In this document: piece by piece, positions 1 through 64,000 of the stretch
How the letters are laid out: every line of letters begins with the position of its first letter
How positions within the stretch are numbered: the stretch's first letter is position 1
Virus record (IMG/VR): IMGVR_UViG_3300020477_000990
Span: 124,001-188,000 of that record
DNA length: 64,000 nt
Reading direction: 5' to 3' (one strand)
Made by a program: the position numbers and the translations under genes
The notes under the pieces: generated by a model
Seen by the model: only the letters and a program-made list of their open reading frames with translations
What the model was told of the DNA's origin: nothing
The model's database searches: none

Positions 1-2
1 CA

Positions 3-431
3 TTAAAAGCAAAAGAACTATTAGGCGAAGTAACTAATCCACAAGTACTTGCTCCGTTAGTATTAGTATTTTGGTCATATAGATATGGTGAAGAAGATGG
101 TTATACAGGTTATGATATAGAGCAAAAAGAAATAATTGAAGGTCAACTAAACAGCAATTATGATGGACATAATACTGATCCAATTGCAATGGCGGCAATG
201 AATGCTATACTAACTGCTGAATCATTAGGGCTTAATACTGCTTATTGTAAATGCTTTAATGAGCATGGATCAAAAAAGTTATTAGCTGGTAATAAAGATA
301 AAAACTATAAACAATTAGAACTAATGGTAGGTATTGGTTACAACAGTATAGAAACTGCACAAAATAGAAAATGTTTTAATATTGGTAATGCTAATGCAAA
401 AACAAGAACAGATTTATTTACTATAGTGTAA
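3..431 (+). CDS. Nitroreductase-family protein, 5'-truncated by window edge
   Basis: Frame is open from base 3; C-terminal AAMNAILTAESLGLNTAY...LMVGIGY resembles the nitroreductase fold. Confidence 0.6.
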   Translation, partial: LKAKELLGEVTNPQVLAPLVLVFWSYRYGEEDGYTGYDIEQKEIIEGQLNSNYDGHNTDPIAMAAMNAILTAESLGLNTAYCKCFNEHGSKKLLAGNKDKNYKQLELMVGIGYNSIETAQNRKCFNIGNANAKTRTDLFTIV

Positions 432-735
432 CGCCAGGCGCTTCAGCAATATTTTGATAATCAACTAAATCATAAAACTCATCTTTAGTTAATAAAACAC
501 CCATTTCTTTTAATTCTTCCCAATTGTCATTTAAATGACTTAATAAATGATCACGTTGTTCATGAACACCTTGCTCTACATCTTGATCCCATTCATTTAT
601 TTCATAGATAGAATCTAGTCGCTCATCTATTTCAAGTATTTTTGCTACAATCAAATGACTTTGGTTAATTAATTCCCGGTATTTTTTATGATCCAGTTTT
701 AGTTTTATTATTAATTCATCATATTTTCTTTTCAT
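421..735 (-). CDS. Hypothetical acidic helical protein
   Basis: ORF 421..750; second ATG (735) lies 5 nt after TAAATA at 741-746. Confidence 0.6.
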   Translation of the reverse strand: MKRKYDELIIKLKLDHKKYRELINQSHLIVAKILEIDERLDSIYEINEWDQDVEQGVHEQRDHLLSHLNDNWEELKEMGVLLTKDEFYDLVDYQNIAEAPGVTL

Positions 736-771
736 AAAAGTATTTAGCATAGAAAATGACGTATTTTCTCA

Positions 772-800
772 TTGACATCGTCCAATAATTCAGCTATTAT
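772..800 (+). promoter_or_regulatory. sigma70-type promoter, probably leaderless
   Basis: TTGACA 772-777, 17-nt spacer, TATTAT 795-800, ATG at 807 with no SD. Confidence 0.65.
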
Positions 801-806
801 TTTATT

Positions 807-1043
807 ATGTTTATAGATAATGAAAAAGAAAATACTGAATTAATTTATGATGAATACATGACCTTCACATTTAATTTAATTAAAGAAGGAACTGATCCTC
901 TACAATGTGCTGGAGTAATGATGGCTCAAGCATTAATGCATTATAAATCAGCATTAAGCCATGATGAGTATAATAAAATGGTTGAATTAATGTATGACTC
1001 TAAAGATTCTGTAAAGCAATTTCCAAAGCCAAAGTTGAATTAA
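807..1043 (+). CDS. Hypothetical phage protein
   Basis: 78-aa ORF directly behind a consensus promoter. Confidence 0.7.
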   Translation: MFIDNEKENTELIYDEYMTFTFNLIKEGTDPLQCAGVMMAQALMHYKSALSHDEYNKMVELMYDSKDSVKQFPKPKLN

Positions 1044-1900
1044 AAGTTAAATAATTTACGATTAACTGAATTATTGTTAATAATTAAATTATTTTTATTA
1101 TATTTTAGTTCATTATTTTTATCTAAGTTAAATGTTTTAGATATAAGATCCCAATCTTCCCAAAATAATTTTTTATTTTTAATTAATTTTATCTTTTCGT
1201 CAGTTGAATTAAACATTTTTCTTGCAGTACCTTTACCAGGAACAATAGGGTTGTCTCCACCTCCTTGATAATATTGATCCCCTAGTAATATTTTTGCATC
1301 AGATTGACTATAATCTCCTTTTAAATCTTCATAAAATGCAATATGATTTATTGTTAAAGGATAAAAATGTAATAATGAATAATCAATTGTTAATTCTTTA
1401 ATAAAATCAATAGCCATTTTGTGATTATAATCTATTTCACCTGTTTTTAATAAGTCTTTTATTATTTCTTTATTCAAATCACACAAAATACCTCTACTAA
1501 TACTTTTCTTATCTTTTCCTTTTCCTAGTATATCCCAATGCTTTCCACCTTCTGGTAGCAATATTTGAGTATGCACTAAAAAGGATAAAAATACTTCAAA
1601 TATATTCTTTCTAATTAATAATATAGTATGATAATACTCTTTTTTTAATTTTCTATCTAGATATGGTAATGCTTTGTAAAAATCAACAGCCATTTGCGGA
1701 CTACTTATAATAACATTATGCTCATCTTTTATTTTAGCTTTTTCATATAGGTTATAATTCGTCAATTTTGATCTATAATAATTTCTCATATTAATAGGCT
1801 TATATCCTCGCGGTGCTTTATATTCAGCTATTAAATCACTACCGTAGGTACTCCCATTGTGACTTAACCCTATAAAAATGATATCTTTATCTTTGCTCAT
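1040..1900 (-). CDS. Putative sulfotransferase-like (Stf0-type) protein
   Basis: N-terminal FIGLSHNGSTY (5'-PSB-like loop) and LIRKNIFEVFLS (3'-PB-like R...S). Confidence 0.45.
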   Translation of the reverse strand: MSKDKDIIFIGLSHNGSTYGSDLIAEYKAPRGYKPINMRNYYRSKLTNYNLYEKAKIKDEHNVIISSPQMAVDFYKALPYLDRKLKKEYYHTILLIRKNIFEVFLSFLVHTQILLPEGGKHWDILGKGKDKKSISRGILCDLNKEIIKDLLKTGEIDYNHKMAIDFIKELTIDYSLLHFYPLTINHIAFYEDLKGDYSQSDAKILLGDQYYQGGGDNPIVPGKGTARKMFNSTDEKIKLIKNKKLFWEDWDLISKTFNLDKNNELKYNKNNLIINNNSVNRKLFNF

Positions 1901-1931
1901 TGTATATGTATTTAACTACCATTGAATTAAC

Positions 1932-1962
1932 TTGACTTTTCCGCAGAAAACTGCTATAAATA
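1932..1962 (+). promoter_or_regulatory. Overlapping sigma70 and TATAAATA late-type promoter
   Basis: TTGACT 1932-1937, 17 nt, TATAAA 1955-1960; TATAAATA 1955-1962; ATG 1969. Confidence 0.65.
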
Positions 1963-1968
1963 TAGAGT

Positions 1969-2352
1969 ATGGAAAAGAAAATAAAGAAATTATTATCAAA
2001 CAGCATGGCTACAGGAATAGCTATTGTAGTATTAATTGTGTGCTTATGTATTATAATTAGCAATAATTCTCTCGAGAAAAGATCATTATTAGCTAATATA
2101 GAAGTATTACAACTAGAAGTCGTATCCTTAGAAAAAGATCGTAAAACTCTAGTAGATCATATAACTGAGATGGAAGATGAGCGTCAAATATACCTTGCAA
2201 CACTACAAGATATGAAGGCTTACAATGCTAAACTAGAAGCAAAAATTAAGAATTTAGAAACTGATATTACTACTGCTGAGTTTATGATTAATGATTTAGA
2301 ACAGAGTCTAGCTGACTTAAACAGCAAAATAGAAGCCCAACCTTTAGATTAA
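1969..2352 (+). CDS. Membrane-anchored coiled-coil protein (possibly i-spanin-like)
   Basis: N-terminal hydrophobic helix GIAIVVLIVCLCIII followed by heptad-rich region. Confidence 0.6.
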   Translation: MEKKIKKLLSNSMATGIAIVVLIVCLCIIISNNSLEKRSLLANIEVLQLEVVSLEKDRKTLVDHITEMEDERQIYLATLQDMKAYNAKLEAKIKNLETDITTAEFMINDLEQSLADLNSKIEAQPLD

Positions 2353-2414
2353 TTAACATTAATTTTAACCCATACCCAAGGTCTCTTTAAATAGTGTATA
2401 GCAGGGAGGGAGCT

Positions 2415-2732
2415 ATGGCACGTAAGAAGAACCGTTGGAATCAATGGCGTAAAAAAGCCCCCAAAGTACCTGATAATACCTGTCCTTTGATAGATGATAT
2501 ACTCACAGATCTCGAGAAGATCATGGAAGCAAACCCTATATTTGATGAGAAGAAATTCAAGCGAGTTGAGAAGAAATTAGAGCGTCTAAGAAGTCAAAAT
2601 GAAGCCCTAAGAAACAGCGGAATTTACTGGTATGAAAAGTGTAAAGATCACTTAAAAGAGATAAAACCAGATAATTTCGAAGATATTAAGAAGATATACA
2701 AAAAAATAAAACCATTTTTTATGGCGTCATAA
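2415..2732 (+). CDS. Hypothetical phage protein (KAPKVPDxTCP...SGIYWY type)
   Basis: SD GGGAGG before ATG 2415; clean ORF. Confidence 0.75.
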   Translation: MARKKNRWNQWRKKAPKVPDNTCPLIDDILTDLEKIMEANPIFDEKKFKRVEKKLERLRSQNEALRNSGIYWYEKCKDHLKEIKPDNFEDIKKIYKKIKPFFMAS

Positions 2733-2787
2733 AGCACGATTACACTACATGATACACTATACGACATACTAGTGAATAGTAAAAGAA

Positions 2788-3185
2788 TTGTACTATCTGT
2801 GCGTATGAGCACACCCTTGAAAGAAGGGTACCCAAAAAGAGAAACCGCGTCTCGGATCACCGGGGAATCACCACCGAAAAAGTAATTAGTATATGTATAT
2901 CCACGGTCCTCTTAACCGTTAAAAACAGGGTAACCACCATTGATCTATGCTTCCCCATCATGGCCTATATTGTCGCAATTGCGGAGCGGTCTGTCTTTGA
3001 ACAATGACCTTCGGTCATTATCTCCGATCACCCGAAGCACTTATGCTAACGGCTAGTCGCACGTTAGCATGGCGTAGCTTTGGCTGGGTCGTCTTTGATC
3101 AATTGCTCCCTGAATATGTGATCACCATGCTGTATATCGGAGCGACAGCTTCGCGACCTGTTAGCTCTAGGGTGTCGCTAACAGT
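2788..3185 (+). ncRNA. Candidate structured RNA
   Basis: Stems TGTGC/GCACA, ACCCTT/AAGGGT, AATGAC-cUUCGg-TCATT, ATGCTAAC/GTTAGCAT, GGAGC(2983)/GCTCC(3105), TGTTAGC/GCTAACA; the cUUCGg loop favours the + strand. Confidence 0.4.
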
Positions 3186-3218
3186 CAGTCTTAGATAGAT
3201 ATACAGCTATATGGTAGA

Positions 3219-3271
3219 GACCCCGCTGTAAACCATAGGGACCCCGCTGTAACATATACAGACCCCGCTGT
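3219..3271 (+). repeat. Three GACCCCGCTGT direct repeats, exact 21-bp period
   Basis: Copies at 3219, 3240, 3261. Confidence 0.95.
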
Positions 3272-3305
3272 GCGGTCTGATGGATTAGTCAGGAATGTAG
3301 CTGTG

Positions 3306-3414
3306 CCGGGACTAGATCTAGTCATTAGCTCCTGATCTCCAGCTTTAGCTCCGGGACTATATGTTGTGGTGGCCTCGATCTATGCCTCTCATGCGTAGAT
3401 TTATTCCGGGACTA
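3306..3414 (+). repeat. Three CCGGGACTA direct repeats
   Basis: Copies at 3306, 3351, 3406; partial CCGGGAC at 3495. Confidence 0.9.
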
Positions 3415-3445
3415 TATATAGTGGTTTTAATTAGACTAATTTTTA

Positions 3446-3474
3446 TTGACTCATTATCGATAATATGCTATATT
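3446..3474 (+). promoter_or_regulatory. sigma70 promoter with extended -10 inside the non-coding element
   Basis: TTGACT 3446-3451, 17-nt spacer containing palindrome ATTATCGATAAT, TGcTATATT ending 3474. Confidence 0.7.
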
Positions 3475-3645
3475 AAATATACAACATGGGTCGCCCGGGA
3501 CACGTATTCCTTACCGTATGGGGTCGGGCGGTCAAGTCGATCAAGCGTACGATCCGGCGATCAGCGTATGACGAGAAACAATGATGGAGCCCAGAGATAA
3601 TAGTAGCTGTATGACGGGGGACGGTAGGGTGATACAGCTACACCT

Positions 3646-3747
3646 TCAAAGAGGCTCAAAGCACTCAAAGAGCTTCAAAGACACTCAAAGGACTCAAAGG
3701 CGCTCAAAGGGGCTCAAAGGGCCTCAAAGGCGGGGCGAGGTTCAAAG
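3646..3747 (+). repeat. Ten TCAAAG repeats phased at about 10 bp
   Basis: Copies at 3646, 3656, 3665, 3675, 3685, 3694, 3704, 3714, 3724, 3742. Confidence 0.95.
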
Positions 3748-3788
3748 AGGCCAGATGGCCCCTCCGGGGCCTATATTGAGATTTAGTC

Positions 3789-3840
3789 TTGAGATGTTGC
3801 AAAAATACAACACATTTTGAGATGTTGTAGAAATACAACA
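3789..3840 (+). repeat. Two 24-bp direct repeats TTGAGATGTTGyArAAATACAACA, each an internal inverted repeat
   Basis: Copies 3789-3812 and 3817-3840 differ at 2 positions. Confidence 0.9.
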
Positions 3841-4169
3841 GGTGTTGTATAAAAGCCACAAGTTACCGTAACTGCTGTAAACACATTTGGAACACAATTG
3901 GAACAAGATTTCAACACAATTGTTAATAGCTTATTGGCCACAATATGTTGTAGGGTGTGTGATAAACGCGACACAACATCTTGTATGAAAAAAGACTAAT
4001 AATATCAATGGTTTAGCACGGTGAAGCTGTAGCTGTGCTATATGTAGTCAGGACCTGACTAGATATTGTGCCATGGTAAAATGGTCAGAGTTCGGCCCAA
4101 CCTTTGAGTAACAGTCTATTTCTTTCTAAATTTTCTCTGCTCTAGTTAATTTTCGACTGGAGTTAATAT

Positions 4170-4198
4170 TATAATAGCATAGGTTTCTATATTGTCAA
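4170..4198 (-). promoter_or_regulatory. Leftward sigma70 promoter with 12-bp operator, no downstream ORF
   Basis: Minus strand TTGACA-atATAGAAACCTATgc-TATTAT. Confidence 0.7.
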
Positions 4199-4221
4199 GA
4201 GGTTAATTTAAATATTTTTGG

Positions 4222-4249
4222 TTGACACATTGCGTAACCGTGCTACAAT
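4222..4249 (+). promoter_or_regulatory. Early sigma70 promoter
   Basis: TTGACA 4222-4227, 16 nt, TGcTACAAT ending 4249. Confidence 0.75.
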
Positions 4250-4322
4250 AAAGAATGAGCCTGTTGTAATGAATCGATAGGTATACTTAGATGAAGCAGG
4301 CTCATTTAAATAGAAAGGAAAT

Positions 4323-4700
4323 ATGTCAAATATAAGAATAGCTTACTACAGTCACAGCGAAACACCTATATCAACACTTACTAATTGTCCAGGAGATGAT
4401 TTAGTTAAGGTAGCTAGAATGTTAGAAACAACTGCGCCAACGTGGGAAGATGCTAAGAAGTATGTACACTTAACGCAACACACGTTGCAAGAACACTATG
4501 GTGTAGATGGTTATGGTGATCCTTTATGTACTAGAATAAGTGGTGTAAAGAATAAAGAAAACTTAATTGGTTTGTTTATTCATATGAGATCTAAATGGCA
4601 CTTTAGTGATAATGGTATTGATTGGATCCCAACTGAAGAAGAATTTCCAGTCGATTCTACCGAGCCTTATAAAGTTGTTAACGGATTTGTTAACGTTTAA
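4323..4700 (+). CDS. Hypothetical early protein
   Basis: SD AGAAAGGA, promoter upstream, terminator downstream. Confidence 0.8.
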   Translation: MSNIRIAYYSHSETPISTLTNCPGDDLVKVARMLETTAPTWEDAKKYVHLTQHTLQEHYGVDGYGDPLCTRISGVKNKENLIGLFIHMRSKWHFSDNGIDWIPTEEEFPVDSTEPYKVVNGFVNV

Positions 4701-4715
4701 TTTAAATTAAAGAAA

Positions 4716-4752
4716 TAAAAAAGCCCCAATACTTTTAGTAAAGGGGCTTTCT
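4716..4752. terminator. Bidirectional intrinsic terminator
   Basis: A-tract, AAGCCCC/GGGGCTT stem, T-tract, between convergent genes. Confidence 0.8.
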
Positions 4753-4790
4753 CTTGTTTAACACAACGTTACAATTGTACGTAACGTGCT

Positions 4791-5399
4791 CTACGCAACT
4801 TTAGTTGCTGTAAACTTTACTAGTTCCGAGGCACAATGTTGCCAAAAGTCTCCATCCAAGTTAACATCATAATTTACTGTTTCCTCAGCCTGCATTCCCT
4901 GTTCGCTATATTCGAAGTCTAAATACTTCTCTAATAGCTTTCTATTAAAGTTACATTCTTCTTCCATGTACTTTAATAAATTTTCTGTAAACCCATCGTC
5001 CGTATAAATTAAGCCATCGCTTTCTTTACTCGGGTTCCTATTAATTAATGCAGAGGGATCGTCAACTCCATCATACCATGTGCCGTCTTTTCCGCTTCCG
5101 TCATAGTATGCATTACCCGTAAGTCCGCCACTCCAATATATGTCATCAGCATTCATTGTACTCCAATCTTTTTTGTCGTACATTTGTCTGCTGTGTTGCG
5201 CCATTAAAACGAGATTGCTAACTTTTACTCCTTTAACTACTCCCTTACTCCATATACTATCTCCGCTAGTCCAAATACGTTTGTTAACGTTTACATCAAA
5301 TCGTAACGTTTCATCGTCTTTATCGTATTCGTAATTAACGTTAGCATTCTGCAAAAATTTAATGCCTGCTTGTACTTCTGCTAATGTATACTTTGCCAT
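4791..5399 (-). CDS. Hypothetical acidic early protein
   Basis: SD AGAAAGGA; own promoter (TTGACA at 5451-5446). Confidence 0.8.
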   Translation of the reverse strand: MAKYTLAEVQAGIKFLQNANVNYEYDKDDETLRFDVNVNKRIWTSGDSIWSKGVVKGVKVSNLVLMAQHSRQMYDKKDWSTMNADDIYWSGGLTGNAYYDGSGKDGTWYDGVDDPSALINRNPSKESDGLIYTDDGFTENLLKYMEEECNFNRKLLEKYLDFEYSEQGMQAEETVNYDVNLDGDFWQHCASELVKFTATKVA

Positions 5400-5422
5400 T
5401 TGTTTCCTTTCTGTTATTGTTT

Positions 5423-5451
5423 AACTATAGCATATTTTCCTGTTTTGTCAA
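5423..5451 (-). promoter_or_regulatory. Early sigma70 promoter
   Basis: Minus strand TTGACAaaacaggaaaatatgcTATAGT. Confidence 0.7.
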
Positions 5452-5535
5452 GTCTTTATGCTATTAATTTAATGTTAGTAACAAACCTAAAACTATTACT
5501 AATATTATAAATGTTTTTTTATAGTACATAATTTA

Positions 5536-5712
5536 CTATAACATACGTATTGTAACTGTATAGTGTAATGTTGACTGCTTAATTACACTTATATTTTTAC
5601 TAGCTTTTACTATGTCCAATAGCTTTAGCCTTTTAACTTCCTCTTCGTCGTTGTCGTAAATTTTTACTGTAGGTTCGAATAGCTTATCCAAACTTTCTTT
5701 AACTTTTTTCAT
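5536..5712 (-). CDS. Small hypothetical protein (start MKKVKE)
   Basis: SD AAGGAG before ATG at 5712; promoter TTGACA at 5765-5760. Confidence 0.6.
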   Translation of the reverse strand: MKKVKESLDKLFEPTVKIYDNDEEEVKRLKLLDIVKASKNISVIKQSTLHYTVTIRML

Positions 5713-5833
5713 TACTGCTCCTTTTATTACTGTAACTACTGTAACATACATTGCTTGTTTGTCAAGTACTAAGGGGCCGCGTAAGTCATTGAAATCATTA
5801 CATTTTTTTGGCGTGTTTAGACTAAAATAATGG

Positions 5834-5863
5834 TTGACATTATAGGTTTCTATGCTAATATAA
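5834..5863 (+). promoter_or_regulatory. Early sigma70 promoter with 12-bp operator
   Basis: TTGACA 5834-5839; ATAGGTTTCTAT 5842-5853; TGcTAATAT. Confidence 0.75.
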
Positions 5864-5896
5864 TATTAATGTTTAACACTAAACGAAAGGACAAAT

Positions 5897-6508
5897 ATGC
5901 CAAATTGGTGTAATAATAATATAATAATAAAAGGCCCAAAGAAAAAGATAAAGGATCTAGAAGCGGCGGCTAAAGAAGGACAATTTTGTAATTGGTTAGT
6001 TGCTATGCCGAAGGTTTTAGAAGATACAACTGCTGACGGGACTGAAAAACCTAAACTTAAAAAAGCAACAGGTTTTAGTGATTGGTACGATTGGCGAGTT
6101 GCCAATTGGGGAACCAAATGGGATGTAGATGCTTACGAAGGTTCAATAAAAATCAAAGAAGAACTATTAGGCAAAGACAATGGTAAAGCAGAGTTATCAT
6201 TTGGCTTTGATAGTGCTTGGGCACCTCCATTAGAAGCAATAGCAACTTACCTAGAGAAGAACGATGATGTTTCTATGAAACTATGGTATTATGAACCAGG
6301 TTGCGACTTTGGTGGAGTTTGGGAAGACTTTAACGATGATTGTTGGCAAATATCAGAAGTTCAAGATAGTTTTTTAATTAACGATCCTGTAGGTAGAGAG
6401 TTTAACGATTACTTTGGACTATTAGAATCTAGGGAAGAGTGGAGAGCTGATGAGGAAAATGATCCTAAGTCAGTTGCTAAATGGAAGGCAGTTCAAGGTG
6501 CAGAATAA
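5897..6508 (+). CDS. DUF1281/YubB ferredoxin-like domain protein
   Basis: MPNWCNN start, WYDWRVANWGTKWD and FDSAWAPP motifs. Confidence 0.75.
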   Translation: MPNWCNNNIIIKGPKKKIKDLEAAAKEGQFCNWLVAMPKVLEDTTADGTEKPKLKKATGFSDWYDWRVANWGTKWDVDAYEGSIKIKEELLGKDNGKAELSFGFDSAWAPPLEAIATYLEKNDDVSMKLWYYEPGCDFGGVWEDFNDDCWQISEVQDSFLINDPVGREFNDYFGLLESREEWRADEENDPKSVAKWKAVQGAE

Positions 6509-6848
6509 GGTCGCAAACGATAATTTACCTATTGACTATAAAGACTGCGATAGTAATACGGAAGTGATTGTTGATAAGAACGGTCACTTCCTAACGCATT
6601 ATGTATTAGCCGAAAGATTACTGCAAGTTGAGTATGCATCTATAAGAGATCAATTACGCAACGAACCATCAAGCGATACTTTAACATATATTCTTGAAGG
6701 TGGCTTTAGAGGCTTTCACAAATACACAATGGAACAGCAACGAGATGAATGGTTAGATGGTGCAGAAGATAGATGGTATCAGCTGTACGCAGATAAAGAA
6801 CTGCCATGGGAACCATATGAGGAGGATCCGATATGCAAAGTAAAATAA
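6450..6848 (+). CDS. Hypothetical acidic protein (true start possibly a GTG near 6498)
   Basis: ORF in a tightly packed operon; start uncertain. Confidence 0.65.
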   Translation: MRKMILSQLLNGRQFKVQNKVANDNLPIDYKDCDSNTEVIVDKNGHFLTHYVLAERLLQVEYASIRDQLRNEPSSDTLTYILEGGFRGFHKYTMEQQRDEWLDGAEDRWYQLYADKELPWEPYEEDPICKVK

Positions 6849-7015
6849 CAAAAGCACCTTTGATGTTAAAAGGAATAAATGAATCTTTTAATAAAAAAGA
6901 TAAAGAACTTATATCAGAAATGATTTGGGATAAGGTTAGAGAATTGCTTCCTGACTCTCCAGGTATTACTGGTATTAGTTATGAAATCAATGTACAAGTA
7001 CAGGAGGAAGAATAA
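6833..7015 (+). CDS. Small hypothetical protein
   Basis: SD GAGGA; coupled to neighbours. Confidence 0.65.
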   Translation: MQSKITKAPLMLKGINESFNKKDKELISEMIWDKVRELLPDSPGITGISYEINVQVQEEE

Positions 7016-7185
7016 TGGCTAAATGGAAAATCCATGTAGACCTAGATGCCGCTAGGGAAGAAGCAGAATATTTAGAGTCTTTAACAATTGAAGCCGATAA
7101 TGAAGATGAAGCCTTAACAAAAGCAGATCAGATAGTTAAGTCAAATATGTATGGTGGACCTTATTATAATGTGGAGGAGGAGTAA
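7015..7185 (+). CDS. Small acidic protein, DpnD/PcfM-like motif (not in ORF track)
   Basis: MAKWKIHVDLDAAREEAEYLESLTIEADNEDEALTKA..., SD AGGAGG, TAATG coupling both sides. Confidence 0.75.
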   Translation: MAKWKIHVDLDAAREEAEYLESLTIEADNEDEALTKADQIVKSNMYGGPYYNVEEE

Positions 7186-7448
7186 TGGCTAATAAAGATA
7201 AATTTTTGCTGAAGCCCAAAAATTTACTAGATAAATTTTTGCTGGATGATGACTCCGGGGTTAATTTAATGGATTTGTCAGTAGAAGAATTAAAGGATTA
7301 CAAAGAAACAATTATTGAAAAGATTGAAAAATATCTTCCAGAACTTTGTGATGATATAGATGAAGTAATAGCAATAAAGAAAGAAGCCGAAGATAATTGG
7401 GATGGATCAAATTATCCAGCAATCAATCCATTAGGAGAAGATGTATAA
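7185..7448 (+). CDS. Acidic hypothetical protein
   Basis: SD GGAGGAG, TAATG coupling. Confidence 0.75.
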   Translation: MANKDKFLLKPKNLLDKFLLDDDSGVNLMDLSVEELKDYKETIIEKIEKYLPELCDDIDEVIAIKKEAEDNWDGSNYPAINPLGEDV

Positions 7449-7717
7449 TGGCTTGGACTCAAGAAGAAGAAGAGAAGTATTTAAAGTCACCTTATAAGAA
7501 ATACAGTATAGGTATACCTTATACAGTATGGGTCGATGTAGATGCAAAGGATCAAGACGAAGCGGTTGACTTGGCTTGTAATGCTGAATTTAGTGTGAAC
7601 TTATATATTGGACAAAAGCAACATAGAAGAGTTCATGTAATTCCGGACGCAGAATTGCAAGAATATGTTGATCCTATGGTATGGTGTGAGGACGATGGGA
7701 CTTATAAACCTACATAA
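7448..7717 (+). CDS. Acidic protein, DpnD/PcfM-like motif
   Basis: VWVDVDAKDQDEAVDLA; start at TAATG junction 7448. Confidence 0.7.
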   Translation: MAWTQEEEEKYLKSPYKKYSIGIPYTVWVDVDAKDQDEAVDLACNAEFSVNLYIGQKQHRRVHVIPDAELQEYVDPMVWCEDDGTYKPT

Positions 7718-7736
7718 ACATTGGGAAAATTAATGG

Positions 7737-7765
7737 TTGACAACATAGAAATCTATGCTATTGTT
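7737..7765 (+). promoter_or_regulatory. Early sigma70 promoter with 12-bp operator
   Basis: TTGACA 7737-7742; ATAGAAATCTAT 7745-7756; TGcTATTGT. Confidence 0.75.
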
Positions 7766-7787
7766 AATAATAACAAGAAAGGAAAAT

Positions 7788-7991
7788 ATGTTTAAAACAT
7801 TTTTTAATATATTAGCAACACTTTTAATTGCCGTTGGTTTAATTATGATGGCGGGTAGTGCTAACGATTGTGATGGCAAGTGTATGGAAACTGCTAATAC
7901 AATTACAGAGATGCTTATGTATGCAGGCATTGGCTTAACTTTTATGATATGCGGAAGTGCAATTTTAATTTCAAATAAGAGGGAGGCGTAA
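7788..7991 (+). CDS. Two-TM membrane protein with a Cys-pair loop
   Basis: SD GAAAGGA; two hydrophobic helices flanking NDCDGKC. Confidence 0.75.
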   Translation: MFKTFFNILATLLIAVGLIMMAGSANDCDGKCMETANTITEMLMYAGIGLTFMICGSAILISNKREA

Positions 7992-8503
7992 TGTCAACAA
8001 GAAGTTGGGTAGCGGTGCAAAGTGCAAGTCACGATAAAGAAGGCGGCGTATGTCAATTTGTTTATTCGCATTATGACGGATATCCAAGTGGGGTAGGTTT
8101 AACTTTATTACAACACTATAACGCAAAATCAAAAGCAAAACAATTAATAAGCGGCGGAGACATTTCAATTATTGATTGGCATGGGCAAGACATTTTATAT
8201 TATGCAAAGCGAGGCAGTTGGAAAGATCCTAGAGGCGGAGACGATGAGCCGTGGGATCAAGTAAAACCTCGTTGGAAAAACAATAAGCAAAATTTGTTTA
8301 ATGCTTTTAGAAGCGACGAAGGAATGATGATTGCTTATCTTTACATTTATGAAACAGACTTAAAATGGCATTGCTACAAGGTTGATTATGATACAAAAGA
8401 TATTATAGAACTTGAGTTAGACAAAACACATTTATTAAAGTCTAGAAATAGTAATTACGACAACTACATTGAAGACAATGTAGAGATAGGTAAGGTAGCT
8501 TAA
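7991..8503 (+). CDS. Conserved-type phage hypothetical protein (STRS...HYDGYP)
   Basis: MSTRS and YSHYDGYPSGVG motifs typical of phage early proteins. Confidence 0.75.
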   Translation: MSTRSWVAVQSASHDKEGGVCQFVYSHYDGYPSGVGLTLLQHYNAKSKAKQLISGGDISIIDWHGQDILYYAKRGSWKDPRGGDDEPWDQVKPRWKNNKQNLFNAFRSDEGMMIAYLYIYETDLKWHCYKVDYDTKDIIELELDKTHLLKSRNSNYDNYIEDNVEIGKVA

Positions 8504-8685
8504 TGAAAACTTTTAAATGTTTAGATTGCGGAATAGATATTCCTGCGTCAACAGATCATTCTACAGACGAACCTTATATGTTTGTTTGTAATGATTGTAG
8601 AGATGAAATAGGAAATGGTAAGCAATGGGATGCTAATGGCTTACCATATAACTTTACAGACAAATATCATGATGAGGTTGCATAA
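8503..8685 (+). CDS. Zinc-ribbon protein
   Basis: CLDC...CNDC. Confidence 0.7.
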   Translation: MKTFKCLDCGIDIPASTDHSTDEPYMFVCNDCRDEIGNGKQWDANGLPYNFTDKYHDEVA

Positions 8686-8885
8686 TGGAACCGTATAAAA
8701 TTAAATGGTGCGAATCTTGTCAGGAGTCAACAGAACATTTTGACGATAGGCAATATAATACAGAACCTGAGAAATGGAATTGTATGCAATGTATTGATAG
8801 ACACGGTTCTAGCGATGCATTAGATAATGCTGAATATTTAGACGATTTAGATGAGGGCGAAGGTATATTGTACGACGAATATTAA
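8685..8885 (+). CDS. Acidic zinc-ribbon protein
   Basis: CESC...CMQC; 19 of 66 residues D/E. Confidence 0.7.
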   Translation: MEPYKIKWCESCQESTEHFDDRQYNTEPEKWNCMQCIDRHGSSDALDNAEYLDDLDEGEGILYDEY

Positions 8886-8910
8886 GCAAAACTGCGGTTC
8901 ATTTAGGGTC

Positions 8911-8940
8911 TTGACAGAATCCTATATTGTGCTATTATAA
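8911..8940 (+). promoter_or_regulatory. Early sigma70 promoter with operator overlapping -35
   Basis: TTGACA 8911-8916; ACAGAATCCTAT 8914-8925; TGcTATTAT. Confidence 0.75.
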
Positions 8941-8961
8941 TACTATAAAGGAAGGAACATT

Positions 8962-9396
8962 ATGTCAAAAAAAGAATATAGCAAAGATAAGCCACACGCA
9001 GATATCGGCAAATCAAAATATAGAGTTAGACAACATTACAACGCATGGGTTGAATATGATGTTGTAGCGGATTCAAAAGAAGAAGCGGAAAGTGCCGTTT
9101 TAGAACACGGTGGTATTGAAAAAATAGAATGGCAAGAAGGTTATTACAAAGATGAACCTGTTGAAGTTTATTGCAACGATTATAATTGGGATAGCGATGC
9201 AGATAGAGAATATGAAAAGCATCCGTTCGTTAGAGAACAAAGAATAAAAAAGGTTGCAGAATGTATTCCATACGAAGATAGCGATAGTATAGATTATTCA
9301 GATCCAGATTGGTCTACAGATGAATATGAATGGAAAAAAGAAGAGATGGATACAGAAGCTGGTTATAACATTATAAAAGATAAGGCGGCGTTTTAA
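8962..9396 (+). CDS. Acidic protein, DpnD/PcfM-like motif
   Basis: YDVVADSKEEAESAV; SD GGAAGGA. Confidence 0.75.
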   Translation: MSKKEYSKDKPHADIGKSKYRVRQHYNAWVEYDVVADSKEEAESAVLEHGGIEKIEWQEGYYKDEPVEVYCNDYNWDSDADREYEKHPFVREQRIKKVAECIPYEDSDSIDYSDPDWSTDEYEWKKEEMDTEAGYNIIKDKAAF

Positions 9397-10046
9397 TGGA
9401 TAGAATGATTAGAAATATTGCAATAGCATTAATGGCTTTAATAATCGTTCTGTTCATTTTCGATCAGAAGGCTCATGCGGTAACATTAACTACACAAGCA
9501 AAACATATTTTAAAAAGTGAGTTAGCTAATCATGAAATTAATAATCCAGAACATATAAAGCAGGTAAAGTGTTTAGCAGAAAACATTTACTTTGAAGCAA
9601 GAGCTGAAAGTGATGTAGGTAAAGCGGCTGTTGGTAATGTAACCAAGAACAGAGTATTAGATAGTAGATGGCCATCAACTTATTGTGAAGTAGTGCATGA
9701 AGGACCTGTTAGAGAGTCTTGGAAGACTAGAGGTAAAGATGTTGCTCAAGAAGATAGAGTATTTTGGCCCATCAAACATAGATGTCAATTTAGTTGGTAT
9801 TGCGATGGTAAGAAAGATGTTATATGGGCTAACTATGAAAAGACAGGACAAACAATTGAAGGCAATGCAAGAGCTTGGAGAGATTCAATCGAACTTGCAA
9901 TTTATATTACTGGATATGGTAAAATGATTATAGACGATAATACACACGGAGCCGTGTTTTATTATAATCATAATTTAGTATATCCTAACTGGGCACCAAC
10001 AAAAGAATATATTGGGGTAACAGGTAACCATACATTTATGAAATAA
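9396..10046 (+). CDS. Cell wall hydrolase, SleB/Hydrolase_2 family, with N-terminal signal anchor
   Basis: CLAENIYFEARAE...AVGNVTKNRV...CQFSWYCDG...GNHTF. Confidence 0.9.
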   Translation: MDRMIRNIAIALMALIIVLFIFDQKAHAVTLTTQAKHILKSELANHEINNPEHIKQVKCLAENIYFEARAESDVGKAAVGNVTKNRVLDSRWPSTYCEVVHEGPVRESWKTRGKDVAQEDRVFWPIKHRCQFSWYCDGKKDVIWANYEKTGQTIEGNARAWRDSIELAIYITGYGKMIIDDNTHGAVFYYNHNLVYPNWAPTKEYIGVTGNHTFMK

Positions 10047-10128
10047 TGGACGCGATAATATTATTTGTTATACCACCACTGTTAGGTTGGATAGTTTATT
10101 TGATAATAGAATTAAGGAGGAACGAAAA

Positions 10129-10206
10129 ATGGAAACATACGAAAATATTCCACATGATGTTGATATTATATTACAACTTCAAATGGAACAAGAATGGGGA
10201 AAATGA
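10129..10206 (+). CDS. 25-aa peptide METYENIPHDVDIILQLQMEQEWGK
   Basis: Strong SD AAGGAGG; ATGA coupling to next ORF. Confidence 0.5.
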   Translation: METYENIPHDVDIILQLQMEQEWGK

Positions 10207-10319
10207 AAAAAGAAAATAAAGAACTGCTAAAAGAGTTTTTACATTTCTGGCCACTTTCAATAGTAGTACCAGGAATGCTAATACTAATTCTGTTAGCTAA
10301 TGTCTTTAATTGGGCATAA
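10203..10319 (+). CDS. 38-aa single-TM peptide
   Basis: MKKENKELLKEFLHFWPLSIVVPGMLILILLANVFNWA. Confidence 0.55.
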   Translation: MKKENKELLKEFLHFWPLSIVVPGMLILILLANVFNWA

Positions 10320-10339
10320 GCTGGCCAGAAACTTTTCGG

Positions 10340-10367
10340 TTGACAAATGGCCGATCTGTGTTACAAT
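10340..10367 (+). promoter_or_regulatory. Early sigma70 promoter
   Basis: TTGACA 10340-10345; TACAAT 10362-10367. Confidence 0.7.
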
Positions 10368-10403
10368 AAGGAAATAGTCAATTCGAATATCAGGAGGTAT
10401 TAA

Positions 10404-10643
10404 ATGGCTGATTCAAATACGAAGTACACTTTTGTACTAGAAGCAATAAGAGCCGATGGGAAGAAAGTAATGAGATTTACTAACAAACCAGATAACAGAG
10501 CTCAGGTTTTAATCAACAATGGTTATAAACCAAAAGATGAACACTCTAAAGTAGAGTTCATTAAAATGGATGCACCAATGACGAAGCATGAATACGCGGA
10601 ATCATTAAAAAGTGCTCCGGCTGTAGCTGAAGCAACAGCATAA
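10404..10643 (+). CDS. Small hypothetical protein, monocistronic
   Basis: SD AGGAGG; own promoter and terminator. Confidence 0.8.
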   Translation: MADSNTKYTFVLEAIRADGKKVMRFTNKPDNRAQVLINNGYKPKDEHSKVEFIKMDAPMTKHEYAESLKSAPAVAEATA

Positions 10644-10655
10644 ATTTAATTTAAG

Positions 10656-10684
10656 AAGCCCCTGAAATATGGGGCTTTTTTTAT
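10656..10684 (+). terminator. Intrinsic terminator
   Basis: AAGCCCC-tgaaatat-GGGGCTT then T-tract. Confidence 0.85.
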
Positions 10685-10686
10685 GG

Positions 10687-10715
10687 TTGACAATATAGAA
10701 ATCTATGCTACTATA
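10687..10715 (+). promoter_or_regulatory. Early sigma70 promoter with 12-bp operator
   Basis: TTGACA 10687-10692; ATAGAAATCTAT 10695-10706; TGcTACTAT. Confidence 0.75.
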
Positions 10716-10735
10716 TATTAATGAAAGGGAACAAT

Positions 10736-11014
10736 ATGTCAAAAGAAATGAAGAAGGGCGATAAGCCATACGGACATCCATTACCATTCGATTGTGTAGT
10801 GTTAGAAGATCCTGAAGTAATAGCGAATCCATATAGTGGTGAGAAGATAAAACTTCAACCAGATGCGGTTGCCGTTTATGATTCAATTAAAGGTGCTGAA
10901 TTAATGGCACAAGGAATTGATGATGGAGGCCATCCTTTATGGAGACAAGTTAGAGCTGGATTGGATTGGTTTAGAAAACATTATGCAAAAGAATATATGG
11001 TGTTATTAGACTAA
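10736..11014 (+). CDS. Hypothetical phage protein (NPYSGE...AVYDSIKG...YMVLLD type)
   Basis: SD AAAGGGA before ATG 10736. Confidence 0.75.
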   Translation: MSKEMKKGDKPYGHPLPFDCVVLEDPEVIANPYSGEKIKLQPDAVAVYDSIKGAELMAQGIDDGGHPLWRQVRAGLDWFRKHYAKEYMVLLD

Positions 11015-11015
11015 T

Positions 11016-11255
11016 ATGAGATACAACGATTATTCAGATATCAGAAAAGGGGACCGAGTTTATTATCACAATAGACAAGGTCAACTACACTATGGCAAGG
11101 CCGTTTTATACGGCCCTGCAGGGTGGGTATTAGATTGTGCTCATGGATCACAGGTTGTAGGACATAATAAAAACTATGCAGGTCATAAGCATAGCAAAGG
11201 TAGACGAGAAGACGATCATTTTGGGAAGTGGCTTAATAGCCCATCAAGTATATGA
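11016..11255 (+). CDS. Small SH3-like beta protein
   Basis: IRKGDRVYY...GKAVL pattern. Confidence 0.6.
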   Translation: MRYNDYSDIRKGDRVYYHNRQGQLHYGKAVLYGPAGWVLDCAHGSQVVGHNKNYAGHKHSKGRREDDHFGKWLNSPSSI

Positions 11256-11359
11256 AAGAAACAATAATTTGGACAATTCTAGGTATAGTATCTGTAGTCT
11301 ATATATTATGGACAACAGAAACCCTATGTATTATGGGTTTAACTTGCTGGGGATTTTAG
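11252..11359 (+). CDS. 35-aa single-TM peptide
   Basis: MKETIIWTILGIVSVVYILWTTETLCIMGLTCWGF; ATGA overlap with previous stop. Confidence 0.55.
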   Translation: MKETIIWTILGIVSVVYILWTTETLCIMGLTCWGF

Positions 11360-11362
11360 GGG

Positions 11363-11393
11363 TTGACAGAATCCTATAATATGCTATTATAAT
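11363..11393 (+). promoter_or_regulatory. Early sigma70 promoter with operator overlapping -35
   Basis: TTGACA 11363-11368; ACAGAATCCTAT 11366-11377; TGcTATTATAAT. Confidence 0.75.
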
Positions 11394-11414
11394 AGTATGG
11401 AAGGAACAAAAACA

Positions 11415-12497
11415 ATGATGCAAAAAATTAAACCCCTATTATGGATATTCTTTGGAGTATATTTCTTTGTATGGGGACTAGCAGGATGTAATAATGATGC
11501 TCGTGCAAATGAGAAGCATGACTTATTAAAAACGAATAACGGAATTAGTAGTAAAGATACTACAATTAAAGGTTGGAAGTTTAGAGCAAATAAACATTTA
11601 AAGAAACATATTAAAAAGGGAGACCTTTTATATACATATGATGTAGTTTATGCTAAAGATGGATTTCCAGTTAGATGGGGAGACACATCACAAAAATTTG
11701 AATTAAGAGGTTTACAATGTACATCAGGAGGTTCTGGGGATTGTAAAAGAGAGAATGGTGATTCAAGTTCTAGAATAGAAACTCCAGTTAAAGATTCTTA
11801 CCATATGGGAAACAATTCCGAGTATTGGATTACTTGGTCTATATATGTTCCTGAAGATTATGTATTAATTCATAAAAAGTCTGGGTTAGGTCAATTCCAC
11901 TCTAACCAAGGACCTATGCCATCACAATGGGAATTTAAATTATATAATGATTATAAGCAAAGTGGTTTCCAATTATGGAATTCTGTATCAGGGGATATAG
12001 AAAAAAGATATGATGCTTGTTTTGGTTCAAGCAATTCTTTATCTAAGATGTCTGACAAGAGTGCTAAATTTCATTGGTGTGAAAAACAATATTGGAAATA
12101 TAATTTAATGTCTCTAGAAGAATTTTATTCACATAGAGGTAAATGGATTGACTTTATTGTAAATGTTAAATGGAGTAATAAAGATAAAGGACACTTTAAA
12201 CTTTGGATTAATGGTAAACAAGTAGTTAACCATCAAGGTAAAACAATGCACGATTCAAAACAATATGGATCAAAGTTTAAAGCAACATTCACTTATGGTA
12301 TGTACAACGATAATAAAAAAGGTATATGGGATGTCACAAAAGAAAGATTTGAACAGCCACTAACAATATATTGGGATGAAGTTTGGAGAATGAAGTCTTG
12401 TAAGAAACTAGACCTTGAAAGACTTGGATACTCATGTGATGCTTTAGACAATGGTGGTAAAGAACATCCAGACCTAATCCATGATAAGAGAAGTTAA
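11415..12497 (+). CDS. Polysaccharide lyase-like (heparin lyase I / beta-jelly-roll) lipoprotein
   Basis: Lipobox LAGC; SRIE, EYWITWSIYVP, GQFH, KWIDFIVNVKWS...GHFKLWING, YGMY, IYWDEV motifs. Confidence 0.75.
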   Translation: MMQKIKPLLWIFFGVYFFVWGLAGCNNDARANEKHDLLKTNNGISSKDTTIKGWKFRANKHLKKHIKKGDLLYTYDVVYAKDGFPVRWGDTSQKFELRGLQCTSGGSGDCKRENGDSSSRIETPVKDSYHMGNNSEYWITWSIYVPEDYVLIHKKSGLGQFHSNQGPMPSQWEFKLYNDYKQSGFQLWNSVSGDIEKRYDACFGSSNSLSKMSDKSAKFHWCEKQYWKYNLMSLEEFYSHRGKWIDFIVNVKWSNKDKGHFKLWINGKQVVNHQGKTMHDSKQYGSKFKATFTYGMYNDNKKGIWDVTKERFEQPLTIYWDEVWRMKSCKKLDLERLGYSCDALDNGGKEHPDLIHDKRS

Positions 12498-12520
12498 TTA
12501 GTATGTGTATTAAAATAAGA

Positions 12521-12750
12521 ATTGGGTGCAAGAAGCCAATAGTCGACAGACTTAAAATGTATCAGAGAGGTTTAGCCGATGCGGTGAGTTTACTCTTTAA
12601 ACAAACTCCATTGCGAAGTAGCAACGACCATGAACCACCGACTGTCTTGCTTGGGTGTATAAGAGCTGGGAAGCCAGGACACTTCGCAAACTTAGGTCGT
12701 TCACTAACTAGTCTTAGGAGCCGGGACTTCTTAAACAAAACAGGCTCCAT
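12521..12750 (+). ncRNA. Candidate structured ncRNA or leader with pseudoknot
   Basis: GC-rich intergenic island; TTGCGAAGT/ACTTCGCAA (9 bp) crossed by AACGACC/GGTCGTT (7 bp); hairpins GAGTTT/AAACTC and GGAGCC/GGCTCC both with TTAAAC in the loop. Confidence 0.55.
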
Positions 12751-12768
12751 ATTACAAGGAGAGGCAAT

Positions 12769-13002
12769 ATGAAAAAAATATTACCAATAATTGCAATAGG
12801 CTTTTTATTAAGTGCCTGTAGTGCAACAACTGGTGCTATTACTAAAAAGGATGTCACGACGCTAGGCGGATGTGTTGCTGGTGGTGTTGCTGGATCTCAA
12901 GTAGGTAGTGGTAGTGGTAAGAAATGGGCGATCATCACAGGGACGGTTCTGGGATGTCACGGTGGCTCAATTCTAGGTAAGAAAATCGATCCTGACAACT
13001 AA
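12769..13002 (+). CDS. Glycine-zipper 2TM lipoprotein
   Basis: Lipobox LSAC; GGCVAGGVAGSQVGSGSG glycine zipper; SD AGGAGAGG. Confidence 0.8.
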   Translation: MKKILPIIAIGFLLSACSATTGAITKKDVTTLGGCVAGGVAGSQVGSGSGKKWAIITGTVLGCHGGSILGKKIDPDN

Positions 13003-13006
13003 AAGG

Positions 13007-13035
13007 TTGACAGATCACAGAAGTATGTTATATTA
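13007..13035 (+). promoter_or_regulatory. Early sigma70 promoter
   Basis: TTGACA 13007-13012; TGtTATATT. Confidence 0.7.
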
Positions 13036-13067
13036 AAATATAAACAAAATAAACAAGAAGGGAACAA

Positions 13068-14126
13068 ATGTCAACATACATTAAAATCGTAGACGGAACA
13101 TACGGAAAGAAGGCCGGGAAACCTTTAAGTGTCAAGGGCACAATCTTTCCTATGCTAAAAGCATTTCAAACAGATAAACAGGGTGGCTTTGTCACAGTCG
13201 ATGCAATGAAGGTTCCAAACTTTCCTGCAAGGACTATTAAAGTAAGATGTGAATCACCTAAGTCATATGAGTTTGTTAATGAATCAGATTTCGATAAAAG
13301 TATTAGACACATTGATGCTAATGTGCCAGGCGAAACTGAATCAGAAGCAATTGATAGAATAAGAGAAAGATTCGATATTCTAGATACTATGACGGAAGCA
13401 ACTATGGAAGGAACGGTAAGAGCACTTATTGTTAGTGGCCCTCCAGGAGTTGGTAAATCATACGGTGTTGAAGAGAAGTTAAATGAAGCAAACATCTTCG
13501 ATAAAATATCTGAAAGCAAACCTAAATGGGAAGTTGTCCGTGGGGCAATGAGTGCTATTGGTTTGTATCAAAAGTTGTTTAAGTTTAGTAATAGAGGGCA
13601 CATATTAGTTTTAGATGATTGTGACTCTATCCTATTCGATGACGTTGCACTTAACATACTTAAGGCGGCGTTAGATAGTAGTAAGAAAAGATACATATCA
13701 TGGAATACAGAATCAAGAGTATTGGCCAACGAAGGTGTGCCAGATAGGTTTGAATTCCAAGGTAGTGTTATCCTAATTACAAACATTAAGTTCAACTATG
13801 TTAAGTCCAAGAAGTTGCAAGATCACTTACAAGCGGTAATGTCAAGATGCCATTACTTAGACTTAACAATGGATAGTGTGCGTGATAGGATGTTGCGTTG
13901 CAAACAGATAATAGCAGATGGTGAAATGTTATCCCCATATAAATTTAGTGCTGAACAAGAGCAAAAACTAATAGACTTTATATGGGAGCATAGAGATTCA
14001 CTAAATGAGATTAGTTTAAGAATGGTGACTAAGATTGCTGACTTAATGAAGATGAGTAATGATTGGGAGAAATTAGCCAGAGCAACTTGTATGAAGCGAG
14101 CAATGGCTCAGAATAGAGTTGCTTAA
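13068..14126 (+). CDS. P-loop AAA-type ATPase
   Basis: Walker A GPPGVGKS, Walker B LVLDDCD, sensor ILITN, AVMSRC. Confidence 0.85.
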   Translation: MSTYIKIVDGTYGKKAGKPLSVKGTIFPMLKAFQTDKQGGFVTVDAMKVPNFPARTIKVRCESPKSYEFVNESDFDKSIRHIDANVPGETESEAIDRIRERFDILDTMTEATMEGTVRALIVSGPPGVGKSYGVEEKLNEANIFDKISESKPKWEVVRGAMSAIGLYQKLFKFSNRGHILVLDDCDSILFDDVALNILKAALDSSKKRYISWNTESRVLANEGVPDRFEFQGSVILITNIKFNYVKSKKLQDHLQAVMSRCHYLDLTMDSVRDRMLRCKQIIADGEMLSPYKFSAEQEQKLIDFIWEHRDSLNEISLRMVTKIADLMKMSNDWEKLARATCMKRAMAQNRVA

Positions 14127-14138
14127 ACTACACAGAAT

Positions 14139-14200
14139 TGGTGCTTGTTCTGTTCCTTTCTAAAGCACCATGGGGGTAATTACTTAGGTTTTTGCCCCCA
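14139..14200 (+). other. Twin hairpin; first loop is complementary to the phage early RBS
   Basis: TGGTGCTT/AAGCACCA with loop GTTCTGTTCCTTTCTA; TGGGGGTAA/TTGCCCCCA. Confidence 0.55.
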
Positions 14201-14232
14201 AAACTTTCCATAAAATAAGAGAAAATAAGGGG

Positions 14233-14261
14233 TTGACATAATAGAATCCTATGTTATATTA
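14233..14261 (+). promoter_or_regulatory. Early sigma70 promoter with 12-bp operator
   Basis: TTGACA 14233-14238; ATAGAATCCTAT 14241-14252; TGtTATATT. Confidence 0.75.
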
Positions 14262-14291
14262 ATACTATAAACACTTAACAAAAGGAACAAA

Positions 14292-14642
14292 ATGAATAAA
14301 GTTCGTGGAATAGTCAACTCAGAAGATCCTAATATTCGTATACACAATGAAGGTATATCAGCGGCCAAGAAAGCGGCTAAAGAATATATGGATAAACACG
14401 GTGAGCCAATGTACTGTGGCTTTGCTTGGGTTAATATTAAACCTGGTACTAGCCAATTTGCTAGATCATTAAAGAAGCATAACCTTGTAGATACTACAAG
14501 TTACTATGGTGGTTATGATATATGGGATCCAGCAGGGTTCAATACACAATCAATGGATATAAAAGAAGTAGGTGCAGAGGCTTATGCTAATGTACTTGAG
14601 TCTTATGGTATTAATGCATCAATGATGTCAAGAGCTGATTAA
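14292..14642 (+). CDS. Conserved-type phage hypothetical protein (CGFAWV motif)
   Basis: CGFAWVNIKP...QSMDIKE motif; SD AAAGGA. Confidence 0.75.
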   Translation: MNKVRGIVNSEDPNIRIHNEGISAAKKAAKEYMDKHGEPMYCGFAWVNIKPGTSQFARSLKKHNLVDTTSYYGGYDIWDPAGFNTQSMDIKEVGAEAYANVLESYGINASMMSRAD

Positions 14643-14652
14643 GGAGGGCTAT

Positions 14653-14940
14653 ATGAGTAAACATAAGGTAATAGATCTAATTAAGCAAGTTAAGTCACTA
14701 ACTACTAGAGATGACTTAATTGCTATATCTAATGCGGCACACACTAGATTAGATTGGGTTAATAGATGTAAGGCACAGGACTTTACTAGAGGTGATAGAG
14801 TATCATTTACATCTAGTAGATCAGGCCGTACAATGAAGGGTACTGTAAGGAAGGTTAATATCAAGTATGTTATAGTAGACATAGATGGTACTAGCATGAG
14901 CTACAGAGTACCTGGTTCATATTTGAAATTAGTAGCATAA
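14653..14940 (+). CDS. SH3/KOW-like small protein
   Basis: FTRGDRVSF...GTVRKVNIKYVIV; SD AAGGAGG. Confidence 0.7.
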   Translation: MSKHKVIDLIKQVKSLTTRDDLIAISNAAHTRLDWVNRCKAQDFTRGDRVSFTSSRSGRTMKGTVRKVNIKYVIVDIDGTSMSYRVPGSYLKLVA

Positions 14941-14980
14941 GAGCTATACAGTAGTACTGTTGTATAGAGCTACAATACTA

Positions 14981-15004
14981 AAGGCCCTACGGGGCCTTTT
15001 TTTA
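14981..15004 (+). terminator. Intrinsic terminator closing the early module
   Basis: AGGCCC-tacg-GGGCCT then long T-tract. Confidence 0.85.
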
Positions 15005-16165
15005 TGAAATTTATTTCGTAAAAGAAAAATAAAAAAATAAAATAATTTTCCCCTGGCCGACCATGTAAATATTCGCACCCTAAAATCGAGGAGACCTAGG
15101 CTATGACGGACGTTATATTTTTTGGGTAAAAAAGGAGAGGTGTAATATAAAGGGCGGTGCTAAAAAAATTGCAGTAAAAAATTTTTAGTTAAACATATAG
15201 AAATCTGTAATGTAGTATTTTTAATAGAAAACAACCCATATATCCAATATACCCCGCGGCAAGAACAATGATGAACTCAACAGAAACGACAGTAGATCAA
15301 CTGTTATAAAGATTGTTGTCCCCCATTCTTATGAAGCAGTAAAGAACTGTGAACTCACAATGAGCTACACAATGAATCCACGATGAAGCATTGTGATGAT
15401 GCTTAAAAATTAAAATGCTATAAAAAATAGCATTTATAACAATACCTCGCGGGAGAGGTATAACTTAATGGATCACTATGACGCTAAAATGGAAAACTGT
15501 GGTAACTGTTAAGGGCTCAACAATTATAGGTTTCTAACCTACAAATATCATGTAGCCAAATATAAACCACCATACAAGTGCTATTAAAATCAACACTATT
15601 GTTGCTATGTCATCACGCATAACACTATTTAAGCAGAGGCATTAACAAACAGGACACACGGGCTTTAAAATAGGATTAAAGGCTCTTATATACGTAGTAC
15701 TAGCTATGCTTATGAACTGTACGCAAATATGCGTTAGGCCTGTTTGTAGCATACTGCTACGGTGAAGTGATTAGTCTACGGAGTGTAATAAACTGTAACA
15801 ATCTTAATAGCTATTAGGCATGGTGGGGCATGGTGGTTGCTGTAGTTAAGAGTCTTCTGCGAGAGCTGGAAAAGGAACGTAAGTTCCGTTCCACTAGCGA
15901 GCAGATATATCCGTATGAACGAGCTATATTATATCCTTTTAATAAAGTTTATTAGATTTTGTAATTTTGGTCGCAAATACAAGCAAATACAATTATAACC
16001 GCCGCACATACAAACTATACAATATAAACCCCACATACACCGCAAATACAATATAATACTATATACCCCGCACATACAAAAAATCGCAAATACAAACTAT
16101 GCAATATAAACACCCCTACAAAAAAATTTTCGCATACACATAAAATACAATATACGCCCCTTGCG
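15005..16165. other. Second large non-coding element (candidate terminus / pac / origin)
   Basis: No ORF of 60 aa or more in about 1.2 kb; many short inverted repeats; repeat array at right end. Confidence 0.7.
15973..16150 (+). repeat. GCA(A/C)ATACAA repeat array, strongly A/C-skewed
   Basis: Exact copies at 15973, 15983, 16004, 16042, 16070, 16086 plus degenerate copies. Confidence 0.9.
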
Positions 16166-16176
16166 TAAATACTATT

Positions 16177-16503
16177 ATGGAACTGTTGATTAAAGCAATT
16201 ATAGGTGGTATCATTATAGCTACAGTTAGTACTATCGGAGGACGTTATCCTACTGTAGGAGCATTTGTATTAGGTATACCATTAGCAACATTTGTTTCAT
16301 TTATCTTTATGCACTATGCAGGTGTTGACATACAAACATTTAAACTCATTAGTATACAGACTGTATACTTTGTTCTAGTCAGCTTATTGTTCTTTCCGGT
16401 GTTCATATATATGATATCCACTCATGGCTTTTGGATATCAATGCTAGTTTCAGTACTAATTACAGGTACCTTAATGATGTGTTTATTCAAGTATATACAA
16501 TAA
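16177..16503 (+). CDS. DUF3147/GlpM-like 4-TM membrane protein
   Basis: LLIKAIIGGIIIATVSTIGGRYPTVGAFVLGIPL pattern. Confidence 0.7.
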   Translation: MELLIKAIIGGIIIATVSTIGGRYPTVGAFVLGIPLATFVSFIFMHYAGVDIQTFKLISIQTVYFVLVSLLFFPVFIYMISTHGFWISMLVSVLITGTLMMCLFKYIQ

Positions 16504-16511
16504 ATATTTGT

Positions 16512-16592
16512 ATGGAATCGTATGTAATACAAGGTATATTAATTATAGTTGTAGTAGTTTTTGCTATGTACATGGGAATATACGTGTGGTAA
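16512..16592 (+). CDS. 26-aa TM peptide
   Basis: MESYVIQGILIIVVVVFAMYMGIYVW; ATG 5 nt after TAAATA. Confidence 0.5.
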   Translation: MESYVIQGILIIVVVVFAMYMGIYVW

Positions 16593-16596
16593 TGTT

Positions 16597-16692
16597 ATGG
16601 AACTGTTTAAAATAGTCTTAGGACTGTTTGCACTTTTTATAATAATAGCATTTGCACTAGGTTACATTCATGGAACATTGATTTGGTTATAA
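16597..16692 (+). CDS. 31-aa TM peptide
   Basis: MELFKIVLGLFALFIIIAFALGYIHGTLIWL. Confidence 0.5.
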   Translation: MELFKIVLGLFALFIIIAFALGYIHGTLIWL

Positions 16693-16693
16693 T

Positions 16694-16909
16694 ATGAGTT
16701 TTGAAAAAACACATAATCAATTCCATAAAGTTTATATGCACAATGTTGATAATGGAAAGACTGATACGATTTATTTAGGTTACTATACTAAACGTCTAGC
16801 TTGGCAAGAATTTAAAGAATTAAGAGATTCAAACAAATGGACTTGTATAGTATTTGATGATATAACTAAAGAAGAATTTGATAAAAGAATAAAAAGGTAT
16901 ACACCATAA
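16694..16909 (+). CDS. Hypothetical protein
   Basis: Packed ORF. Confidence 0.65.
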   Translation: MSFEKTHNQFHKVYMHNVDNGKTDTIYLGYYTKRLAWQEFKELRDSNKWTCIVFDDITKEEFDKRIKRYTP

Positions 16910-17133
16910 TGTGGGAACTAATAGCAATACTATGTACGATTGAAGGTTGTCAAGTATTTCCTGATGACGAAGGACGTGTATTTGAAGATATGCGTAAATG
17001 TGAAGAGTATGCTGAATATAGATTTTATGATACTATGGAAGAAATAAAGTTACGTGAAGCAGAAGGTCGTATGCACAAACAGTACTATTTTGAAGTAGGC
17101 TGTGAAAAGTATGATATAAACATAGACTCATGA
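16909..17133 (+). CDS. Small secreted-type Cys protein
   Basis: Hydrophobic N-terminus, FEDMRKCEEYA motif; resembles 17827..18138. Confidence 0.65.
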   Translation: MWELIAILCTIEGCQVFPDDEGRVFEDMRKCEEYAEYRFYDTMEEIKLREAEGRMHKQYYFEVGCEKYDINIDS

Positions 17134-17366
17134 AATGGTCATTAAACAAACGTAGGATGTGGTATAAACTAACAGGCATACCTATTTGGCTACATACTCA
17201 TTGCGTTAATAAAGAAACTGAACTACCATTGTTTAAAGATAAGTTTTGGGTAGAAGGTTGGAAATGCCAAGATTGTAATATGACTATTACAGAGCAAGAT
17301 GAATTTAATAGAAAAGTACTTGGTGAATATACAATTAATACGTTAGATCCTAAAGCATTTATGTAG
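17130..17366 (+). CDS. Possible zinc-binding small protein
   Basis: HTHC...WKCQDC. Confidence 0.6.
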   Translation: MKWSLNKRRMWYKLTGIPIWLHTHCVNKETELPLFKDKFWVEGWKCQDCNMTITEQDEFNRKVLGEYTINTLDPKAFM

Positions 17367-17367
17367 G

Positions 17368-17409
17368 TTGACAACATATTACAACTATAATACAATAATA
17401 TGATAAGTA
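17368..17409 (+). promoter_or_regulatory. Dual promoter for rplL: sigma70 plus TAAGTA late-type box
   Basis: TTGACA 17368-17373, 17 nt, TACAAT 17391-17396; TAAGTA 17404-17409. Confidence 0.6.
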
Positions 17410-17440
17410 TGTATTAACCAAGTATATAATGAAAGGCTTT

Positions 17441-17827
17441 ATGACAGAAGAAGCAAATAAAATAGAAGTATTAGTAAAACAGTTAGGGCAACTAACAGTA
17501 GTAGAAGCAGGTCAACTTGCAAAACAATTAGAAAAAGAATGGGACCTAGATTTAGATTCATTAACAGCAGGTGCTGGTGCTCAAGCGGCGGCTCCAGTAG
17601 ATGAAGGCAAAACAGAATTTGATGTATTACTTACAGGCTTTGACGATAGTAAAAAAATTGCAGTACTTAAAGCAATTAAAACAATTAAAGATATAGGCTT
17701 AATGGACGCAAAAAAATTTGTGGAAGGAGATTTACCGGCAACAGTAGCAGACGAAGTTTCAAAAGAACAAGCTGAAAAATTTAAAAAAGAAATTGAAGAT
17801 GCTGGTGGACAGGTACAATTAAAATAA
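17441..17827 (+). CDS. rplL: 50S ribosomal protein bL12 (L7/L12), full length
   Basis: NTD LGQLTVVEAGQLAKQLEKEW, Ala-rich hinge, CTD KTEFDVLL...KKIAVLKAI...GLMDAKKFVE...AEKFKKEIEDAGGQVQLK; SD AAAGG before ATG 17441. Confidence 0.95.
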   Translation: MTEEANKIEVLVKQLGQLTVVEAGQLAKQLEKEWDLDLDSLTAGAGAQAAAPVDEGKTEFDVLLTGFDDSKKIAVLKAIKTIKDIGLMDAKKFVEGDLPATVADEVSKEQAEKFKKEIEDAGGQVQLK

Positions 17828-18138
17828 TGTTTAAAATTTTAGTATTAGCATATCTCATTGGACAAGACCCTATAGCAACGCAACAAACATTTGCTATGGA
17901 AAAAACATTTAGTACAATGGAAGAATGTAAAATAGAATTAATGATGCAAACTCGTGATAACGGAACTTATGATGTGTTATGGGAATTTGTAGAAGACATG
18001 GATTTCAAATATGATTGGTTAGTAGCTGGTTGTAAGAATGAAGAAACCGGAGAGGAGTTTCAAATTAGTCCAGAATATCCGTTAGGTAAACCTGACGAAT
18101 TACAAGATGTGGCAGTTGATAAACAGTTAGAAGTATGA
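17827..18138 (+). CDS. Small secreted-type protein
   Basis: MFKILVLAYLIG signal-like start; FSTMEECKIEL. Confidence 0.7.
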   Translation: MFKILVLAYLIGQDPIATQQTFAMEKTFSTMEECKIELMMQTRDNGTYDVLWEFVEDMDFKYDWLVAGCKNEETGEEFQISPEYPLGKPDELQDVAVDKQLEV

Positions 18139-18260
18139 CGTGGTTGTTAATAGGAATAGTATTAGGTTTTACAATTAGAGTTTATATGTCGCCACCACAT
18201 AAATCAGAAAAAGAAAAGTTTGAAGATAAATGGAATTGGACTGGATTTGGAGGAGGTTAA
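18135..18260 (+). CDS. 41-aa TM peptide
   Basis: MTWLLIGIVLGFTIRVYMSPPHKSEKEKFEDKWNWTGFGGG; ATGA overlap. Confidence 0.55.
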   Translation: MTWLLIGIVLGFTIRVYMSPPHKSEKEKFEDKWNWTGFGGG

Positions 18261-18276
18261 TTTATAGGTAAACACA

Positions 18277-18639
18277 ATGAACCAGAAGTTGTTTAAAATT
18301 TTATTATATACATTTATGTTTTCCGGAATAGCCAATGCAAATGAAAACGAGCAAAATATAGAACTGGTTACAAAGAAGTTTGCAAACCATTTACTCCATG
18401 AAGTTGTCCCAGAAATAACAATACCAGAATATCTAAAAAATAAATTACCAGACAGTATTAGTTTTAGTGGCTTTGATGAAATGCATTATGATCGTAATGG
18501 TAACACTTACACCATAGATCCATTTAATCCAATTGATAAAATAGAATATAATTTTGGAGAAGATAAAAATAAATCAATAACTTATGACAGTAATGGTCAA
18601 GTGTACTTTCAATTTAAAAAATCATTTAACTGGAAATAA
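18277..18639 (+). CDS. Secreted/outer-membrane hypothetical protein
   Basis: Signal peptide ending GIANA; C-terminal YFQFKKSFNWK. Confidence 0.65.
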   Translation: MNQKLFKILLYTFMFSGIANANENEQNIELVTKKFANHLLHEVVPEITIPEYLKNKLPDSISFSGFDEMHYDRNGNTYTIDPFNPIDKIEYNFGEDKNKSITYDSNGQVYFQFKKSFNWK

Positions 18640-19467
18640 TAAATTATTAGCTTCTGTATAAAGTTGATTACCAAATTCTTTATGCACACTAGGACCCAAA
18701 TGCCAACCATCTCTAGCATTATCATCACGACCTAATTTTTCTTTAACGGCAGAGTGTACAGTTTTTAAATCACGGACTTTTAAACTTATTAGCCTTGTGT
18801 TCTTACAAATAAGATTTACCATATTAAAGTTTTTTATAAAATTTTCTCTAACAGTAATGTTATCAAATCCTGCAGATCGATCTGGTACAATTTTTTTATG
18901 TATAACAGTTCCATCTTCTTGAATAAACTCTCCCCAGTTTAACCAAGCATATAATACGACAACAAGATCAGGTTTAATAGTGTCAATTGATCTATAAAGT
19001 AATCTTGTAATGTAATCATTAGGAACACCAGCTACACCTAAATTAATAAGTTTAGTATTGTTTATTTTTTCTTTATTAAATCTTTGTTTTAAATGATACG
19101 GCCATATTTGTTTGTCATCTAAACCAGTACCAAACGTACTACTTGAACCACAAACTAATATTGTAAAATTTGAAGGAGAATCTATTTCATCTCCTCTATA
19201 ACCTAAACTGTTAAAAGTATAGTTAACATTATCCGATGTATAGTTCCAATCTTTATGAGGTGGGTTTAATTTTAAATTGTTAAAGTTTTTTTCATTGTCT
19301 ATTGAAAACCATTTAGCAGTTGAGTTTCGTTTAACACCTTTAACCCAATCACATTGTAACCCATTAGTTTCATCTATCCATTTAAATGATTTTGCTTCGT
19401 TGATAATATCAGGTACACCTAATGTCCAATATTGATCATTAATATCCGTTGTCGTTAAAGTCGTCAT
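18622..19467 (-). CDS. SGNH/GDSL-like protein
   Basis: VCGSSSTFG, NLGVAGVPND, DGWH. Confidence 0.7.
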   Translation of the reverse strand: MTTLTTTDINDQYWTLGVPDIINEAKSFKWIDETNGLQCDWVKGVKRNSTAKWFSIDNEKNFNNLKLNPPHKDWNYTSDNVNYTFNSLGYRGDEIDSPSNFTILVCGSSSTFGTGLDDKQIWPYHLKQRFNKEKINNTKLINLGVAGVPNDYITRLLYRSIDTIKPDLVVVLYAWLNWGEFIQEDGTVIHKKIVPDRSAGFDNITVRENFIKNFNMVNLICKNTRLISLKVRDLKTVHSAVKEKLGRDDNARDGWHLGPSVHKEFGNQLYTEANNLLFPVK

Positions 19468-19759
19468 ATAGTGTGTACGTGGCAGTTAATTCATCACCTG
19501 CTTTAATTGGTCTAATAGTCATTAAATAACACACAGGTTTTTGATGCCAATATCCTTTTATATTTCTGCAATTTGGATTATCTGAATGATTATAAAATGC
19601 ACCTAAGGCAGTTCTAATCGCACCATGTGGAAAGTTTTTATCTAATATATGAACAATACCTAATACAATATCTTCTTTAAAATCTTTAGTAGCAAATAAT
19701 CCTAATCCTTGCACATTAGATTCTTTGATAGTAATTCCGTCTGGTAGTGGCTTGTACAT
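19439..19759 (-). CDS. SET-domain protein (lysine methyltransferase fold)
   Basis: GLGLFAT...NHSDNPN...IKAGDELTATY. Confidence 0.85.
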   Translation of the reverse strand: MYKPLPDGITIKESNVQGLGLFATKDFKEDIVLGIVHILDKNFPHGAIRTALGAFYNHSDNPNCRNIKGYWHQKPVCYLMTIRPIKAGDELTATYTLYDDFNDNGY

Positions 19760-19763
19760 AATA

Positions 19764-20045
19764 TTAATCTAAGTCTAAGTGGTCGTCAGTTTCAACTAAT
19801 GGTAAAATAGTTCCATCATACATTGGTTCGCTGTGGTCACCCCAACCTAGAAGATCATACTCTTCTCTAGTAATACTCCATTCAGAAGTAAGAACTAGAT
19901 CATTGCCAACCATTGCTTTTTTAAATTTAATTCTTCCATTAGCATTAGCCTGTGTACCCATGTTTGTACTTGATGTTCCTTCTAACCATGCATTTACTAT
20001 ATCAACTGCGTTATCAGTACCGTCTGTTTTAAAAGATATAATCAT
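19764..20045 (-). CDS. Hypothetical protein
   Basis: SD AGGA; TAAATA upstream at 20077-20072. Confidence 0.7.
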   Translation of the reverse strand: MIISFKTDGTDNAVDIVNAWLEGTSSTNMGTQANANGRIKFKKAMVGNDLVLTSEWSITREEYDLLGWGDHSEPMYDGTILPLVETDDHLDLD

Positions 20046-20074
20046 AATAATCCTTGTTTCCTGTAAATATATAT

Positions 20075-20239
20075 TTATTGTTTATTCTTTTTTAATTTAG
20101 CAATACGTTCTTTTTTAGCTTTAATGCTTTGATCATAGCTCATACGTAATTCTTTTATTTCTTCAATAACACGATCGGCAAAGTCTTTTCTAGCTTTTCT
20201 TATATTTTTTTCTGTACCCACCCAAATAACTTTGATCAT
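20075..20239 (-). CDS. 54-aa basic protein (not in ORF track)
   Basis: MIKVIWVGTEKNIRKARKDFADRVIEEIKELRMSYDQ...; ATGA overlap. Confidence 0.55.
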   Translation of the reverse strand: MIKVIWVGTEKNIRKARKDFADRVIEEIKELRMSYDQSIKAKKERIAKLKKNKQ

Positions 20240-20448
20240 TTAACCCGGCTATCGTAGACATATTCACGTCCACGCATTTCACAAATCCAAACACTTCCAC
20301 GATACTGTTTAAATACCATTTTAATAGATTTTTCTAGGATTATTGTTTTATCACCATTTGGATGATTTTTAATTACTACTCCATTAGCAGTAACGCCATT
20401 ATCTGTACAGGTAATTTTTACTATTTCTTCTTCTTGTTCTCTATACAT
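20236..20448 (-). CDS. Hypothetical protein
   Basis: Promoter TTGACA upstream near 20485-20480. Confidence 0.7.
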   Translation of the reverse strand: MYREQEEEIVKITCTDNGVTANGVVIKNHPNGDKTIILEKSIKMVFKQYRGSVWICEMRGREYVYDSRVK

Positions 20449-20485
20449 ATAATTTATAATATACTACAATATTAAAATTTGTCAA

Positions 20486-20821
20486 CTATAATATTTTTAA
20501 TTTAAAGTTAAAGCAATCTGTTTTCTTTTGAAAAGTCATAACAGCCCGTTGTCTAGCTGGCCAAGAACGTGATGGTTGACAATCTTCAAAGAACCACCCA
20601 AACTTACCATCACAATATTTGTCACACCAATTAATAATTTTCATATTAATATCTAACTTAACTAATGGAACATTATATTTAAAAGATTGATTAAATCCAC
20701 AACCTTTTCTTATAAGGCCGTTATTTTCTAAACGACAATCATCATATAACCAATCACTATCCATAATACCACTTTTAACGGCTTCTCTTATATTTCTTTT
20801 AATTACAGCACGATTAATCAT
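20486..20821 (-). CDS. Hypothetical protein
   Basis: WCDKYCDGKFGW...F...DCFNFKL pattern. Confidence 0.65.
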   Translation of the reverse strand: MINRAVIKRNIREAVKSGIMDSDWLYDDCRLENNGLIRKGCGFNQSFKYNVPLVKLDINMKIINWCDKYCDGKFGWFFEDCQPSRSWPARQRAVMTFQKKTDCFNFKLKIL

Positions 20822-20898
20822 TTTTTGTAATAGTGTATGACTAATAATACTCCTACAACAATAATAGTTGCGTATGTAAAAGCAGTATAACTATCCAT
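20818..20898 (-). CDS. 26-aa TM peptide
   Basis: MDSYTAFTYATIIVVGVLLVIHYYKK. Confidence 0.45.
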   Translation of the reverse strand: MDSYTAFTYATIIVVGVLLVIHYYKK

Positions 20899-20900
20899 GT

Positions 20901-21011
20901 TTATCTGTAAATAAAAGGATCTTGTTTCTTTAGTTTTTTAATTTTTTTACGGTATGCTCGCCAGATTTTAAAGTCAACCCATTTGTCTTTTAACCATCTA
21001 ATAATAAACAT
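20901..21011 (-). CDS. 36-aa basic peptide
   Basis: MFIIRWLKDKWVDFKIWRAYRKKIKKLKKQDPFIYR. Confidence 0.5.
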   Translation of the reverse strand: MFIIRWLKDKWVDFKIWRAYRKKIKKLKKQDPFIYR

Positions 21012-21013
21012 AC

Positions 21014-22195
21014 TTAATCCCTTTTGTAATATTTATATTCAGTAATGTCAGCTAGTTCTGGAAACACGTCTTCAAAGTGTTCATTTCGAAATTTATCTAC
21101 ACGTAGCGTCCAGTCAATAAATTTCATCCAATCATGATATCCATAATCATCTTGATTCATATAATCAATAAATGTTTGTATATCTTTATTTTTATGTTCT
21201 AGTAATTTATTAGAAATAGATCTTTTAGCATCGTTAGGTAAACATTTAATATTATAATGCATTGGATAGTGCAAACTATTTAGATATACACTTATACCAA
21301 ATTCTTTAGCCCATGCTAAAAATTCGGGTATGTATAGCACGTTAAAGACGTTGATTGTATGACATATACCAACAGTAAATTTTTTACTTTGTTTATTTTT
21401 AAATTCATTAATAACGTGTAATGCATTTTTCCATTTAGCAGGATGCCTTTGGTATTCAAATTGCTTACCAATACCATCTATAGAAAATTGAATGTCAACA
21501 GACTTAAAGTGGGGCCATATACTTTGCAATGCTTCATTAGGTAATTGTGTTCCATTTGTATTATAATGAATTCCTATGTTTTTAGCATAACCTTGTTCAA
21601 CGCAAAATTGTAATAACTCAAATTGTTCTTTAATTAAAAAAGGTTCTCCTCCAGTAAAGTCGATATATTCTAATGTTGGTAATAATTCTTTAAGCTCACG
21701 CCAAAACTTTTTGTTAGTTTCTGGCCATCCATGCCTAGTGTGTTTTTCTATAGTGTTATCTTCTTTATCATAATGTTGTTGTTCAGCTATCCATTTACTA
21801 GAAGAATGTGTTCCACATATACGACATTTTAAATTACAAATGTTTCCTAGTTTTAAATCAAGATATTTTAACTTAGGTTCCTGTATTATTTCCTTTGTAA
21901 AATGATGTTGATATTTTTTATTATCTCTAATTCTTTTTGAAACTTTACCACTTGCTTCTTCACTCCAGCATTTAGCACACCCACTAGGTTTTTTACCATT
22001 TAGGAATTCTTTTCTTAGGTTTCTATAATAATCACTATTCCAAGCGTCATCAAATGTGTTATTAGATAAATTGAATGGTTGCTTGTTTTTATCAGTCATG
22101 TTATTATTATACATACAGCAAGGTTTAATCCACCCTGCGGCTGTGGACTCTAATGAGATCCATGGTAATATACAAAATGATTTAGGTACGTGCAT
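21014..22195 (-). CDS. Radical SAM protein with N-terminal twitch/SPASM-like Cys cluster
   Basis: CNLKCRIC; FCILPW...PCC...CAKCW; FTGGEP; YNTNG; start 22195 is 5 nt after TAAATA. Confidence 0.9.
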   Translation of the reverse strand: MHVPKSFCILPWISLESTAAGWIKPCCMYNNNMTDKNKQPFNLSNNTFDDAWNSDYYRNLRKEFLNGKKPSGCAKCWSEEASGKVSKRIRDNKKYQHHFTKEIIQEPKLKYLDLKLGNICNLKCRICGTHSSSKWIAEQQHYDKEDNTIEKHTRHGWPETNKKFWRELKELLPTLEYIDFTGGEPFLIKEQFELLQFCVEQGYAKNIGIHYNTNGTQLPNEALQSIWPHFKSVDIQFSIDGIGKQFEYQRHPAKWKNALHVINEFKNKQSKKFTVGICHTINVFNVLYIPEFLAWAKEFGISVYLNSLHYPMHYNIKCLPNDAKRSISNKLLEHKNKDIQTFIDYMNQDDYGYHDWMKFIDWTLRVDKFRNEHFEDVFPELADITEYKYYKRD

Positions 22196-22227
22196 AACTA
22201 TATTTAACATAGCACAAAAAGGATAAA

Positions 22228-22629
22228 ATGTCTATAGAAGAAAAATATAAGAGCTATCAAGAACAATTAGAAGTACTTACTGAAAATATGGACAAATATC
22301 AGTACCTAATTAACATTGGGTCAAAAAATTCGATGCCAGAAGAATATAAATTAGACTCATTTAAAGTACATGGCTGTATGAGTCAAGTATGGCTAGTACC
22401 AAAATATAATGAAGGTAAAATAACTTTTATGGCTGACTCTGATGCACATATTACTAGAGGAGTAGTTACTATGGTAGCAGATATTTTTAGTGGGTCAACA
22501 GCAAAACAAATACAAGAAACAAATATTGATACTATAATTAATGGACTAGGTTTATTAAGTATTTTATCGCCCAATCGACGTAATGGTGCTTATAATATGT
22601 TTCATAAGGTAAAAGATTATGCCAACTAA
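22228..22629 (+). CDS. sufE: SufE family Fe-S sulfur-transfer protein
   Basis: KVHGCMSQVWL, ADSDAHITRG, LSPNRRNG. Confidence 0.9.
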   Translation: MSIEEKYKSYQEQLEVLTENMDKYQYLINIGSKNSMPEEYKLDSFKVHGCMSQVWLVPKYNEGKITFMADSDAHITRGVVTMVADIFSGSTAKQIQETNIDTIINGLGLLSILSPNRRNGAYNMFHKVKDYAN

Positions 22630-23434
22630 AATAGCTTGTATTGGTTGCAGTTGGACTGAAGGTATTGCAGTAGATGGTCAACTTATGGACCACCAAGATA
22701 CATATCCATATCTATTATCTAAATACTTAAGAGAAAATGCAAAAAATAATGTTATGTATAATGCTGGAAGGTCGGCGGCAGGAACAGAGTATTATCATTT
22801 AGTTACTGATTATCTAATTAAAAAATTTAATCCAGATATCTTTGTTATACAATTTACAACACATGATCGTGGAATATTACCGTTAGATCCAATTGATGAA
22901 AACGAGAAAAGATTAAATTTTGGTTATGATACTATTGATAACACTTATTGTAAAATTTGGGATAACAATAAAAGTATAATGCATTTAAGTCCTGGAATGG
23001 GTGCAAGTGCCAGTAAGCATAGTTCAGAAACACAATGGGATGGTTTAATAGATAAAATTTATAACGAACGAATAAAAGGAAAAATGGCTCCAGAAGTTGA
23101 ATTAGATACATTAAAAAAATATATTGCGTTGTGGTGGGAGCAATCAAAAAATTCAGATATACAAAAATATTTTTATTATTCTCATATGTATAGTTTGCTT
23201 GATTATTTAGAAGAATTAGGAAAGCAAGTAATTCCTTTTCATTGGATGAGATATAAACCAGAATTTAGAACTAAACTTTTTGAATTGAGACCATATCCAT
23301 CTATAGAAGGATTTTTAGGTAATAAACGTTTTAAAGATTTAACTCACGATAACGGATTTCATTTTGGTGTAGAAGGACACACTACGATAGTTCAGGAACT
23401 TTTAGGTCCTGCAATTCAGGAAATAATTCAATAG
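22619..23434 (+). CDS. SGNH/GDSL-like protein
   Basis: CIGCSWTEG, NAGRSAAG, DNGFH. Confidence 0.7.
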   Translation: MPTKIACIGCSWTEGIAVDGQLMDHQDTYPYLLSKYLRENAKNNVMYNAGRSAAGTEYYHLVTDYLIKKFNPDIFVIQFTTHDRGILPLDPIDENEKRLNFGYDTIDNTYCKIWDNNKSIMHLSPGMGASASKHSSETQWDGLIDKIYNERIKGKMAPEVELDTLKKYIALWWEQSKNSDIQKYFYYSHMYSLLDYLEELGKQVIPFHWMRYKPEFRTKLFELRPYPSIEGFLGNKRFKDLTHDNGFHFGVEGHTTIVQELLGPAIQEIIQ

Positions 23435-24611
23435 CATTTTCATTACGTAATTTATCAACCATATTAGTTCTTTCCCAAAACTTTGGAATAAGATGTGATG
23501 AATCTTTTTCATACATAAAGTGAATTAATTTATCATAACGTTTTTCTTTATTGTGTGTATACTTGTCAAACCATTCTTGTTCTTGAACGTATCTTTCTTC
23601 TAAACGTTTTTTCATTTCCATTGGAAGTATTTGTATAGAAAGTTCTTCTGGTACAAACAACGGATTAATCAAACTGCCACCAACAGCGTCAACCCAACCT
23701 TTTTGTATCCATTCATGATGAAAGTCTGGTACATGGAAACTATTATATACATTTAAACAAGTTGCAAGGAACACATATACATCTGGACAAATATCAAACA
23801 TACGTTTTCTATTTTCTTCAACTTGTTCCCATGATTGTCCTTTACGTAAGTATTCTCCACGTTTACCCATGCCATCTAACGAAGCACCTATTTTAACAGA
23901 TTCAAAACGATTCCATATTTCCATAACGTCTAATTTTTTAAATACCATTTGTGAAAAGTTTGTGTTGTACTTTAATCTTACGTGATACATTTTACGTTCA
24001 TCAAGTTTTTTTAGAATTCTATAATGCTCTTCCATAATTAATGGTTCACCACCTGCAAAGTATATTTCTTCTAAGCCGTCCATATATGGTTCAACTTTTT
24101 TCCAAAATGTTTCTTCGTCTTTATAAGGTCTTATAATTTTAGGCTGATCCAATGGGCCATATAATTTTACATTATCTTCATACCAACTTGATGATAAGTC
24201 TGGTCCACAAGTTCTACATTTAAAATTACACAAATTTGAAAATCTAAAATCAATATAAGGTAAGTTAATTTTATCAACTGTACCATCTTCTTTAGTGGTA
24301 CCAATCTTATCAAAATGATTTTCAAATGCTTCGTTGGCCCAAGTTCTTGTTGTATTCAATCCACTTGACTCCATGGAATAACAACGAGTACATTCTTTTG
24401 TTGGTTTATCTTTTAACATTGCTACACGCATTTTCTTTAACTTATCTGAATTCCAAATTTCTTCAAATGATTGATCTTTTAAGTTACCAAGTATCTCATT
24501 CATAGGAGCCATACAACAAGGTAACACTCTACCATCTGGCCATGAGTGTAAATGTGTCCAAGGTAACATACAAAATCGTTTTGATTTTTTTAATGCGTAA
24601 TCTTTATCCAT
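23382..24611 (-). CDS. Radical SAM protein with N-terminal twitch/SPASM-like Cys cluster
   Basis: CNFKCRTC; FCMLPW...PCC...CTRC; FAGGEP. Confidence 0.9.
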   Translation of the reverse strand: MDKDYALKKSKRFCMLPWTHLHSWPDGRVLPCCMAPMNEILGNLKDQSFEEIWNSDKLKKMRVAMLKDKPTKECTRCYSMESSGLNTTRTWANEAFENHFDKIGTTKEDGTVDKINLPYIDFRFSNLCNFKCRTCGPDLSSSWYEDNVKLYGPLDQPKIIRPYKDEETFWKKVEPYMDGLEEIYFAGGEPLIMEEHYRILKKLDERKMYHVRLKYNTNFSQMVFKKLDVMEIWNRFESVKIGASLDGMGKRGEYLRKGQSWEQVEENRKRMFDICPDVYVFLATCLNVYNSFHVPDFHHEWIQKGWVDAVGGSLINPLFVPEELSIQILPMEMKKRLEERYVQEQEWFDKYTHNKEKRYDKLIHFMYEKDSSHLIPKFWERTNMVDKLRNENAIELFPELQDLKVPELS

Positions 24612-25632
24612 TTACTTTTTCCTCAATGACGTTAATTAATAAAGGTATTGGTAGTTCAGATAATTTAATATGGTTTCGTGATATTAAACTTTGTGTTGCA
24701 TTTGAATTTACCATTTCATTCATTTTGTTAATGTCAATATTGATTAACCTTCTTAAGTTATCCTCTTTGATTCTATGCAATCTATCTGGATAGTTTACAT
24801 AATCAAAACTATAGTTAAACATATTATGATATGGTTTAATACCAAAAAATTCTTCTAAATGCTTACACATCTTTTTTGAACCCAATGGTATAAACGGTGT
24901 TTTATATAATATTGGCTTCCACGTCTTTTCAGTAATAAAAATACTAGTATCACTAACAATACTTTCTGTTACTATATCAAAACAAGATTCTCTATATTGT
25001 GGTGGAAGTATTTCCTGATTACTTTGTTCGTCAATTGTTTTTGCATCAAAATCTAAAGTTATTGTTTGGCCTTGAAAGTTTTCATTTGCTAAATGCTTTG
25101 TGTTAGGACCGTATCTATTTAGATATGTTATATAACCACGATGGTACCAATCGTTTGAAAAAATTGATTCTACTAAATGAAATCTATGTGGTTTCGCCGC
25201 GGCGTTCATGCAAATAAAATGCTTTGGCTTTTTATCCATATACTTCTTTTTGATTTTATGTTTGTAATAATGATCTATAGTTCTTTTTAATAATGTGTAT
25301 GGATAATAAACACAATGCCCAATAACCTTTGGCTCTTTATGATTCGTTTGCCAATGCGTATAGTTTTTTTCTAAATTAGCATCGCACATTACTAATACGA
25401 TTTTGTTATGATCGTATTCACGTAATATAGTATGCAGTCGTTGTAAAAATTCATCAGGACGTTTTAAATGAATTTCACCTTCATATGAATTTGATATAAC
25501 AATATATGGTTTTTCTTTTGCGTTTAACCATAAGTCGCGAGTATTTAATAAGTCTCTAAATCCTCGATCACGACCACAATCAAAATCGTATATAAGATAT
25601 GTTTTATTATTTTGAACTATAGTATTTGGCAT
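24604..25632 (-). CDS. GT10 (fucosyltransferase)-like glycosyltransferase, TEKT family
   Basis: FICMN...KPHR; FDIVTES...FITEKTWKP. Confidence 0.55.
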   Translation of the reverse strand: MPNTIVQNNKTYLIYDFDCGRDRGFRDLLNTRDLWLNAKEKPYIVISNSYEGEIHLKRPDEFLQRLHTILREYDHNKIVLVMCDANLEKNYTHWQTNHKEPKVIGHCVYYPYTLLKRTIDHYYKHKIKKKYMDKKPKHFICMNAAAKPHRFHLVESIFSNDWYHRGYITYLNRYGPNTKHLANENFQGQTITLDFDAKTIDEQSNQEILPPQYRESCFDIVTESIVSDTSIFITEKTWKPILYKTPFIPLGSKKMCKHLEEFFGIKPYHNMFNYSFDYVNYPDRLHRIKEDNLRRLINIDINKMNEMVNSNATQSLISRNHIKLSELPIPLLINVIEEKVNG

Positions 25633-26227
25633 GGTTTGTATCTAACCTCTTTAATATACTTTTTGCCATTGAGGTACTGTAACTATCAATAGCATTATCC
25701 CAATTGTCTTTAGTTGTAAAAACATCTTGAGGAGTTAAATCTGAATGAAGCCAACTTATGACTCCGCCCCTAGGCCAAGCACCTTCTAATTCGTCATCTA
25801 GTTGCTCAGGACTCCATAAAGCACAACCTACTGCAACTTTAAATAATTTTGGTCCATTGTCTTCTGATATTAGTTGTAATAAATGTTTGCTTGATGTAAC
25901 TGAAATTCCAGATGAAATATTAACGGTATCTTTATCATGATAGTCATGGCTATGTATTATAAAAACTTGTGATGTGTTTACAGGTCCACCATAATAGATT
26001 GGTTGGTTTTTCCATTTGTCAATACATTTTAAACCCATATCTAAACATATTTCTTCTAGGTTTAAACTTCTAGATGGCTTATTAAAAATAACAGCACTTG
26101 CTCCACTGGCGTCATGCCTTATTACTGCTGAAGTAGTTTTATAAAATCTAGGATCAGCCATATGTGGCATAGCAATTAGCATACGCCCTCTAATTCTTTT
26201 TAAGCCTTTATGTGTTTCATTACTCAT
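25607..26227 (-). CDS. YqgE/AlgH family protein
   Basis: LIAMPHMADPRF...IFNKP...YGGPV...GCALWSPEQLDDEL. Confidence 0.9.
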   Translation of the reverse strand: MSNETHKGLKRIRGRMLIAMPHMADPRFYKTTSAVIRHDASGASAVIFNKPSRSLNLEEICLDMGLKCIDKWKNQPIYYGGPVNTSQVFIIHSHDYHDKDTVNISSGISVTSSKHLLQLISEDNGPKLFKVAVGCALWSPEQLDDELEGAWPRGGVISWLHSDLTPQDVFTTKDNWDNAIDSYSTSMAKSILKRLDTNHAKYYSSK

Positions 26228-26237
26228 ATACTATTAC

Positions 26238-27557
26238 TTATCTTGCTAAAAATTCTAGCAATTTGTTCCACCTTTTGTTATGATTTCTGTTAAAAAAATG
26301 ATTCCTGTTATGTTCTAGTTTTTTCCAAACACTCCAGTAAATATTATGTAATTCTTTGATATCCATTTTGCATATACGTTCAATATTGTTCATAATAATT
26401 TTTAATCTTTTAGCTCGATCTAAAATATAATCATATGACTCATCAAACATTTCAGGAAATGTTTCATATCCTTCTGAACGCAAATACTCTAGGCAACCAG
26501 GGCCACTAGTAATAATAAATGGATGGTAGTTTACAAATGGCATATAAGTTTTTTCAGTAACAAACAAAGGAGCACCTGGCTGTGATTCAAATACAGTTTC
26601 AGTTACAAAACTAAAATATGTTTCTTTAAAATGATCTTTAATTAGTACACGTTGATTCATTCCATCGCCTATAGAATTAGAATCATGATCAAGTATTATT
26701 GGTGTTTTTTCTTTAAGCCACAATTTACTATATTCGTCTATTGTATTTGCTAATTGTAAATCTTCTTGTGTTAAATAACTTCTTAAATTGCCAATGCTAT
26801 CAGGAGTAAAGTATCGATTTAAAAAACTATGTATAGTTTGATCTTGCCAACCTTTTCTATATATTTCACTCATTATATAAATTCTATGTTCTCTTGGATT
26901 TGCATTTTTACATAAGAATTTGTGTGAACGTATATGTCCATTTGTTAATTCGTCTGGTTGTATTAATTCATTTGCTACACCTTTTGTTTTGTGATTTTTA
27001 AAGTATCTTACATCACACTCATGACGATAGTTTGTTTCAAATATATTAAATGGATAAACATTTATTTTTTGATCATCACCAATTCTTTTTGCTCTTTGGT
27101 ATGCTTTATAACTTCCTACTATGTTTAAGTCTCCATAAACCATATACACTTTTTCAAAAGGAATTCCTTTATCATTAATACTCCAGATTATATCATCTAA
27201 AAATCGTGGCATAGATAAATGAAAACCTTCTGATGGGAACCATATTAATACTCTTATATTATTATTTGGATTACGTAATAATTCTAATATAGGTTCGTCA
27301 ATATAATGGAAAACGTTTTCATAAAAGAAAGCTAAATCAATCCATTCTGGCTGTATATGATAATACGTTATTTCATTTGTATGTGTGTCATTTATACTTT
27401 TAGAATTCCATTGTATATTTTGTACTTCTAGCATTTTTTCTAAATAGTTTGCTTTTACATTTCCATACCCATTTGAATTTATTTTTCTTTTGTGTGGAGG
27501 TATAGAGTTTGGTATAGGCACACCGTTAATCCAATTTTGATATAATAAATTAAGCAT
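26238..27557 (-). CDS. GT10-like glycosyltransferase, TEKT family
   Basis: FLCKN...REHR; FSFVTET...FVTEKTYMP; start MLNLLY. Confidence 0.55.
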   Translation of the reverse strand: MLNLLYQNWINGVPIPNSIPPHKRKINSNGYGNVKANYLEKMLEVQNIQWNSKSINDTHTNEITYYHIQPEWIDLAFFYENVFHYIDEPILELLRNPNNNIRVLIWFPSEGFHLSMPRFLDDIIWSINDKGIPFEKVYMVYGDLNIVGSYKAYQRAKRIGDDQKINVYPFNIFETNYRHECDVRYFKNHKTKGVANELIQPDELTNGHIRSHKFLCKNANPREHRIYIMSEIYRKGWQDQTIHSFLNRYFTPDSIGNLRSYLTQEDLQLANTIDEYSKLWLKEKTPIILDHDSNSIGDGMNQRVLIKDHFKETYFSFVTETVFESQPGAPLFVTEKTYMPFVNYHPFIITSGPGCLEYLRSEGYETFPEMFDESYDYILDRAKRLKIIMNNIERICKMDIKELHNIYWSVWKKLEHNRNHFFNRNHNKRWNKLLEFLAR

Positions 27558-28323
27558 TTTCAATCCAAGGTTTAATAACTTGTTTAGCAAAGTTCCAGTG
27601 GCAATCTGTTGACGGATGACCAATCATAATTTTTTGACCGTCAACATCATGCCACCCTTTTGCCGGAACATTAACTTTGTCTTCGTGTAATGCTCCAGTA
27701 AAACCGTTTGCAATCCCCCATTCAGCTATTCCACCATACTTTCCATGAAACCAAAATTGATTCCAATCAATTTGATCCCACCAATTGGTTAATTCAGCTG
27801 AACTTTGTATTTGTTTTTCGTATTGTTCAAATTCGTTTTTCCAACATATGAATAAAGTTTTTACGTCATTTATTTTACATAGTTTTTGTAAATGTACAAT
27901 TCCTATTAAAGTTCTTAATATTTGCTGTACATCTGAATGAGTATATTTTATATAAGCATCTAACCGATCGCTAATATGTTTACTTGTTCGAAATAAGTCA
28001 AAGTTATTTTGTTGAATGCCTCTCCACCAACGTTGGTCTCCTGTACTTTTAATCCAAGTATAATTTTCTTTTGGTACAATGTAATTGTTTGATGATTCTA
28101 TTTTTTCATCTATTACTATTTCGAATCTGTTAATTCCACTTATTTGTGATATAATGTGAGTATAAGGATAAGTTAATAATTCTAAACTAGCATTTCGCAA
28201 ACTCATTTCATTACCACTTCCACCTTCAGCAATATTAGTTAAATCAAATTGTTCTTTTAAATAATTTGCCCAAGAGTTAGGTGCATGAGTAAATGAACAG
28301 CCAGTAGTTAGAATTTTATACAT
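27550..28323 (-). CDS. SGNH/GDSL-like protein
   Basis: TTGCSFT, NIAEGGSGN, GHP. Confidence 0.7.
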   Translation of the reverse strand: MYKILTTGCSFTHAPNSWANYLKEQFDLTNIAEGGSGNEMSLRNASLELLTYPYTHIISQISGINRFEIVIDEKIESSNNYIVPKENYTWIKSTGDQRWWRGIQQNNFDLFRTSKHISDRLDAYIKYTHSDVQQILRTLIGIVHLQKLCKINDVKTLFICWKNEFEQYEKQIQSSAELTNWWDQIDWNQFWFHGKYGGIAEWGIANGFTGALHEDKVNVPAKGWHDVDGQKIMIGHPSTDCHWNFAKQVIKPWIENA

Positions 28324-28762
28324 TTACATTTCCTAGTGTTGCTAATATACTATAAATTATATTTGCCCACTTGTCAGCATCTTTTTCTGTAATAACAATG
28401 TCAGCGTCATCACCATTTGCTATAATAGGTTTTACAAACATTTCATTTGTATCGTTAAAATCTGATTTTTCTATAGTATTCATCCAAATAGTATAATCGG
28501 CTTTAAATATTTTTCTTGTTTCTAAAGTAGGGCAAATGAAATCAGCTATTACATGATGTCCTTCTTCGATCCATGCATCTGCAATATCACTCATACGTTT
28601 GGCTTGTCTTATTCTACCCATTTCACTATAGTCAAAATTTTGATCTGACTTTCTAATAGCATCAGCATTTAACCATTTTGCATTTAATAATGGATATAAC
28701 TTTGATGCCAAAGTTGTTTTACCTGATCCTGGTAATCCCATTATTAGTATTTTACTCTTCAT
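28316..28762 (-). CDS. cysC: Adenylyl-sulfate (APS) kinase-like P-loop kinase
   Basis: GLPGSGKTT, LNADAIR, GRIRQA, IADFICP. Confidence 0.75.
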   Translation of the reverse strand: MKSKILIMGLPGSGKTTLASKLYPLLNAKWLNADAIRKSDQNFDYSEMGRIRQAKRMSDIADAWIEEGHHVIADFICPTLETRKIFKADYTIWMNTIEKSDFNDTNEMFVKPIIANGDDADIVITEKDADKWANIIYSILATLGNVNV

Positions 28763-29573
28763 TTATTAACCTTTCTACGATATCATTTGCAAAACTTTTT
28801 TGTGCATCTGTTGTAGGATGACTTCCTGGAAATTGTTCGTATCCATTATCAATGCACCATTCTTTAAGACCACCATATTGGTTAGTCCATTCTTTTGTAT
28901 GACTATGATGAAACCACCAAGAGTTCCAGTCTATTAATTCCCATAAGTGAATTGCATTATCGTATTTGTTTACAATTAACTCACCACGTTCATTTGAGTT
29001 GTTTCCGTCTTGATTGTTTTGCCCTGTAAATATATCTTGCCAACACATATTAATTAATCTTAAATTGTTTGATTTACAATACCATTGTATTCTTAATATA
29101 TGTTCTAATGTTTGAACAAATTGTAATTCTTCGTTATGGAAATTTGCAAGATACATTTTCATATGTTGATTAACATCTGCATTGTCAAATTGCCAATGCC
29201 CAAAGCCTCCACCACTCTTTAACCAGTTAGAGTCTTTATGTGATTTCCATTTTCCAGTTAATGGTTGATTTTGGAACCCACCATTACCTTTCATGTCATT
29301 GTAAATTTTATTATAATTGTTACTTTCATGGTTATAAAATAATTCAAATCTATTTGGATTTGACCACATAACAATTACAGTTGGATCTTTATCTAAATAA
29401 TGTGGAATGTTAGCAAGTAAGTTTCTGCTAATTAAAGCATTACCGCTAGCCATTTCTGAACAATCAATTATTTCATAACTGTTTCCTAAATGATTAGGCC
29501 ATGCAATGTTAGGTTCTACTTTATGTCCAGTAAAACTACACCCAGATATTATTAAGTACTTTTTGTTTTCCAT
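28752..29573 (-). CDS. SGNH/GDSL-like protein
   Basis: ISGCSFT, ASGN, SHP. Confidence 0.7.
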   Translation of the reverse strand: MENKKYLIISGCSFTGHKVEPNIAWPNHLGNSYEIIDCSEMASGNALISRNLLANIPHYLDKDPTVIVMWSNPNRFELFYNHESNNYNKIYNDMKGNGGFQNQPLTGKWKSHKDSNWLKSGGGFGHWQFDNADVNQHMKMYLANFHNEELQFVQTLEHILRIQWYCKSNNLRLINMCWQDIFTGQNNQDGNNSNERGELIVNKYDNAIHLWELIDWNSWWFHHSHTKEWTNQYGGLKEWCIDNGYEQFPGSHPTTDAQKSFANDIVERLINEE

Positions 29574-30564
29574 AAATTTTTTTATATATTGTTTTTAAAT
29601 ATTTTTCACGCCAATCAGTATTAAGTGCTAATTGCTGATTGTATAGCATTTTTTCCTTTACTTGCTCAACTATTTCTGATTGTATAAATGGTAATGGTGT
29701 TGAACAAAATTTTAATATTTCTTTTTCAGGGTTATTGTTGTAATCAAATATTTCATCATACAGTTTAAATCCAAATGATTCTAAAGCGTCATAATAATCA
29801 ACAGGTTGGCCTACGCCATAAAATAAAAATAGTTGCAAGTTTAATATTGGTTTCCATGTTTTCTCAGTAAAAAATACTGTGTTGTCTTCGTGAGTTTCAT
29901 TTATAACATTTAGCCAAGATTGATACATCATATCTATTGGAACTATTTTGTCGTCTGTGTTTAATCTATCAGTTCCAGCATCTAATATAATTGGTTCAAC
30001 TTTTTCTCCAGTAGTATTATAATTACCAACTAAACTTATGTAATTGTCCATTAGTCTGTTTTCTTTACAAAAATTTACAAATTGTAAACGTTTTGGTTTA
30101 ACGGCACCGTTAAGGCTCATCATATGGCAAGTTCTATTTTCATTAAAATTATTAACATACTCATATTTCTTTTGTACGTCTAAGAAGTAAAAAGGATATG
30201 TATGCCTATGCTTAATAATTTCTTTTTGGTTACTTTCTCTGCACCAAGAAAGATATTGCTGATCAAAATTAATACTAGGCATAATCATATGAATATCATT
30301 TGGATCTATTTTACTTTCTTCTAATATTGTATGTAACTTTTCAAATACTGGTAATCCATCATCTAACGATGGACCTGGAATGTCAGCTTCAGTTAATTCT
30401 TCAATAATAAATTTGCATTCTTCATTTTGTTTTTTAGCTTTGTTATAAATTTTGTTATGTGTTATCATTAATGGCAAAGGATGTCCACTAAACAATCCTT
30501 CACGTTCTCCATTTTTACTTGGAGTATAACGCCAATATGGATAACTGTTATACAATACTCTCAT
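29536..30564 (-). CDS. GT10-like glycosyltransferase, TEKT family
   Basis: MMSLNG..KPKR; LNVINET...FFTEKTWKP. Confidence 0.55.
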   Translation of the reverse strand: MRVLYNSYPYWRYTPSKNGEREGLFSGHPLPLMITHNKIYNKAKKQNEECKFIIEELTEADIPGPSLDDGLPVFEKLHTILEESKIDPNDIHMIMPSINFDQQYLSWCRESNQKEIIKHRHTYPFYFLDVQKKYEYVNNFNENRTCHMMSLNGAVKPKRLQFVNFCKENRLMDNYISLVGNYNTTGEKVEPIILDAGTDRLNTDDKIVPIDMMYQSWLNVINETHEDNTVFFTEKTWKPILNLQLFLFYGVGQPVDYYDALESFGFKLYDEIFDYNNNPEKEILKFCSTPLPFIQSEIVEQVKEKMLYNQQLALNTDWREKYLKTIYKKIYGKQKVLNNIWV

Positions 30565-31696
30565 TAAATATTCCTTCAACTAATTTTATATGTGTCTCAG
30601 CTCTGCTTATTAAGTTAGCATAATTATAAACAGCATTTGAAAACATATCAACTGGTACACCATCTTTACATAATTTTTCAACTTGATCAATTGCTAAATT
30701 CATTCTTTTATATGCATCCGGTTCTTTATCATACTCTTCATTTATATATGGATCAAATGTTTTATAACCTTGTTCTTTTAAATTATGTAAAAAGTTTTGT
30801 GTTGATAAAGCAATAAATGGATGACAGTTTATAATTGCTTTGTATATTTTTTCTGTTGGAAAAAATTGTGGATTACAATTATGAGCACCACTATGTGTTT
30901 CTGATACTACACTAAAGTAAGTATCTAAATATAATTTTTTATCAAAAGGATAACCACTAAAGTGCTTTCCATATAATCCTTGTTTAACATTATGTTCATC
31001 TAATGAGTGAGGCCAATGCTTACATAATTTATCGTAGTCTGTTTTACTAATTAAGTCTTTGACTTCATTATAATAATCTTCTAGGCTAGGGTATTTTTCA
31101 ATATCTTCTTCTGTTCTTGTTAAAGTAATTAACCCATTATTCATTAATCTACGTTGCCAATATAAAACAATTTGTCTTAATCTCATAAACTTATCAGGCT
31201 TACCATTTAATGATAAGAATGATCTTACTGCAACTTTACGTTTTGCTTCAAATGGAGATACGTGTTCACAAATCTTTTGATCTAATATTTTTTTATAAGC
31301 ATCAACTTCATAATATGGAAATGTAATAATGTTAAATGCTTTTGGCTTTAAGTTATGTTTTTTTGCTATAATCTCATGTGTTTCTTTACCTAAATCTGTT
31401 GAGTAAAAATAATAAATTTTATGTGCTGGCACACCTTCTTTAACTAAATCGTGTCCTAATAGTATTTGTTTCTCAACGTGTTTGTCATGAGCGAACGCAG
31501 GTTCACGCATATAACATATAGCTAGTTTTTTACTAAACTTAATGGCATTCATTGGTCCGTGATACCAAACATCATGATGTATAAAAGGATAATCAACGTC
31601 ACTTCCGTAAAATGCTAGTTCATAATGATCTTTACTATTAATAAATTGACTTATTGACTCTTCTTTAATATATTGTCCAATAGTTAATGGAATCAT
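30548..31696 (-). CDS. GT10-like glycosyltransferase, TEK family
   Basis: FLSLNGK...MR; FSVVSET...FPTEKIYKA. Confidence 0.55.
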   Translation of the reverse strand: MIPLTIGQYIKEESISQFINSKDHYELAFYGSDVDYPFIHHDVWYHGPMNAIKFSKKLAICYMREPAFAHDKHVEKQILLGHDLVKEGVPAHKIYYFYSTDLGKETHEIIAKKHNLKPKAFNIITFPYYEVDAYKKILDQKICEHVSPFEAKRKVAVRSFLSLNGKPDKFMRLRQIVLYWQRRLMNNGLITLTRTEEDIEKYPSLEDYYNEVKDLISKTDYDKLCKHWPHSLDEHNVKQGLYGKHFSGYPFDKKLYLDTYFSVVSETHSGAHNCNPQFFPTEKIYKAIINCHPFIALSTQNFLHNLKEQGYKTFDPYINEEYDKEPDAYKRMNLAIDQVEKLCKDGVPVDMFSNAVYNYANLISRAETHIKLVEGIFNESIV

Positions 31697-32205
31697 TTTG
31701 TTACCTTACTGTATAATGCAAAGTCACCTGAATACAAGCGACTTAAATCATTTGAATATTTTTTAATTACGATATCGTGTATTTTTTGAATATTTAAATC
31801 GTCTTCTCTTCTTGATTCTTTTTTAATTTTAATATCTGATATTGTAGTAAAGTCATCATCAAAATTTTCTAATGTTCCAATAAAATTAAAATCATTTTTT
31901 TTAATATAAAGACTATAAGGAACACAATGCTCGTTGAAGTTGTCAAAATTACTTATAATGCTTTTAATTTTTTCTTCTGCTTCTTGTTCTGTATAACAGT
32001 TTTCTTGAAACAAATAACTTCTAAGTCGCATCATAGGTAATCTAATAAATGTAAAAGTTGGTTTAGCCTTTTTCTTTTTTGTTTCTTTCATAGATAAAGT
32101 ATTAATTATAATTGACGATGCACATTTAGGAACTACAATATAGTTCCATGTTTTATTAGAAAATATTCTTCCTGCATATCCAAATGAATTTATTATAGCA
32201 TTCAT
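31693..32205 (-). CDS. Sulfotransferase family 2-like protein
   Basis: VVPKCASS (5'-PSB) and FTFIRLPMMRLRSY (3'-PB). Confidence 0.7.
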   Translation of the reverse strand: MNAIINSFGYAGRIFSNKTWNYIVVPKCASSIIINTLSMKETKKKKAKPTFTFIRLPMMRLRSYLFQENCYTEQEAEEKIKSIISNFDNFNEHCVPYSLYIKKNDFNFIGTLENFDDDFTTISDIKIKKESRREDDLNIQKIHDIVIKKYSNDLSRLYSGDFALYSKVTK

Positions 32206-32879
32206 ACGTTTTCCTCTACCCATGGAAGTATAATTTCTTCTGCAAATTTATCATGCTGTTCTTTAGTAGGATGATTACCTTCTGCAAATCCTGGATCCCA
32301 CATTTCATCTACGCACCATTCTGCCATGCCTCCTGTTTTCTTATGAAACCAAAATTGATTCCAATCAACCAATGATACATCTATATCTATTTTTGATAAT
32401 TCATCTTTCCACCAAAAGTTTAACATTGGTATTCTATTAAGTTTGCAATACCATTGTGTTCTTGCTATGTGTTCTAAACTTTCGATAGCACCTTGTTGTT
32501 CGTTATAAATTTTTCTATATGGCTCAAACAAATGTTTTTCAGCTGAATCATTTTCTGATACTTTGTTGTCTACACCATTGCCACCATTTTTAATCCAATA
32601 GCCATTTCGTGTTTTATCTATATATGGTGAACCTTGTTCAAAGCCAAAATCGTGTTCGGTTAAAAATGCACGTCTATGAATTCCACTCCATTGGCATATT
32701 AAGACTCTAGGAAAGTCTTTTAATGTTTCACACATCTTTATTGCTTGTCTGGAAATATAGTCATTACCTGCGGCACAAGAGGCCACATTTCTTACGATAT
32801 ATTTTTCATCGAGTTTACCTGCCCAGGTCATTTCACTATTATATGTGAAGCTACACCCAGCCACTATCACATTGGTCAT
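32202..32879 (-). CDS. SGNH/GDSL-like protein
   Basis: VAGCSFT, NVASCAAGND, NHP; TTGCAT-17-TATAAT just upstream of ATG 32879. Confidence 0.7.
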   Translation of the reverse strand: MTNVIVAGCSFTYNSEMTWAGKLDEKYIVRNVASCAAGNDYISRQAIKMCETLKDFPRVLICQWSGIHRRAFLTEHDFGFEQGSPYIDKTRNGYWIKNGGNGVDNKVSENDSAEKHLFEPYRKIYNEQQGAIESLEHIARTQWYCKLNRIPMLNFWWKDELSKIDIDVSLVDWNQFWFHKKTGGMAEWCVDEMWDPGFAEGNHPTKEQHDKFAEEIILPWVEENV

Positions 32880-32922
32880 ACTAATATTATACACAAATAA
32901 TAAGATAAATGCAAATAGAAAA

Positions 32923-33486
32923 TTATAATATGTGGTCAGCTAATTTTAAATCAACTAGCTGTCTGGCCGTAAAATATTGATCACTTGGTGTGTTTAGTTT
33001 TCTTCGTACTTCTGAAAGAGTCATTCCAGTTGCTTCACGTAATATGTTCAAACATCTTAATTCACAGTTGGCATTTTCTTTCATTTGTGACCTCATATCG
33101 TGCATTTTAGATTCCATAACATCAGAATGTTGATGGTTCATTATTCCAGTATTTTTTCCAATGTATCTTTCACCCTGTTTACCCATAGCAAATATTAAAA
33201 ATCCAGCACTCATAATAGCACCAATTCCTATTGTAGAAATTGGATGGTAGCTATTTCGCATAGCGTCAATAAGTGCAAAAGCTTCATATAAATCACCACC
33301 AGTTGTATTAATGTATAGTTTTAATGTTCTTTTTGGTTTCTTAGATAAGTTAGATGATAGTATCCATTTAACAGTTGCAGACACATTATCGTTGTCAATT
33401 TCACCAGTTAGATAGTGAATATCATTGTCATGTAAGTGACTGTCTATTTTATCTGCCGCTGTGTATTGATCGTATTTTTTACTCAT
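32923..33486 (-). CDS. clpP: ClpP-like serine protease subunit
   Basis: LYINTTGG, catalytic MSAG, MNHQ, YFTA...LKLADHIL. Confidence 0.85.
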   Translation of the reverse strand: MSKKYDQYTAADKIDSHLHDNDIHYLTGEIDNDNVSATVKWILSSNLSKKPKRTLKLYINTTGGDLYEAFALIDAMRNSYHPISTIGIGAIMSAGFLIFAMGKQGERYIGKNTGIMNHQHSDVMESKMHDMRSQMKENANCELRCLNILREATGMTLSEVRRKLNTPSDQYFTARQLVDLKLADHIL

Positions 33487-33549
33487 TTAATGCACCTATA
33501 TGCACTATTTAGTGCATTTGAAATTATTATAGTATATTATAAAAAGATG

Positions 33550-33783
33550 TTATTTTTTTGACTTTTTTGGAGGGTAAGTAGCATTTTTCATACCAGCGCC
33601 AGCTGTAAAACTAGGGCCTACTTTAGGGCCATATCTTTTATTAGTATTGCTAATTTTTCCACCAATTTGTGCATCTTCTCTTTTAACTACTTTTTTTGCA
33701 CGTTTCTTACTTCCAACGCCTACAGGAGCTATTGCTCCAGCAAATCCACCAGCTACTGTTTCTGTGATATCTTTAATTCTCAT
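33550..33783 (-). CDS. Small basic virion-associated-type protein
   Basis: MRIKDITETVAGGFAGAIAP; ATG 8 nt after TAAATA. Confidence 0.6.
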   Translation of the reverse strand: MRIKDITETVAGGFAGAIAPVGVGSKKRAKKVVKREDAQIGGKISNTNKRYGPKVGPSFTAGAGMKNATYPPKKSKK

Positions 33784-33869
33784 AACAAAATTATTTATCA
33801 AAAATTATTATATACGTACATTACTTTGTATATAAATATTTAATAACATAGCAGTTAAAATGAGGTAAA

Positions 33870-34343
33870 ATGGCTTATAATACACCAGTTAATTACAGAA
33901 CTAATGACGTAACGGCATCCGGAACGATCTCTCCTTCTAGTAGTGGAGCCGAGTCAAGTAGCAACTATGTTACTGAAAGAATTTATAAAGGCTTTAGTTC
34001 TAATAATCCAAATGCTGTAAACAATATGCTTTATGATGCAGATTTAATTAAACAAGATATATATAACCATTTTATGACAGCTAAAGGTGAAAGAGTGATG
34101 CTACCTAACTTTGGTAGCATTATTTGGGATTACTTGTATGACCCACTTGACAGCCAAACAAAAAGTATAGTTGAAGAAGATGCTAGAAGTATTGTTGCCG
34201 CTGACCCTAGAGTAGAATTATTAAATATAGAGGTTGTTGGTTTTGAACAAGGAATAGTAGTTAATATTAGATTAAACATTTTACCTCAAAACATGGTTGA
34301 AGATATGGCCATTACATTTAACAACAATGGGAGTGCAATATAA
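33870..34343 (+). CDS. Baseplate wedge subunit, T4 gp25/GPW-like
   Basis: YKGFSS...DLIKQDIYNHFMTAKGERVMLPNFGSIIWDYLYDP...DPRV. Confidence 0.9.
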   Translation: MAYNTPVNYRTNDVTASGTISPSSSGAESSSNYVTERIYKGFSSNNPNAVNNMLYDADLIKQDIYNHFMTAKGERVMLPNFGSIIWDYLYDPLDSQTKSIVEEDARSIVAADPRVELLNIEVVGFEQGIVVNIRLNILPQNMVEDMAITFNNNGSAI

Positions 34344-37300
34344 TGGGACAACTAGTTAGACAAAGTAATTTATTTTCCGCAGAAGATTGGAAAGTAGTTT
34401 ATCGTAGTTTTAAAGATGCTGATTTTAAATCATATGACTTTGATACTATTCGAGCATCAATGTTAAATTATATTAGTAGAAACTATCCAGAGAATTTTAA
34501 TGACTATATTAATTCATCTGAATTTATAGCTATACTTGATTTGTTAGCTTTCTTAGGTCAAAGTTTATCATTTAGAATTGATATTAATGCTAGAGAGAAT
34601 TTTATTGATACAGCAACAAGAAGAGATTCAATTTTAAAACTAGCAAATATGTTAAGCTACAAACCAAAAAGAAATGTTCCGGCACGTGGCTTATTAAAAT
34701 TATCAGTAATTAAAACAAGTGAACCAATTACTGATTCATTAGGAAATAATTTAAGTAATACTGAAATTAAATGGAATGATCCAAACAATGCTAATTGGTA
34801 TGAACAATTTATTGCTGTATTAAATTCTTCGTTTATTACAACAAATAAATTTGGAAAACCAACACAGTCAGCAAAGATTAGTTCTATAACAAATGACTTA
34901 TATACTTTTAATAATACTAAAGCAATTTCAGTAACACAACCATTTAATAGTAAAGTAAACAATAAATCATATTCATTTGATGTTGTACCAGCAACATTTA
35001 ATACAGCAGGTTATATCGAAGAACAAACACCTGATCCATTAAATGCTTATAATTTAATTTATAAAAATGATGGAAAAGGATTTGATAGTGCCAATACTGG
35101 ATTTTTTGTTTATTTTAAAGAAGGTTCGCTATCATATAAAGATTTTAATTTTGATTCTCCGGTTGAAGATAGAGTGCAATCAATTGAAGTTAATGACATT
35201 AATAATTTAGATGTTTGGGTACAAGAAATTAACTCATCTGGGTTAACAGAAAAAACATGGTCAAAAGTTCCAACGTTATCAGGACAAAATATAATTTATA
35301 ATAGTTTAGCATTAGGAACTAGAACAATATACGAAGTACAATCAAAAGTTAATGATCAAGTTGATATTAAATTTTCAGATGGACAATTTGGTAATATTCC
35401 AGTTGGCTTATATAGAATTTGGTATAGAACTAGTGCAACCAAAGGAGAAGAAATTTCTCCATCAGATATTAAAGGAAAAGGTGTTTCGTTTAGTTATGTA
35501 AACCAAGAAGGCCAAACTTATGATTTAACAGTTCAATTTAATCTTGAATATAATGTTTCGAATTCATTTTCAAGAGAAACAATTGATGAAGTTAAAATAA
35601 ATGCAGGATCAAGTTACTATACACAAGATAGAATGATTAATGCAGAAGACTATAATGTATTTCCAATTACAAAAGTTTCTGGAATACAAAAGTTAAAAGC
35701 ATTAAACAAAACACACGCAGGGCATTCAAGATTTATTGACATTCAAGATCCGACAGGTACAGTTGCAAATGTTAATTGCGTTGGTGAAGATGGAATTTTA
35801 TATAAAGAACCAAATAATACTGAAAAGGTTTTATCAGTAATTGATACAAGTTCATATGATAGTATGGTATTAGAAGTTGAAAAATTAATTCAATCTATTC
35901 AAACACAAAACTTTTATTTTGATCCATATAAAAAAGCAATCGAGGCAATACCTATTAGTGGATATCCTTCTAAATTTGTTTTCTTATCAGCAGGTGATGA
36001 CATTGTATATTGGAGACCAATGCCAGTTGCAACATCAGGATATTATGGATATATTACACAATCGGCTCCAGCTGAAAGCGAATCTACTGCAAAAAATAAT
36101 ACAAACTTAAAGAAAGTTTGGAAAGCACCAACAACAGATAAGCATGGACTAATACGTCCAGGTTCAAGAATTGAATTTATTGATGACTATAATAATCCAA
36201 CAAAAACAATTTGGGCAACAGTTAAAGGTGTTACAGCAAATGGTGATCCTGCTAATTTAACAAATGGACCAATTCAATTAAGTGAATCAATCCCAGCTGG
36301 TTATAGAGCTAGAGCTATTATTCCAAATATAAGAACAACATTTACAACTACTGAAAGAACAGCAATTAGATCTAAATTAAGTGAGTCAACTGCAATTTTA
36401 AGCAAATTTGGTCTTGGGTATAGTTATTATAATTCTGCAACAAAAGAAGAGAGTTGGTATATTATTGATGCAAATAAAGTTGATGTATCAAGTGAGTTTA
36501 ATGTAGTTAACAATACAATTGGTGGCGGATCACAAGGAACAAATAACGATTCAAGTTGGTTAGTAAAAGCAGAGTTTACAGAAAAAGGTGCAAACACAAA
36601 TGCTAAATTTACATTTACATCAAGAGGATTAGATTATATATTTCAATCAACCAATGATGTTAGATTCTTTTATGTTAAAGATTATAAAACATTAGATAGT
36701 GCAACAGGTTTAACTATTCAAGATAAAATCGATATTTTAGCTGATGTAAACAGTAAAATTGAAGAAGGTACTGGAGCATCTGTTTTAGCAACAATTGATG
36801 TATCATTAACAGCACATCAGGCAACTACAGTTGGCAAAGATGAAATTGTAACTCAAGCTAATTCAGGAGCAAAAGGAAAAGTTAAAACGGCAGTAGCAGG
36901 TGGACAAACAATTGAGTTAACAGGAGTTTCCGGAACGTTTACAACTAACGTAGCTGATACATTAACAGGATCAGCAACAGGGGCGTTAAGTGCCTATGTA
37001 ACAAACGTAACAGGAGGTGCAGTTACAGGATTTACTAATACATCAGGAGATACATTATCGTATACTACTCCAGTTGGATTAAATTATACTACAGCACCTA
37101 AAATTTCAATGTCAGGAGGACTTGGTAGCGGAGCATCTGCAATTGCAACAGTTCATAAAGGTTTAGTAATAGCAATGCCTATTATTGATGGTGGATCAGC
37201 ATACAAGTTTCCACCAACGGTTACAATAACACCAGAGTCAATTGGTGCTAAATTAGATGAAACTATTTCTTTATCAGTAGTTGAGAATGCTTCAGAACAA

Positions 37301-38293
37301 GATGGTTATGTCGACGATAGAAAAGTAAAAGTTTCAACTTATGATTCAGATGAAGATGGTATGCCAGATCTTCCTTTAGCTATTGACAAGTTAGTTCAAG
37401 ACACATCTAATTCTAAAAATTTTATATTCTTTGAAAACTATACTGACTTTGATAACTATGTTTATTATAAATTAACAACATCAGTAACTCAACGTTCAGC
37501 ATTAACTAATAGTGGTATTGAATTTTTAACAACTACTAATAAATTTTATAGCGGTGGTGTATTACAAACAACAACAGGCTCTGAAGGAGCATACCAGGCA
37601 ACAATAGGAACTACAACTTATAAAGCATTTATTGGTAGATCATATTATACACCAGCAGGAATAAGTGATCCAATGTTTTTCCATTGGAAACATACTGCAC
37701 CTAGAGACCAAAGAATTGATCCAAGTATTAGCAATATTATCGAATTGATAGTATTAACTTCAACGTATTACGATAATGTTTTAAGTTGGACAGCTAATGA
37801 AAAATCAGTTAGTGAGTTTCCAGAAGAACCAACAGTAGAAGAATTGAATGAAATGTTTTCTTCTAATTTAAATTCATATAAAGCAATTGGAGATCAAATA
37901 ATTTATACTCCTGCGAAATTTAAATTATTGTTTGGTTCAACAGCGTCAGCAAATTTACAAGGTACATTTAAAATTGTAAAATCAGTAGGATCTACAATGA
38001 CAGATAATGAAATTAAATCAAGAACAATAACTGCCATTGATACATTTTTTGATATTACAAATTGGAATTATGGTGAAAGTTTTTATTATACAGAATTATG
38101 TGCATATATCCACAGCCAACTAGCTACACAAATAAGTTCAGTTGTTATTGTTGGTTCTGATGCAGAATCCAAGTTTGGAGATTTATTTGAGATTGTTTCT
38201 GATTCAAACGAGTTATTTTATTCAACAGCAACAGTTGACAATGTTGAAATCGTAAATGCATATACAGATCAAAATTTAAAAAAGGGGTCGTAG
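34343..38293 (+). CDS. Baseplate wedge protein, T4 gp6-like, with inserted repeats
   Basis: DFKSYDFDTIRASM...SSEFIAILDLLAF...ENFIDTATRRDSILKLA; QDRMINAEDY. Confidence 0.85.
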   Translation: MGQLVRQSNLFSAEDWKVVYRSFKDADFKSYDFDTIRASMLNYISRNYPENFNDYINSSEFIAILDLLAFLGQSLSFRIDINARENFIDTATRRDSILKLANMLSYKPKRNVPARGLLKLSVIKTSEPITDSLGNNLSNTEIKWNDPNNANWYEQFIAVLNSSFITTNKFGKPTQSAKISSITNDLYTFNNTKAISVTQPFNSKVNNKSYSFDVVPATFNTAGYIEEQTPDPLNAYNLIYKNDGKGFDSANTGFFVYFKEGSLSYKDFNFDSPVEDRVQSIEVNDINNLDVWVQEINSSGLTEKTWSKVPTLSGQNIIYNSLALGTRTIYEVQSKVNDQVDIKFSDGQFGNIPVGLYRIWYRTSATKGEEISPSDIKGKGVSFSYVNQEGQTYDLTVQFNLEYNVSNSFSRETIDEVKINAGSSYYTQDRMINAEDYNVFPITKVSGIQKLKALNKTHAGHSRFIDIQDPTGTVANVNCVGEDGILYKEPNNTEKVLSVIDTSSYDSMVLEVEKLIQSIQTQNFYFDPYKKAIEAIPISGYPSKFVFLSAGDDIVYWRPMPVATSGYYGYITQSAPAESESTAKNNTNLKKVWKAPTTDKHGLIRPGSRIEFIDDYNNPTKTIWATVKGVTANGDPANLTNGPIQLSESIPAGYRARAIIPNIRTTFTTTERTAIRSKLSESTAILSKFGLGYSYYNSATKEESWYIIDANKVDVSSEFNVVNNTIGGGSQGTNNDSSWLVKAEFTEKGANTNAKFTFTSRGLDYIFQSTNDVRFFYVKDYKTLDSATGLTIQDKIDILADVNSKIEEGTGASVLATIDVSLTAHQATTVGKDEIVTQANSGAKGKVKTAVAGGQTIELTGVSGTFTTNVADTLTGSATGALSAYVTNVTGGAVTGFTNTSGDTLSYTTPVGLNYTTAPKISMSGGLGSGASAIATVHKGLVIAMPIIDGGSAYKFPPTVTITPESIGAKLDETISLSVVENASEQDGYVDDRKVKVSTYDSDEDGMPDLPLAIDKLVQDTSNSKNFIFFENYTDFDNYVYYKLTTSVTQRSALTNSGIEFLTTTNKFYSGGVLQTTTGSEGAYQATIGTTTYKAFIGRSYYTPAGISDPMFFHWKHTAPRDQRIDPSISNIIELIVLTSTYYDNVLSWTANEKSVSEFPEEPTVEELNEMFSSNLNSYKAIGDQIIYTPAKFKLLFGSTASANLQGTFKIVKSVGSTMTDNEIKSRTITAIDTFFDITNWNYGESFYYTELCAYIHSQLATQISSVVIVGSDAESKFGDLFEIVSDSNELFYSTATVDNVEIVNAYTDQNLKKGS

Positions 38294-38296
38294 GCA

Positions 38297-41200
38297 ATGG
38301 CTGAGCAATTTGTTGCATCAAAACAATTACCAGTAGTTTTACAATCAACAAAGTTAAAAAACTTTTTTGATTCTACAGTTGACCAATGGTTTAAAAATGA
38401 AGACAATGAATTCACTCATGGATTTGTTGGAAGACGTGAAGGTAGAATTTTTGAACCAAAAAAAGATGCCTACTTAGGTGAACCGTCAGTTGATAGATTT
38501 AATTATCAACTTGAACCTTCGGTTGTAGTTAGAGATAATACTACACAAGGAATTTCATATCAAACTACATACGATGACTTTGTTAATAAATTAAGATTTG
38601 ATGGCGGCCAAATTCTAAATCATAAAAAATTATTTGAAGAAGATTATTATTCTTTTGCTCCACCTATTGACATTGATAAATTTTTAAACTATGCTAATTA
38701 TTATTGGTATCCAACTAAAGATGATTTGTCAACAGAAACAAGTGGAGTATTTCCAAGTTTACCAGCAATTGTAGTTGACGGGTCTGGTGCTACACCTATT
38801 GATCCAGCAACAGATATTATTGGAAAGCAAACATATACAGCACCAGATGCCACGGTGTTTACAAATGGTTTACAAATAAAATTTGGTCAATCAGTTACTA
38901 ATGATGCATATAAATTTAGACATACAATTACTGCAATAAATTTAAATGGCGGTGGATCTCAGTATGCAGTAAATGATAAAATTATAGTTTCAACTGTTAC
39001 TATTGGACACGTTACAAGTATTAATGCAGGGGGAACAATCACAGGAGTAGAATTAACAAATCCAGTTCTTGGTGATGGTGTTACTCCAACAGCGGTAACA
39101 ATCACAACTGCAAGTGGTAATGGTGCATTATTAACTGTTACTACATCACAAACTGATATTACTTACATAATTGAAGGTGTAGGAACAGAAATTAAATTAA
39201 TTGATATAAAAGATTTAAGGAACTTAAATGGACTAACAACTTCGTCAAAAGATTATCTAACAATGCAACGAGGTTGTAAAGATGGTAACATTTGGTCAAA
39301 AACAAACGGATGGGTACATAAAAATACATTAGACAACTATCCTAGTGTAACAACTACAACAGAAGAACAACACCTATGGGATACAGAAGGATGGGCAGGT
39401 CTTCAAACTTGGGATAGTATAACAGTATCGTCTACAACTGCATTTACAAAAACAACCGGTAGAAGAGCTACAAGACCAATTATTGAATTTAATAGTAATA
39501 TGGAATTATACGATTATGGAAAAAATCATATACTTGATGTTACAGTTATTGAAGATACATTAACAAAAACACAAATAGAATCTTATGCTAATATAACTAT
39601 TGATGGTAGGCAAATTCAAAATAGAGATACTATATTATTTCCAAGTGCGGCCAGCCAAGATGATTATGTAGCTTGGGATGGAAACTTGTGGGATCATGAT
39701 ACTGACTCAGATATATCAACAGGTGGCGGTGGACAAACTGGTGGTGATTTAGGTTGGGACGTATCTAGTTCAGCTTTTACAATTGAAGGATCTATTTGGC
39801 AAGTATCTGGTGTAGGAACAGCTCTAACACTTACACAGGTTATTACTAGTGTAAATGAAAATGATAAAGTTTATATTGATAAAGGTACAAAATATGGTAG
39901 TACTGAATGGTACTATGATGGATACAATTGGAATCAAGCACAATTAAAATCTAAAGTAAATATTGCACCATTGTTTAATTTATTTGATAATAATAAAGTT
40001 ATATTAAATGATACAGGAATATATCCATCGTCAACGTTTACAGGTTCAAAAGTATTTGGCTATAAAGTTGGTTCAGGAACCAACGATGCTGAATTAGGAT
40101 TTCCACTATCATATGTGTCTGGTAGTGGTCAAAGTGATATTGAGTTTTGTAACTATCTTAATGTCGATTCATACACATATAATACCTCAACTGCGATATC
40201 AGGATACAAGTTTTATAAGCAATTCTTGTATCCTGAAACTATTGCTAAAACTACAAACTATGAAGTAAATATAAATCCTAGTCAAAGAAATACAGCAAAC
40301 AATGTATTTTATATAAATGGTGAAGAAAGCCCAATATTGATTTTACAAAGAGGAGACACATATAATTTTAAATTTAGTTCTCCAGAAAGTGGAAGTACAG
40401 GTTACACAGGAGTAAATCATCCATTTTATATTTCAACAGGAACTCCTTGGTCATCGGGAACATATACTGGTGAATATACAACTGGTGTAACAGGATCTAG
40501 AGCATACTATGGTGGTGCTTATAGTACATTAGAATTTATAGTTCCGTCAAATGCTCCAGATACATTGTACTATCATTCTGCTACAAGTAATAATCCTGTT
40601 AAATTAGTTATAGTTGATAATCCTATTACTAAAATTAATGAAGCTACAGAAACATTTTATAGAAATGAATGGAACAAAAATTTAGGAAGTAAAAAATTAA
40701 AACAACGTTTAGTTCAAGAACATACAGTTTCAAATACAAATTTAACTACTAAACCAACACTAGAAGTTATACCAACATCTATTATAGATATGGAAGTATA
40801 TAAAAATGGAATTAGACAAAAGTTTGGTACAGATTATACTACAACTGCAAGTGTTATAATTAACTTTACAACTGCATTAGTTGAAAATGATTTTATTAAA
40901 ATTTATTACGAGACAAATGATAATACTCCAATTCGTCAAGTAAACTATTTTGAAATACCAAAGAACCTTGAATCAAATGCTTCAAATGAAGAAGTTGTTT
41001 CAGGAACATATTCAGAATTTTTCCAACACTTTGAATCTATAGTTCAAAACCAAATTGGGTTTACTGGTGATGTAAGTGGAGCAAATAATTATCGCGATAC
41101 TGAAAAAGATTTAGGAAAAGGTAAAGTTATTTTACAACATGATGGTTCACTAATGAAAGTAATGGCATTTGCTAATAATGATGACCTGGATATTATATCA

Positions 41201-44200
41201 TCAATAAGATATGTAAAAAATAGATATCAAGAGTTTCAATTAAAATTTTTAAATGCTGTAAATAAAATTCAAGTATCACAAGATGCTTCTTTGTTAACAA
41301 CTTCACAAATTGTTGATAAAGCAATTAAAAATATTACTATAGATAAAATTGCAACTGATCCATTTACATATTCATTTATGATGGCTAGTGGTGATAGATA
41401 TACTTCAGAATCTCATACTATTACAACAACTAATTATACTTGGGGAAATACAAACACATTCTTACAAAGTAGTGATACACAAGAAGTATTTAATCAAGAG
41501 CCTGGCTTAACAATTGCATCAGCATATGATCCAAAAAATGATTATGATAGTAAAGCATTATACGTTTATAAAAATAATGTATTAATGACATATAATCATG
41601 ATTATATTGTAAGTTATTCTTCATCTGGAACAAAAATTATCTTTATAGGATATGCGGCAAATAAACCAAAAGTTAATGATGTAATTTCAATTAGATATTA
41701 TACAACAATTCAACCAACTTGGATACCACCTACTCCAGCAAAACTAGGAGCGGCAAAAGTTTACCAACCGGTTGAAATATCTGATACTATAACATATTCA
41801 AGTGGAACTAGAAACTTTATACAATGTCATGATGGGTCATTTGTTTTAAAATATAATGATTTAAGAGATACTGCATTATTAGAATTAGAAAAAAGAATTT
41901 ATAACACAATCAATAGAAGATTTACTTCTAGGGATTATGTTCCATTATTAGAAATTAATCAAAAACAACCAAACTATTTTAATTCAACTAGTTGGTCTAG
42001 AAATGATATTATTAATTTAATGCGTCCAATATTTACAAGATGGGCATCAGAAAATGCATTAAACTATCATGAGAATACTGGTTATAATAATGTTCTAACA
42101 TTAACAGGAGTTTCTGGTACATTTAAAGTTGGAGAATCTGTTTCTGGTGCAAGTTCTAAAGCAAAAGGTGTAATTACAAAAATTGCAAGTAATGTAATAA
42201 CTATAAACCAAGTTATTGATAGTTTCCAACTTAATGAAAAAATAACTGGTGCAACAAGTGGTGCAGAAGGTACAACAGATCCAAATGGTGGTATTACTAT
42301 TGATTGGAAAGTAATGAATTACTCTTCATTAAAAGATCCAAATGGAAATAGTTTACCAGGACACTGGCGTGGTATGTATCGTTGGTTCTATGGAACAGAT
42401 AGACCACATACTCATCCATGGGAAATGTTAGGCTTTGCACAAAAACCAATTTGGTGGGATAATTATTATTCTTGGACGGCATCGTCGACAAGAGCAAAAT
42501 TAATAAGTGATGTTGAACAAGGTATTATTAGATCAGGCTTACGTGAAAACTATACTGATAAATCATATCTTAACGCAAATAATGTTTATAAAAAACCAAA
42601 CTTTGCGTCATATGTTCCGGTTGATAATACTGGAAAACTATTAAGTCCAAAAGAAATAGGAATTATTTCAGATAATCCTACAGAATATAATTCACAACTT
42701 GATTGGAAATTTGGAGATGGTGCTCCAGTTGAAAATGCATTTGTTGTTTCTCCGGTATATCAATATGCAATACAAAAAATATTATATTTGACAGCACCAG
42801 GTTTATATGTTGACTTGCTTTGGAATTCAAATGATATATTAAAATCATCAGCTGATGCAACTCAAATTATTGACTCTGTAAGTGGTAAAAGACCTAACAA
42901 TAAAAACTATTATGTCCATAGAGAAGTAGATGCTAATAGTATAACATATAACAGAGCTGGAGTACAAAACTTTTTAGTTGAGTATTTAAATTATGTAGGT
43001 AAGTCAGTTACAGATTCATTTGGTAATGTAATTAGAAACCTACAAACAAATTTATCATATCGTTGTGCAGGGTTTATAGACTCATCAACACTTAAAATTG
43101 AATCACAAGCATATGACTCAGTAAGTAATTCAACTAGCATTGTAATTCCAACAGAAGATATTAATATATCATTACATACAGGTGGAAGCATTGATGAAGT
43201 ATCATATAGTGGTTTTATTGTTCAGGTAGTTGAGCAAGGATATAAGATTTTTGGATACGATATAGTACATCCATACTTTAATGTACTTAGACCAATGATT
43301 TCAGGTAGATCAAAAAAACTTAGAATTGGTGGAAAAGAAGTTTCTCCAGTTTCTTATAAACCTGGAACAACGTATCATACAGATGAAATTGTTAAACATG
43401 AAGACAAATATTATCAAAGCATCACTACTCAAGTAACATTAACAACTGATACTAATCCAGATTTACAAAAATGGAAAGTGCTTAAAGTTTTACCAACAGT
43501 AGGTGGAACAGAAGTAGACCACTATTATGATTTTGATGAATCTAATGTATATCAAATTGATTATGGAACTGTATATAAAACTAGACAACAAGTTTATGAT
43601 GCAATAGTAGGATATGGAAAATATTTAGAATTAGTTGGATGGGACTTTAGTGAGTTTAATGTTGATATTGGAGAAAATAAAAATTGGGATTATAGTGCCA
43701 AAGAATTTTTATTTTGGAGTTTAGGAAAATGGGAAAAAGGAAATTATGTTACATTAAGTCCTAGTGCTGATAAATTAAAATTTATACCAGCTTCAGGTGT
43801 TGTCCAAAGTATTAAAGATATTAATAATGGTGTATATAGTGCATTAAACAAAGAAGGTTTTGGACTAGATTCAAAACAACTAGATGTTATACGTGATGAT
43901 GACATGGTAACAATATCACAAAAAGATGGAATTGGAATTTATGGATTAAGATTATCAGTTAAAGAAACTGAGCATATGATTACATTAGAAAACAAAACTA
44001 TCTTTAATGATACAATTTATAATACAATATTAGCACAAAGACAGCCACGTGTAAAAATTAATACAACTAGAACATTAGGATGGCATGGTAAACTTGAAGC
44101 AGATGGTTATATTATAAGTGGAACGTCATTGCTTAATAACTTTGAAAAATCAGTAACTGATTCTGGAAAATATTATGATATAGAATCTTCTCTTGTAGCT

Positions 44201-47200
44201 ACTAATTTTAGAGATTCAGCTATGCACTTAATTGGATACCAAGAAAGAAATTATTTAACTAATTTACAAATTAGTAAAACAAATCAAGTTAAGTTTTATC
44301 AAGGAATGATAAAACAAAAAGGTACACAAAATAGTATTGATAGATTATTAAGATCAACAACTGTAAGTACTGATCAAACATTTGATACATATGAAGAATG
44401 GGCATTTAAAGTTGGTGAATTTGGCTCAACAGCTTTTGATCAAAAAATTGAATTAAGATTAAGAGCAAACGAAGTTGTTAGTGATCCACAAACATTTGAG
44501 TTTTTATTACCATCAGATGCATCAACAACTTCAGGCTATGATAGTCCAACTGATGATGTAATTACAATTGATATTGATGATACAGTACGTTGGTTGAAAA
44601 AACCTAAAGGTGAAAAAACGTTAGCTAATTTATGGCCAGTAGTGTCTACAGTTAATACAGTAGTTCCTACATCAGGTTATGTACATTATGATGATCCAAC
44701 TTATAGAGCATTGAATTCAAATGCACTTGCTAACGTTTATTCATCAGAAACTTCAAATATAGCAATTGGGTCAACAACTTGGGTAGCAAAAGATGATGTA
44801 GCTGGAAGAGATTGGAATGCATATAAATTATATGATACCGGAGATACTATTGATAACGTAGTATCAAATGGTGATGCCAATACTGCAATGAAAGTTACAG
44901 TATCTGGTACAGGCTCAAGTATTGGAGTAGCAAAAGATTTAATTATACATAAAACATATGACGGTGATGGAACACTTGTTATGGATCCTACTAGTTGGGG
45001 CACACACAAAATAACATTATCAACTGCAACGCCAACGGCACCTACAATTACAATTCCATTTTCTGATGTAGCAGGTAGTGGTGCAGAAATGGCAGTAGGG
45101 AATATTAATGGAACGGTATCAACAGTAACAGTTACAGCAGGTGGTGATGGCTTTGCTGTAGGAGATGTAATTTCATTCTCAGGCAGTAATGGAGCAGGTG
45201 GACAAATGACTGTTAATAAAGTTGCCGGCGGAGCAGGTGCTACAGCATCGGCAGTTATAGCAGATACTTTCCCAATTACTTCAATACAAGTTTTAGAACA
45301 AGGTACAGGTTACAGTTCTGCAACTGTTAATATTTCAGGTGGTGGGGGTTCTGGTGCTACTGCAACAGCAACTATTGCCGGCGGTAAAATTACTGCTATT
45401 ACATTAACTGGTGCAGGTTCAGGATATACATATCAGCCTACGATTACAATTACAGGTGATGGAGATGACGCAACTGCTTTTGCTACACTTGGATCAAAAG
45501 CAGATGGACAAATTACATCAATTACTGTTAGCGGAGGCGGAACTGGTTATACAGCAACACCAACAGTTAAAATTACAGACGCTTCTGGTACAGGTGCAAC
45601 TGCAACGGCAGTTATGTCAGCTGGAGCGGTTGCAAGTGTTACAATAACTAATTCAGGTTCAGGATATACAGCACCAACAATTTCATTTACTGGCCCATTA
45701 AGTGGTGCAACTACAGGATCAGAACTAACACTTAATAATGGTGGAGATAATTATGCAGAAGCACCAACGGCATATTCAGTAGTTGATTCTTCAGGCACAA
45801 CAAAAACATCCGGAGTACATTATACACCAGCAACATTTACATATACAGGTGATGGTGCTAGTGGAGTATTTGGTGAAATAAAAGATATTACAATTACAGC
45901 AGGTGGTTCAAATTACCAATCACCAAGTATTAAAATTATTAATGCATCAGGAACAACAGTACATACATTAACAACACCAACTAACATTACACTTACATCA
46001 GGATCTATTACTGCGGTAACAGTTCCAACTGGAGCATGGAATAAAGGATTTAGTGCAGGAGTAATAAGTACTGCAACTGGAAAAATAACAGTTACAGATA
46101 CTAAAGCAAATCATACAGTTAACTTGTCTCCGTCATTAGCTAAAGTACACGCATTAACATCATTAACAGCAAACGTAACTACAGCATTTGATGGGACACC
46201 ATCTGTAACATTAGAAAAATCAGAAGACAATGGAGCATCATGGAGTGCATTATCTACTGCCGCTGTTGATTTAACTACCGTTGCTTCAGCAAACGTTAAT
46301 GTTACAGGAACAATAACTGACAATGCAAACGCAATTGTTAGAGCAAGTATTTCAGTTTCAACAGGAACAACTGGAAATGTTTCTTTATCATTAAATTATA
46401 CTAAAAAAGAATACGCAATAACTAAAAATGGTAATGCTGAATATATTTCAACTGCTGATAATACAACAATTAATTCATCTGGTATTAAATTATTAGATTG
46501 GAAAGATGTTAGATTAAACAATGCGTTAGCAACTGATAAAGCACACGTTGTAACTAGTACAGCAACAACACTTACAAATTTCTTAACAGGAACAGGTTTA
46601 AGCAATAGTGTTTGGACAGAAGGTGCTCTTGTTTGGTTAGATGATGACTTTACTGGTAAGTGGGGAGTATATAGATATACTGCCAATGCAACAATAGTTT
46701 CAAGTTATAATAATATACGTGGAAGTGAACCTGCAAGTTTTTCAGCGGCAGGTGGTACATGGATTTTACATAGTGGAGTAGATTACAGTAACACTTCACA
46801 AACTACTACATCATATTTTGCAAAAACAAAACGTAGACAAAAAGATAGAATAGATACAAAACAATTTAATAAAACGGTTATGTATGATGATAGAAGTCAT
46901 CAAGTTGATTTAAGTATGAATATATTTGATCCATTAAAAGGAATTTTACCTGCATCTGCAGATAGAGAAATCTCATACAAGTCAGAGTTAGATCCTGCAA
47001 TATATAATAATCATAGTGATACTACTTTAATTAGTACAAGTAATCCATGGAAGGATGACTATGTTGGAAAAGTTTGGTGGGATCAATCAACGGCAAGATT
47101 TATTGAATATGAAAGTCATGATAATGATTATAGAAGAACACATTGGGGTCGTTTGTTTGATGGAGCGTCAATTGACGTTTATGAGTGGGTTAAATCAACT

Positions 47201-50200
47201 AAAACACCAAGCACTTATTCAGGAACAGGAACAGTTAAGACAACAACAAATTATGTAAGTGAAACTGTTATTGATGCTTATACTAAAACAAATTTAACTT
47301 ATTACTATTATTGGGTTAAAGATAAAACTACAGTACCAAAATTAGATTCAAGAATAAATGATGTTGCTACGGTATCAAATACAATTCAATCTCCATTAAC
47401 ACAAGGGTTAAGTTATTTTGCACCAGTATCACCGAATTCATTTATGATATCAAATGTAGTTCATAATTTAACTAAAGACAATACTGTATTACAAATTAAT
47501 TATAGAGATCGTGCTGTAAAAGATAAAACAGATGGAGTACACGCACAATGGTTATTAATTAAAGAAAATTACAATGATGCACAAATTCCAAATCAAATTT
47601 GGAATAAAATGGTAGATAGTATTTGTGGTTATGATGCTACAGAAAAAACTGTACCAGATACAACATTGTCAATAAATGATCAATATGGAAATAAAGTTAG
47701 ACCAAGACAAACTTGGTTTAAAGATATTAAAAAAGCAAGAAAGGTATTATTCCAATCATTGAATAATATTACAACTAATATTAGTTTAGATGTTGAAAAT
47801 TCTAATTGGGATAGTACAGTTACAACATCAGTATATAATGAAAAAACAAATTGGTATTACAATACTACATTTAATGATGATACGATTATAGATGAAATTG
47901 TTGATTATAAAGCTGATATAGTTATTGCAAATTTAAATGAAGGTGATGTAGTTAAAGTAAATTATGATTATGCATCTAAATGGGCATTATACAAATATAC
48001 TGATGCAGATTATTTGGCTGGTACAACAACATCAATTGATACAGGTAATTTATCTTTAGTAAGAATTGGTTTACAAACAGCAACCACTAAACTTAAAACG
48101 ACAGTATATACTGAAGATAATTCTATAGCATTGGCTACAGAGTTAAGACAATATTTAACAGCATTAAGAAACAATGTGTTTATTAGTGATAAACTAGGAA
48201 AACAAAATGAAGTACTGTATTCATTAATAAGATATGTATCTAGTGAACAAAGTCATGTAGATTGGTTATTTAAAACAACATACATGAATGTAATTCAACA
48301 AGATACTACATTAACACAAAAAGCATCTTATGAAAAAGATCCGTTTAATGATATTAAATCATACGTTGAAGAAGTTAAACCATACAAAGCTAAAATTAGA
48401 GATTTCTTAAGTAAAAAATCTCCAGCAAGAGAAAATGCAAATATGGCAATGAGTGACTTTACATCTACGTCAGATTATGCAATTAATTCTAGTGGTAGTG
48501 GAACAACAAATCCTACTCCAAAATTTACAACTAAATTAGCATTTGATAGAATTAGTAAAAAAATAACAATACTATCTCCAACAACTAATAATATTGATGC
48601 ATGGATGGGAGTAACAGTTGCTACAATATCTGGAGCAACAAAATCAAACCCAGTTAGCATAACAGCTACCGGACATGGCTTTACAAGTGGAAGACAAGTA
48701 ACAATTGATGGTGTAAATGGAATGACTAACCTTAATACTAATACATATACTATTACAAGAGTTGATGATAATACATTTACTTTAAACTCTACTGATGGTA
48801 CAACCTATGGAGCATATACATCTGGTGGTACAGCAACGGCAGTTGGAGTATCATATACAGCAGGTAAAGAACTTAAACACAATGGTGGCTACTGGCAAGT
48901 TACAACAAATCATACTTCAGGAACATTTATATCTGATGTACAAACAGGTAAATTACAACATTATAATTTTAGTCCTGTAACTGCTCCAACAGATGTTGCA
49001 AGTATTAATCAAATTAAACAAGCAACACCAGAATCATCACACGTTGATAGATTAGCAAAATATCATTTTGCAAGTGAGTTAGCAAACGTTGATACTGCAA
49101 ATACATCTTCAGTAAGTTCGTTTGTAACGTCATTAGAAAATGCTATATCATCTTATACAGATTTAGATATACAACCAATTGGATTTGTTGTTAATAGAGA
49201 TAGAATAGGTCAAGAGTTAACTTCTTTTGCATGGGATAGTTTAAAATGGGATGCCACAGCATTAACTACAAATCCAACAATTGGATTTGCTGATGAGTCA
49301 ACTCAAAATTGGTATGATTCAAAATTTGTAAATGAAAACTTACAATGGAAAACAGGAACAGTATTTGCTAAAGATTCATTTGTAAAATATTCTGACTTAA
49401 CACACTTTACAGCTTGGACGGCATCAACAAGTTATACTGTTGGTGATATTGTTAAACATGAAAACAAAGTTTATGTTGCAAACGTAACACATAAAAATTT
49501 AACAGCAGAAACAACTATGCAAACATCACGTTGGGATGAAGTTGTAGATTTAATTTATTATACAAACGCAGAACATACTGCCGCGGCAACATTTAAAACA
49601 GATTATGATGCAGGCAAGTGGGTATTGGTACAAAAAGTTTTAGACTCTTCAGGATTTGCAAGACCAAACAACGATCCATATCCAGAAGAAGTATTACCAA
49701 TTACTCCTAGAGAAAGTTTATTCATAACTGTTAAAACTTATACAAATGTAACTGGTAGTGGTACTAATGCAGATCCATATGTTGGAGATGGAGACTTATC
49801 ACAATTCCAAATGCATTATAGACCATATGGAACAGTTACATATTTGAGACAAAAATTTGTTGACGATAGCGGAGGAAATTCAACTACAGATCATACAACA
49901 TTAAGTGACGCTTGTAGTGAATATTCAAATATCATTGTAGTATCTGATGCAAGTAAATTACCTACTCCTAAACAATCACAATTAAGTGCTGATGGAGTAT
50001 ATACTGCACAGCCAGGAATAATTTATATTGGTACTGAAAGAATAGAATATAATAAAATTAGCGGAAATAAACTTTTAGATGTAGTTCGTGGTACTAGAGG
50101 AACTACTATTGGAAGTTATAGTCCAGGAGCGGAAGTATATAGTGGAAATACACATATTCCAAGTGCAACTAGTGGATATTATAATGATACCGGTTATAGT

Positions 50201-50257
50201 GTACTTGATAGTGCAAATTCAAATAAATCTTCAGCAAAATACTTGCGAAATGAATAA
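38297..50257 (+). CDS. Giant 3986-aa baseplate/tail structural protein with modular inserts
   Basis: Follows gp25/gp6-like genes; N-terminal LPVVLQS...FNYQLEP; cupredoxin-like, Gly/Thr-rich ~40-aa repeats, FCCH-like and CBM5/12-like segments. Confidence 0.8.
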   Translation: MAEQFVASKQLPVVLQSTKLKNFFDSTVDQWFKNEDNEFTHGFVGRREGRIFEPKKDAYLGEPSVDRFNYQLEPSVVVRDNTTQGISYQTTYDDFVNKLRFDGGQILNHKKLFEEDYYSFAPPIDIDKFLNYANYYWYPTKDDLSTETSGVFPSLPAIVVDGSGATPIDPATDIIGKQTYTAPDATVFTNGLQIKFGQSVTNDAYKFRHTITAINLNGGGSQYAVNDKIIVSTVTIGHVTSINAGGTITGVELTNPVLGDGVTPTAVTITTASGNGALLTVTTSQTDITYIIEGVGTEIKLIDIKDLRNLNGLTTSSKDYLTMQRGCKDGNIWSKTNGWVHKNTLDNYPSVTTTTEEQHLWDTEGWAGLQTWDSITVSSTTAFTKTTGRRATRPIIEFNSNMELYDYGKNHILDVTVIEDTLTKTQIESYANITIDGRQIQNRDTILFPSAASQDDYVAWDGNLWDHDTDSDISTGGGGQTGGDLGWDVSSSAFTIEGSIWQVSGVGTALTLTQVITSVNENDKVYIDKGTKYGSTEWYYDGYNWNQAQLKSKVNIAPLFNLFDNNKVILNDTGIYPSSTFTGSKVFGYKVGSGTNDAELGFPLSYVSGSGQSDIEFCNYLNVDSYTYNTSTAISGYKFYKQFLYPETIAKTTNYEVNINPSQRNTANNVFYINGEESPILILQRGDTYNFKFSSPESGSTGYTGVNHPFYISTGTPWSSGTYTGEYTTGVTGSRAYYGGAYSTLEFIVPSNAPDTLYYHSATSNNPVKLVIVDNPITKINEATETFYRNEWNKNLGSKKLKQRLVQEHTVSNTNLTTKPTLEVIPTSIIDMEVYKNGIRQKFGTDYTTTASVIINFTTALVENDFIKIYYETNDNTPIRQVNYFEIPKNLESNASNEEVVSGTYSEFFQHFESIVQNQIGFTGDVSGANNYRDTEKDLGKGKVILQHDGSLMKVMAFANNDDLDIISSIRYVKNRYQEFQLKFLNAVNKIQVSQDASLLTTSQIVDKAIKNITIDKIATDPFTYSFMMASGDRYTSESHTITTTNYTWGNTNTFLQSSDTQEVFNQEPGLTIASAYDPKNDYDSKALYVYKNNVLMTYNHDYIVSYSSSGTKIIFIGYAANKPKVNDVISIRYYTTIQPTWIPPTPAKLGAAKVYQPVEISDTITYSSGTRNFIQCHDGSFVLKYNDLRDTALLELEKRIYNTINRRFTSRDYVPLLEINQKQPNYFNSTSWSRNDIINLMRPIFTRWASENALNYHENTGYNNVLTLTGVSGTFKVGESVSGASSKAKGVITKIASNVITINQVIDSFQLNEKITGATSGAEGTTDPNGGITIDWKVMNYSSLKDPNGNSLPGHWRGMYRWFYGTDRPHTHPWEMLGFAQKPIWWDNYYSWTASSTRAKLISDVEQGIIRSGLRENYTDKSYLNANNVYKKPNFASYVPVDNTGKLLSPKEIGIISDNPTEYNSQLDWKFGDGAPVENAFVVSPVYQYAIQKILYLTAPGLYVDLLWNSNDILKSSADATQIIDSVSGKRPNNKNYYVHREVDANSITYNRAGVQNFLVEYLNYVGKSVTDSFGNVIRNLQTNLSYRCAGFIDSSTLKIESQAYDSVSNSTSIVIPTEDINISLHTGGSIDEVSYSGFIVQVVEQGYKIFGYDIVHPYFNVLRPMISGRSKKLRIGGKEVSPVSYKPGTTYHTDEIVKHEDKYYQSITTQVTLTTDTNPDLQKWKVLKVLPTVGGTEVDHYYDFDESNVYQIDYGTVYKTRQQVYDAIVGYGKYLELVGWDFSEFNVDIGENKNWDYSAKEFLFWSLGKWEKGNYVTLSPSADKLKFIPASGVVQSIKDINNGVYSALNKEGFGLDSKQLDVIRDDDMVTISQKDGIGIYGLRLSVKETEHMITLENKTIFNDTIYNTILAQRQPRVKINTTRTLGWHGKLEADGYIISGTSLLNNFEKSVTDSGKYYDIESSLVATNFRDSAMHLIGYQERNYLTNLQISKTNQVKFYQGMIKQKGTQNSIDRLLRSTTVSTDQTFDTYEEWAFKVGEFGSTAFDQKIELRLRANEVVSDPQTFEFLLPSDASTTSGYDSPTDDVITIDIDDTVRWLKKPKGEKTLANLWPVVSTVNTVVPTSGYVHYDDPTYRALNSNALANVYSSETSNIAIGSTTWVAKDDVAGRDWNAYKLYDTGDTIDNVVSNGDANTAMKVTVSGTGSSIGVAKDLIIHKTYDGDGTLVMDPTSWGTHKITLSTATPTAPTITIPFSDVAGSGAEMAVGNINGTVSTVTVTAGGDGFAVGDVISFSGSNGAGGQMTVNKVAGGAGATASAVIADTFPITSIQVLEQGTGYSSATVNISGGGGSGATATATIAGGKITAITLTGAGSGYTYQPTITITGDGDDATAFATLGSKADGQITSITVSGGGTGYTATPTVKITDASGTGATATAVMSAGAVASVTITNSGSGYTAPTISFTGPLSGATTGSELTLNNGGDNYAEAPTAYSVVDSSGTTKTSGVHYTPATFTYTGDGASGVFGEIKDITITAGGSNYQSPSIKIINASGTTVHTLTTPTNITLTSGSITAVTVPTGAWNKGFSAGVISTATGKITVTDTKANHTVNLSPSLAKVHALTSLTANVTTAFDGTPSVTLEKSEDNGASWSALSTAAVDLTTVASANVNVTGTITDNANAIVRASISVSTGTTGNVSLSLNYTKKEYAITKNGNAEYISTADNTTINSSGIKLLDWKDVRLNNALATDKAHVVTSTATTLTNFLTGTGLSNSVWTEGALVWLDDDFTGKWGVYRYTANATIVSSYNNIRGSEPASFSAAGGTWILHSGVDYSNTSQTTTSYFAKTKRRQKDRIDTKQFNKTVMYDDRSHQVDLSMNIFDPLKGILPASADREISYKSELDPAIYNNHSDTTLISTSNPWKDDYVGKVWWDQSTARFIEYESHDNDYRRTHWGRLFDGASIDVYEWVKSTKTPSTYSGTGTVKTTTNYVSETVIDAYTKTNLTYYYYWVKDKTTVPKLDSRINDVATVSNTIQSPLTQGLSYFAPVSPNSFMISNVVHNLTKDNTVLQINYRDRAVKDKTDGVHAQWLLIKENYNDAQIPNQIWNKMVDSICGYDATEKTVPDTTLSINDQYGNKVRPRQTWFKDIKKARKVLFQSLNNITTNISLDVENSNWDSTVTTSVYNEKTNWYYNTTFNDDTIIDEIVDYKADIVIANLNEGDVVKVNYDYASKWALYKYTDADYLAGTTTSIDTGNLSLVRIGLQTATTKLKTTVYTEDNSIALATELRQYLTALRNNVFISDKLGKQNEVLYSLIRYVSSEQSHVDWLFKTTYMNVIQQDTTLTQKASYEKDPFNDIKSYVEEVKPYKAKIRDFLSKKSPARENANMAMSDFTSTSDYAINSSGSGTTNPTPKFTTKLAFDRISKKITILSPTTNNIDAWMGVTVATISGATKSNPVSITATGHGFTSGRQVTIDGVNGMTNLNTNTYTITRVDDNTFTLNSTDGTTYGAYTSGGTATAVGVSYTAGKELKHNGGYWQVTTNHTSGTFISDVQTGKLQHYNFSPVTAPTDVASINQIKQATPESSHVDRLAKYHFASELANVDTANTSSVSSFVTSLENAISSYTDLDIQPIGFVVNRDRIGQELTSFAWDSLKWDATALTTNPTIGFADESTQNWYDSKFVNENLQWKTGTVFAKDSFVKYSDLTHFTAWTASTSYTVGDIVKHENKVYVANVTHKNLTAETTMQTSRWDEVVDLIYYTNAEHTAAATFKTDYDAGKWVLVQKVLDSSGFARPNNDPYPEEVLPITPRESLFITVKTYTNVTGSGTNADPYVGDGDLSQFQMHYRPYGTVTYLRQKFVDDSGGNSTTDHTTLSDACSEYSNIIVVSDASKLPTPKQSQLSADGVYTAQPGIIYIGTERIEYNKISGNKLLDVVRGTRGTTIGSYSPGAEVYSGNTHIPSATSGYYNDTGYSVLDSANSNKSSAKYLRNE

Positions 50258-50297
50258 ACAGAGTATATTATAATAAGTATAAATATATACAGTTAAT

Positions 50298-50945
50298 ATG
50301 GAAAAGAATATGGAAAACGATACAAACAAAGAACAGCAAGAAACTATGCCAAATGAAGGTGCAAAAGTTAAAATGCAAGGTCATTTGCTTATTCGTGATG
50401 CTGAAACAGGTGAAGAGCTAGTTAATAAAAGAAATGCTATTCACTTTGGTAATATGGCGTTTGTAATTGCAAACGCAATGTCGTATTGGAAAACAGCTGA
50501 TAACGGCATATATCATATGGCATTTGGTAATGGTGGGTCAGACGTACTTAATACTGGTGAAATAAAATATAAAGCTACAAATACAGCTAATATTAAAGAT
50601 GATTCAGCGGCATTATACAATAGAACATATTATAAAATTATTGGTAAAGATCCAAATACAGATACTAAAAATAATGTAAGTATTGTAACTAGTTCTAGTT
50701 CATATACAGATTTAAAAATTACTTGTACATTAGATTTTGGAGAACCAGCAAGTCAAACAACTTCAGATACTGCTACTTCTGATTCAGCAACAGATTATAT
50801 ATTTGATGAATTAGGGTTATATGCTTATAATGTTAGTGGTATTGGTAGTGAATATTTGTTAACTCATGTTATATTCCATCCAGTACAAAAAAGTTTAAAT
50901 AGAGTAATTGAGATAGTATATACTATCAGGGTACAGCTACAATAA
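50298..50945 (+). CDS. Baseplate/tail-associated structural protein
   Basis: GHLLIRDAETGEELVNKRNAIH...FDELGL...THVIFHPVQKSLNR; position in tail module. Confidence 0.65.
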   Translation: MEKNMENDTNKEQQETMPNEGAKVKMQGHLLIRDAETGEELVNKRNAIHFGNMAFVIANAMSYWKTADNGIYHMAFGNGGSDVLNTGEIKYKATNTANIKDDSAALYNRTYYKIIGKDPNTDTKNNVSIVTSSSSYTDLKITCTLDFGEPASQTTSDTATSDSATDYIFDELGLYAYNVSGIGSEYLLTHVIFHPVQKSLNRVIEIVYTIRVQLQ

Positions 50946-51053
50946 TCTAAGTATATAGTTATATTATTGTGGTGTTTAATATAAATAACTTATATAAAGT
51001 TGGTATTTTATATACTACTTTAATAAAGATTGAAACGCAGGAGAAATTAAATT

Positions 51054-52391
51054 ATGCCATATACAGTAAGCAACACTAGAGGAAGTACAGTTGCAACAGT
51101 ACAAGACGGTACTACCGTAGCAGTAGGTGGTGTTACACTAATTGGTAAAAACTTCACAGGATATGGTGATATTATTGCCGAGGATTTTGTAAAATTATTA
51201 GAAAATAATGCAAACACAACTGCACCAGCAGATCCACAAGAAGGACAACTTTGGTGGGATACAACTAATCAATCTTTAAAAACAAGACTTTCAGGAACCA
51301 ACGGCTGGCTTCCATTAACAGTACACGTAGGAGCAACATATCCACACGCGGCAACAAAAGGCTCTTTATGGTACAATACAGATACAAAACAACTTAATGT
51401 TAATACAGATGGTTCAGCAACAGGTTACAAACAATTTTCAACAGCATCTGATAAATCATTTTCACAAGTTTTAACACTAGCGGCAACACACGTAGATGAT
51501 GCCGCGGCAAATAATAACGGTTATGTTGTATCAGATAATATTGAAGTAATAGCAGAAGTTGTTCAAGCTAAAAACGGTGACATTGAAGTAACAAGAGTTG
51601 TTTCTCCTTGTCATTTTAGATTTGCAGATCCAGGAAGTGGTGCAAACGTAAAAATAGAAAAAGCAATTTTTGATGGATACACAGCGGCTATTACAGTAAG
51701 TTCATCAACATCAACGCAAACAGGTACATTAATTCACGGAGTTAATACTTGGGACAGTTTACAATCAGAAGGTGTGTCAGCAGACGGACTTGTAATTGGT
51801 GGTACAACTTATGCGGCAACAGATTTTTTAAGATTATCAAAAAACACAGGACAACACGAAATTAATACTAAAATAGTTCCACCTTCACATGGTACACCAG
51901 GTCAAGCGGCAACAACACAACAAGGTACAGCTACTATTGATTTAGGTGGCGATGGAAGATTTTTTAGAAACGTTTATGCAATGTCAATGATTGCACAATA
52001 CGGTGATATAGCGGAACGTTATGAAGCTGACGATGAATATGATTTCGGAACAGTTGTTTCACTAGCAGGTGAAAAAGAAGTTACACAAACAACAGAATTT
52101 AAAGATACAAAAGTATTTGGTGTTGTATCACAAAAACCAGGTCTAAAGTTAAATGCTTTAGCTGGAGATGATGCAACCCATCCATATATTGCTTACCAAG
52201 GTCGAGTGCTAACGAAAGTTATTGGCCCAGTAAGTAAAGGTGATCGTATTGTTTCTAGTTCGACGCCAGGCGTAGCACAACTAGTAGAAGACGAGAACAA
52301 TGTTGATTACCGTGCGGTTATTGGCCGCAGTCTTGTCGACAAGACTTCGGAAGAAGTCGAAATAATTCCAATTGCAATAGGAGTAAAATAA
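51054..52391 (+). CDS. Tail fibre-like protein with C-terminal peptidase_G2/chaperone-like domain
   Basis: N-terminal LIGKNFTGYG...EGQLWWD; C-terminal YGDIAERY...GTVV...FGVVS..PG...QGRV..KV.GPV.KGD. Confidence 0.75.
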   Translation: MPYTVSNTRGSTVATVQDGTTVAVGGVTLIGKNFTGYGDIIAEDFVKLLENNANTTAPADPQEGQLWWDTTNQSLKTRLSGTNGWLPLTVHVGATYPHAATKGSLWYNTDTKQLNVNTDGSATGYKQFSTASDKSFSQVLTLAATHVDDAAANNNGYVVSDNIEVIAEVVQAKNGDIEVTRVVSPCHFRFADPGSGANVKIEKAIFDGYTAAITVSSSTSTQTGTLIHGVNTWDSLQSEGVSADGLVIGGTTYAATDFLRLSKNTGQHEINTKIVPPSHGTPGQAATTQQGTATIDLGGDGRFFRNVYAMSMIAQYGDIAERYEADDEYDFGTVVSLAGEKEVTQTTEFKDTKVFGVVSQKPGLKLNALAGDDATHPYIAYQGRVLTKVIGPVSKGDRIVSSSTPGVAQLVEDENNVDYRAVIGRSLVDKTSEEVEIIPIAIGVK

Positions 52392-52392
52392 G

Positions 52393-53325
52393 ATGGCTTA
52401 CCAACAAGGTGATACAATTACAGCGGCAGATTATAATACATTTGCCACTAATATTAACACGATTATTGGTACTGGCTCAACAGATAGTGGTTATGGACTT
52501 TCAGAGATCGCGGCGGTTTCTGCAGGTAACACAATAACAGCGGCTCAATGGAACAGCTTGTTATCAGGCTTACAAAAAGGCGCAAACCACCAAGGTACTA
52601 CATTGACGAATGCGTCAAATACTGTAGCACAGGGAGGTAACATCTTGCCATTATCTAACCTAGAGGCAGATATCACATTAATTACAACTAATAAATTAAC
52701 AGCGGCAGGTGCCAATATGGCGGCTGACACAGGTATTACAAGCACAAAAACAGCGGCTTGGACAGGAACAGAAAATCACATTTTCACAGTTACGTTTGCA
52801 TCAGCAAACGCGGCTAGACACTTTTTTAATTCAGGTGGTGAAATTAGATTAGCTGGTTCACGTGCAGGTGGTTCTTCAACTGATCAAAATACTGATTGGA
52901 CAAACTTATTATCTAATATGGGTACAGTTAAGTTTGCCGAAGGTGCAACAACATATACTGGTTCAGGCGGAACAGCGGCATCAGTTGGTTTTGACGATTT
53001 AACAACTTCAAATCAACAAATCTTTACGGCAACAGGTGCAGGTAACTATTCAAGCAACGATTATACAGCATACGCAAAAGCAGATGCGGCATATGGTTCA
53101 GCAACAGTAATTACTTTTACACTTGACTTTAAAGATGATCACGCGGCACAAACAGGAACTTACACAGGTGGCGGTTTAGGTACTGCTCCAAATGAAGGAA
53201 ATGCTTGGTCTGGCGCTGATGAAGTTGACGGAACGTTAACTAGCACAATTACTACATTTAGAGCGGATAACGCCTCTTATGTACAAGTTGCTAACCCAAC
53301 TTTCGCTACTACTGACGCACTATAA
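52393..53325 (+). CDS. Tail structural protein
   Basis: MAYQQGDTITAADYN...ITAAQWN...RHFFNSGGEIR; T/S/G/A-rich. Confidence 0.65.
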   Translation: MAYQQGDTITAADYNTFATNINTIIGTGSTDSGYGLSEIAAVSAGNTITAAQWNSLLSGLQKGANHQGTTLTNASNTVAQGGNILPLSNLEADITLITTNKLTAAGANMAADTGITSTKTAAWTGTENHIFTVTFASANAARHFFNSGGEIRLAGSRAGGSSTDQNTDWTNLLSNMGTVKFAEGATTYTGSGGTAASVGFDDLTTSNQQIFTATGAGNYSSNDYTAYAKADAAYGSATVITFTLDFKDDHAAQTGTYTGGGLGTAPNEGNAWSGADEVDGTLTSTITTFRADNASYVQVANPTFATTDAL

Positions 53326-53344
53326 TATTATAGTTAAAAAGTAT

Positions 53345-53393
53345 TTGACTTTTAAGCCTCCGTTATGTATAATAATATATACATAAACGGAGG
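53345..53393 (+). promoter_or_regulatory. sigma70 promoter embedded in an RBS-sequestering inverted repeat
   Basis: TTGACT-17-TATAAT; arms CCTCCGTTATGTATA (53357-53371) and TATACATAAACGGAGG (53378-53393). Confidence 0.75.
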
Positions 53394-53399
53394 TTTTTT

Positions 53400-53750
53400 A
53401 TGAGTGATGATCGCTTACACAAAGCACTTGAATTTGCCAATTATAGGCAGACATTCTTTAATCAAAAGCAAATCCTGAAAAATAAAAGTCAGGCATTGTT
53501 ATCATATTCTATAGAAGGTGGAACTTTTAAAGTTACACAGGAACTAATAGCATTTGTTGGAACATTTGTTCAACAAGGATATGAGGAAATAGTATTGCTA
53601 GATGTTAATGAAAATCCTATTAAGATTAATGACTTAAAGTCTTTCTTAACAGAAATTACATCGCGTTATTTTGAGGTAACAAATGATTACCACAAACAAT
53701 ATAGCGAAATGCAAACTAAAAGAAGAACTGCAAAATTGGTAGAGGCATGA
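53400..53750 (+). CDS. Hypothetical protein (possible tail assembly chaperone)
   Basis: SD GGAGG; first gene of the GT operon. Confidence 0.7.
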   Translation: MSDDRLHKALEFANYRQTFFNQKQILKNKSQALLSYSIEGGTFKVTQELIAFVGTFVQQGYEEIVLLDVNENPIKINDLKSFLTEITSRYFEVTNDYHKQYSEMQTKRRTAKLVEA

Positions 53751-54628
53751 GTCAAGGAATAGTATTTTTCGCACATAACAATACAGAAATTGATTATGGT
53801 AGCATAGCATTAGCCAATGCTCTAATGATTAAACATCATATGGGCATTGATGCTATTACTATGGTTACTGACGAAGGAACTATGAGACATTTAAAAGAGC
53901 AATATGATCAAAAGTTAATTGATAATGCATTTGAAAATATTAAAATCCAACAAAGACGTAGAGTAGAAAATAATAAACGTTATAGAGATACAAGACATAC
54001 AGTTAACTTATTACAATTTTATAATATTAATAGGTCAACTGTTTTTACACAATCACCATATGATGAAACTTTAGTTATTGATGTTGATTATTTAATTTGT
54101 AATGATACATTAAATCAGGTTTGGAAACATAAAGAAGATTTAATGATTAATGCAAAAAGTTTTGATTTATTAACTGGAAGACATCTTAAAGAGTTTGATC
54201 GTGTAGATGATTTTGGAATTGATTTTTATTGGGCTACTGTATTTTTCTTTAGAAAAAATACTAAAACAGAATTGTTTTTTAATTTATTAGAATCTATAAA
54301 AGAAAACTATCCTTACTTTAAAACTTTATATGGTATTAATACATATAACTTTAGAAATGATCATGCGTTTAGTATTGCTGTTCATATGTTTAATGGTTTT
54401 GCAAAAAGTCGATTAGTGAAAAACCTCCCAGTCGACTTTTTACAACACACATTAGATTATGATGAATTATATAATGTTAATGATAAAGGATCATTGTCAT
54501 TTCTATTAGAGAAAACAAGTGAACCAGGAAAGTTTATTCCAGCACGTACTGATGGAGTCAATGTTCATGTTATGAACAAATATTCTTTAGTAAGACAAAG
54601 TAAAAAGATAGTGGAGATGTATAGATGA
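53747..54628 (+). CDS. GT-A fold nucleotide-diphospho-sugar transferase-like protein
   Basis: GIVFFAHN...DYGSIA; SPYDETLVIDVDY (DxD); FRND. Confidence 0.7.
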   Translation: MSQGIVFFAHNNTEIDYGSIALANALMIKHHMGIDAITMVTDEGTMRHLKEQYDQKLIDNAFENIKIQQRRRVENNKRYRDTRHTVNLLQFYNINRSTVFTQSPYDETLVIDVDYLICNDTLNQVWKHKEDLMINAKSFDLLTGRHLKEFDRVDDFGIDFYWATVFFFRKNTKTELFFNLLESIKENYPYFKTLYGINTYNFRNDHAFSIAVHMFNGFAKSRLVKNLPVDFLQHTLDYDELYNVNDKGSLSFLLEKTSEPGKFIPARTDGVNVHVMNKYSLVRQSKKIVEMYR

Positions 54629-55176
54629 AAATTTTATTAACTGATATTGATGGAGTAATATTAAATTGGTCTGATCATTTTCAAAAATATTTAAAACAAT
54701 ATTATCCAGATGTAGCTTTATGGGATCCAACAGTTTTTGCTCAATCAGATAAAACTGCTGATATTATTAAGCATTATAATTATACTGCTTGGATAGGTTA
54801 TTTGCCACCATTAAGAGATGCACAAGATATATTACCAAAGTTTAAACAAGATGGTTGGGAAATTATTGCTTGTACATCTATGGGATCTGATCAATATGCA
54901 AACGCATTACGTAAAATGAATATTGAAAGTTTATTTCCAAATGTTTTTTCTAGAATTGATATTATTCCTTTTATGGAACCAAAAAATAAATGGTTAACAC
55001 AATATAGAGATAGTGGTGCTATTTGGGTAGAAGATAAATGGACAAACGCAGTAGCAGGTGCTAATATTGGGCTTAAGACATACTTAATGAAGCATGAATA
55101 CAATGCACAATATAGTGCAAACAATATTGAAAAAGTTGATAATTGGATACAAATTTATAATAAGGTAAACAAATGA
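54625..55176 (+). CDS. HAD-superfamily phosphatase / 5'-nucleotidase-like
   Basis: LTDIDGV (motif I), ACTS, WVEDK..N. Confidence 0.8.
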   Translation: MKILLTDIDGVILNWSDHFQKYLKQYYPDVALWDPTVFAQSDKTADIIKHYNYTAWIGYLPPLRDAQDILPKFKQDGWEIIACTSMGSDQYANALRKMNIESLFPNVFSRIDIIPFMEPKNKWLTQYRDSGAIWVEDKWTNAVAGANIGLKTYLMKHEYNAQYSANNIEKVDNWIQIYNKVNK

Positions 55177-56048
55177 AACAAGGTTATTTGGTAATAGCAC
55201 AGAATTCAAAAGATGCAGAAGGTAAGCCTATTAATTATGTACGTATGGCTTATGCATTAGCATTAAGCATTAAACATACACAATCACAAATTAAAAATAT
55301 TTCTATTGCTGTTATTAACAAAAATGATGTACCTGAACATTATAGATATGTATTTGATGAAGTTATTGAATTACCTTTTCAAGATGATGCTGAAATGGTT
55401 GATTGGAAAATTAATAATAAATGGAAATATTTTCATTGTACACCATATGAGCAAACAGTAATATTAGATACTGATATGTTGTTTATGACTGATGTAAGCC
55501 ACTGGTGGGAATATTTTACACATTGGGATATGATGGCAACAACTAACGTTCAAACCTATCGTGGAGAAACAATAATTGATAATCAATATAGAAAAACTTT
55601 TGGACCTAATTTGTTACCAAATGTTTATACTGCATTTTTTTATTTTAATAAAAAATCTGATATGGTGAATGAATACTTTAGTGTAGTTGAAGATATATTT
55701 AGAAAATGGGAATACTATAGAGATACAGCACTTGTATTACCAAAACAAGAATTTTTAAGTGCAGATGTTGTATATGCAATGGCTATGAAAATGTTAGATA
55801 TAGTTGAGTTTGCAACCAATCCTGTTGTTACTTGTCCAACATTTGTGCATATGAAAGCAAGATTACAAAATTGGAAATCTGGATCAACAGAAGATTGGAC
55901 TAAACATATAGGAGCATATTTTACACCAGATTGCAGATTAAAGATTGGAAATTATCAACAAACATTACCGGTTCATTATGTTGCAAAAGATTTTCTTACA
56001 AATGAGATTATTAAAAATTATGAGGAGCAAGTAAATGTCAGAGTTTAG
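55173..56048 (+). CDS. GT-A fold glycosyltransferase-like protein, paralog of 53747
   Basis: GYLVIAQN...NYVRMA; TPYEQTVILDTDM (DxD). Confidence 0.7.
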   Translation: MKQGYLVIAQNSKDAEGKPINYVRMAYALALSIKHTQSQIKNISIAVINKNDVPEHYRYVFDEVIELPFQDDAEMVDWKINNKWKYFHCTPYEQTVILDTDMLFMTDVSHWWEYFTHWDMMATTNVQTYRGETIIDNQYRKTFGPNLLPNVYTAFFYFNKKSDMVNEYFSVVEDIFRKWEYYRDTALVLPKQEFLSADVVYAMAMKMLDIVEFATNPVVTCPTFVHMKARLQNWKSGSTEDWTKHIGAYFTPDCRLKIGNYQQTLPVHYVAKDFLTNEIIKNYEEQVNVRV

Positions 56049-56649
56049 AATTCTATATTATGATCTAGAAACAAAAGACATTATTAAAATTATTCGTGAA
56101 GTGGATAGTAAACTTAATGATCCGTATTTTGAAATAACTTATGATGAAATAAAAGATTTTATTGATGGAACAAAAGTACCATCACAATATTATATAGAAT
56201 TAAATCCAAAAGATCCAAATGATTTTACAATTAAGAAAAAAGAAATACATTTAAACATACGAGAAATTGATAAAACTTTGCATAAAATTAGAATTGGAAC
56301 TGATGATGATGTAAGTTATGATATTAGAGTTGTACATAACAAGAAAGATAAAACAATTAGTTTTGAATTTAATCCTACATTAAAATCTTATATGGCTAGT
56401 AAGTATCAACTTACTGGTAAAACACAAAAATTTACAAATCCAGAAATGTTAGTTATTAATGGAACAAGTATATTAAACTTTTTTATAACACAAACAGGTG
56501 ATCCACATGACTTATTTGCGTCTTATTATGTGCCAGTTGTACAATTGCTTACTGAAGATAAGCTAGTAGCAGGGTATAAAGGAGAGTTAAATACTTGTAA
56601 TGTATATACAAGAAGAATTTATGATGATTACTTAATGGTGGAAAAATAG
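56035..56649 (+). CDS. Hypothetical protein
   Basis: Packed ORF in operon. Confidence 0.7.
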   Translation: MSEFRILYYDLETKDIIKIIREVDSKLNDPYFEITYDEIKDFIDGTKVPSQYYIELNPKDPNDFTIKKKEIHLNIREIDKTLHKIRIGTDDDVSYDIRVVHNKKDKTISFEFNPTLKSYMASKYQLTGKTQKFTNPEMLVINGTSILNFFITQTGDPHDLFASYYVPVVQLLTEDKLVAGYKGELNTCNVYTRRIYDDYLMVEK

Positions 56650-56650
56650 T

Positions 56651-57685
56651 ATGGAAATAGATACAAGTACAAAAGTTGATGATAAATCTAAGATAAAAAT
56701 ATCTGATATTGATATATTTTACCTATCATATGATGAGCCTAATAAACAAGAGCATTGGGCAGATATCAAAAGTAAAGTTCCATGGGCTAAATGGGTAGAT
56801 GGCGTTGAAGGATCAGATGCGGCACACAAAGCCTGTGCTAATAGAAGTGATACTACTAGGTTTATTACTGTAGATGGCGATAATAAGTTAGTTAATTATG
56901 AAAAATTAATTGATTTAGAACTTGACTTTTCTGATTATGAAAATTTAAATTTAGAAGAGTCTGTAGTATCTTTTACAGGTTATAATAACATTAACGGATT
57001 AATGTATGGTAATGGTGGTATTAAGTGCTGGCCAAAACAAGCAGTTCTTGATATGAAAACACACGAAGCGGCTGAGTCAGAAGGATCAGCTGTAGACTTC
57101 TGTTGGGATATGAATTATATACAATTAAACGAATGCTTTTCGCACGTATATAATAACGCAACACCGCATCAAGCCTGGCGTGCCGGATTTAGAGAAGGTG
57201 TAAAAATGTCTTTAGACAGAGGATTTAAAGTTGATTCAGTTAACTTTGAAAAAAATATCCATGACAAAAATTATCATAGACTTTTAATTTGGGCGTCTGT
57301 AGGACGAAATGTTGATAATGGTTTATGGGCAATATACGGAACAAGACTTGGTTGCTATATGACAAATTGTACTGATTGGGATTTTGTTAATGTAAGAGAT
57401 TTTGAATGGCTTAATAAATTTTGGAAAGAAGAAGTTAAACCACAATTTACAGGTAATGACCAAATGTGTCATTACGAAAAGTATCAATGGGATAAAGAAA
57501 AACTTTTAAAAGAGTCTCTTAGACTTGGTAAAGAATTAAGAAGCAAACTTGGATTACAATTAGGTGATTTAGGACCAGATGATTCAGCATTCTTTAAAAA
57601 AGTATATTGGAATCCGCCTCGCTCTGGAGCATTTGTAACAGAAAAAGGACAAGACGGAATTACTCGTTATAAAGTATTGAAATGA
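56651..57685 (+). CDS. GT-A fold glycosyltransferase-like protein
   Basis: DIFYLSYDEP...AHKACA...FITVDGDN (DxD)...YGNGGIKCW...AWRAGFREG. Confidence 0.65.
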   Translation: MEIDTSTKVDDKSKIKISDIDIFYLSYDEPNKQEHWADIKSKVPWAKWVDGVEGSDAAHKACANRSDTTRFITVDGDNKLVNYEKLIDLELDFSDYENLNLEESVVSFTGYNNINGLMYGNGGIKCWPKQAVLDMKTHEAAESEGSAVDFCWDMNYIQLNECFSHVYNNATPHQAWRAGFREGVKMSLDRGFKVDSVNFEKNIHDKNYHRLLIWASVGRNVDNGLWAIYGTRLGCYMTNCTDWDFVNVRDFEWLNKFWKEEVKPQFTGNDQMCHYEKYQWDKEKLLKESLRLGKELRSKLGLQLGDLGPDDSAFFKKVYWNPPRSGAFVTEKGQDGITRYKVLK

Positions 57686-59088
57686 CCGATGAAGTACGCA
57701 AGATCAAACAAACTAGAGATAGATTAAATGCAGTATCGCCTAGCTTCTGTACAGCAAAATGGTTACAAGTTACCATGCACTTACAGAATGGCCATACGCA
57801 TTCTTGCCACCATCCACAAACACACAAAATACCGTTAGAAGAATTACGTACAAACCCAACAGCACTTCATAATACAGAGCTAAAGAAAAAGCAACGTAGA
57901 ATGATGTTAGATGGTACACGTCCAAAAGAGTGCCAGTATTGTTGGAACGTAGAAGATTTAGGTGAGGATAGAATTAGCGATCGATACCTCAAATCCCATG
58001 ACACTTGGGCTCTTCCTCACCTAGACACAATAGCAAAGTCTGATTGGAAAGCAAACGTTAATCCAAGATATGTTGAAGTATCTTTTTCAAATGTTTGTAA
58101 TTTAAAATGTTCTTATTGTTCTCCAGCATTTAGTTCTAAATGGGTTGAAGAAATTGTACAACATGGTCCTTATCCAACATCAGATAAATTTAATAACTTA
58201 GATTGGTTACAGCAACAAAACAAAATGCCAATACCACATAGAGAATCAAATCCTTATGTAGAAGCATTTTGGAAATGGTTTCCAGATTTATATAAAACGT
58301 TAGAAGTATTTAGAATAACAGGTGGAGAACCTTTAATGTCTAAAGATACTTTTAAAGTTTTTGATTATATAATTGACAACCCAAATCCTAATTTAGAATT
58401 AAGTATTAATTCTAATGCCTGTGTGCCAGATGTTTTATTTGACAAATATATTGAAAAAATGAAACGTATTACTGGAGAAAACAAAGTTGGTAGAACAAGA
58501 TTATATACGTCAGTTGACACTTGGGGTGTACAAGCAGAATATATTAGAGATGGATTTAATTATTACCAATGGCACGACAATATTGAAAAAGTATTAAAAG
58601 AATTACCTTTAACAAAAGTGACTGTTATGTGTACAACTAATTTATTAAGTATGCCAAACTTTCATCATTTAGTAGATGACATTTATCATTGGAAAAATGA
58701 TTTTTATTCAAATGAACGCAGGGTTCCTATTACATTAGATATGGCTATATTAAGGCATCCGGTACACCAAAGTGCTGTAATATTACCACCAGAATATGCT
58801 AGTATGATGAATCCAGCATTAGCTTATATGGAGAGTCATGCAGAAACGCATAGCAATCCATATAAAGGATTCTTTGATTTTGAAATTGAAAAAATGAAAA
58901 GGTTTATTGAATATGTTAAAGCAGGACCCAATGAAGCTGAACGTATTAATTTAGATGTGTCTAGAAAAGACTTTAAATACTTTATAGATGAACATGATAG
59001 AAGACGAGGTACAAATTTTAAAAAGACATTTCCTGAGTTAGTAGAATTTTATAACTTATGTGGACAAAGTATTAAAGAGTTAGCATGA
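57682..59088 (+). CDS. Radical SAM protein with N-terminal Cys cluster
   Basis: CNLKCSYC; FCTAKW...SCHHP...ECQYCW; ITGGEP. Confidence 0.9.
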   Translation: MTDEVRKIKQTRDRLNAVSPSFCTAKWLQVTMHLQNGHTHSCHHPQTHKIPLEELRTNPTALHNTELKKKQRRMMLDGTRPKECQYCWNVEDLGEDRISDRYLKSHDTWALPHLDTIAKSDWKANVNPRYVEVSFSNVCNLKCSYCSPAFSSKWVEEIVQHGPYPTSDKFNNLDWLQQQNKMPIPHRESNPYVEAFWKWFPDLYKTLEVFRITGGEPLMSKDTFKVFDYIIDNPNPNLELSINSNACVPDVLFDKYIEKMKRITGENKVGRTRLYTSVDTWGVQAEYIRDGFNYYQWHDNIEKVLKELPLTKVTVMCTTNLLSMPNFHHLVDDIYHWKNDFYSNERRVPITLDMAILRHPVHQSAVILPPEYASMMNPALAYMESHAETHSNPYKGFFDFEIEKMKRFIEYVKAGPNEAERINLDVSRKDFKYFIDEHDRRRGTNFKKTFPELVEFYNLCGQSIKELA

Positions 59089-60608
59089 CAAAGAAACGTA
59101 AAGACGAAACATATCAACAGTATAGGGATAGGGTAATTAACCCAATATCGTCATCATGGTGTGGCGCCAAATGGTATAATGCTACTATATGGTTGAATAG
59201 CGGTACTACTGCAAGTTGTCATCACCCTCCTGCACATAAAGTACCATTAGAAGAAGTATTAGCAAATCCAAAAGCAATACATAATACCAAATATAAAAAA
59301 ATGGTACGTAAACAAATGCAATGTGGTGAAAGACCTAAAGAGTGTGAGTATTGTTGGAAAGTTGAGGACTTAGGTCCTAATAACGTTTCTGATAGAGTTT
59401 ATAAAACAGTTATATATACAGAAGATCAAATAGCCAAAGCAAGTAAAATGGATTGGCAAGATGATGTTGATTTACATACATTAGAAATTGCTTTTGATGC
59501 CAATTGTAATTATGCTTGTTCTTATTGCAATGCTAGTTTCTCAACAACATGGCAAAATGATATTAAGAAAAATGGAGCATATCAAAATTTAGTTAGTGAT
59601 GGTGCAAGAGCATTTCAACAAGATGGTAAATGGGCAATGCCATATGGAAAGAAAAATATAGGTAATCCTTATGTAGATGCTTTCTTTAAATGGTGGAAGT
59701 CAGACTTACATAAAACTTTACAAGAGTTAAGAGTAACAGGTGGTGAAGCAACAATGTCACAGGACTTTTGGCGTTTACTAGAATGGTGGCAAACTAATAA
59801 AGATTGTGAAGTACGTTTAGCAGTTAATTCTAATTTAGGAACTAAACCAGAACTTATTGATAAGTTAGCACGAGAAAGTCATGCATTTAAAGAGTTTGAT
59901 TTATATACTTCTAATGAATCGTTTGGCGGCCATGCAGAATATATTAGAGATGGATTAATATGGAATACTTGGTTAGGTAATATTCACAAAATGATGGAAC
60001 AAGGTAATGTACGTGAATTACATATGATGATGACTATTAATGCATTGTGCTTGTTTAGTATTACAGAATTTATGGACGAAATGATTAAACTAAAAGAACG
60101 TTATGGACAATTTGCACCTGCAATGAGTTTTAATATATTACGTTTTCCTAGTTTTCAATCAGCAGTAACATTGCCACAAGATATTAAAAAACGTTTAGCT
60201 GACAATTTAGAAAATTGGTTAGAAAATGTTGGAAAGAAACACGAATTGTTTTTTGATATGGAACAAGATGGTGTAAGTAGATTAATAAATTATTTACGTG
60301 AAGTAGAAGTAGGTCACCAAGGTACTTCATCTATAGAAACACGTGAAAGAGATTTTAAATCATTTTATAGTCAATATGATATCAGAAGAAACAAATCATT
60401 TGAAAACACATTTCCTGAAGATGTTGTTAAATGGTATAAATCAATACCAGATACAAATTTACAAAAGTTACAAGGTATAGTTGATGGTGATTCAACTAAA
60501 GGTAATATGATGAAAAAAGAATTAGAGGAAAGAGCTAAAACAGAAGGCTGGGTTATGAATCCGCAAGGCCCTAACCCAGGATCACAAGAATATAAAGAAA
60601 AAGTATGA
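59085..60608 (+). CDS. Radical SAM protein, tandem paralog of 57682
   Basis: CNYACSYC; WCGAKW...SCHHP...ECEYCW; VTGGEA. Confidence 0.9.
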   Translation: MTKKRKDETYQQYRDRVINPISSSWCGAKWYNATIWLNSGTTASCHHPPAHKVPLEEVLANPKAIHNTKYKKMVRKQMQCGERPKECEYCWKVEDLGPNNVSDRVYKTVIYTEDQIAKASKMDWQDDVDLHTLEIAFDANCNYACSYCNASFSTTWQNDIKKNGAYQNLVSDGARAFQQDGKWAMPYGKKNIGNPYVDAFFKWWKSDLHKTLQELRVTGGEATMSQDFWRLLEWWQTNKDCEVRLAVNSNLGTKPELIDKLARESHAFKEFDLYTSNESFGGHAEYIRDGLIWNTWLGNIHKMMEQGNVRELHMMMTINALCLFSITEFMDEMIKLKERYGQFAPAMSFNILRFPSFQSAVTLPQDIKKRLADNLENWLENVGKKHELFFDMEQDGVSRLINYLREVEVGHQGTSSIETRERDFKSFYSQYDIRRNKSFENTFPEDVVKWYKSIPDTNLQKLQGIVDGDSTKGNMMKKELEERAKTEGWVMNPQGPNPGSQEYKEKV

Positions 60609-60952
60609 GTTACATGAAAAACAAACACCCCCCATATCCTGATCCAAAAAGATTAAGGGAGCTATCAAAATTAATTGACAGATATCGTGAAAATATATTT
60701 TTAGTTTGCTTAACTGAAGGCATAACAAAAAAAGATATAATATCATACTGCACAAGATTATGTGCAATAAGGCATCTAGACGAATTATTAAATAATCCTT
60801 GTCCAATGAGATTAATATCTGAAATAGAAGATTTAGCTGAATATAAAAGATTATGCCCACATCAACAAAAACGAGTTGATAAAATAAAATACGGGTCAAC
60901 TGATGCAGAATGGCCTAAGCATTGGGGTTATTGGTCATATGATGGAGCATAA
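60605..60952 (+). CDS. Hypothetical Cys-containing protein
   Basis: Packed ORF. Confidence 0.6.
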   Translation: MSYMKNKHPPYPDPKRLRELSKLIDRYRENIFLVCLTEGITKKDIISYCTRLCAIRHLDELLNNPCPMRLISEIEDLAEYKRLCPHQQKRVDKIKYGSTDAEWPKHWGYWSYDGA

Positions 60953-61577
60953 AAATTTAGCAATATGTGGCTGTAGTTGGGCTAGTGATTTTAATAGCTC
61001 AACGTATTCAAATGATGAAGTTACAAACAATTCTCAATTATGGCAATATAATTTAGGTTATAAGCCTACAATTTATGCAAGGCCAGGAGCAACTAATTTA
61101 AAAATATATACGCAAGTAGATGAAGCAATTGAAAATGGATTTGATAGTTGTTTAGTATTATTAACATCACCTACTAGAATTAATATTGCTTGGAAAGATA
61201 CAGATGGGTGGAAAGCTGACAGTAAGTTTAGATGGGGCCGAACTGATGTTGTAAACAAATATGCTACATCTGAAATTAAAGAATATATTGGAAAATACTT
61301 TAATGAAGAGATAGAAGTATTAAATTCATTCATTATTACTGAAGCAATTTATTATAAATTAAAAGAAACTGGAAAACCTTTTTATATTTTTACCAATGCA
61401 TTTACAGATTATATTCATAAAGACTGGAAAGTTTTTAATAAAAAAGAAATAATTCAAGATGGCCCGATTAATTTAATTAAAGATAATAATTATGTAGGAG
61501 ATAATGTTCCTAATCATTTATCCTTACTTGGACAAGATAAAGCAAAAAAACTTGTAATCGCAACAATTTACCCGTAA
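60942..61577 (+). CDS. SGNH/GDSL-like protein
   Basis: ICGCSWAS, ARPGATN, NH. Confidence 0.65.
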   Translation: MEHKNLAICGCSWASDFNSSTYSNDEVTNNSQLWQYNLGYKPTIYARPGATNLKIYTQVDEAIENGFDSCLVLLTSPTRINIAWKDTDGWKADSKFRWGRTDVVNKYATSEIKEYIGKYFNEEIEVLNSFIITEAIYYKLKETGKPFYIFTNAFTDYIHKDWKVFNKKEIIQDGPINLIKDNNYVGDNVPNHLSLLGQDKAKKLVIATIYP

Positions 61578-61598
61578 TCGGCCTAAAAAAATAAAAAG

Positions 61599-61629
61599 AC
61601 TTGACAAGATCAAGTTCTGAATATAATAT
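61599..61629 (+). promoter_or_regulatory. sigma70 promoter with inverted repeat over -35
   Basis: TTGACA 61601-61606; ACTTGA-caaga-TCAAGT 61599-61615. Confidence 0.65.
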
Positions 61630-61664
61630 AGTAATTATTAAACTTAACTACCTAGGAGATTAAA

Positions 61665-61928
61665 ATGGGATTAAGCAACATAAAAGTAAAAGGTTCTTCA
61701 CAGTATAAGTTAGGAACTCAAAAACAGAGAATCCTACAATACTATTGGGGTACTGGTACTACAGTAACTACAAAAAATTTGGTATCAAGATATAAAATCA
61801 TGAAACCAACTGCAAGAATTTGTGAGTTGAGACAAGATGGTTTTGATATTAGATCTTTACGATTTGTTACTAGAGATACGAAAAGAAGTGCGGTAAAATA
61901 CCGTATTATGCAACGTAAAGCCGCTTAA
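61665..61928 (+). CDS. Winged helix-turn-helix DNA-binding protein
   Basis: TQKQRIL...PTARICELRQDGFDI; basic; SD AGGAG. Confidence 0.75.
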   Translation: MGLSNIKVKGSSQYKLGTQKQRILQYYWGTGTTVTTKNLVSRYKIMKPTARICELRQDGFDIRSLRFVTRDTKRSAVKYRIMQRKAA

Positions 61929-61958
61929 TTATAGATAATTAGGCCTAATTACACATAT

Positions 61959-61995
61959 AAAAGCCTGTAAGTCATTGATTTTACAGGCTTTTTTT
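61959..61995 (+). terminator. Intrinsic terminator with GTCATTGATT loop
   Basis: AAGCCTGTAA/TTACAGGCTT stem then T-tract. Confidence 0.8.
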
Positions 61996-62009
61996 GTGGC
62001 TTTTTTTGG

Positions 62010-62038
62010 TTGACAGATTTCTATAGTATGCTATTATA
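62010..62038 (+). promoter_or_regulatory. sigma70 promoter with operator overlapping -35
   Basis: TTGACA 62010-62015; ACAGATTTCTAT 62013-62024; TGcTATTAT. Confidence 0.75.
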
Positions 62039-62063
62039 GTTGAATATGTGGAGGTTATTAATT

Positions 62064-62636
62064 ATGTATAAATTAAAAACAATAGTTGCAGGTTTGTTTG
62101 CTATATTATTATTAACAAATTGTACAGCAACAACTGGTCAAACTGTTTCTAAAACAGATACCTATACATTAGGTGGAGCAGTAGTTGGCGGAGTTATTGG
62201 TAATCAATTTGGTAGTGGAAGTGGTAAGACTGCGGCTACTATAGTTGGAATATTACTAGGTTCAAACATTGGTAATAATATTGGTCAACAATTAGATCAA
62301 TATGATGAACTAAAACATCAAAAAGCGGCCTATCAAGCATTAGAGTATACTAAAGACGGAGTTCCAGTTAGATGGTCAAATCCAAATGGTCATAAAGGTG
62401 GAATAATGATTACAGATACTTACTATATTGAAAACGGCCAGGTACCTTGTCGTAAGTTTTATCAAGAAGTACAAATTGGTGCTAGAATAGAAACAGGTGA
62501 AGGAATTGCTTGTAGAACAGCATCAGGTAAATGGGAACTTATGAAAGATCCTAAAGTAAAGATTGAAAATGGTATGCAAGTCACTAATGATAAAGGCCAA
62601 TATATGCTAACACCTGTTGGCGTTGGTTGGAATTAA
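62064..62636 (+). CDS. RT0821/17-kDa surface antigen-like glycine-zipper lipoprotein
   Basis: Lipobox LTNC; GGVIGNQFGSGSG; WSNP...CRKF...ACR...GKW; SD GGAGG before ATG 62064. Confidence 0.85.
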   Translation: MYKLKTIVAGLFAILLLTNCTATTGQTVSKTDTYTLGGAVVGGVIGNQFGSGSGKTAATIVGILLGSNIGNNIGQQLDQYDELKHQKAAYQALEYTKDGVPVRWSNPNGHKGGIMITDTYYIENGQVPCRKFYQEVQIGARIETGEGIACRTASGKWELMKDPKVKIENGMQVTNDKGQYMLTPVGVGWN

Positions 62637-64000
62637 CTTGTATATTCTTCCCTAGCATAAGGTTCTCTAGATGGGAACCTTGTTAGGATTGTTCCTACCC
62701 TCTCAGTATTTCTCGTATCAGTATCAGGACTTCTTGTATAAAGAGTATTTGTAAAATACAATTCACCTTTAGCATTTGCTTTAACAGTCAGCCCACCATA
62801 ATTACTTGCACCAGCGGCTTCTGGTCCATTCATATGAACATTTGTTGCAGTTTCTATATGATCACCGCCACTTTTAATATTAGTACTTGCAGAAGCAGTA
62901 AAATGATTTGCTCCTGTAGTTGATAAATGGAAATCACTTCCGGAAGTAATTTTTGTATTGTTACCTGTTTTAATGTTTACTGAACCTTCAACATCTAAAT
63001 TTAAATTACCTTCAACTGACGTTAATATGTTTGTTGTATCAGATGGTTGTCCACTATCACTAGTTTTATGAGCTTTAATATTAATATGTCTTCCTGACTC
63101 AATATTAAAATCTCTATCTGCTCTAAAATTAATATCTTTTTGTGAACGCACACTAATTGAATCATTTGCCCAAACATCTATTTTACCATCATTATCAATT
63201 TCAACATATCCAGATCCTTTTTTATTAATAATATAAACATTACCATTAGATTCATCTAATAATATTTGGGCTCCAGATTTAGTTCTTAATCTAATTAATT
63301 GTTGGTCACCATCATCCATTACAAATTGGTTTGCATCTGGTGTTAATATACCAAATACTTTTGAAGGTGTTTCACGTCTAGCTGATGACGATGTTAATCC
63401 TCTATTAGTATCAGATTCTAATCCTTGTTCTCTTAATCCTTCAAAGTGTGGAGTATGTGTAGGTCTTTTAATACCTGATTCTGGTTCACTAGTACTTTTT
63501 CGTTCTTTTGTCCAGTCAACGTCATCTGCTATTTCTGATAATTTATTGTATTCAGTTACTGGACAATCTTTTGATTCTTCATCATTAGATGTAAATGTTC
63601 CTGAACGAGCAATTCCTGGAACCATATGATTCATTAAATGTTGATATAAACAACCAACAACTACACCTCTAGAAATATCACCACCAACAAACATTACTAA
63701 AACTTTATTTCCAACATCAGGTGGAATCATCCACATACCATAACTTCTTTGTGAACCACTATATGTTTTAGATGGATCTGTATTTAAATGTGGAGTAACT
63801 ATTTCGCCTGGGGCAATATTATTATTAATATTTGTTGCTCCAGCAAATGGAGAAGACCAACGAACAGTTAAATTAAGATGTGTTTCATTAACATCAAATG
63901 AGTCTGGTAAAAAATCTACATTAACGTTTGCTCCAATTAAGCGAACAGTTAGCCTACCATTTTTTTGTATATCAGCGGCACTAATAACGATAGCTTCGTA
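62633..64000 (-). CDS. Baseplate hub / spike protein, T4 gp5/Vgr OB-fold-like, 5'-truncated
   Basis: Frame open to window end; GRLTV...SPF...SYGMWMIPPDVGNKVLVMF; RLRTKSGAQILL beta-helix region. Confidence 0.85.
   Translation of the reverse strand, partial: YEAIVISAADIQKNGRLTVRLIGANVNVDFLPDSFDVNETHLNLTVRWSSPFAGATNINNNIAPGEIVTPHLNTDPSKTYSGSQRSYGMWMIPPDVGNKVLVMFVGGDISRGVVVGCLYQHLMNHMVPGIARSGTFTSNDEESKDCPVTEYNKLSEIADDVDWTKERKSTSEPESGIKRPTHTPHFEGLREQGLESDTNRGLTSSSARRETPSKVFGILTPDANQFVMDDGDQQLIRLRTKSGAQILLDESNGNVYIINKKGSGYVEIDNDGKIDVWANDSISVRSQKDINFRADRDFNIESGRHINIKAHKTSDSGQPSDTTNILTSVEGNLNLDVEGSVNIKTGNNTKITSGSDFHLSTTGANHFTASASTNIKSGGDHIETATNVHMNGPEAAGASNYGGLTVKANAKGELYFTNTLYTRSPDTDTRNTERVGTILTRFPSREPYAREEYTS

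What the first reader, a model, noticed from the sequence alone, without database searches (positions are those of the whole stretch)
17368..17827. Full-length phage bL12 with an altered factor-binding surface and dual promoters
Phage bL12 genes are known, but this one keeps the L10-binding NTD and hinge, so it could join the stalk. The conserved KAVR...GLKEAK is KAIK...GLMDAK (E. coli R73 to K, K81 to M, E82 to D), on the surface that recruits IF2/EF-Tu/EF-G. Inference: tunes GTPase recruitment, perhaps favouring leaderless mRNA, or evades host L12 modification.
Basis: partly seen in the sequence, partly recalled or inferred. Interest (0 to 1): 0.62.

Follow-up and report, generated by a model that had tools for sequence, protein, structure and literature searches.

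The report
Jumbo-phage copy of ribosomal protein bL12
A 328-kb marine phage carries a complete, selectively maintained gene for the ribosomal stalk protein bL12; its factor-recruiting face differs from cellular bL12 in a pattern shared with other ocean phages, so this is a detailed new example of a known phenomenon rather than a new kind of system.

Summary
The gene is real. Window 17441..17827 (+) encodes a full-length bL12 with NTD, hinge and CTD; the ORF can also be read from 17429, but relatives lack that ATG. It passes the equivalog model TIGR00855.

The window belongs to a circular 328,149-bp marine jumbo myovirus. That genome also encodes EF-G, IF3, bS21, 15 tRNAs and an alphaproteobacterial-type tmRNA.

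The gene lies in conserved synteny in a clade of related marine phage contigs, and pairwise dN/dS is 0.13-0.47.

R73K and K81M are invariant in that clade and rare in cellular bL12. E82D is not part of the pattern: half the clade keeps E, and 10-20% of cellular sequences have D.

The real signature is wider: I69L, R73K, T76K/M, L78I, K81M, L86F, a one-residue insertion, A90L, loss of K95 and A115G. Much of it recurs in other marine phage bL12 lineages, including T4-like, probably SAR11-infecting, phages. One cellular bL12 in a normal rplJ-rplL-rpoB operon also has M81/D82.

There is one conserved sigma70-like promoter, not two. The gene has a Shine-Dalgarno-like leader, so it is not leaderless. 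No cellular donor was found (51% identity or less). Ribosome incorporation is inferred, not shown. Phage bL12 is already in the literature.

The parts
17368..17396 (+). sigma70-like promoter: TTGACA (17368-17373), 17-nt spacer, TACAAT (17391-17396)
   Evidence: 11 of 12 match. The same -35/17 nt/-10 arrangement is kept upstream of the orthologue in three diverged subclades. The strict motif occurs 22 times on the + strand and 0 times on the - strand of the genome, 19 of them intergenic.
17432..17436 (+). Shine-Dalgarno-like AAAGG, 5-9 nt before ATG 17441
   Evidence: Invariant in all nine aligned upstream regions.
17441..17827 (+). bL12 coding sequence from the probable start (128 aa plus stop). 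The ORF is also open from ATG 17429 (132 aa).
   Evidence: The start was chosen by comparison with relatives.
17459..17542 (+). N-terminal dimerisation / uL10-binding domain (two helices)
   Evidence: PF16320 33.5 bits. AF2 helices 3-17 and 20-34 of the 128-aa protein. Core positions E. coli 8, 11, 12, 13, 15, 16, 19, 21, 23, 24 and 27 match the cellular consensus.
17543..17617 (+). Flexible hinge. It begins with an acidic D-L-D-L-D stretch where cells have G-V-S-A-A-A, followed by an Ala/Gly-rich run.
   Evidence: AF2 pLDDT below 50 and no secondary structure for residues 35-57. Position table.
17618..17824 (+). C-terminal factor-binding domain (beta-alpha-alpha-beta-alpha-beta)
   Evidence: PF00542 77.3 bits. 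AF2 pLDDT 70-76 with the expected order of elements.
17654..17725 (+). Helix 4 - loop - helix 5 face (E. coli K65..E88) with the clade-specific residues. Codons: K for R73 at 17678-17680, M for K81 at 17702-17704, D for E82 at 17705-17707. Also I69L, T76K, L78I, L86F.
17747..17749 (+). Codon at the position of E. coli K95, the uL11 loop-62 contact; here Ala. No member of the clade has Lys.
   Evidence: Role of K95 from PMC3505967.
17827..18138 (+). 103-aa ORF whose ATG overlaps the bL12 stop (TAATG). It follows bL12 in every relative. Function unknown.
   Evidence: No Pfam family. Virus-only clusters in the ESM Atlas. dN/dS 0.06-0.23.

Best explanation
This is a functional, vertically inherited phage gene for a complete bL12 stalk protein. 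It belongs to a lineage of bL12 genes that circulates among low-GC marine phages.

Most likely mechanism (inferred):
- The host RNA polymerase transcribes it from a sigma70-type promoter.
- It is translated from an SD-led mRNA together with a small conserved downstream ORF.
- The protein dimerises through its conserved NTD and exchanges onto uL10 of the host's ribosomes. The host is probably alphaproteobacterial, possibly SAR11-like.
- There it supplies or remodels the arm that recruits IF2, EF-Tu, EF-G and RF3. It would act as one part of a phage translation kit (EF-G, IF3, bS21, 15 tRNAs, tmRNA) that keeps or biases protein synthesis during infection.
- The derived CTD residues (K73, M81, F86, L90, G115, no K95) are held by selection, so they probably change how the CTD docks on factors and on uL11. 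The direction of the effect is unknown.

Shown: gene identity, domain completeness, conservation, purifying selection, phage context, the signature and its distribution.
Inferred: expression timing, ribosome incorporation, any effect on factors.
For: Identity and completeness.

Phage origin:
- The window is G000:C1:124001-188000 of a 328,149-bp virus record.
- The baseplate wedge protein scores 1134 bits to phrog_10646 and is 38-43% identical to SCTP-2, Atu_ph07 and PA5oct.
- There is no rplJ or rpoB next to the gene, and no uL10 gene anywhere in the genome.

Conservation:
- 22 protein clusters of 64-99% identity from marine metagenomes.
- Identical synteny: bL12, the 103-aa ORF, SET, radical SAM/SPASM, SufE.
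- The clade is monophyletic with a long stem.
- dN/dS is 0.13-0.47.

Signature. It is shared with other phage-context bL12 groups. Pelagimyophages are reported to carry L12 (PMC7029224).

Translation kit in the same genome: EF-G 1074 bits, IF3 161 bits, bS21 63 bits; tRNAs and alpha_tmRNA at 131.6 bits.

Precedent for incorporation: a phage bL12-domain protein was found by mass spectrometry in E. coli 70S ribosomes (PMC6375957).

Promoter and SD.

Presence in the ocean: DNA in runs of 12 studies, and fragments in two metatranscriptome libraries. That is weak evidence, because DNA carry-over is not excluded.
Against: - No direct evidence of expression timing, dimerisation, uL10 binding or ribosome incorporation.
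- The host is unknown, so compatibility with its uL10 cannot be judged.
- K95, reported as needed for the uL11-bL12 contact in E. coli (PMC3505967), is missing. This could mean weaker docking at the GTPase centre rather than a tuned one.
- Part of the signature (R to K, L to I, L to F, T to K, D to K/N) runs in the direction of AT mutational pressure in a 32% GC genome.
- A cellular bL12 with M81/D82 exists, so M81 alone need not change function.
- In Mizuno et al., tagged phage bL12 could not be affinity-purified with ribosomes.
Confidence: 0.6

Rival explanations
1. Plain dosage or maintenance gene. The phage bL12 simply tops up stalk occupancy when host r-protein synthesis stops. The unusual residues are tolerated drift, partly compositional from AT pressure, without any change in factor selectivity.
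For: - K81 is among the more variable positions in cells.
- E82D is common in cells.
- A cellular bL12 in a canonical operon has M81/D82.
- Several changes go towards AT-rich codons, in a genome of 31.8% GC.
- The strictly conserved K65, K70, G79, L80, A83, K84, P91 and K100 are all kept.
Against: - The signature residues are invariant across a clade whose synonymous divergence is near 1.
- They recur in other phage lineages.
- Low-GC alphaproteobacterial bL12 (loci of 33-36% GC) keep R73, T76, L78, K81 and L86, so composition alone does not force the changes.
Confidence: 0.25
2. Matched pair. The altered bL12 face co-evolved with the phage's own EF-G, so that remodelled stalks prefer the phage factor.
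For: The same genome encodes a full-length EF-G. bL12 CTD is known to contact the G' subdomain of EF-G (established knowledge; Diaconu 2005, cited). Mizuno et al. proposed virus-specific factor interfaces.
Against: - The phage EF-G shows no clade-specific change at any of the 34 conserved G' positions, against 41 changes elsewhere.
- The same bL12 signature occurs on T4-like and other phage contigs where no EF-G is seen in the stretches read.
- Close EF-G relatives are far fewer than close bL12 relatives.
Confidence: 0.08
3. Off-ribosome role or evasion. The protein acts as a free decoy that titrates factors. Alternatively, M81 removes a lysine that the host modifies (K81 is methylated in E. 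coli, from my own knowledge) or that a defence system targets.
For: The changed residues include two or three lysines (K81, K92, K95). Metagenomic proteins with 3-8 tandem bL12 CTDs exist, which shows that CTDs are used outside the normal stalk architecture.
Against: The NTD core and hinge are conserved under selection, which a free CTD decoy would not need. CTD-only phage proteins already exist for such roles. No modification enzyme or defence that targets bL12 is known for the presumed hosts.
Confidence: 0.06
4. Not a phage gene: cellular DNA mis-assembled or mis-binned into a viral contig.
For: Such errors have been alleged for another phage reported with many ribosomal protein genes (comment PMC13623518, listed).
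Against: - The gene sits among phage genes on a single circular contig.
- The same neighbourhood recurs on many independent contigs from different samples and studies.
- No cellular bL12 is more than 51% identical.
- There is no rplJ or rpoB context.
Confidence: 0.01

Closest known systems
Cellular bL12 (RplL; e.g. E. coli 1RQU/1CTF, T. maritima 1DD3, D. radiodurans 2ZJQ)
   Same: Same three-part architecture and length. Passes TIGR00855. Keeps K65, K70, G79, L80, A83, K84, P91, K100, G114 and the NTD hydrophobic core.
   Different: 51% identity or less to any cellular sequence found. Not in an rplJ-rplL-rpoB operon. Differs at I69L, R73K, T76K/M, L78I, K81M, L86F, +1 residue after G89, A90L, K95 lost, A115G. 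The hinge starts with an acidic stretch.
bL12-domain proteins of cultivated N4-like and other podophages (Mizuno et al. 2019, PMC6375957)
   Same: Phage-encoded Ribosomal_L12 CTD. One of them was detected in E. coli 70S ribosomes.
   Different: Those are mostly a CTD alone or a CTD embedded in larger proteins of up to 724 aa, about 30-40% identical to cellular bL12, in genomes under 80 kb. This one has the uL10-binding NTD and hinge and sits in a 328-kb genome.
L12 homologue of pelagimyophage group PMP-A (Zaragoza-Solas et al. 2020, PMC7029224), and the T4-like marine contigs that carry the P0330/P0196 cluster
   Same: Full-length marine phage bL12 with K73, M81, F86, L90 and G115. Low-GC genomes with radical SAM and Fe-S genes nearby.
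   Different: Only 41-46% identical to the window's protein. T4-like genome type of about 150-170 kb. No one-residue insertion. Linking the P0330 group to PMP-A is my inference from its T4-like context, not a direct match.
Huge-phage translation gene sets (Al-Shayeb et al. 2020, PMC7162821)
   Same: That paper reports rpL7/L12, rpS21, IF3, EF-G, tRNAs and tmRNA in phages over 200 kb. The proposed role, interception or maintenance of host translation, is the same.
   Different: Those phages are mostly from other habitats and clades. The two full-length huge-phage hits in the phage collection are only 26% identical (LR756501/LR756503). The residue signature was not described there, as far as I could read.

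Membership tests
bL12 (Ribosomal_L12 / TIGR00855) | C-terminal alpha/beta factor-binding domain | tested here: met
   PF00542 77.3 bits against cut-off 25.9, covering the full profile 1-67. AF2 model shows beta-alpha-alpha-beta-alpha-beta at pLDDT 70-76.
bL12 (Ribosomal_L12 / TIGR00855) | N-terminal dimerisation / uL10-binding helical hairpin | tested here: met
   PF16320 33.5 bits against cut-off 25. Two helices in the model. Core residues conserved.
bL12 (Ribosomal_L12 / TIGR00855) | Flexible Ala/Gly-rich hinge between the domains | tested here: met
   About 23 residues without predicted structure, pLDDT below 50. The Ala/Gly run is visible in the sequence. Its first part is atypically acidic.
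bL12 (Ribosomal_L12 / TIGR00855) | Whole-protein score above the curated equivalog cut-off | tested here: met
   92.6 bits against 84.4. The margin is narrow, which fits a divergent member.
bL12 (Ribosomal_L12 / TIGR00855) | Conserved factor-face and uL11-contact residues (E. coli K65, K70, R73, L80, K81, E82, K84, K95) | tested here: inconclusive
   K65, K70, L80 and K84 are kept. E82 is D here and E in half the clade. R73 is K, K81 is M, K95 is absent. Which of these are truly required is taken from the literature, not tested.
bL12 (Ribosomal_L12 / TIGR00855) | Encoded in the rplKAJL-rpoBC operon as the cell's own stalk protein | tested here: not met
   Phage neighbours only. No uL10 gene in the 328-kb genome. 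It is a homologue in a virus, not the cellular orthologue.
bL12 (Ribosomal_L12 / TIGR00855) | Binds uL10 helix alpha-8 and sits on the 50S stalk | not testable with these tools
   The host is unknown. The one complex prediction gave no verdict and is not evidence either way.
bL12 (Ribosomal_L12 / TIGR00855) | Stimulates GTPase of IF2, EF-Tu, EF-G and RF3 | not testable with these tools
   Needs biochemistry.
Marine-phage bL12 lineage (defined here) | Shared derived residues L69, K73 (most), M or L81, F86, L90, G115, in non-ribosomal, phage-type gene context and low-GC DNA | tested here: met
   - Position table.
- Contexts.
- Grouping with the P0312 group: SH-aLRT 94. Grouping with the T4-like group: only 52.
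- The 15 IMG/VR contigs were found with a pattern that contains the motif, so they show existence, not frequency.

The most novel reading that the evidence does not exclude
Marine phages, including a probable jumbo phage of SAR11-type alphaproteobacteria, share a virus-specific bL12 allele. Its re-shaped helix 4/5 face and missing uL11-contact lysine would re-programme the stalk, changing which GTPases or stress and hibernation factors are recruited, or how fast. Exchange of a single small protein would then convert host ribosomes into phage-biased ones.
Probability: 0.15. Interest if true: 0.75.

Novelty: new member of a known kind. Interest (0 to 1): 0.42.

Why it matters
bL12 is the only multi-copy ribosomal protein. 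It exchanges readily and is the first contact for every translational GTPase, which makes it a cheap handle for a virus to alter translation without building ribosomes.

Here the gene is complete and under selection. It carries a residue signature that recurs in abundant ocean phages: one related cluster is seen on 189 contigs and another on 112. It also sits beside phage EF-G, IF3 and bS21. That gives a concrete, small set of residues to test in vitro: 73, 81, 86, 90, 95 and 115.

If the host is SAR11-like, the finding would also bear on how phages exploit the most abundant and ribosome-poor bacteria in the sea. As it stands, it refines a known phenomenon and does not open a new one.

Tried and rejected
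- Near-identical DNA in the phage collection: none.
- The search for related loci in IMG/VR with the single protein: no relatives. An alignment query later found 15.
- PHROGs: no significant family for bL12.
- Terminator scan: none near the gene.
- Cellular donor: not found.
  - Best of 404 pattern-selected genome hits: 47%.
  - Best of 401 alphaproteobacterial species genomes: 51%. That tally includes one unpublished genome, G045. No sequence from it was used, and only the counts 361/401 rest on it.
  - Exhaustive representative search: only the clade's own cluster below E 1e-30.
- Tried to reach rplL of a named Pelagibacteraceae genome through its EF-G contig. rplL is not within 10 kb and the genome is not held, so SAR11 bL12 was not identified by name.
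- Complex prediction, two copies of the phage NTD with the C-terminal part of uL10 from a low-GC alphaproteobacterial locus (L124): no verdict, score 0.19 against a mark of 0.34. Not evidence for or against binding.
- Co-adaptation of the phage EF-G G' subdomain: no signal.
- A second promoter near 17425..17430 (TATAAT): its -35 region matches 1 of 6, the scan does not report it, and it is absent in the most diverged relatives. Rejected.
- A leaderless mRNA for this gene: rejected, because the -10 ends 44 nt before ATG 17441.
- Metatranscriptome contigs cover parts of the gene and its neighbour. They cannot show a transcript start or exclude DNA carry-over.

Full report
**1. What is at the coordinates**

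- The + strand holds an ORF at 17429..17827 of 132 aa.
- It matches both Pfam bL12 domains: CTD 77.3 bits and NTD 33.5 bits.
- It passes the NCBIfam equivalog model for L7/L12, 92.6 bits against a cut-off of 84.4.
- It aligns over its whole length with solved bL12 chains from D. radiodurans, T. maritima and E. coli.
- An AlphaFold2 model built on 13 relatives shows two N-terminal helices, an unstructured stretch of about 23 residues, and a beta-alpha-alpha-beta-alpha-beta C-terminal domain at pLDDT 70-76.
- 'Full length, with NTD and hinge' is therefore correct.

**2. Start codon, leader and promoter**

I aligned the upstream regions of orthologues from three diverged subclades.
- The 17429 ATG exists only in this strain. 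Relatives read TAATAGAAAGG where the window reads TAATGAAAGG.
- ATG 17441 and an AAAGG 5-9 nt before it are invariant. The protein is therefore probably 128 aa, translated from an SD-led mRNA.
- The -35/-10 pair TTGACA-17 nt-TACAAT (17368..17396; 11 of 12) is kept in all three subclades, as TTGACT-17-TACAAT in the most distant one.
- The TATAAT that overlaps it lies only 12 nt from the -35 and is missing in the distant subclade. There is one credible promoter, not two.
- In the region scan, promoter-like sites at the loose threshold are no commoner than in shuffles: 8 found against 12.7 expected. The case therefore rests on conservation and on the genome-wide picture.
- The strict motif TTGAC[AT]-N16-18-TANAAT occurs 22 times on the + strand and never on the - strand. 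From base composition I reckon about 3 per strand by chance.
- 19 of the 22 are intergenic, although only 11% of the genome is non-coding. 87% of ORFs are on the + strand, so the strand bias alone is weak evidence.
- The -10 ends 44 nt before ATG 17441, so the mRNA is not leaderless.

**3. Whose gene it is**

- The window is positions 124001-188000 of a 328,149-bp IMG/VR virus record. Its ends overlap by 75 bp, so it is a circular assembly, and GC is 31.8%.
- A 1316-aa baseplate wedge protein in the window scores 1134 bits to phrog_10646. It is 38-43% identical to those of the jumbo myoviruses Salicola SCTP-2, Agrobacterium Atu_ph07 and Pseudomonas PA5oct.
- The bL12 neighbours are small ORFs without families, a SET-domain gene, radical SAM/SPASM genes and SufE. 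There is no rplJ or rpoB, and no uL10 gene anywhere in the genome.
- The same genome also encodes:
  - a full-length EF-G (TIGR00484 1074 bits against cut-off 659, with all EF-G domains);
  - IF3 (161 bits);
  - bS21 with a basic N-terminal extension;
  - a class-II aaRS-like protein;
  - 15 tRNAs;
  - a permuted tmRNA of the alphaproteobacterial type (RF01849, 131.6 bits).
- The EF-G is 65-68% identical to many alphaproteobacterial EF-Gs, among them Pelagibacteraceae.
- Together with the low GC, this points to an alphaproteobacterial, possibly SAR11-like, host. That is an inference, not a demonstration.

**4. Conservation and selection**

- The word-indexed search found 22 clusters of 64-99% identity, all from marine or Tara-type sources, and then a drop to 48% or less.
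- Contigs carrying four of them show the same local gene order. A 103-104-aa ORF starts at the bL12 stop.
- In a tree with 98 other sequences the clade is one branch (SH-aLRT 94) on a long stem.
- Pairwise Nei-Gojobori dN/dS among five orthologues is 0.13-0.47, and 0.13-0.17 for the least saturated pairs.
- The locus is present in marine metagenome runs of 12 studies. Short contigs from two metatranscriptome libraries cover 17443-17592 and parts of the neighbouring ORFs. This is only weak support for transcription.

**5. The substitutions**

- E. coli numbering was fixed on 1rqu_A.
- Across the clade, K73 and M81 are invariant, but position 82 is D in 11 and E in 11.
- In 101 non-clade sequences R73K occurs 6 times, K81M never (A 16, others 7), and E82D 15 times.
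- I then took 110 bL12 read from genomes: 80 pattern-selected loci, plus the 30 best of 401 alphaproteobacterial species. The consensus frequencies are:

| Position | Consensus | Frequency |
|---|---|---|
| 69 | I | 0.97 |
| 73 | R | 0.95 |
| 76 | T | 0.89 |
| 78 | L | 0.95 |
| 81 | K | 0.83 |
| 82 | E | 0.90 |
| 86 | L | 0.79 |
| 90 | A | 0.90 |
| 95 | K | 0.75 |
| 115 | A | 0.85 |

- Except at position 82, no member of the phage clade has the cellular residue at any of these positions. The clade also has one extra residue after position 89.
- All 30 alphaproteobacterial sequences keep R73 and E82, and 28 keep K81. This includes three from loci of 33-36% GC.
- K95 is reported to pair with D63 of uL11, and K95A abolishes the uL11-bL12 pull-down (PMC3505967). 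Its absence is therefore as notable as K81M.
- K65, K70, G79, L80, A83, K84, P91, K100 and G114 are unchanged.
- Both genome samples are biased towards sequences resembling the phage's. That bias makes the rarity estimates conservative.

**6. The signature is not private to this clade**

- The exhaustive search of 1.84 billion representatives found only the clade's own cluster below E 1e-30, followed by relatives of 54-59% identity.
- Among the 116 nearest single-domain representatives, M81 occurs in 9 and K73 in 12, often together.
- I looked up the contexts of six M81 bearers:
  - The P0312 cluster (112 contigs) and P0164 lie beside ribonucleotide reductase, PAAR and radical SAM genes.
  - The P0330 cluster (189 contigs, up to 168 kb) lies in a T4-like genome with gp59, NifU and a cell-wall peptidase.
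  - P0190 lies beside a Cpn10-like gene and small ORFs.
  - P0306 has no ribosomal neighbours.
  - Only P0208 sits in a canonical secE-nusG-rplK-rplA-rplJ-rplL-rpoB-rpoC operon.
- In a 167-row tree the jumbo-phage clade groups with the P0312 group, P0164, P0167 and P0023 (SH-aLRT 94). It groups with the T4-like group only weakly (52).
- These groups share L69, M or L81, F86, L90 and G115.
- Fifteen IMG/VR contigs of 32-38% GC carry such genes. They were fished with the motif itself, so they show existence only.
- The literature already notes an L12 homologue in pelagimyophage group PMP-A (PMC7029224), bL12 domains in N4-like phages (PMC6375957), and rpL7/L12 with EF-G, IF3, S21 and tmRNA in huge phages (PMC7162821).

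**7. Mechanism**

- Shown: a complete bL12 gene, kept by selection in a phage lineage, with a conserved host-type promoter and SD, in a genome with other translation genes.
- Inferred: the protein exchanges onto host uL10 and changes or sustains factor recruitment. bL12 is known to exchange, and a phage bL12-domain protein was found in E. coli 70S.
- I tested one specific idea, that the altered face matches the phage's own EF-G. I compared four phage EF-Gs with 110 alphaproteobacterial ones. Of 402 positions conserved at 90% or more, 41 differ in the phage. None of these falls among the 34 conserved positions of the G' subdomain that contacts bL12.
- The signature also occurs in phages where no EF-G was seen. 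That idea is therefore unlikely.
- The 'leaderless' idea has no support for this gene. 59% of 360 ORFs have an SD-like motif at -14 to -10, against 16% background. Three of the 22 promoters do end exactly 6 nt before an ATG, which is worth a separate look.
- A drift-only explanation is weakened by invariance within the clade, by recurrence across phage lineages, and by the canonical residues in low-GC cellular relatives. It is kept alive by the cellular M81/D82 example and by the AT-ward direction of several changes.

**8. Verdict**

- The gene is a new, well-characterised member of a known class (phage-encoded bL12). The added result is that a defined residue signature on the factor and uL11 faces is shared among marine phage lineages.
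- Interest is moderate.

Noticed in passing
G000:C1 about 266007-268076 (locus L099:1480-3549), outside the window: The same phage genome encodes a full-length EF-G (689 aa, TIGR00484 1074 bits), 65-68% identical to alphaproteobacterial EF-Gs. It departs from 110 of them at 41 highly conserved positions, including M49T, W51Y, V85I, T88N, E92N, V118N, Q121L and K124Q in the G domain, and at none in G'.
   Followed up: partly
G000:C1 about 274793-275713 (locus L098:793-1713), outside the window: IF3 (TIGR00168, 161 bits) is followed directly by bS21 with a basic N-terminal extension of about 39 aa, then a NadE-like ORF. Al-Shayeb et al. describe such S21 extensions in huge phages.
   Followed up: partly
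G000:C1 94937-95228 (locus L097:937-1228), outside the window: A permuted, alphaproteobacterial-type tmRNA (RF01849 131.6 bits; ARAGORN tag ADENLALAA), with sigma70-like promoters beside it. There are 15 tRNA genes across the genome, one of them spanning the assembly junction.
   Followed up: partly
G000:C1 27705, 40445, 259034 (and 9748), outside the window: Three of the 22 strict sigma70-like promoters end exactly 6 nt before an ATG, and one ends 9 nt before. That spacing is expected for leaderless mRNAs. Most ORFs nevertheless have SD-like motifs.
   Followed up: no
window 17827-18138: A 103-aa ORF with a hydrophobic N-terminus overlaps the bL12 stop (TAATG). It follows bL12 in every relative, is under strong purifying selection, and belongs to virus-only clusters with no known family.
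   Followed up: partly
locus L093 (Tara contig of 692 bp; protein P0023): A bL12 relative whose NTD is nearly identical to the phage clade's, with R73 and L81, is open only if TAG is read as Gln. This may be a recoded phage or a eukaryote-associated sequence.
   Followed up: no
proteins P0166, P0170, P0185, P0206 and others: Metagenomic proteins of 300-1056 aa contain 3-8 tandem copies of the bL12 C-terminal domain. Their origin and role were not examined.
   Followed up: no
window 38297-50257 and 34343-38293: A single 3986-aa ORF follows the 1316-aa baseplate wedge gene. Many radical SAM/SPASM genes, SufE and a SET-domain gene are scattered through the window (21014-22210, 22228-22629, 23382-24611, 57682-59088, 19439-19759).
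   Followed up: no
locus L156 (GCA_964408405.1 contig, protein P0208): A cellular bL12 in a canonical secE-nusG-rplKAJL-rpoBC operon carries M81 and D82. The organism was not identified.
   Followed up: no

Follow-up and report, generated by a model that had tools for sequence, protein, structure and literature searches.

A fibre-linked island of predicted glycan-building enzymes in an uncultured marine jumbo phage

We asked what an uncultured marine jumbo phage might make with a dense set of predicted sugar-adding and sugar-editing enzymes drawn from families with no studied member. The genes lie in a 64,000-nucleotide stretch of IMG/VR record IMGVR_UViG_3300020477_000990 (positions 124,001 to 188,000; hereafter the window, in whose coordinates all positions are given). 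The original prediction, made from sequence alone, described the range 18622-32879 as a paralog-expanded, self-contained glycan-tailoring line in which an unknown glycan on the virion or host surface is built, acylated, sulfated and oxidised. As we will demonstrate below, the gene content was read correctly, but the range is only one arm of a larger cluster that flanks the baseplate and fibre genes on both sides. The same cassette recurs next to fibre genes in hundreds of other phage contigs, and it probably builds an elaborate glycan whose target could be either the phage fibre or the host surface.

Gene content and paralogy of the island

The open reading frames lie where originally placed, mostly on the minus strand and with overlaps of 4-38 nt, and we found no gene in the range that requires reading through a stop. 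Its main features are as follows:

18622..19467 (-), S1, distant SGNH-like protein with an N-terminal extension of ~100 residues
21014..22210 (-), rSAM1, radical SAM enzyme with an N-terminal twitch domain
22228..22629 (+), SufE-like sulfur acceptor, between the two radical SAM genes
22619..23434 (+), S2, SGNH-like protein
23382..24611 (-), rSAM2, radical SAM enzyme with an N-terminal twitch domain
24604..25632 (-), T1, GT-B glycosyltransferase-like protein, nearest GT10 by predicted fold
25607..26227 (-), AlgH-like DUF179 protein, a variable insert to which we assign no role
26238..27557 (-), T2, paralog of T1 (439 aa in the public gene call, which starts at 27557; the mechanical ORF runs to 27623)
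27550..28323 (-), S3, SGNH-like protein
28316..28762 (-), APS-kinase-like P-loop kinase (148 aa, short C-terminus)
28752..29573 (-), S4, SGNH-like protein (the copy that was modelled)
29536..30564 (-), T3, paralog of T1 (342 aa in the public gene call; the mechanical ORF runs to 30579)
30548..31696 (-), T4, paralog of T1
31693..32223 (-), sulfotransferase-2-like protein (176 aa)
32202..32879 (-), S5, SGNH-like protein (225 aa in the public gene call)

In addition to these and the AlgH-like gene, the range holds a SET-domain gene and three small ORFs that the original prediction had not listed.

The observation of a paralog-rich enzyme island is confirmed. Within the island, blastp joins T1-T4 (E 1e-3 to 1e-17, 24-28% identity), S3/S4/S5 (E 1e-20 to 1e-27), and rSAM1 with rSAM2 (E 1e-54, 30% identity). 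S1 and S2 are too divergent for blastp, but profile-profile comparison (hhalign) joins them to the S3-5 family across both the Ser and the His blocks (S1, prob 98.8%, E 9e-17; S2, prob 97.2%, E 3e-11). The proposal that the set was diversified by duplication needs qualifying, however, as the paralogs are old orthogroups, one per phage and in conserved order across relatives, rather than recent duplications. In contrast, the kinase, sulfotransferase, SufE and AlgH-like genes are variable inserts, and the SufE and AlgH-like genes are found only in the closest relatives.

The T proteins carry an F-x-T-E-K motif, as originally described. An AF2 model of T1 (pLDDT 92.7) has a GT-B fold, and its best PDB hit in a Foldseek search is the GT10 fucosyltransferase FUT13 (7yro, E 3e-4, prob 1.0), followed by other GT-B enzymes, although the TM-scores are low (0.40-0.45). 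The named viral hits in BFVD are likewise fucosyltransferases, and one family member is fused to a UDP-glucose/GDP-mannose dehydrogenase. In the model, E235 and K236 sit at the start of helix 235-242, resembling Y246/E249/K250, which contact GDP-fucose in the H. pylori GT10 enzyme (PMC11468063). At the sequence level, no link to GT10 or to any CAZy-type family was found: T1 has no Pfam or PDB sequence hit, and even a 55-sequence profile matches neither PF00852 nor any GT10 chain in the PDB. T is thus GT10-like by fold and motif only, and constitutes a separate, unnamed family of more than 13,000 clusters.

The S proteins have a G(C/S)S(F/W/S)T motif, a GN block and a near-C-terminal His, and in an alignment of 33 sequences G11, S13, R75 and H252 are invariant and N45 nearly so. 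An AF2 model of S4 (pLDDT 88.5) is SGNH-like, with nearly all of the top ~35 Foldseek PDB hits being natural SGNH/GDSL esterases, and Ser and His are aligned. S3-5 nonetheless lack the Asp of the DxxH block. S1 has a GSSST block, with D253 and H256 invariant in its subfamily, but no Pfam hit; S2 matches Lipase_GDSL_2 only below the cut-off (E 1.4e-4), with S11, D244 and H248 invariant in its subfamily.

Contrary to the original suggestion, the radical SAM enzymes are not of BtrN type, and no oxidising role is shown. rSAM1 and rSAM2 match NF033640 at 395.7 and 410.1 bits against a cut-off of 170, and in rSAM1 the SPASM match (residues 13-82) precedes Radical_SAM (121-287), placing the twitch domain at the N terminus. 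rSAM1 has CX3CX2C, GGE and four N-terminal Cys. The SufE-like protein matches PF02657 at E 1.4e-34, and the HGCMSQVW cysteine block is present; the AlgH-like protein matches PF02622 at E 2.9e-27.

Evidence for the sulfation branch is weaker. The kinase matches Pfam APS_kinase (PF01583) at 36.8 bits against a cut-off of 21.1, but only over profile positions 4-94 of 152; its best PDB hit is the APS kinase 2yvu (E 4.9e-5, over residues 6-86), and LDGD reads LNAD. The sulfotransferase-like protein has no Pfam, PHROG, NCBIfam or PDB sequence hit, and is supported only by language-model neighbours (the nearest Atlas clusters are viral and partly carry PF03567; score 0.96, 195 of 256 shared features) and by PK-x-x-S-S and R-x-P-x-x-R-x-x-S motifs read by eye. 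The originally proposed pairing of PAPS supply and use is weak, as the kinase-like gene occurs in 9 of 80 related loci where no sulfotransferase-like gene was detected, and both genes sit at different positions in relatives.

A second arm and its recurrence in other phages

Is the island self-contained, as originally proposed? It is not. We saw no nucleotide-sugar synthesis, priming, flipping or export genes, and the conserved core of the system (three GT-A-like transferases plus radical SAMs after fibre genes) lies outside the island, on the plus strand at 50298-60608:

50298..53750 (+), structural part: a phrog_11259 protein, a fibre-like protein with a Peptidase_G2-like C-terminus, an S/T-rich fibre-like protein (52393-53325) and a small conserved protein
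53747..57685 (+), predicted transferases: two GT-A (nucleotide-diphospho-sugar transferase-like) proteins at 53747-54628 and 55173-56048, a HAD phosphatase-like protein at 54625-55176, an unknown protein at 56035-56649 and a GT2-like protein at 56651-57685
57682..60608 (+), rSAM3 and rSAM4, two more N-twitch radical SAM enzymes (57682-59088 and 59085-60608)

The structural part was assigned from PHROG hits and from matches to clusters c12, c11, c6 and c7 (protein clusters of the recurring cassette). The transferase assignments rest on phrog_1903, Atlas names and structural neighbours, and the HAD_2 match is weak (E 7.6e-5). rSAM3 and rSAM4 have Radical_SAM Pfam hits, fall in the same cluster as rSAM1 and rSAM2, and show the same Cys pattern, so the window has four radical SAMs of this family rather than the two originally counted.

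This arm matches a cassette found in hundreds of IMG/VR contigs and in one cultured phage, Ralstonia phage RsoM2USA, whose ORF349 is 42% identical to rSAM3. The families co-occur strongly whichever anchor is used. In 78 T-anchored viral loci, the radical SAM family occurs in 53-58; in 80 radical-SAM-anchored loci (mean 5.35 radical SAMs per ~20 kb), the GT2-like protein occurs in 68, the GT-A pair in 63, T in 57 and S in 46 (clusters c3 and c2 are conserved in 63 and 68 of these loci). The order is fixed, on one strand: fibre-like, fibre-like, small protein, GT-A, GT-A, small protein, GT2-like, radical SAMs and T, with c6-c7 directly preceding the GT-A pair in 17 of 21 evaluable loci. In RsoM2USA, the genes just upstream of the cassette (ORF361, 359, 356) are virion proteins confirmed by mass spectrometry (PMC8504454). 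The protein at 52393-53325 is the most S/T-rich in the window (S+T content of 24.8% against a window mean of 11.7%), but as fibre proteins are S/T-rich in general, this point is weak.

Further context favours sugar chemistry. Related cassettes add a carbamoyltransferase, a StrB1-like amidinotransferase (E 5.7e-91), a UDP-glucose dehydrogenase-like protein (assigned by eye from its N-terminal sequence only) and a B12 radical SAM, families known mainly for acting on sugars or cyclitols. In a 1.46 Mb Chitinophagales contig, a T relative lies among GDSL, DXD-GT, UDPG dehydrogenase, GT4, carbamoyltransferase and ABC-transporter genes, that is, in a polysaccharide gene cluster. No island enzyme has a membrane segment or signal-like stretch, and all look soluble.

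A model for fibre-linked glycan assembly

Taken together, the original interpretation is supported only in part. Of the conditions named beforehand as capable of overturning it, we could examine whether the TEK proteins lack a GT-B fold, whether the SGNH catalytic residues fail to align and whether the families fail to co-occur; none proved to be the case. The claims of a self-contained line, of BtrN-type enzymes, of diversification by duplication and of paired PAPS supply and use require the corrections given above.

In our preferred but tentative reading, the island is the tailoring arm of a two-arm, fibre-linked glycosylation system working in the cytoplasm of the infected cell. GT-A-like transferases of the second arm would start and extend a glycan, to which T1-T4 would add further sugars from nucleotide sugars; in this view, the four share a conserved C-terminal donor site (R150, E223, F-x-T-E-K) but have divergent N-terminal acceptor halves, so each probably makes a different linkage. 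SGNH-like proteins would add or remove O-acyl groups, and a sulfotransferase-like protein would add sulfate, perhaps fed by the APS-kinase-like kinase. Four N-twitch radical SAM enzymes, possibly supplied with Fe-S clusters via SufE, would perform C-H chemistry on the sugars (epimerisation, oxidation, deoxygenation or similar). The most likely acceptors would be the phage's own fibre or baseplate-associated proteins: the S/T-rich protein at 52393-53325, the fibre-like protein at 51054-52391 and the 3986-residue protein.

Our analysis establishes the folds (as models), motifs, paralogy, co-occurrence, synteny with fibre genes and absence of membrane segments, whereas every activity, the order of the steps and the acceptor are inferred. 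We consider it likely that this is a glycan assembly and tailoring system, but hold the assignment of a virion protein as acceptor only tentatively. Several considerations weigh against the model: twitch/SPASM radical SAMs more often act on peptides than on sugars; no nucleotide-sugar genes were seen in the window; a scan for promoters and terminators, which might have indicated expression timing, gave nothing above chance; and a position next to fibre genes fits a hypervariable host recognition cluster equally well, for which host-glycan remodelling has been proposed (PMC7029224).

Alternative interpretations

The close rival, although we consider it on balance less likely, is remodelling of the host envelope, in which the enzymes would alter cytoplasmic precursors of the host's LPS, capsule or S-layer glycan (nucleotide sugars or lipid-linked units), and the changed cell surface would block superinfection or stop progeny from sticking to debris. 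This is the reading given for glycosyltransferase and radical SAM cassettes in pelagimyophage host-recognition clusters (PMC7029224), and it is consistent with the bacterial T relative in an ABC-transporter-type polysaccharide cluster. The window also encodes a polysaccharide lyase and a fibre with a CBM5/12 module, so host glycans matter to this phage, and soluble glycosyltransferases commonly act on lipid-linked units at the inner face of the membrane. However, neither arm has a membrane protein, flippase, polymerase, priming transferase or AT3-type acyltransferase, and SGNH proteins without a signal peptide cannot reach periplasmic or surface glycans. In addition, the cassette is co-directional with, and immediately follows, fibre genes in most loci, which suggests late expression, a poor time to change the cell surface.

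Less probable is a small-molecule pathway, in which the wider cassette would make an aminocyclitol or aminoglycoside-like pseudo-oligosaccharide, or another decorated sugar metabolite, rather than a polymer or glycoprotein. Related loci, including two that share the island's gene order (L003 and L005), carry a StrB1-like inosamine-phosphate amidinotransferase (E 5.7e-91 to 1bwd), and many carry a NodU/CmcH-type carbamoyltransferase. Twitch radical SAMs, kinases and glycosyltransferases are typical of aminoglycoside pathways, and the authors of cyanophage S-SCSM2R called a similar gene set 'antibiotic synthesis genes' (PMC12801897). Against this, we found no amidinotransferase, carbamoyltransferase, aminotransferase or inositol/cyclitol synthase in this window and no exporter, seven or more transferases are far more than such molecules need, and the fixed position after fibre genes is left unexplained.

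Equally improbable is that the radical SAM enzymes modify protein rather than sugar, making cross-links or epimerising residues in fibre proteins (as in RiPP-like chemistry) while the transferases glycosylate the same proteins. Most characterised SPASM/twitch radical SAMs act on peptides, the weaker NCBIfam matches include sactipeptide and ranthipeptide maturases, and the radical SAM copies follow fibre genes, with a small conserved protein between them. Those NCBIfam matches are, however, far below their cut-offs, no short precursor-like peptide or recognition-element domain was seen (the small protein at 53400-53750 looks globular and sits where a fibre chaperone would), and radical SAM copy number tracks the sugar-enzyme genes.

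Finally, DNA hypermodification, with GT-B enzymes glycosylating modified bases and the kinase, radical SAM and esterase-like proteins building or trimming the adduct, has precedents in phage GT-B enzymes that glycosylate DNA (Pyle et al. 2024, cited in PMC12619734) and in the P-loop kinases and radical SAMs of thymidine hypermodification, but is very unlikely, because the cassette lies in the structural module rather than among replication genes, no base hydroxymethylase or DNA-binding domain was found among the scanned genes of the window, the bacterial relative lies in a polysaccharide cluster, and sulfotransferase, carbamoyltransferase and SGNH genes fit glycans better.

Relation to known systems

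The T proteins are closest to the GT10 alpha-1,3/4-fucosyltransferases (H. pylori FucT, 2NZW; mango FUT13, 7YRO), the best structural match in both the PDB and BFVD. They share the predicted GT-B fold, an aromatic-x-x-E-K block at the start of a C-terminal-domain helix, and an invariant Glu in the N-terminal half followed by an invariant Arg about 100 residues later, which resembles Glu95 and Arg195 of the H. pylori enzyme. In addition to the missing sequence-profile match and low TM-scores, they differ in that Phe replaces the Tyr and in that the family is almost entirely viral and metagenomic (8 loci in 185,579 species genomes). The S proteins share with SGNH/GDSL hydrolases and carbohydrate esterases (TesA, acetylxylan esterases) the fold, an N-terminal GxSxT with an invariant Ser, a Gly/Asn oxyanion block and a C-terminal invariant His, but score below the Pfam cut-off or not at all, have a large insert between blocks III and V, and lack a signal peptide; they may act as esterases or as transferases.

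The radical SAMs belong with the NF033640 N-terminal-twitch proteins, a family with no member of known substrate and for which our literature search found no paper. Like BtrN, a sugar-acting twitch enzyme, they have one auxiliary-cluster domain (CX3CX2C plus four conserved Cys, enough for one auxiliary cluster) and sit in a sugar context, but their domain order is reversed relative to BtrN, and they occur as 3-8 paralogs per locus.

The original statement that no characterised equivalent exists in phages holds for biochemistry. However, glycosyltransferase and radical SAM cassettes embedded among tail-fibre genes in a variable region have been described in the host-recognition cluster of marine myophages (PMC7029224), and cyanophage S-SCSM2R has a cluster of GTs, a radical SAM and an amidinotransferase, although its radical SAM barely matches this family (E 2.4e-5). 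Those reports are descriptive and interpret the genes as O-antigen modification or 'antibiotic synthesis'; the T, S and N-twitch families, their orthogroup structure and the fixed fibre-to-transferase order were not described. Virus-encoded virion glycosylation, which our model would extend by inference only, likewise relies on soluble virus-encoded transferases that decorate virion proteins in the cytoplasm, as for mycobacteriophage capsid and tail-tube glycans (Freeman et al. 2023, cited in PMC12619734). Chlorovirus and mimivirus machinery provides giant-virus cases. The phage systems use one to a few ordinary GT2/GT4-type enzymes, without the radical SAM, SGNH and sulfotransferase sets seen here.

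Genomic setting and gene content of the island

The 328 kb IMG/VR contig to which the window belongs comes from a marine metagenome, and the same phage, with an identical T1 protein (the first of four glycosyltransferase-like paralogs, T1-T4), was seen on 24 contigs, including a Tara Oceans assembly. Its baseplate wedge protein (34343-38293) is 38-43% identical to those of the jumbo myophages SCTP-2, Atu_ph07 and PA5oct. A nucleotide search of the island against GenBank phages found no match, and a tblastn search of the same set with T1 likewise found nothing. GC content is about 0.30 throughout, with no compositional break at the island; it rises locally to 0.41 at 2001-4000, against 0.27-0.35 around it, in a region with few long ORFs, and this rise is not explained by any Rfam or tRNA match, as scans of the window for both were empty. 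The genes that surround or interrupt the enzyme genes include the following:

9396-10046 (+) and 11397-12497 (+), a SleB-type cell-wall hydrolase (PF07486) and a polysaccharide lyase (PF14099, E 6e-21), upstream of the island, so the phage also degrades host envelope polymers
17429-17827 (+), a full-length ribosomal protein L7/L12 with both Pfam domains (E 1e-21 for the C-terminal domain), kept in the other contigs of this phage
19439-19759 (-), a 106-residue SET-domain protein (PF00856, E 1e-11) inside the island, conserved at 69% identity in one related locus; a minimal viral SET methyltransferase in a phage has no obvious target
32923-33486 (-), a ClpP-family protease that heads the minus-strand gene run and diverges from the gp25-like baseplate gene, conserved at 81% identity in the closest relatives; it could be a prohead protease or a true Clp subunit
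38297-50257 (+), a single 3986-residue ORF following the wedge gene, with a CBM5/12 carbohydrate-binding module and an E1_FCCH-like domain near the C-terminus, which matches part of the >288 kDa virion protein ORF361 of Ralstonia jumbo phage RsoM2USA
62040-62636 (+), a protein with a glycine-zipper / 17 kDa surface-antigen domain and a hydrophobic N-terminus, like an outer-membrane lipoprotein, beside a gp5-like baseplate hub gene (62633-63736)

The observation on which the original prediction was based, a paralog-rich run of glycan-tailoring-type genes, is confirmed. The ORFs lie as described, nearly all on the minus strand from 32879 down to 18622, with short overlaps, whereas SufE and one SGNH-like gene are on the plus strand between the two radical SAM genes of the island (rSAM1 and rSAM2); we found no gene in this range that is interrupted by a stop codon. 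Comparison within the island by blastp confirms three paralog sets, namely T1-T4 (24-28% identity, E down to 1e-17), the SGNH-like proteins S3, S4 and S5 (25-28% identity, E 1e-20 to 1e-27), and rSAM1 and rSAM2 (30% identity, E 1e-54). The remaining SGNH-like proteins, S1 and S2, are more distant, but profiles built from their relatives align by hhalign to the S3-5 profile from the Ser block to the His block (prob 98.8% and 97.2%), so all five are homologous. Pfam confirms SufE, an AlgH-like DUF179 protein, the SET domain, and SPASM plus Radical_SAM. The SufE match extends over the full domain (PF02657, 118.9 bits against a cut-off of 27, positions 2-120 of 121), and the persulfide-accepting Cys is present in the HGCMSQVW block.

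Predicted folds and family assignments

To test the proposed resemblance of the T proteins to GT10 fucosyltransferases, we built an AF2 model of T1 on a 33-sequence alignment. The model is confident (pLDDT 92.7), with alternating beta/alpha elements in two halves as expected of a GT-B fold, and its best Foldseek match in the PDB is mango FUT13, a GT10 enzyme (E 3e-4, prob 1.0), followed by other GT-B enzymes. Against predicted viral structures, uncharacterized members of the family itself come first, and the first named hits are fucosyltransferases of Bodo saltans virus, Solivirus and cyanophage S-SKS1. The T proteins carry an F-x-T-E-K block that opens helix 235-242 of the C-terminal domain, in which K is invariant and E nearly so across 55 sequences; GT10 enzymes have a donor-site Y-x-x-E-K block in the C-terminal domain, and in the H. 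pylori enzyme Tyr246, Glu249 and Lys250 contact GDP-fucose (PMC11468063), although this comparison was made without a residue-level structural superposition. Conserved positions concentrate in the C-terminal half, while the N-terminal halves barely align, a pattern that fits a shared type of donor with different acceptors. At the sequence level, in contrast, three attempts to link T to GT10 failed: none of 33 members gave a PF00852 hit at E up to 10, and profile searches of the PDB with 33 and with 55 sequences found no GT10 chain, the only hits being chance matches to sphingomyelinase. T is therefore a distinct GT-B family that is GT10-like, not a demonstrated GT10 member.

For the SGNH-like proteins, a profile of the family searched against the PDB reached only a block-I match to a GDSL protein at E 0.019, so fold prediction was needed. 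The model of S4 (pLDDT 88.5) matches nearly exclusively natural SGNH/GDSL enzymes over its top ~35 PDB hits, apart from a few designed scaffold proteins (prob 0.87-1.0, TM by target up to 0.63), as expected for the flavodoxin-like alpha/beta/alpha fold. In the block I GxSxT motif, G and the nucleophilic Ser position are invariant in all five window copies and in 33 family members. A single G-x-G-N or A-G-N block with a near-invariant Asn was seen in place of separately resolved blocks II and III of the oxyanion hole. In the region of block V (DxxH), His is invariant in all copies, with Asp at -3 in S1 and at -4 in S2, but S3-5 have no conserved Asp. None of the five reaches the Pfam gathering score of a GDSL model: S2 scores 22.8 bits against a cut-off of 32.9, and the other four have no hit.

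The evidence for the proposed sulfation pair is weaker. The kinase-like protein exceeds the Pfam cut-off for APS_kinase (PF01583, CysC; 36.8 bits against 21.1), which is the best of 12 P-loop families and is also recorded in precomputed annotation, and its best solved relative is an APS kinase (2yvu, E 4.9e-5). However, only positions 4-94 of 152, the N-terminal two thirds of the model, match; LDGD reads LNAD, SFISP reads DFICP, and at 148 aa, against 175-210 aa for solved APS kinases, the protein lacks the C-terminal third. A full APS kinase domain has the LDGD block and a C-terminal lid that closes over APS. The proposed sulfotransferase has no Pfam, NCBIfam, PHROG or PDB sequence hit. Its language-model neighbors in the Atlas are viral clusters that partly carry PF03567 (score 0.96), and two stretches resembling the 5'-phosphosulfate and 3'-phosphate binding motifs for PAPS, VPKCASS and F-I-R-L-P-M-M-R-L-R-S, can be read by eye; we regard this as a supported lead and not as proof. 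PHROG and NCBIfam scans of the T, S and sulfotransferase-like proteins gave nothing useful, and a literature search found nothing specific on phage sulfotransferase and kinase pairs.

The radical SAM enzymes carry an N-terminal twitch domain

Both rSAM1 and rSAM2 match NCBIfam NF033640, 'twitch domain-containing radical SAM protein' (N_Twi_rSAM), at 395.7 and 410.1 bits against a cut-off of 170, covering model positions 1-397 of 398. Two further window copies, rSAM3 and rSAM4, cluster and align with them, although their placement rests on this comparison and not on an NCBIfam scan. In the CX3CX2C motif C128, C132 and C135 are invariant, and this motif, GGE and four Cys of the N-terminal domain (C14, C33, C74 and C77) are conserved across the family and in all four window copies. 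The original prediction had invoked BtrN-type twitch enzymes, which oxidize sugars; these dehydrogenases act on 2-deoxy-scyllo-inosamine and have the twitch domain C-terminal to the core. Here the order is reversed, with the SPASM/twitch match at residues 13-82 and the radical SAM core at 121-287, and no BtrN model appears among the listed NCBIfam matches. We also considered a viperin-like antiviral or nucleotide role and rejected it, as the viperin model scores 38 bits against a cut-off of 180. The family is very large, with more than 5,600 clusters at 90% identity, all unnamed, and a literature search found no paper on NF033640. Among metagenomic proteins (P0103-P0110 and P0223-P0233), both the N-twitch radical SAM and the T family occur as tandem double-domain fusions of about 680-980 residues, and one T member is fused to a UDP-glucose/GDP-mannose dehydrogenase.

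The island is one arm of a wider fiber-linked cassette

To determine whether the island stands alone, we clustered the genes of 78 viral loci found with the T profile. This revealed a recurring order, in which fiber-like proteins (clusters c11 and c6) are followed by a small protein (c7), two GT-A-like proteins (c3), a small protein, a GT2-like protein (c2), several N-twitch radical SAMs with T genes interleaved, and often c10, S genes and a carbamoyltransferase. The window has this cassette on the plus strand at 50298-60608, right after the 3986-residue protein, with two further radical SAMs. Atlas neighbors name c3 a nucleotide-diphospho-sugar transferase and c2 a GT2-like protein, whereas c10, about 350 aa and conserved after the radical SAMs, has no PDB sequence relative. 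All-against-all hhalign of 20 cassette gene clusters found no hidden relationships beyond the three S subfamilies.

A reciprocal scan was anchored on the radical SAM, for which a broad 29-sequence alignment proved too diverse and a 9-sequence alignment was used. It gave 80 loci with a mean of 5.35 radical SAMs each, among which c2 occurs in 68, c3 in 63, T in 57, S in 46, the kinase-like gene in 9 and the sulfotransferase-like gene in none. The c6-c7 genes directly precede the GT-A pair in 17 of 21 evaluable loci, and in 46 of 80 loci every cassette gene is on one strand. A promoter and terminator scan found no more sites than in shuffled sequence, and thus says nothing about operon structure or timing.

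Among 50,697 GenBank phage records, only RsoM2USA has the GT-A pair. It carries c6, c7, c3, c3, c2, a radical SAM and a second c2-like gene, all annotated 'hypothetical', with ORF355 as the c6-like protein, and the genes just upstream (ORF361, 359, 356) are virion proteins confirmed by mass spectrometry (PMC8504454). In addition, a 148-kb Haliscomenobacter sp. MAG contig (locus L085), binned as bacterial, carries the full phage-type cassette of six radical SAMs, five or six T genes, c10, carbamoyltransferase, S, amidinotransferase and c2; it is probably a phage contig or a prophage rather than a cellular locus.

Origin of the paralogs

In seven related loci at 35-75% identity, the order S5-T4-T3-S4-S3-T2-T1-rSAM2-S2-rSAM1 is kept, with minor local rearrangements and an extra T copy (T5) in the more distant loci. 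A maximum-likelihood tree of the T proteins resolves five orthogroups, each with one member per phage, of which the window and its closest relative lack the fifth. The copies are therefore old and individually conserved, as expected for enzymes with distinct steps, rather than a recent lineage-specific burst. In contrast, the sulfotransferase-like gene, the kinase, AlgH and SufE sit at different places in relatives or are absent, and so are accessory.

Evidence for a glycan product and its possible acceptor

Several features of related loci point to sugars. Related cassettes carry a carbamoyltransferase and a B12 radical SAM, as well as a protein whose N-terminal sequence we read by eye as UDP-glucose dehydrogenase-like. 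A close homolog of the StrB1 inosamine-phosphate amidinotransferase (E 5.7e-91 to PDB 1bwd) is present in related loci L031 (18146-19189), L003 (15348-16415), L005 (17119-18240) and about 15 others, and cyanophage S-SCSM2R and Campylobacter phage CP220 carry one too, which hints at guanidino-sugar or cyclitol chemistry in phages. T relatives are almost absent from cellular genomes (8 loci in 185,579 species, several on short or phage-like contigs), but on a 1.46 Mb Chitinophagales contig a T relative lies among two GDSL genes, a DXD transferase, a UDPG dehydrogenase, a GT4, a carbamoyltransferase and an ABC transporter.

With regard to the acceptor, none of the enzymes in either arm has a hydrophobic stretch that could be a membrane segment or signal peptide, and no flippase, polymerase, priming transferase or membrane acyltransferase is present. 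The arms flank the gp25-like, wedge and giant fiber genes, the last of which encodes the CBM5/12-containing protein, and the c6-type protein at 52393-53325 is the most Ser/Thr-rich in the window (24.8% against 11.7 ± 3.9%). These points favor a cytoplasmic protein acceptor, namely the phage's own fibers, but do not exclude action on lipid-linked host glycan precursors, which is the reading offered for similar cassettes in pelagimyophages (PMC7029224).

Taken together, the interpretation given in the original prediction is partly supported: the glycan-tailoring reading is broadly supported, but the island is not self-contained as had been claimed, it is one arm of a widespread fiber-linked cassette, the radical SAMs are N-twitch enzymes (with chemistry that can at most be conjectured) and not BtrN-type, and the sulfation pair is an accessory feature of this lineage that rests on weak evidence. 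The paralogy, motifs, predicted folds and gene order come directly from the analysis, whereas the activities (including any GDP-fucose-dependent inverting transfer by the T proteins, and the substrates of the radical SAMs) and the acceptor are inferred. We tentatively place virion fiber proteins first as acceptor and consider host envelope precursors somewhat less likely; the remaining possibilities, each improbable, are protein-directed radical SAM chemistry, a small-molecule product or DNA modification.

A more far-reaching reading is not excluded, although we consider it unlikely on present evidence. In this view, a large, mostly uncultured set of phages, including this marine jumbo phage, would decorate its own tail-fiber proteins with a complex, heavily edited glycan, built by a new GT-B family and then rewritten by batteries of N-terminal-twitch radical SAM enzymes through C-H chemistry on sugars already in place (epimerization, oxidation or deoxygenation), with SGNH acyl editing to follow and, in this phage, sulfation as well. 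This would be a virion 'glycan coat' system with no counterpart among studied phages.

Three large protein families with no characterized member work together here, namely the T family (about 13,600 clusters at 50% identity), the N-twitch radical SAM family and the phage SGNH-like family, and they sit in a fixed position after tail-fiber genes in hundreds of phage contigs. Working out their product would assign function to a sizeable block of viral 'dark matter', and would probably reveal new radical SAM sugar chemistry and a new glycosyltransferase family. It would also settle whether phages of Gram-negative marine hosts glycosylate their receptor-binding proteins, a question that bears on host range, on resistance to host proteases and glycan-binding defenses, and on how metagenomic 'LPS genes' in phages should be read. 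As the cultured phage RsoM2USA carries the core cassette, the question is open to experiment.

Relation to known systems

The T, S and N-twitch families, their orthogroup structure and the fixed cassette order are not described in the reports that come closest to this system. Glycosyltransferase-rich, radical-SAM-containing variable regions next to fiber genes have been noted in marine myophages (PMC7029224); a cyanophage has a GT, radical SAM and amidinotransferase cluster, which its authors read as antibiotic synthesis; and virion glycosylation is established for mycobacteriophages.
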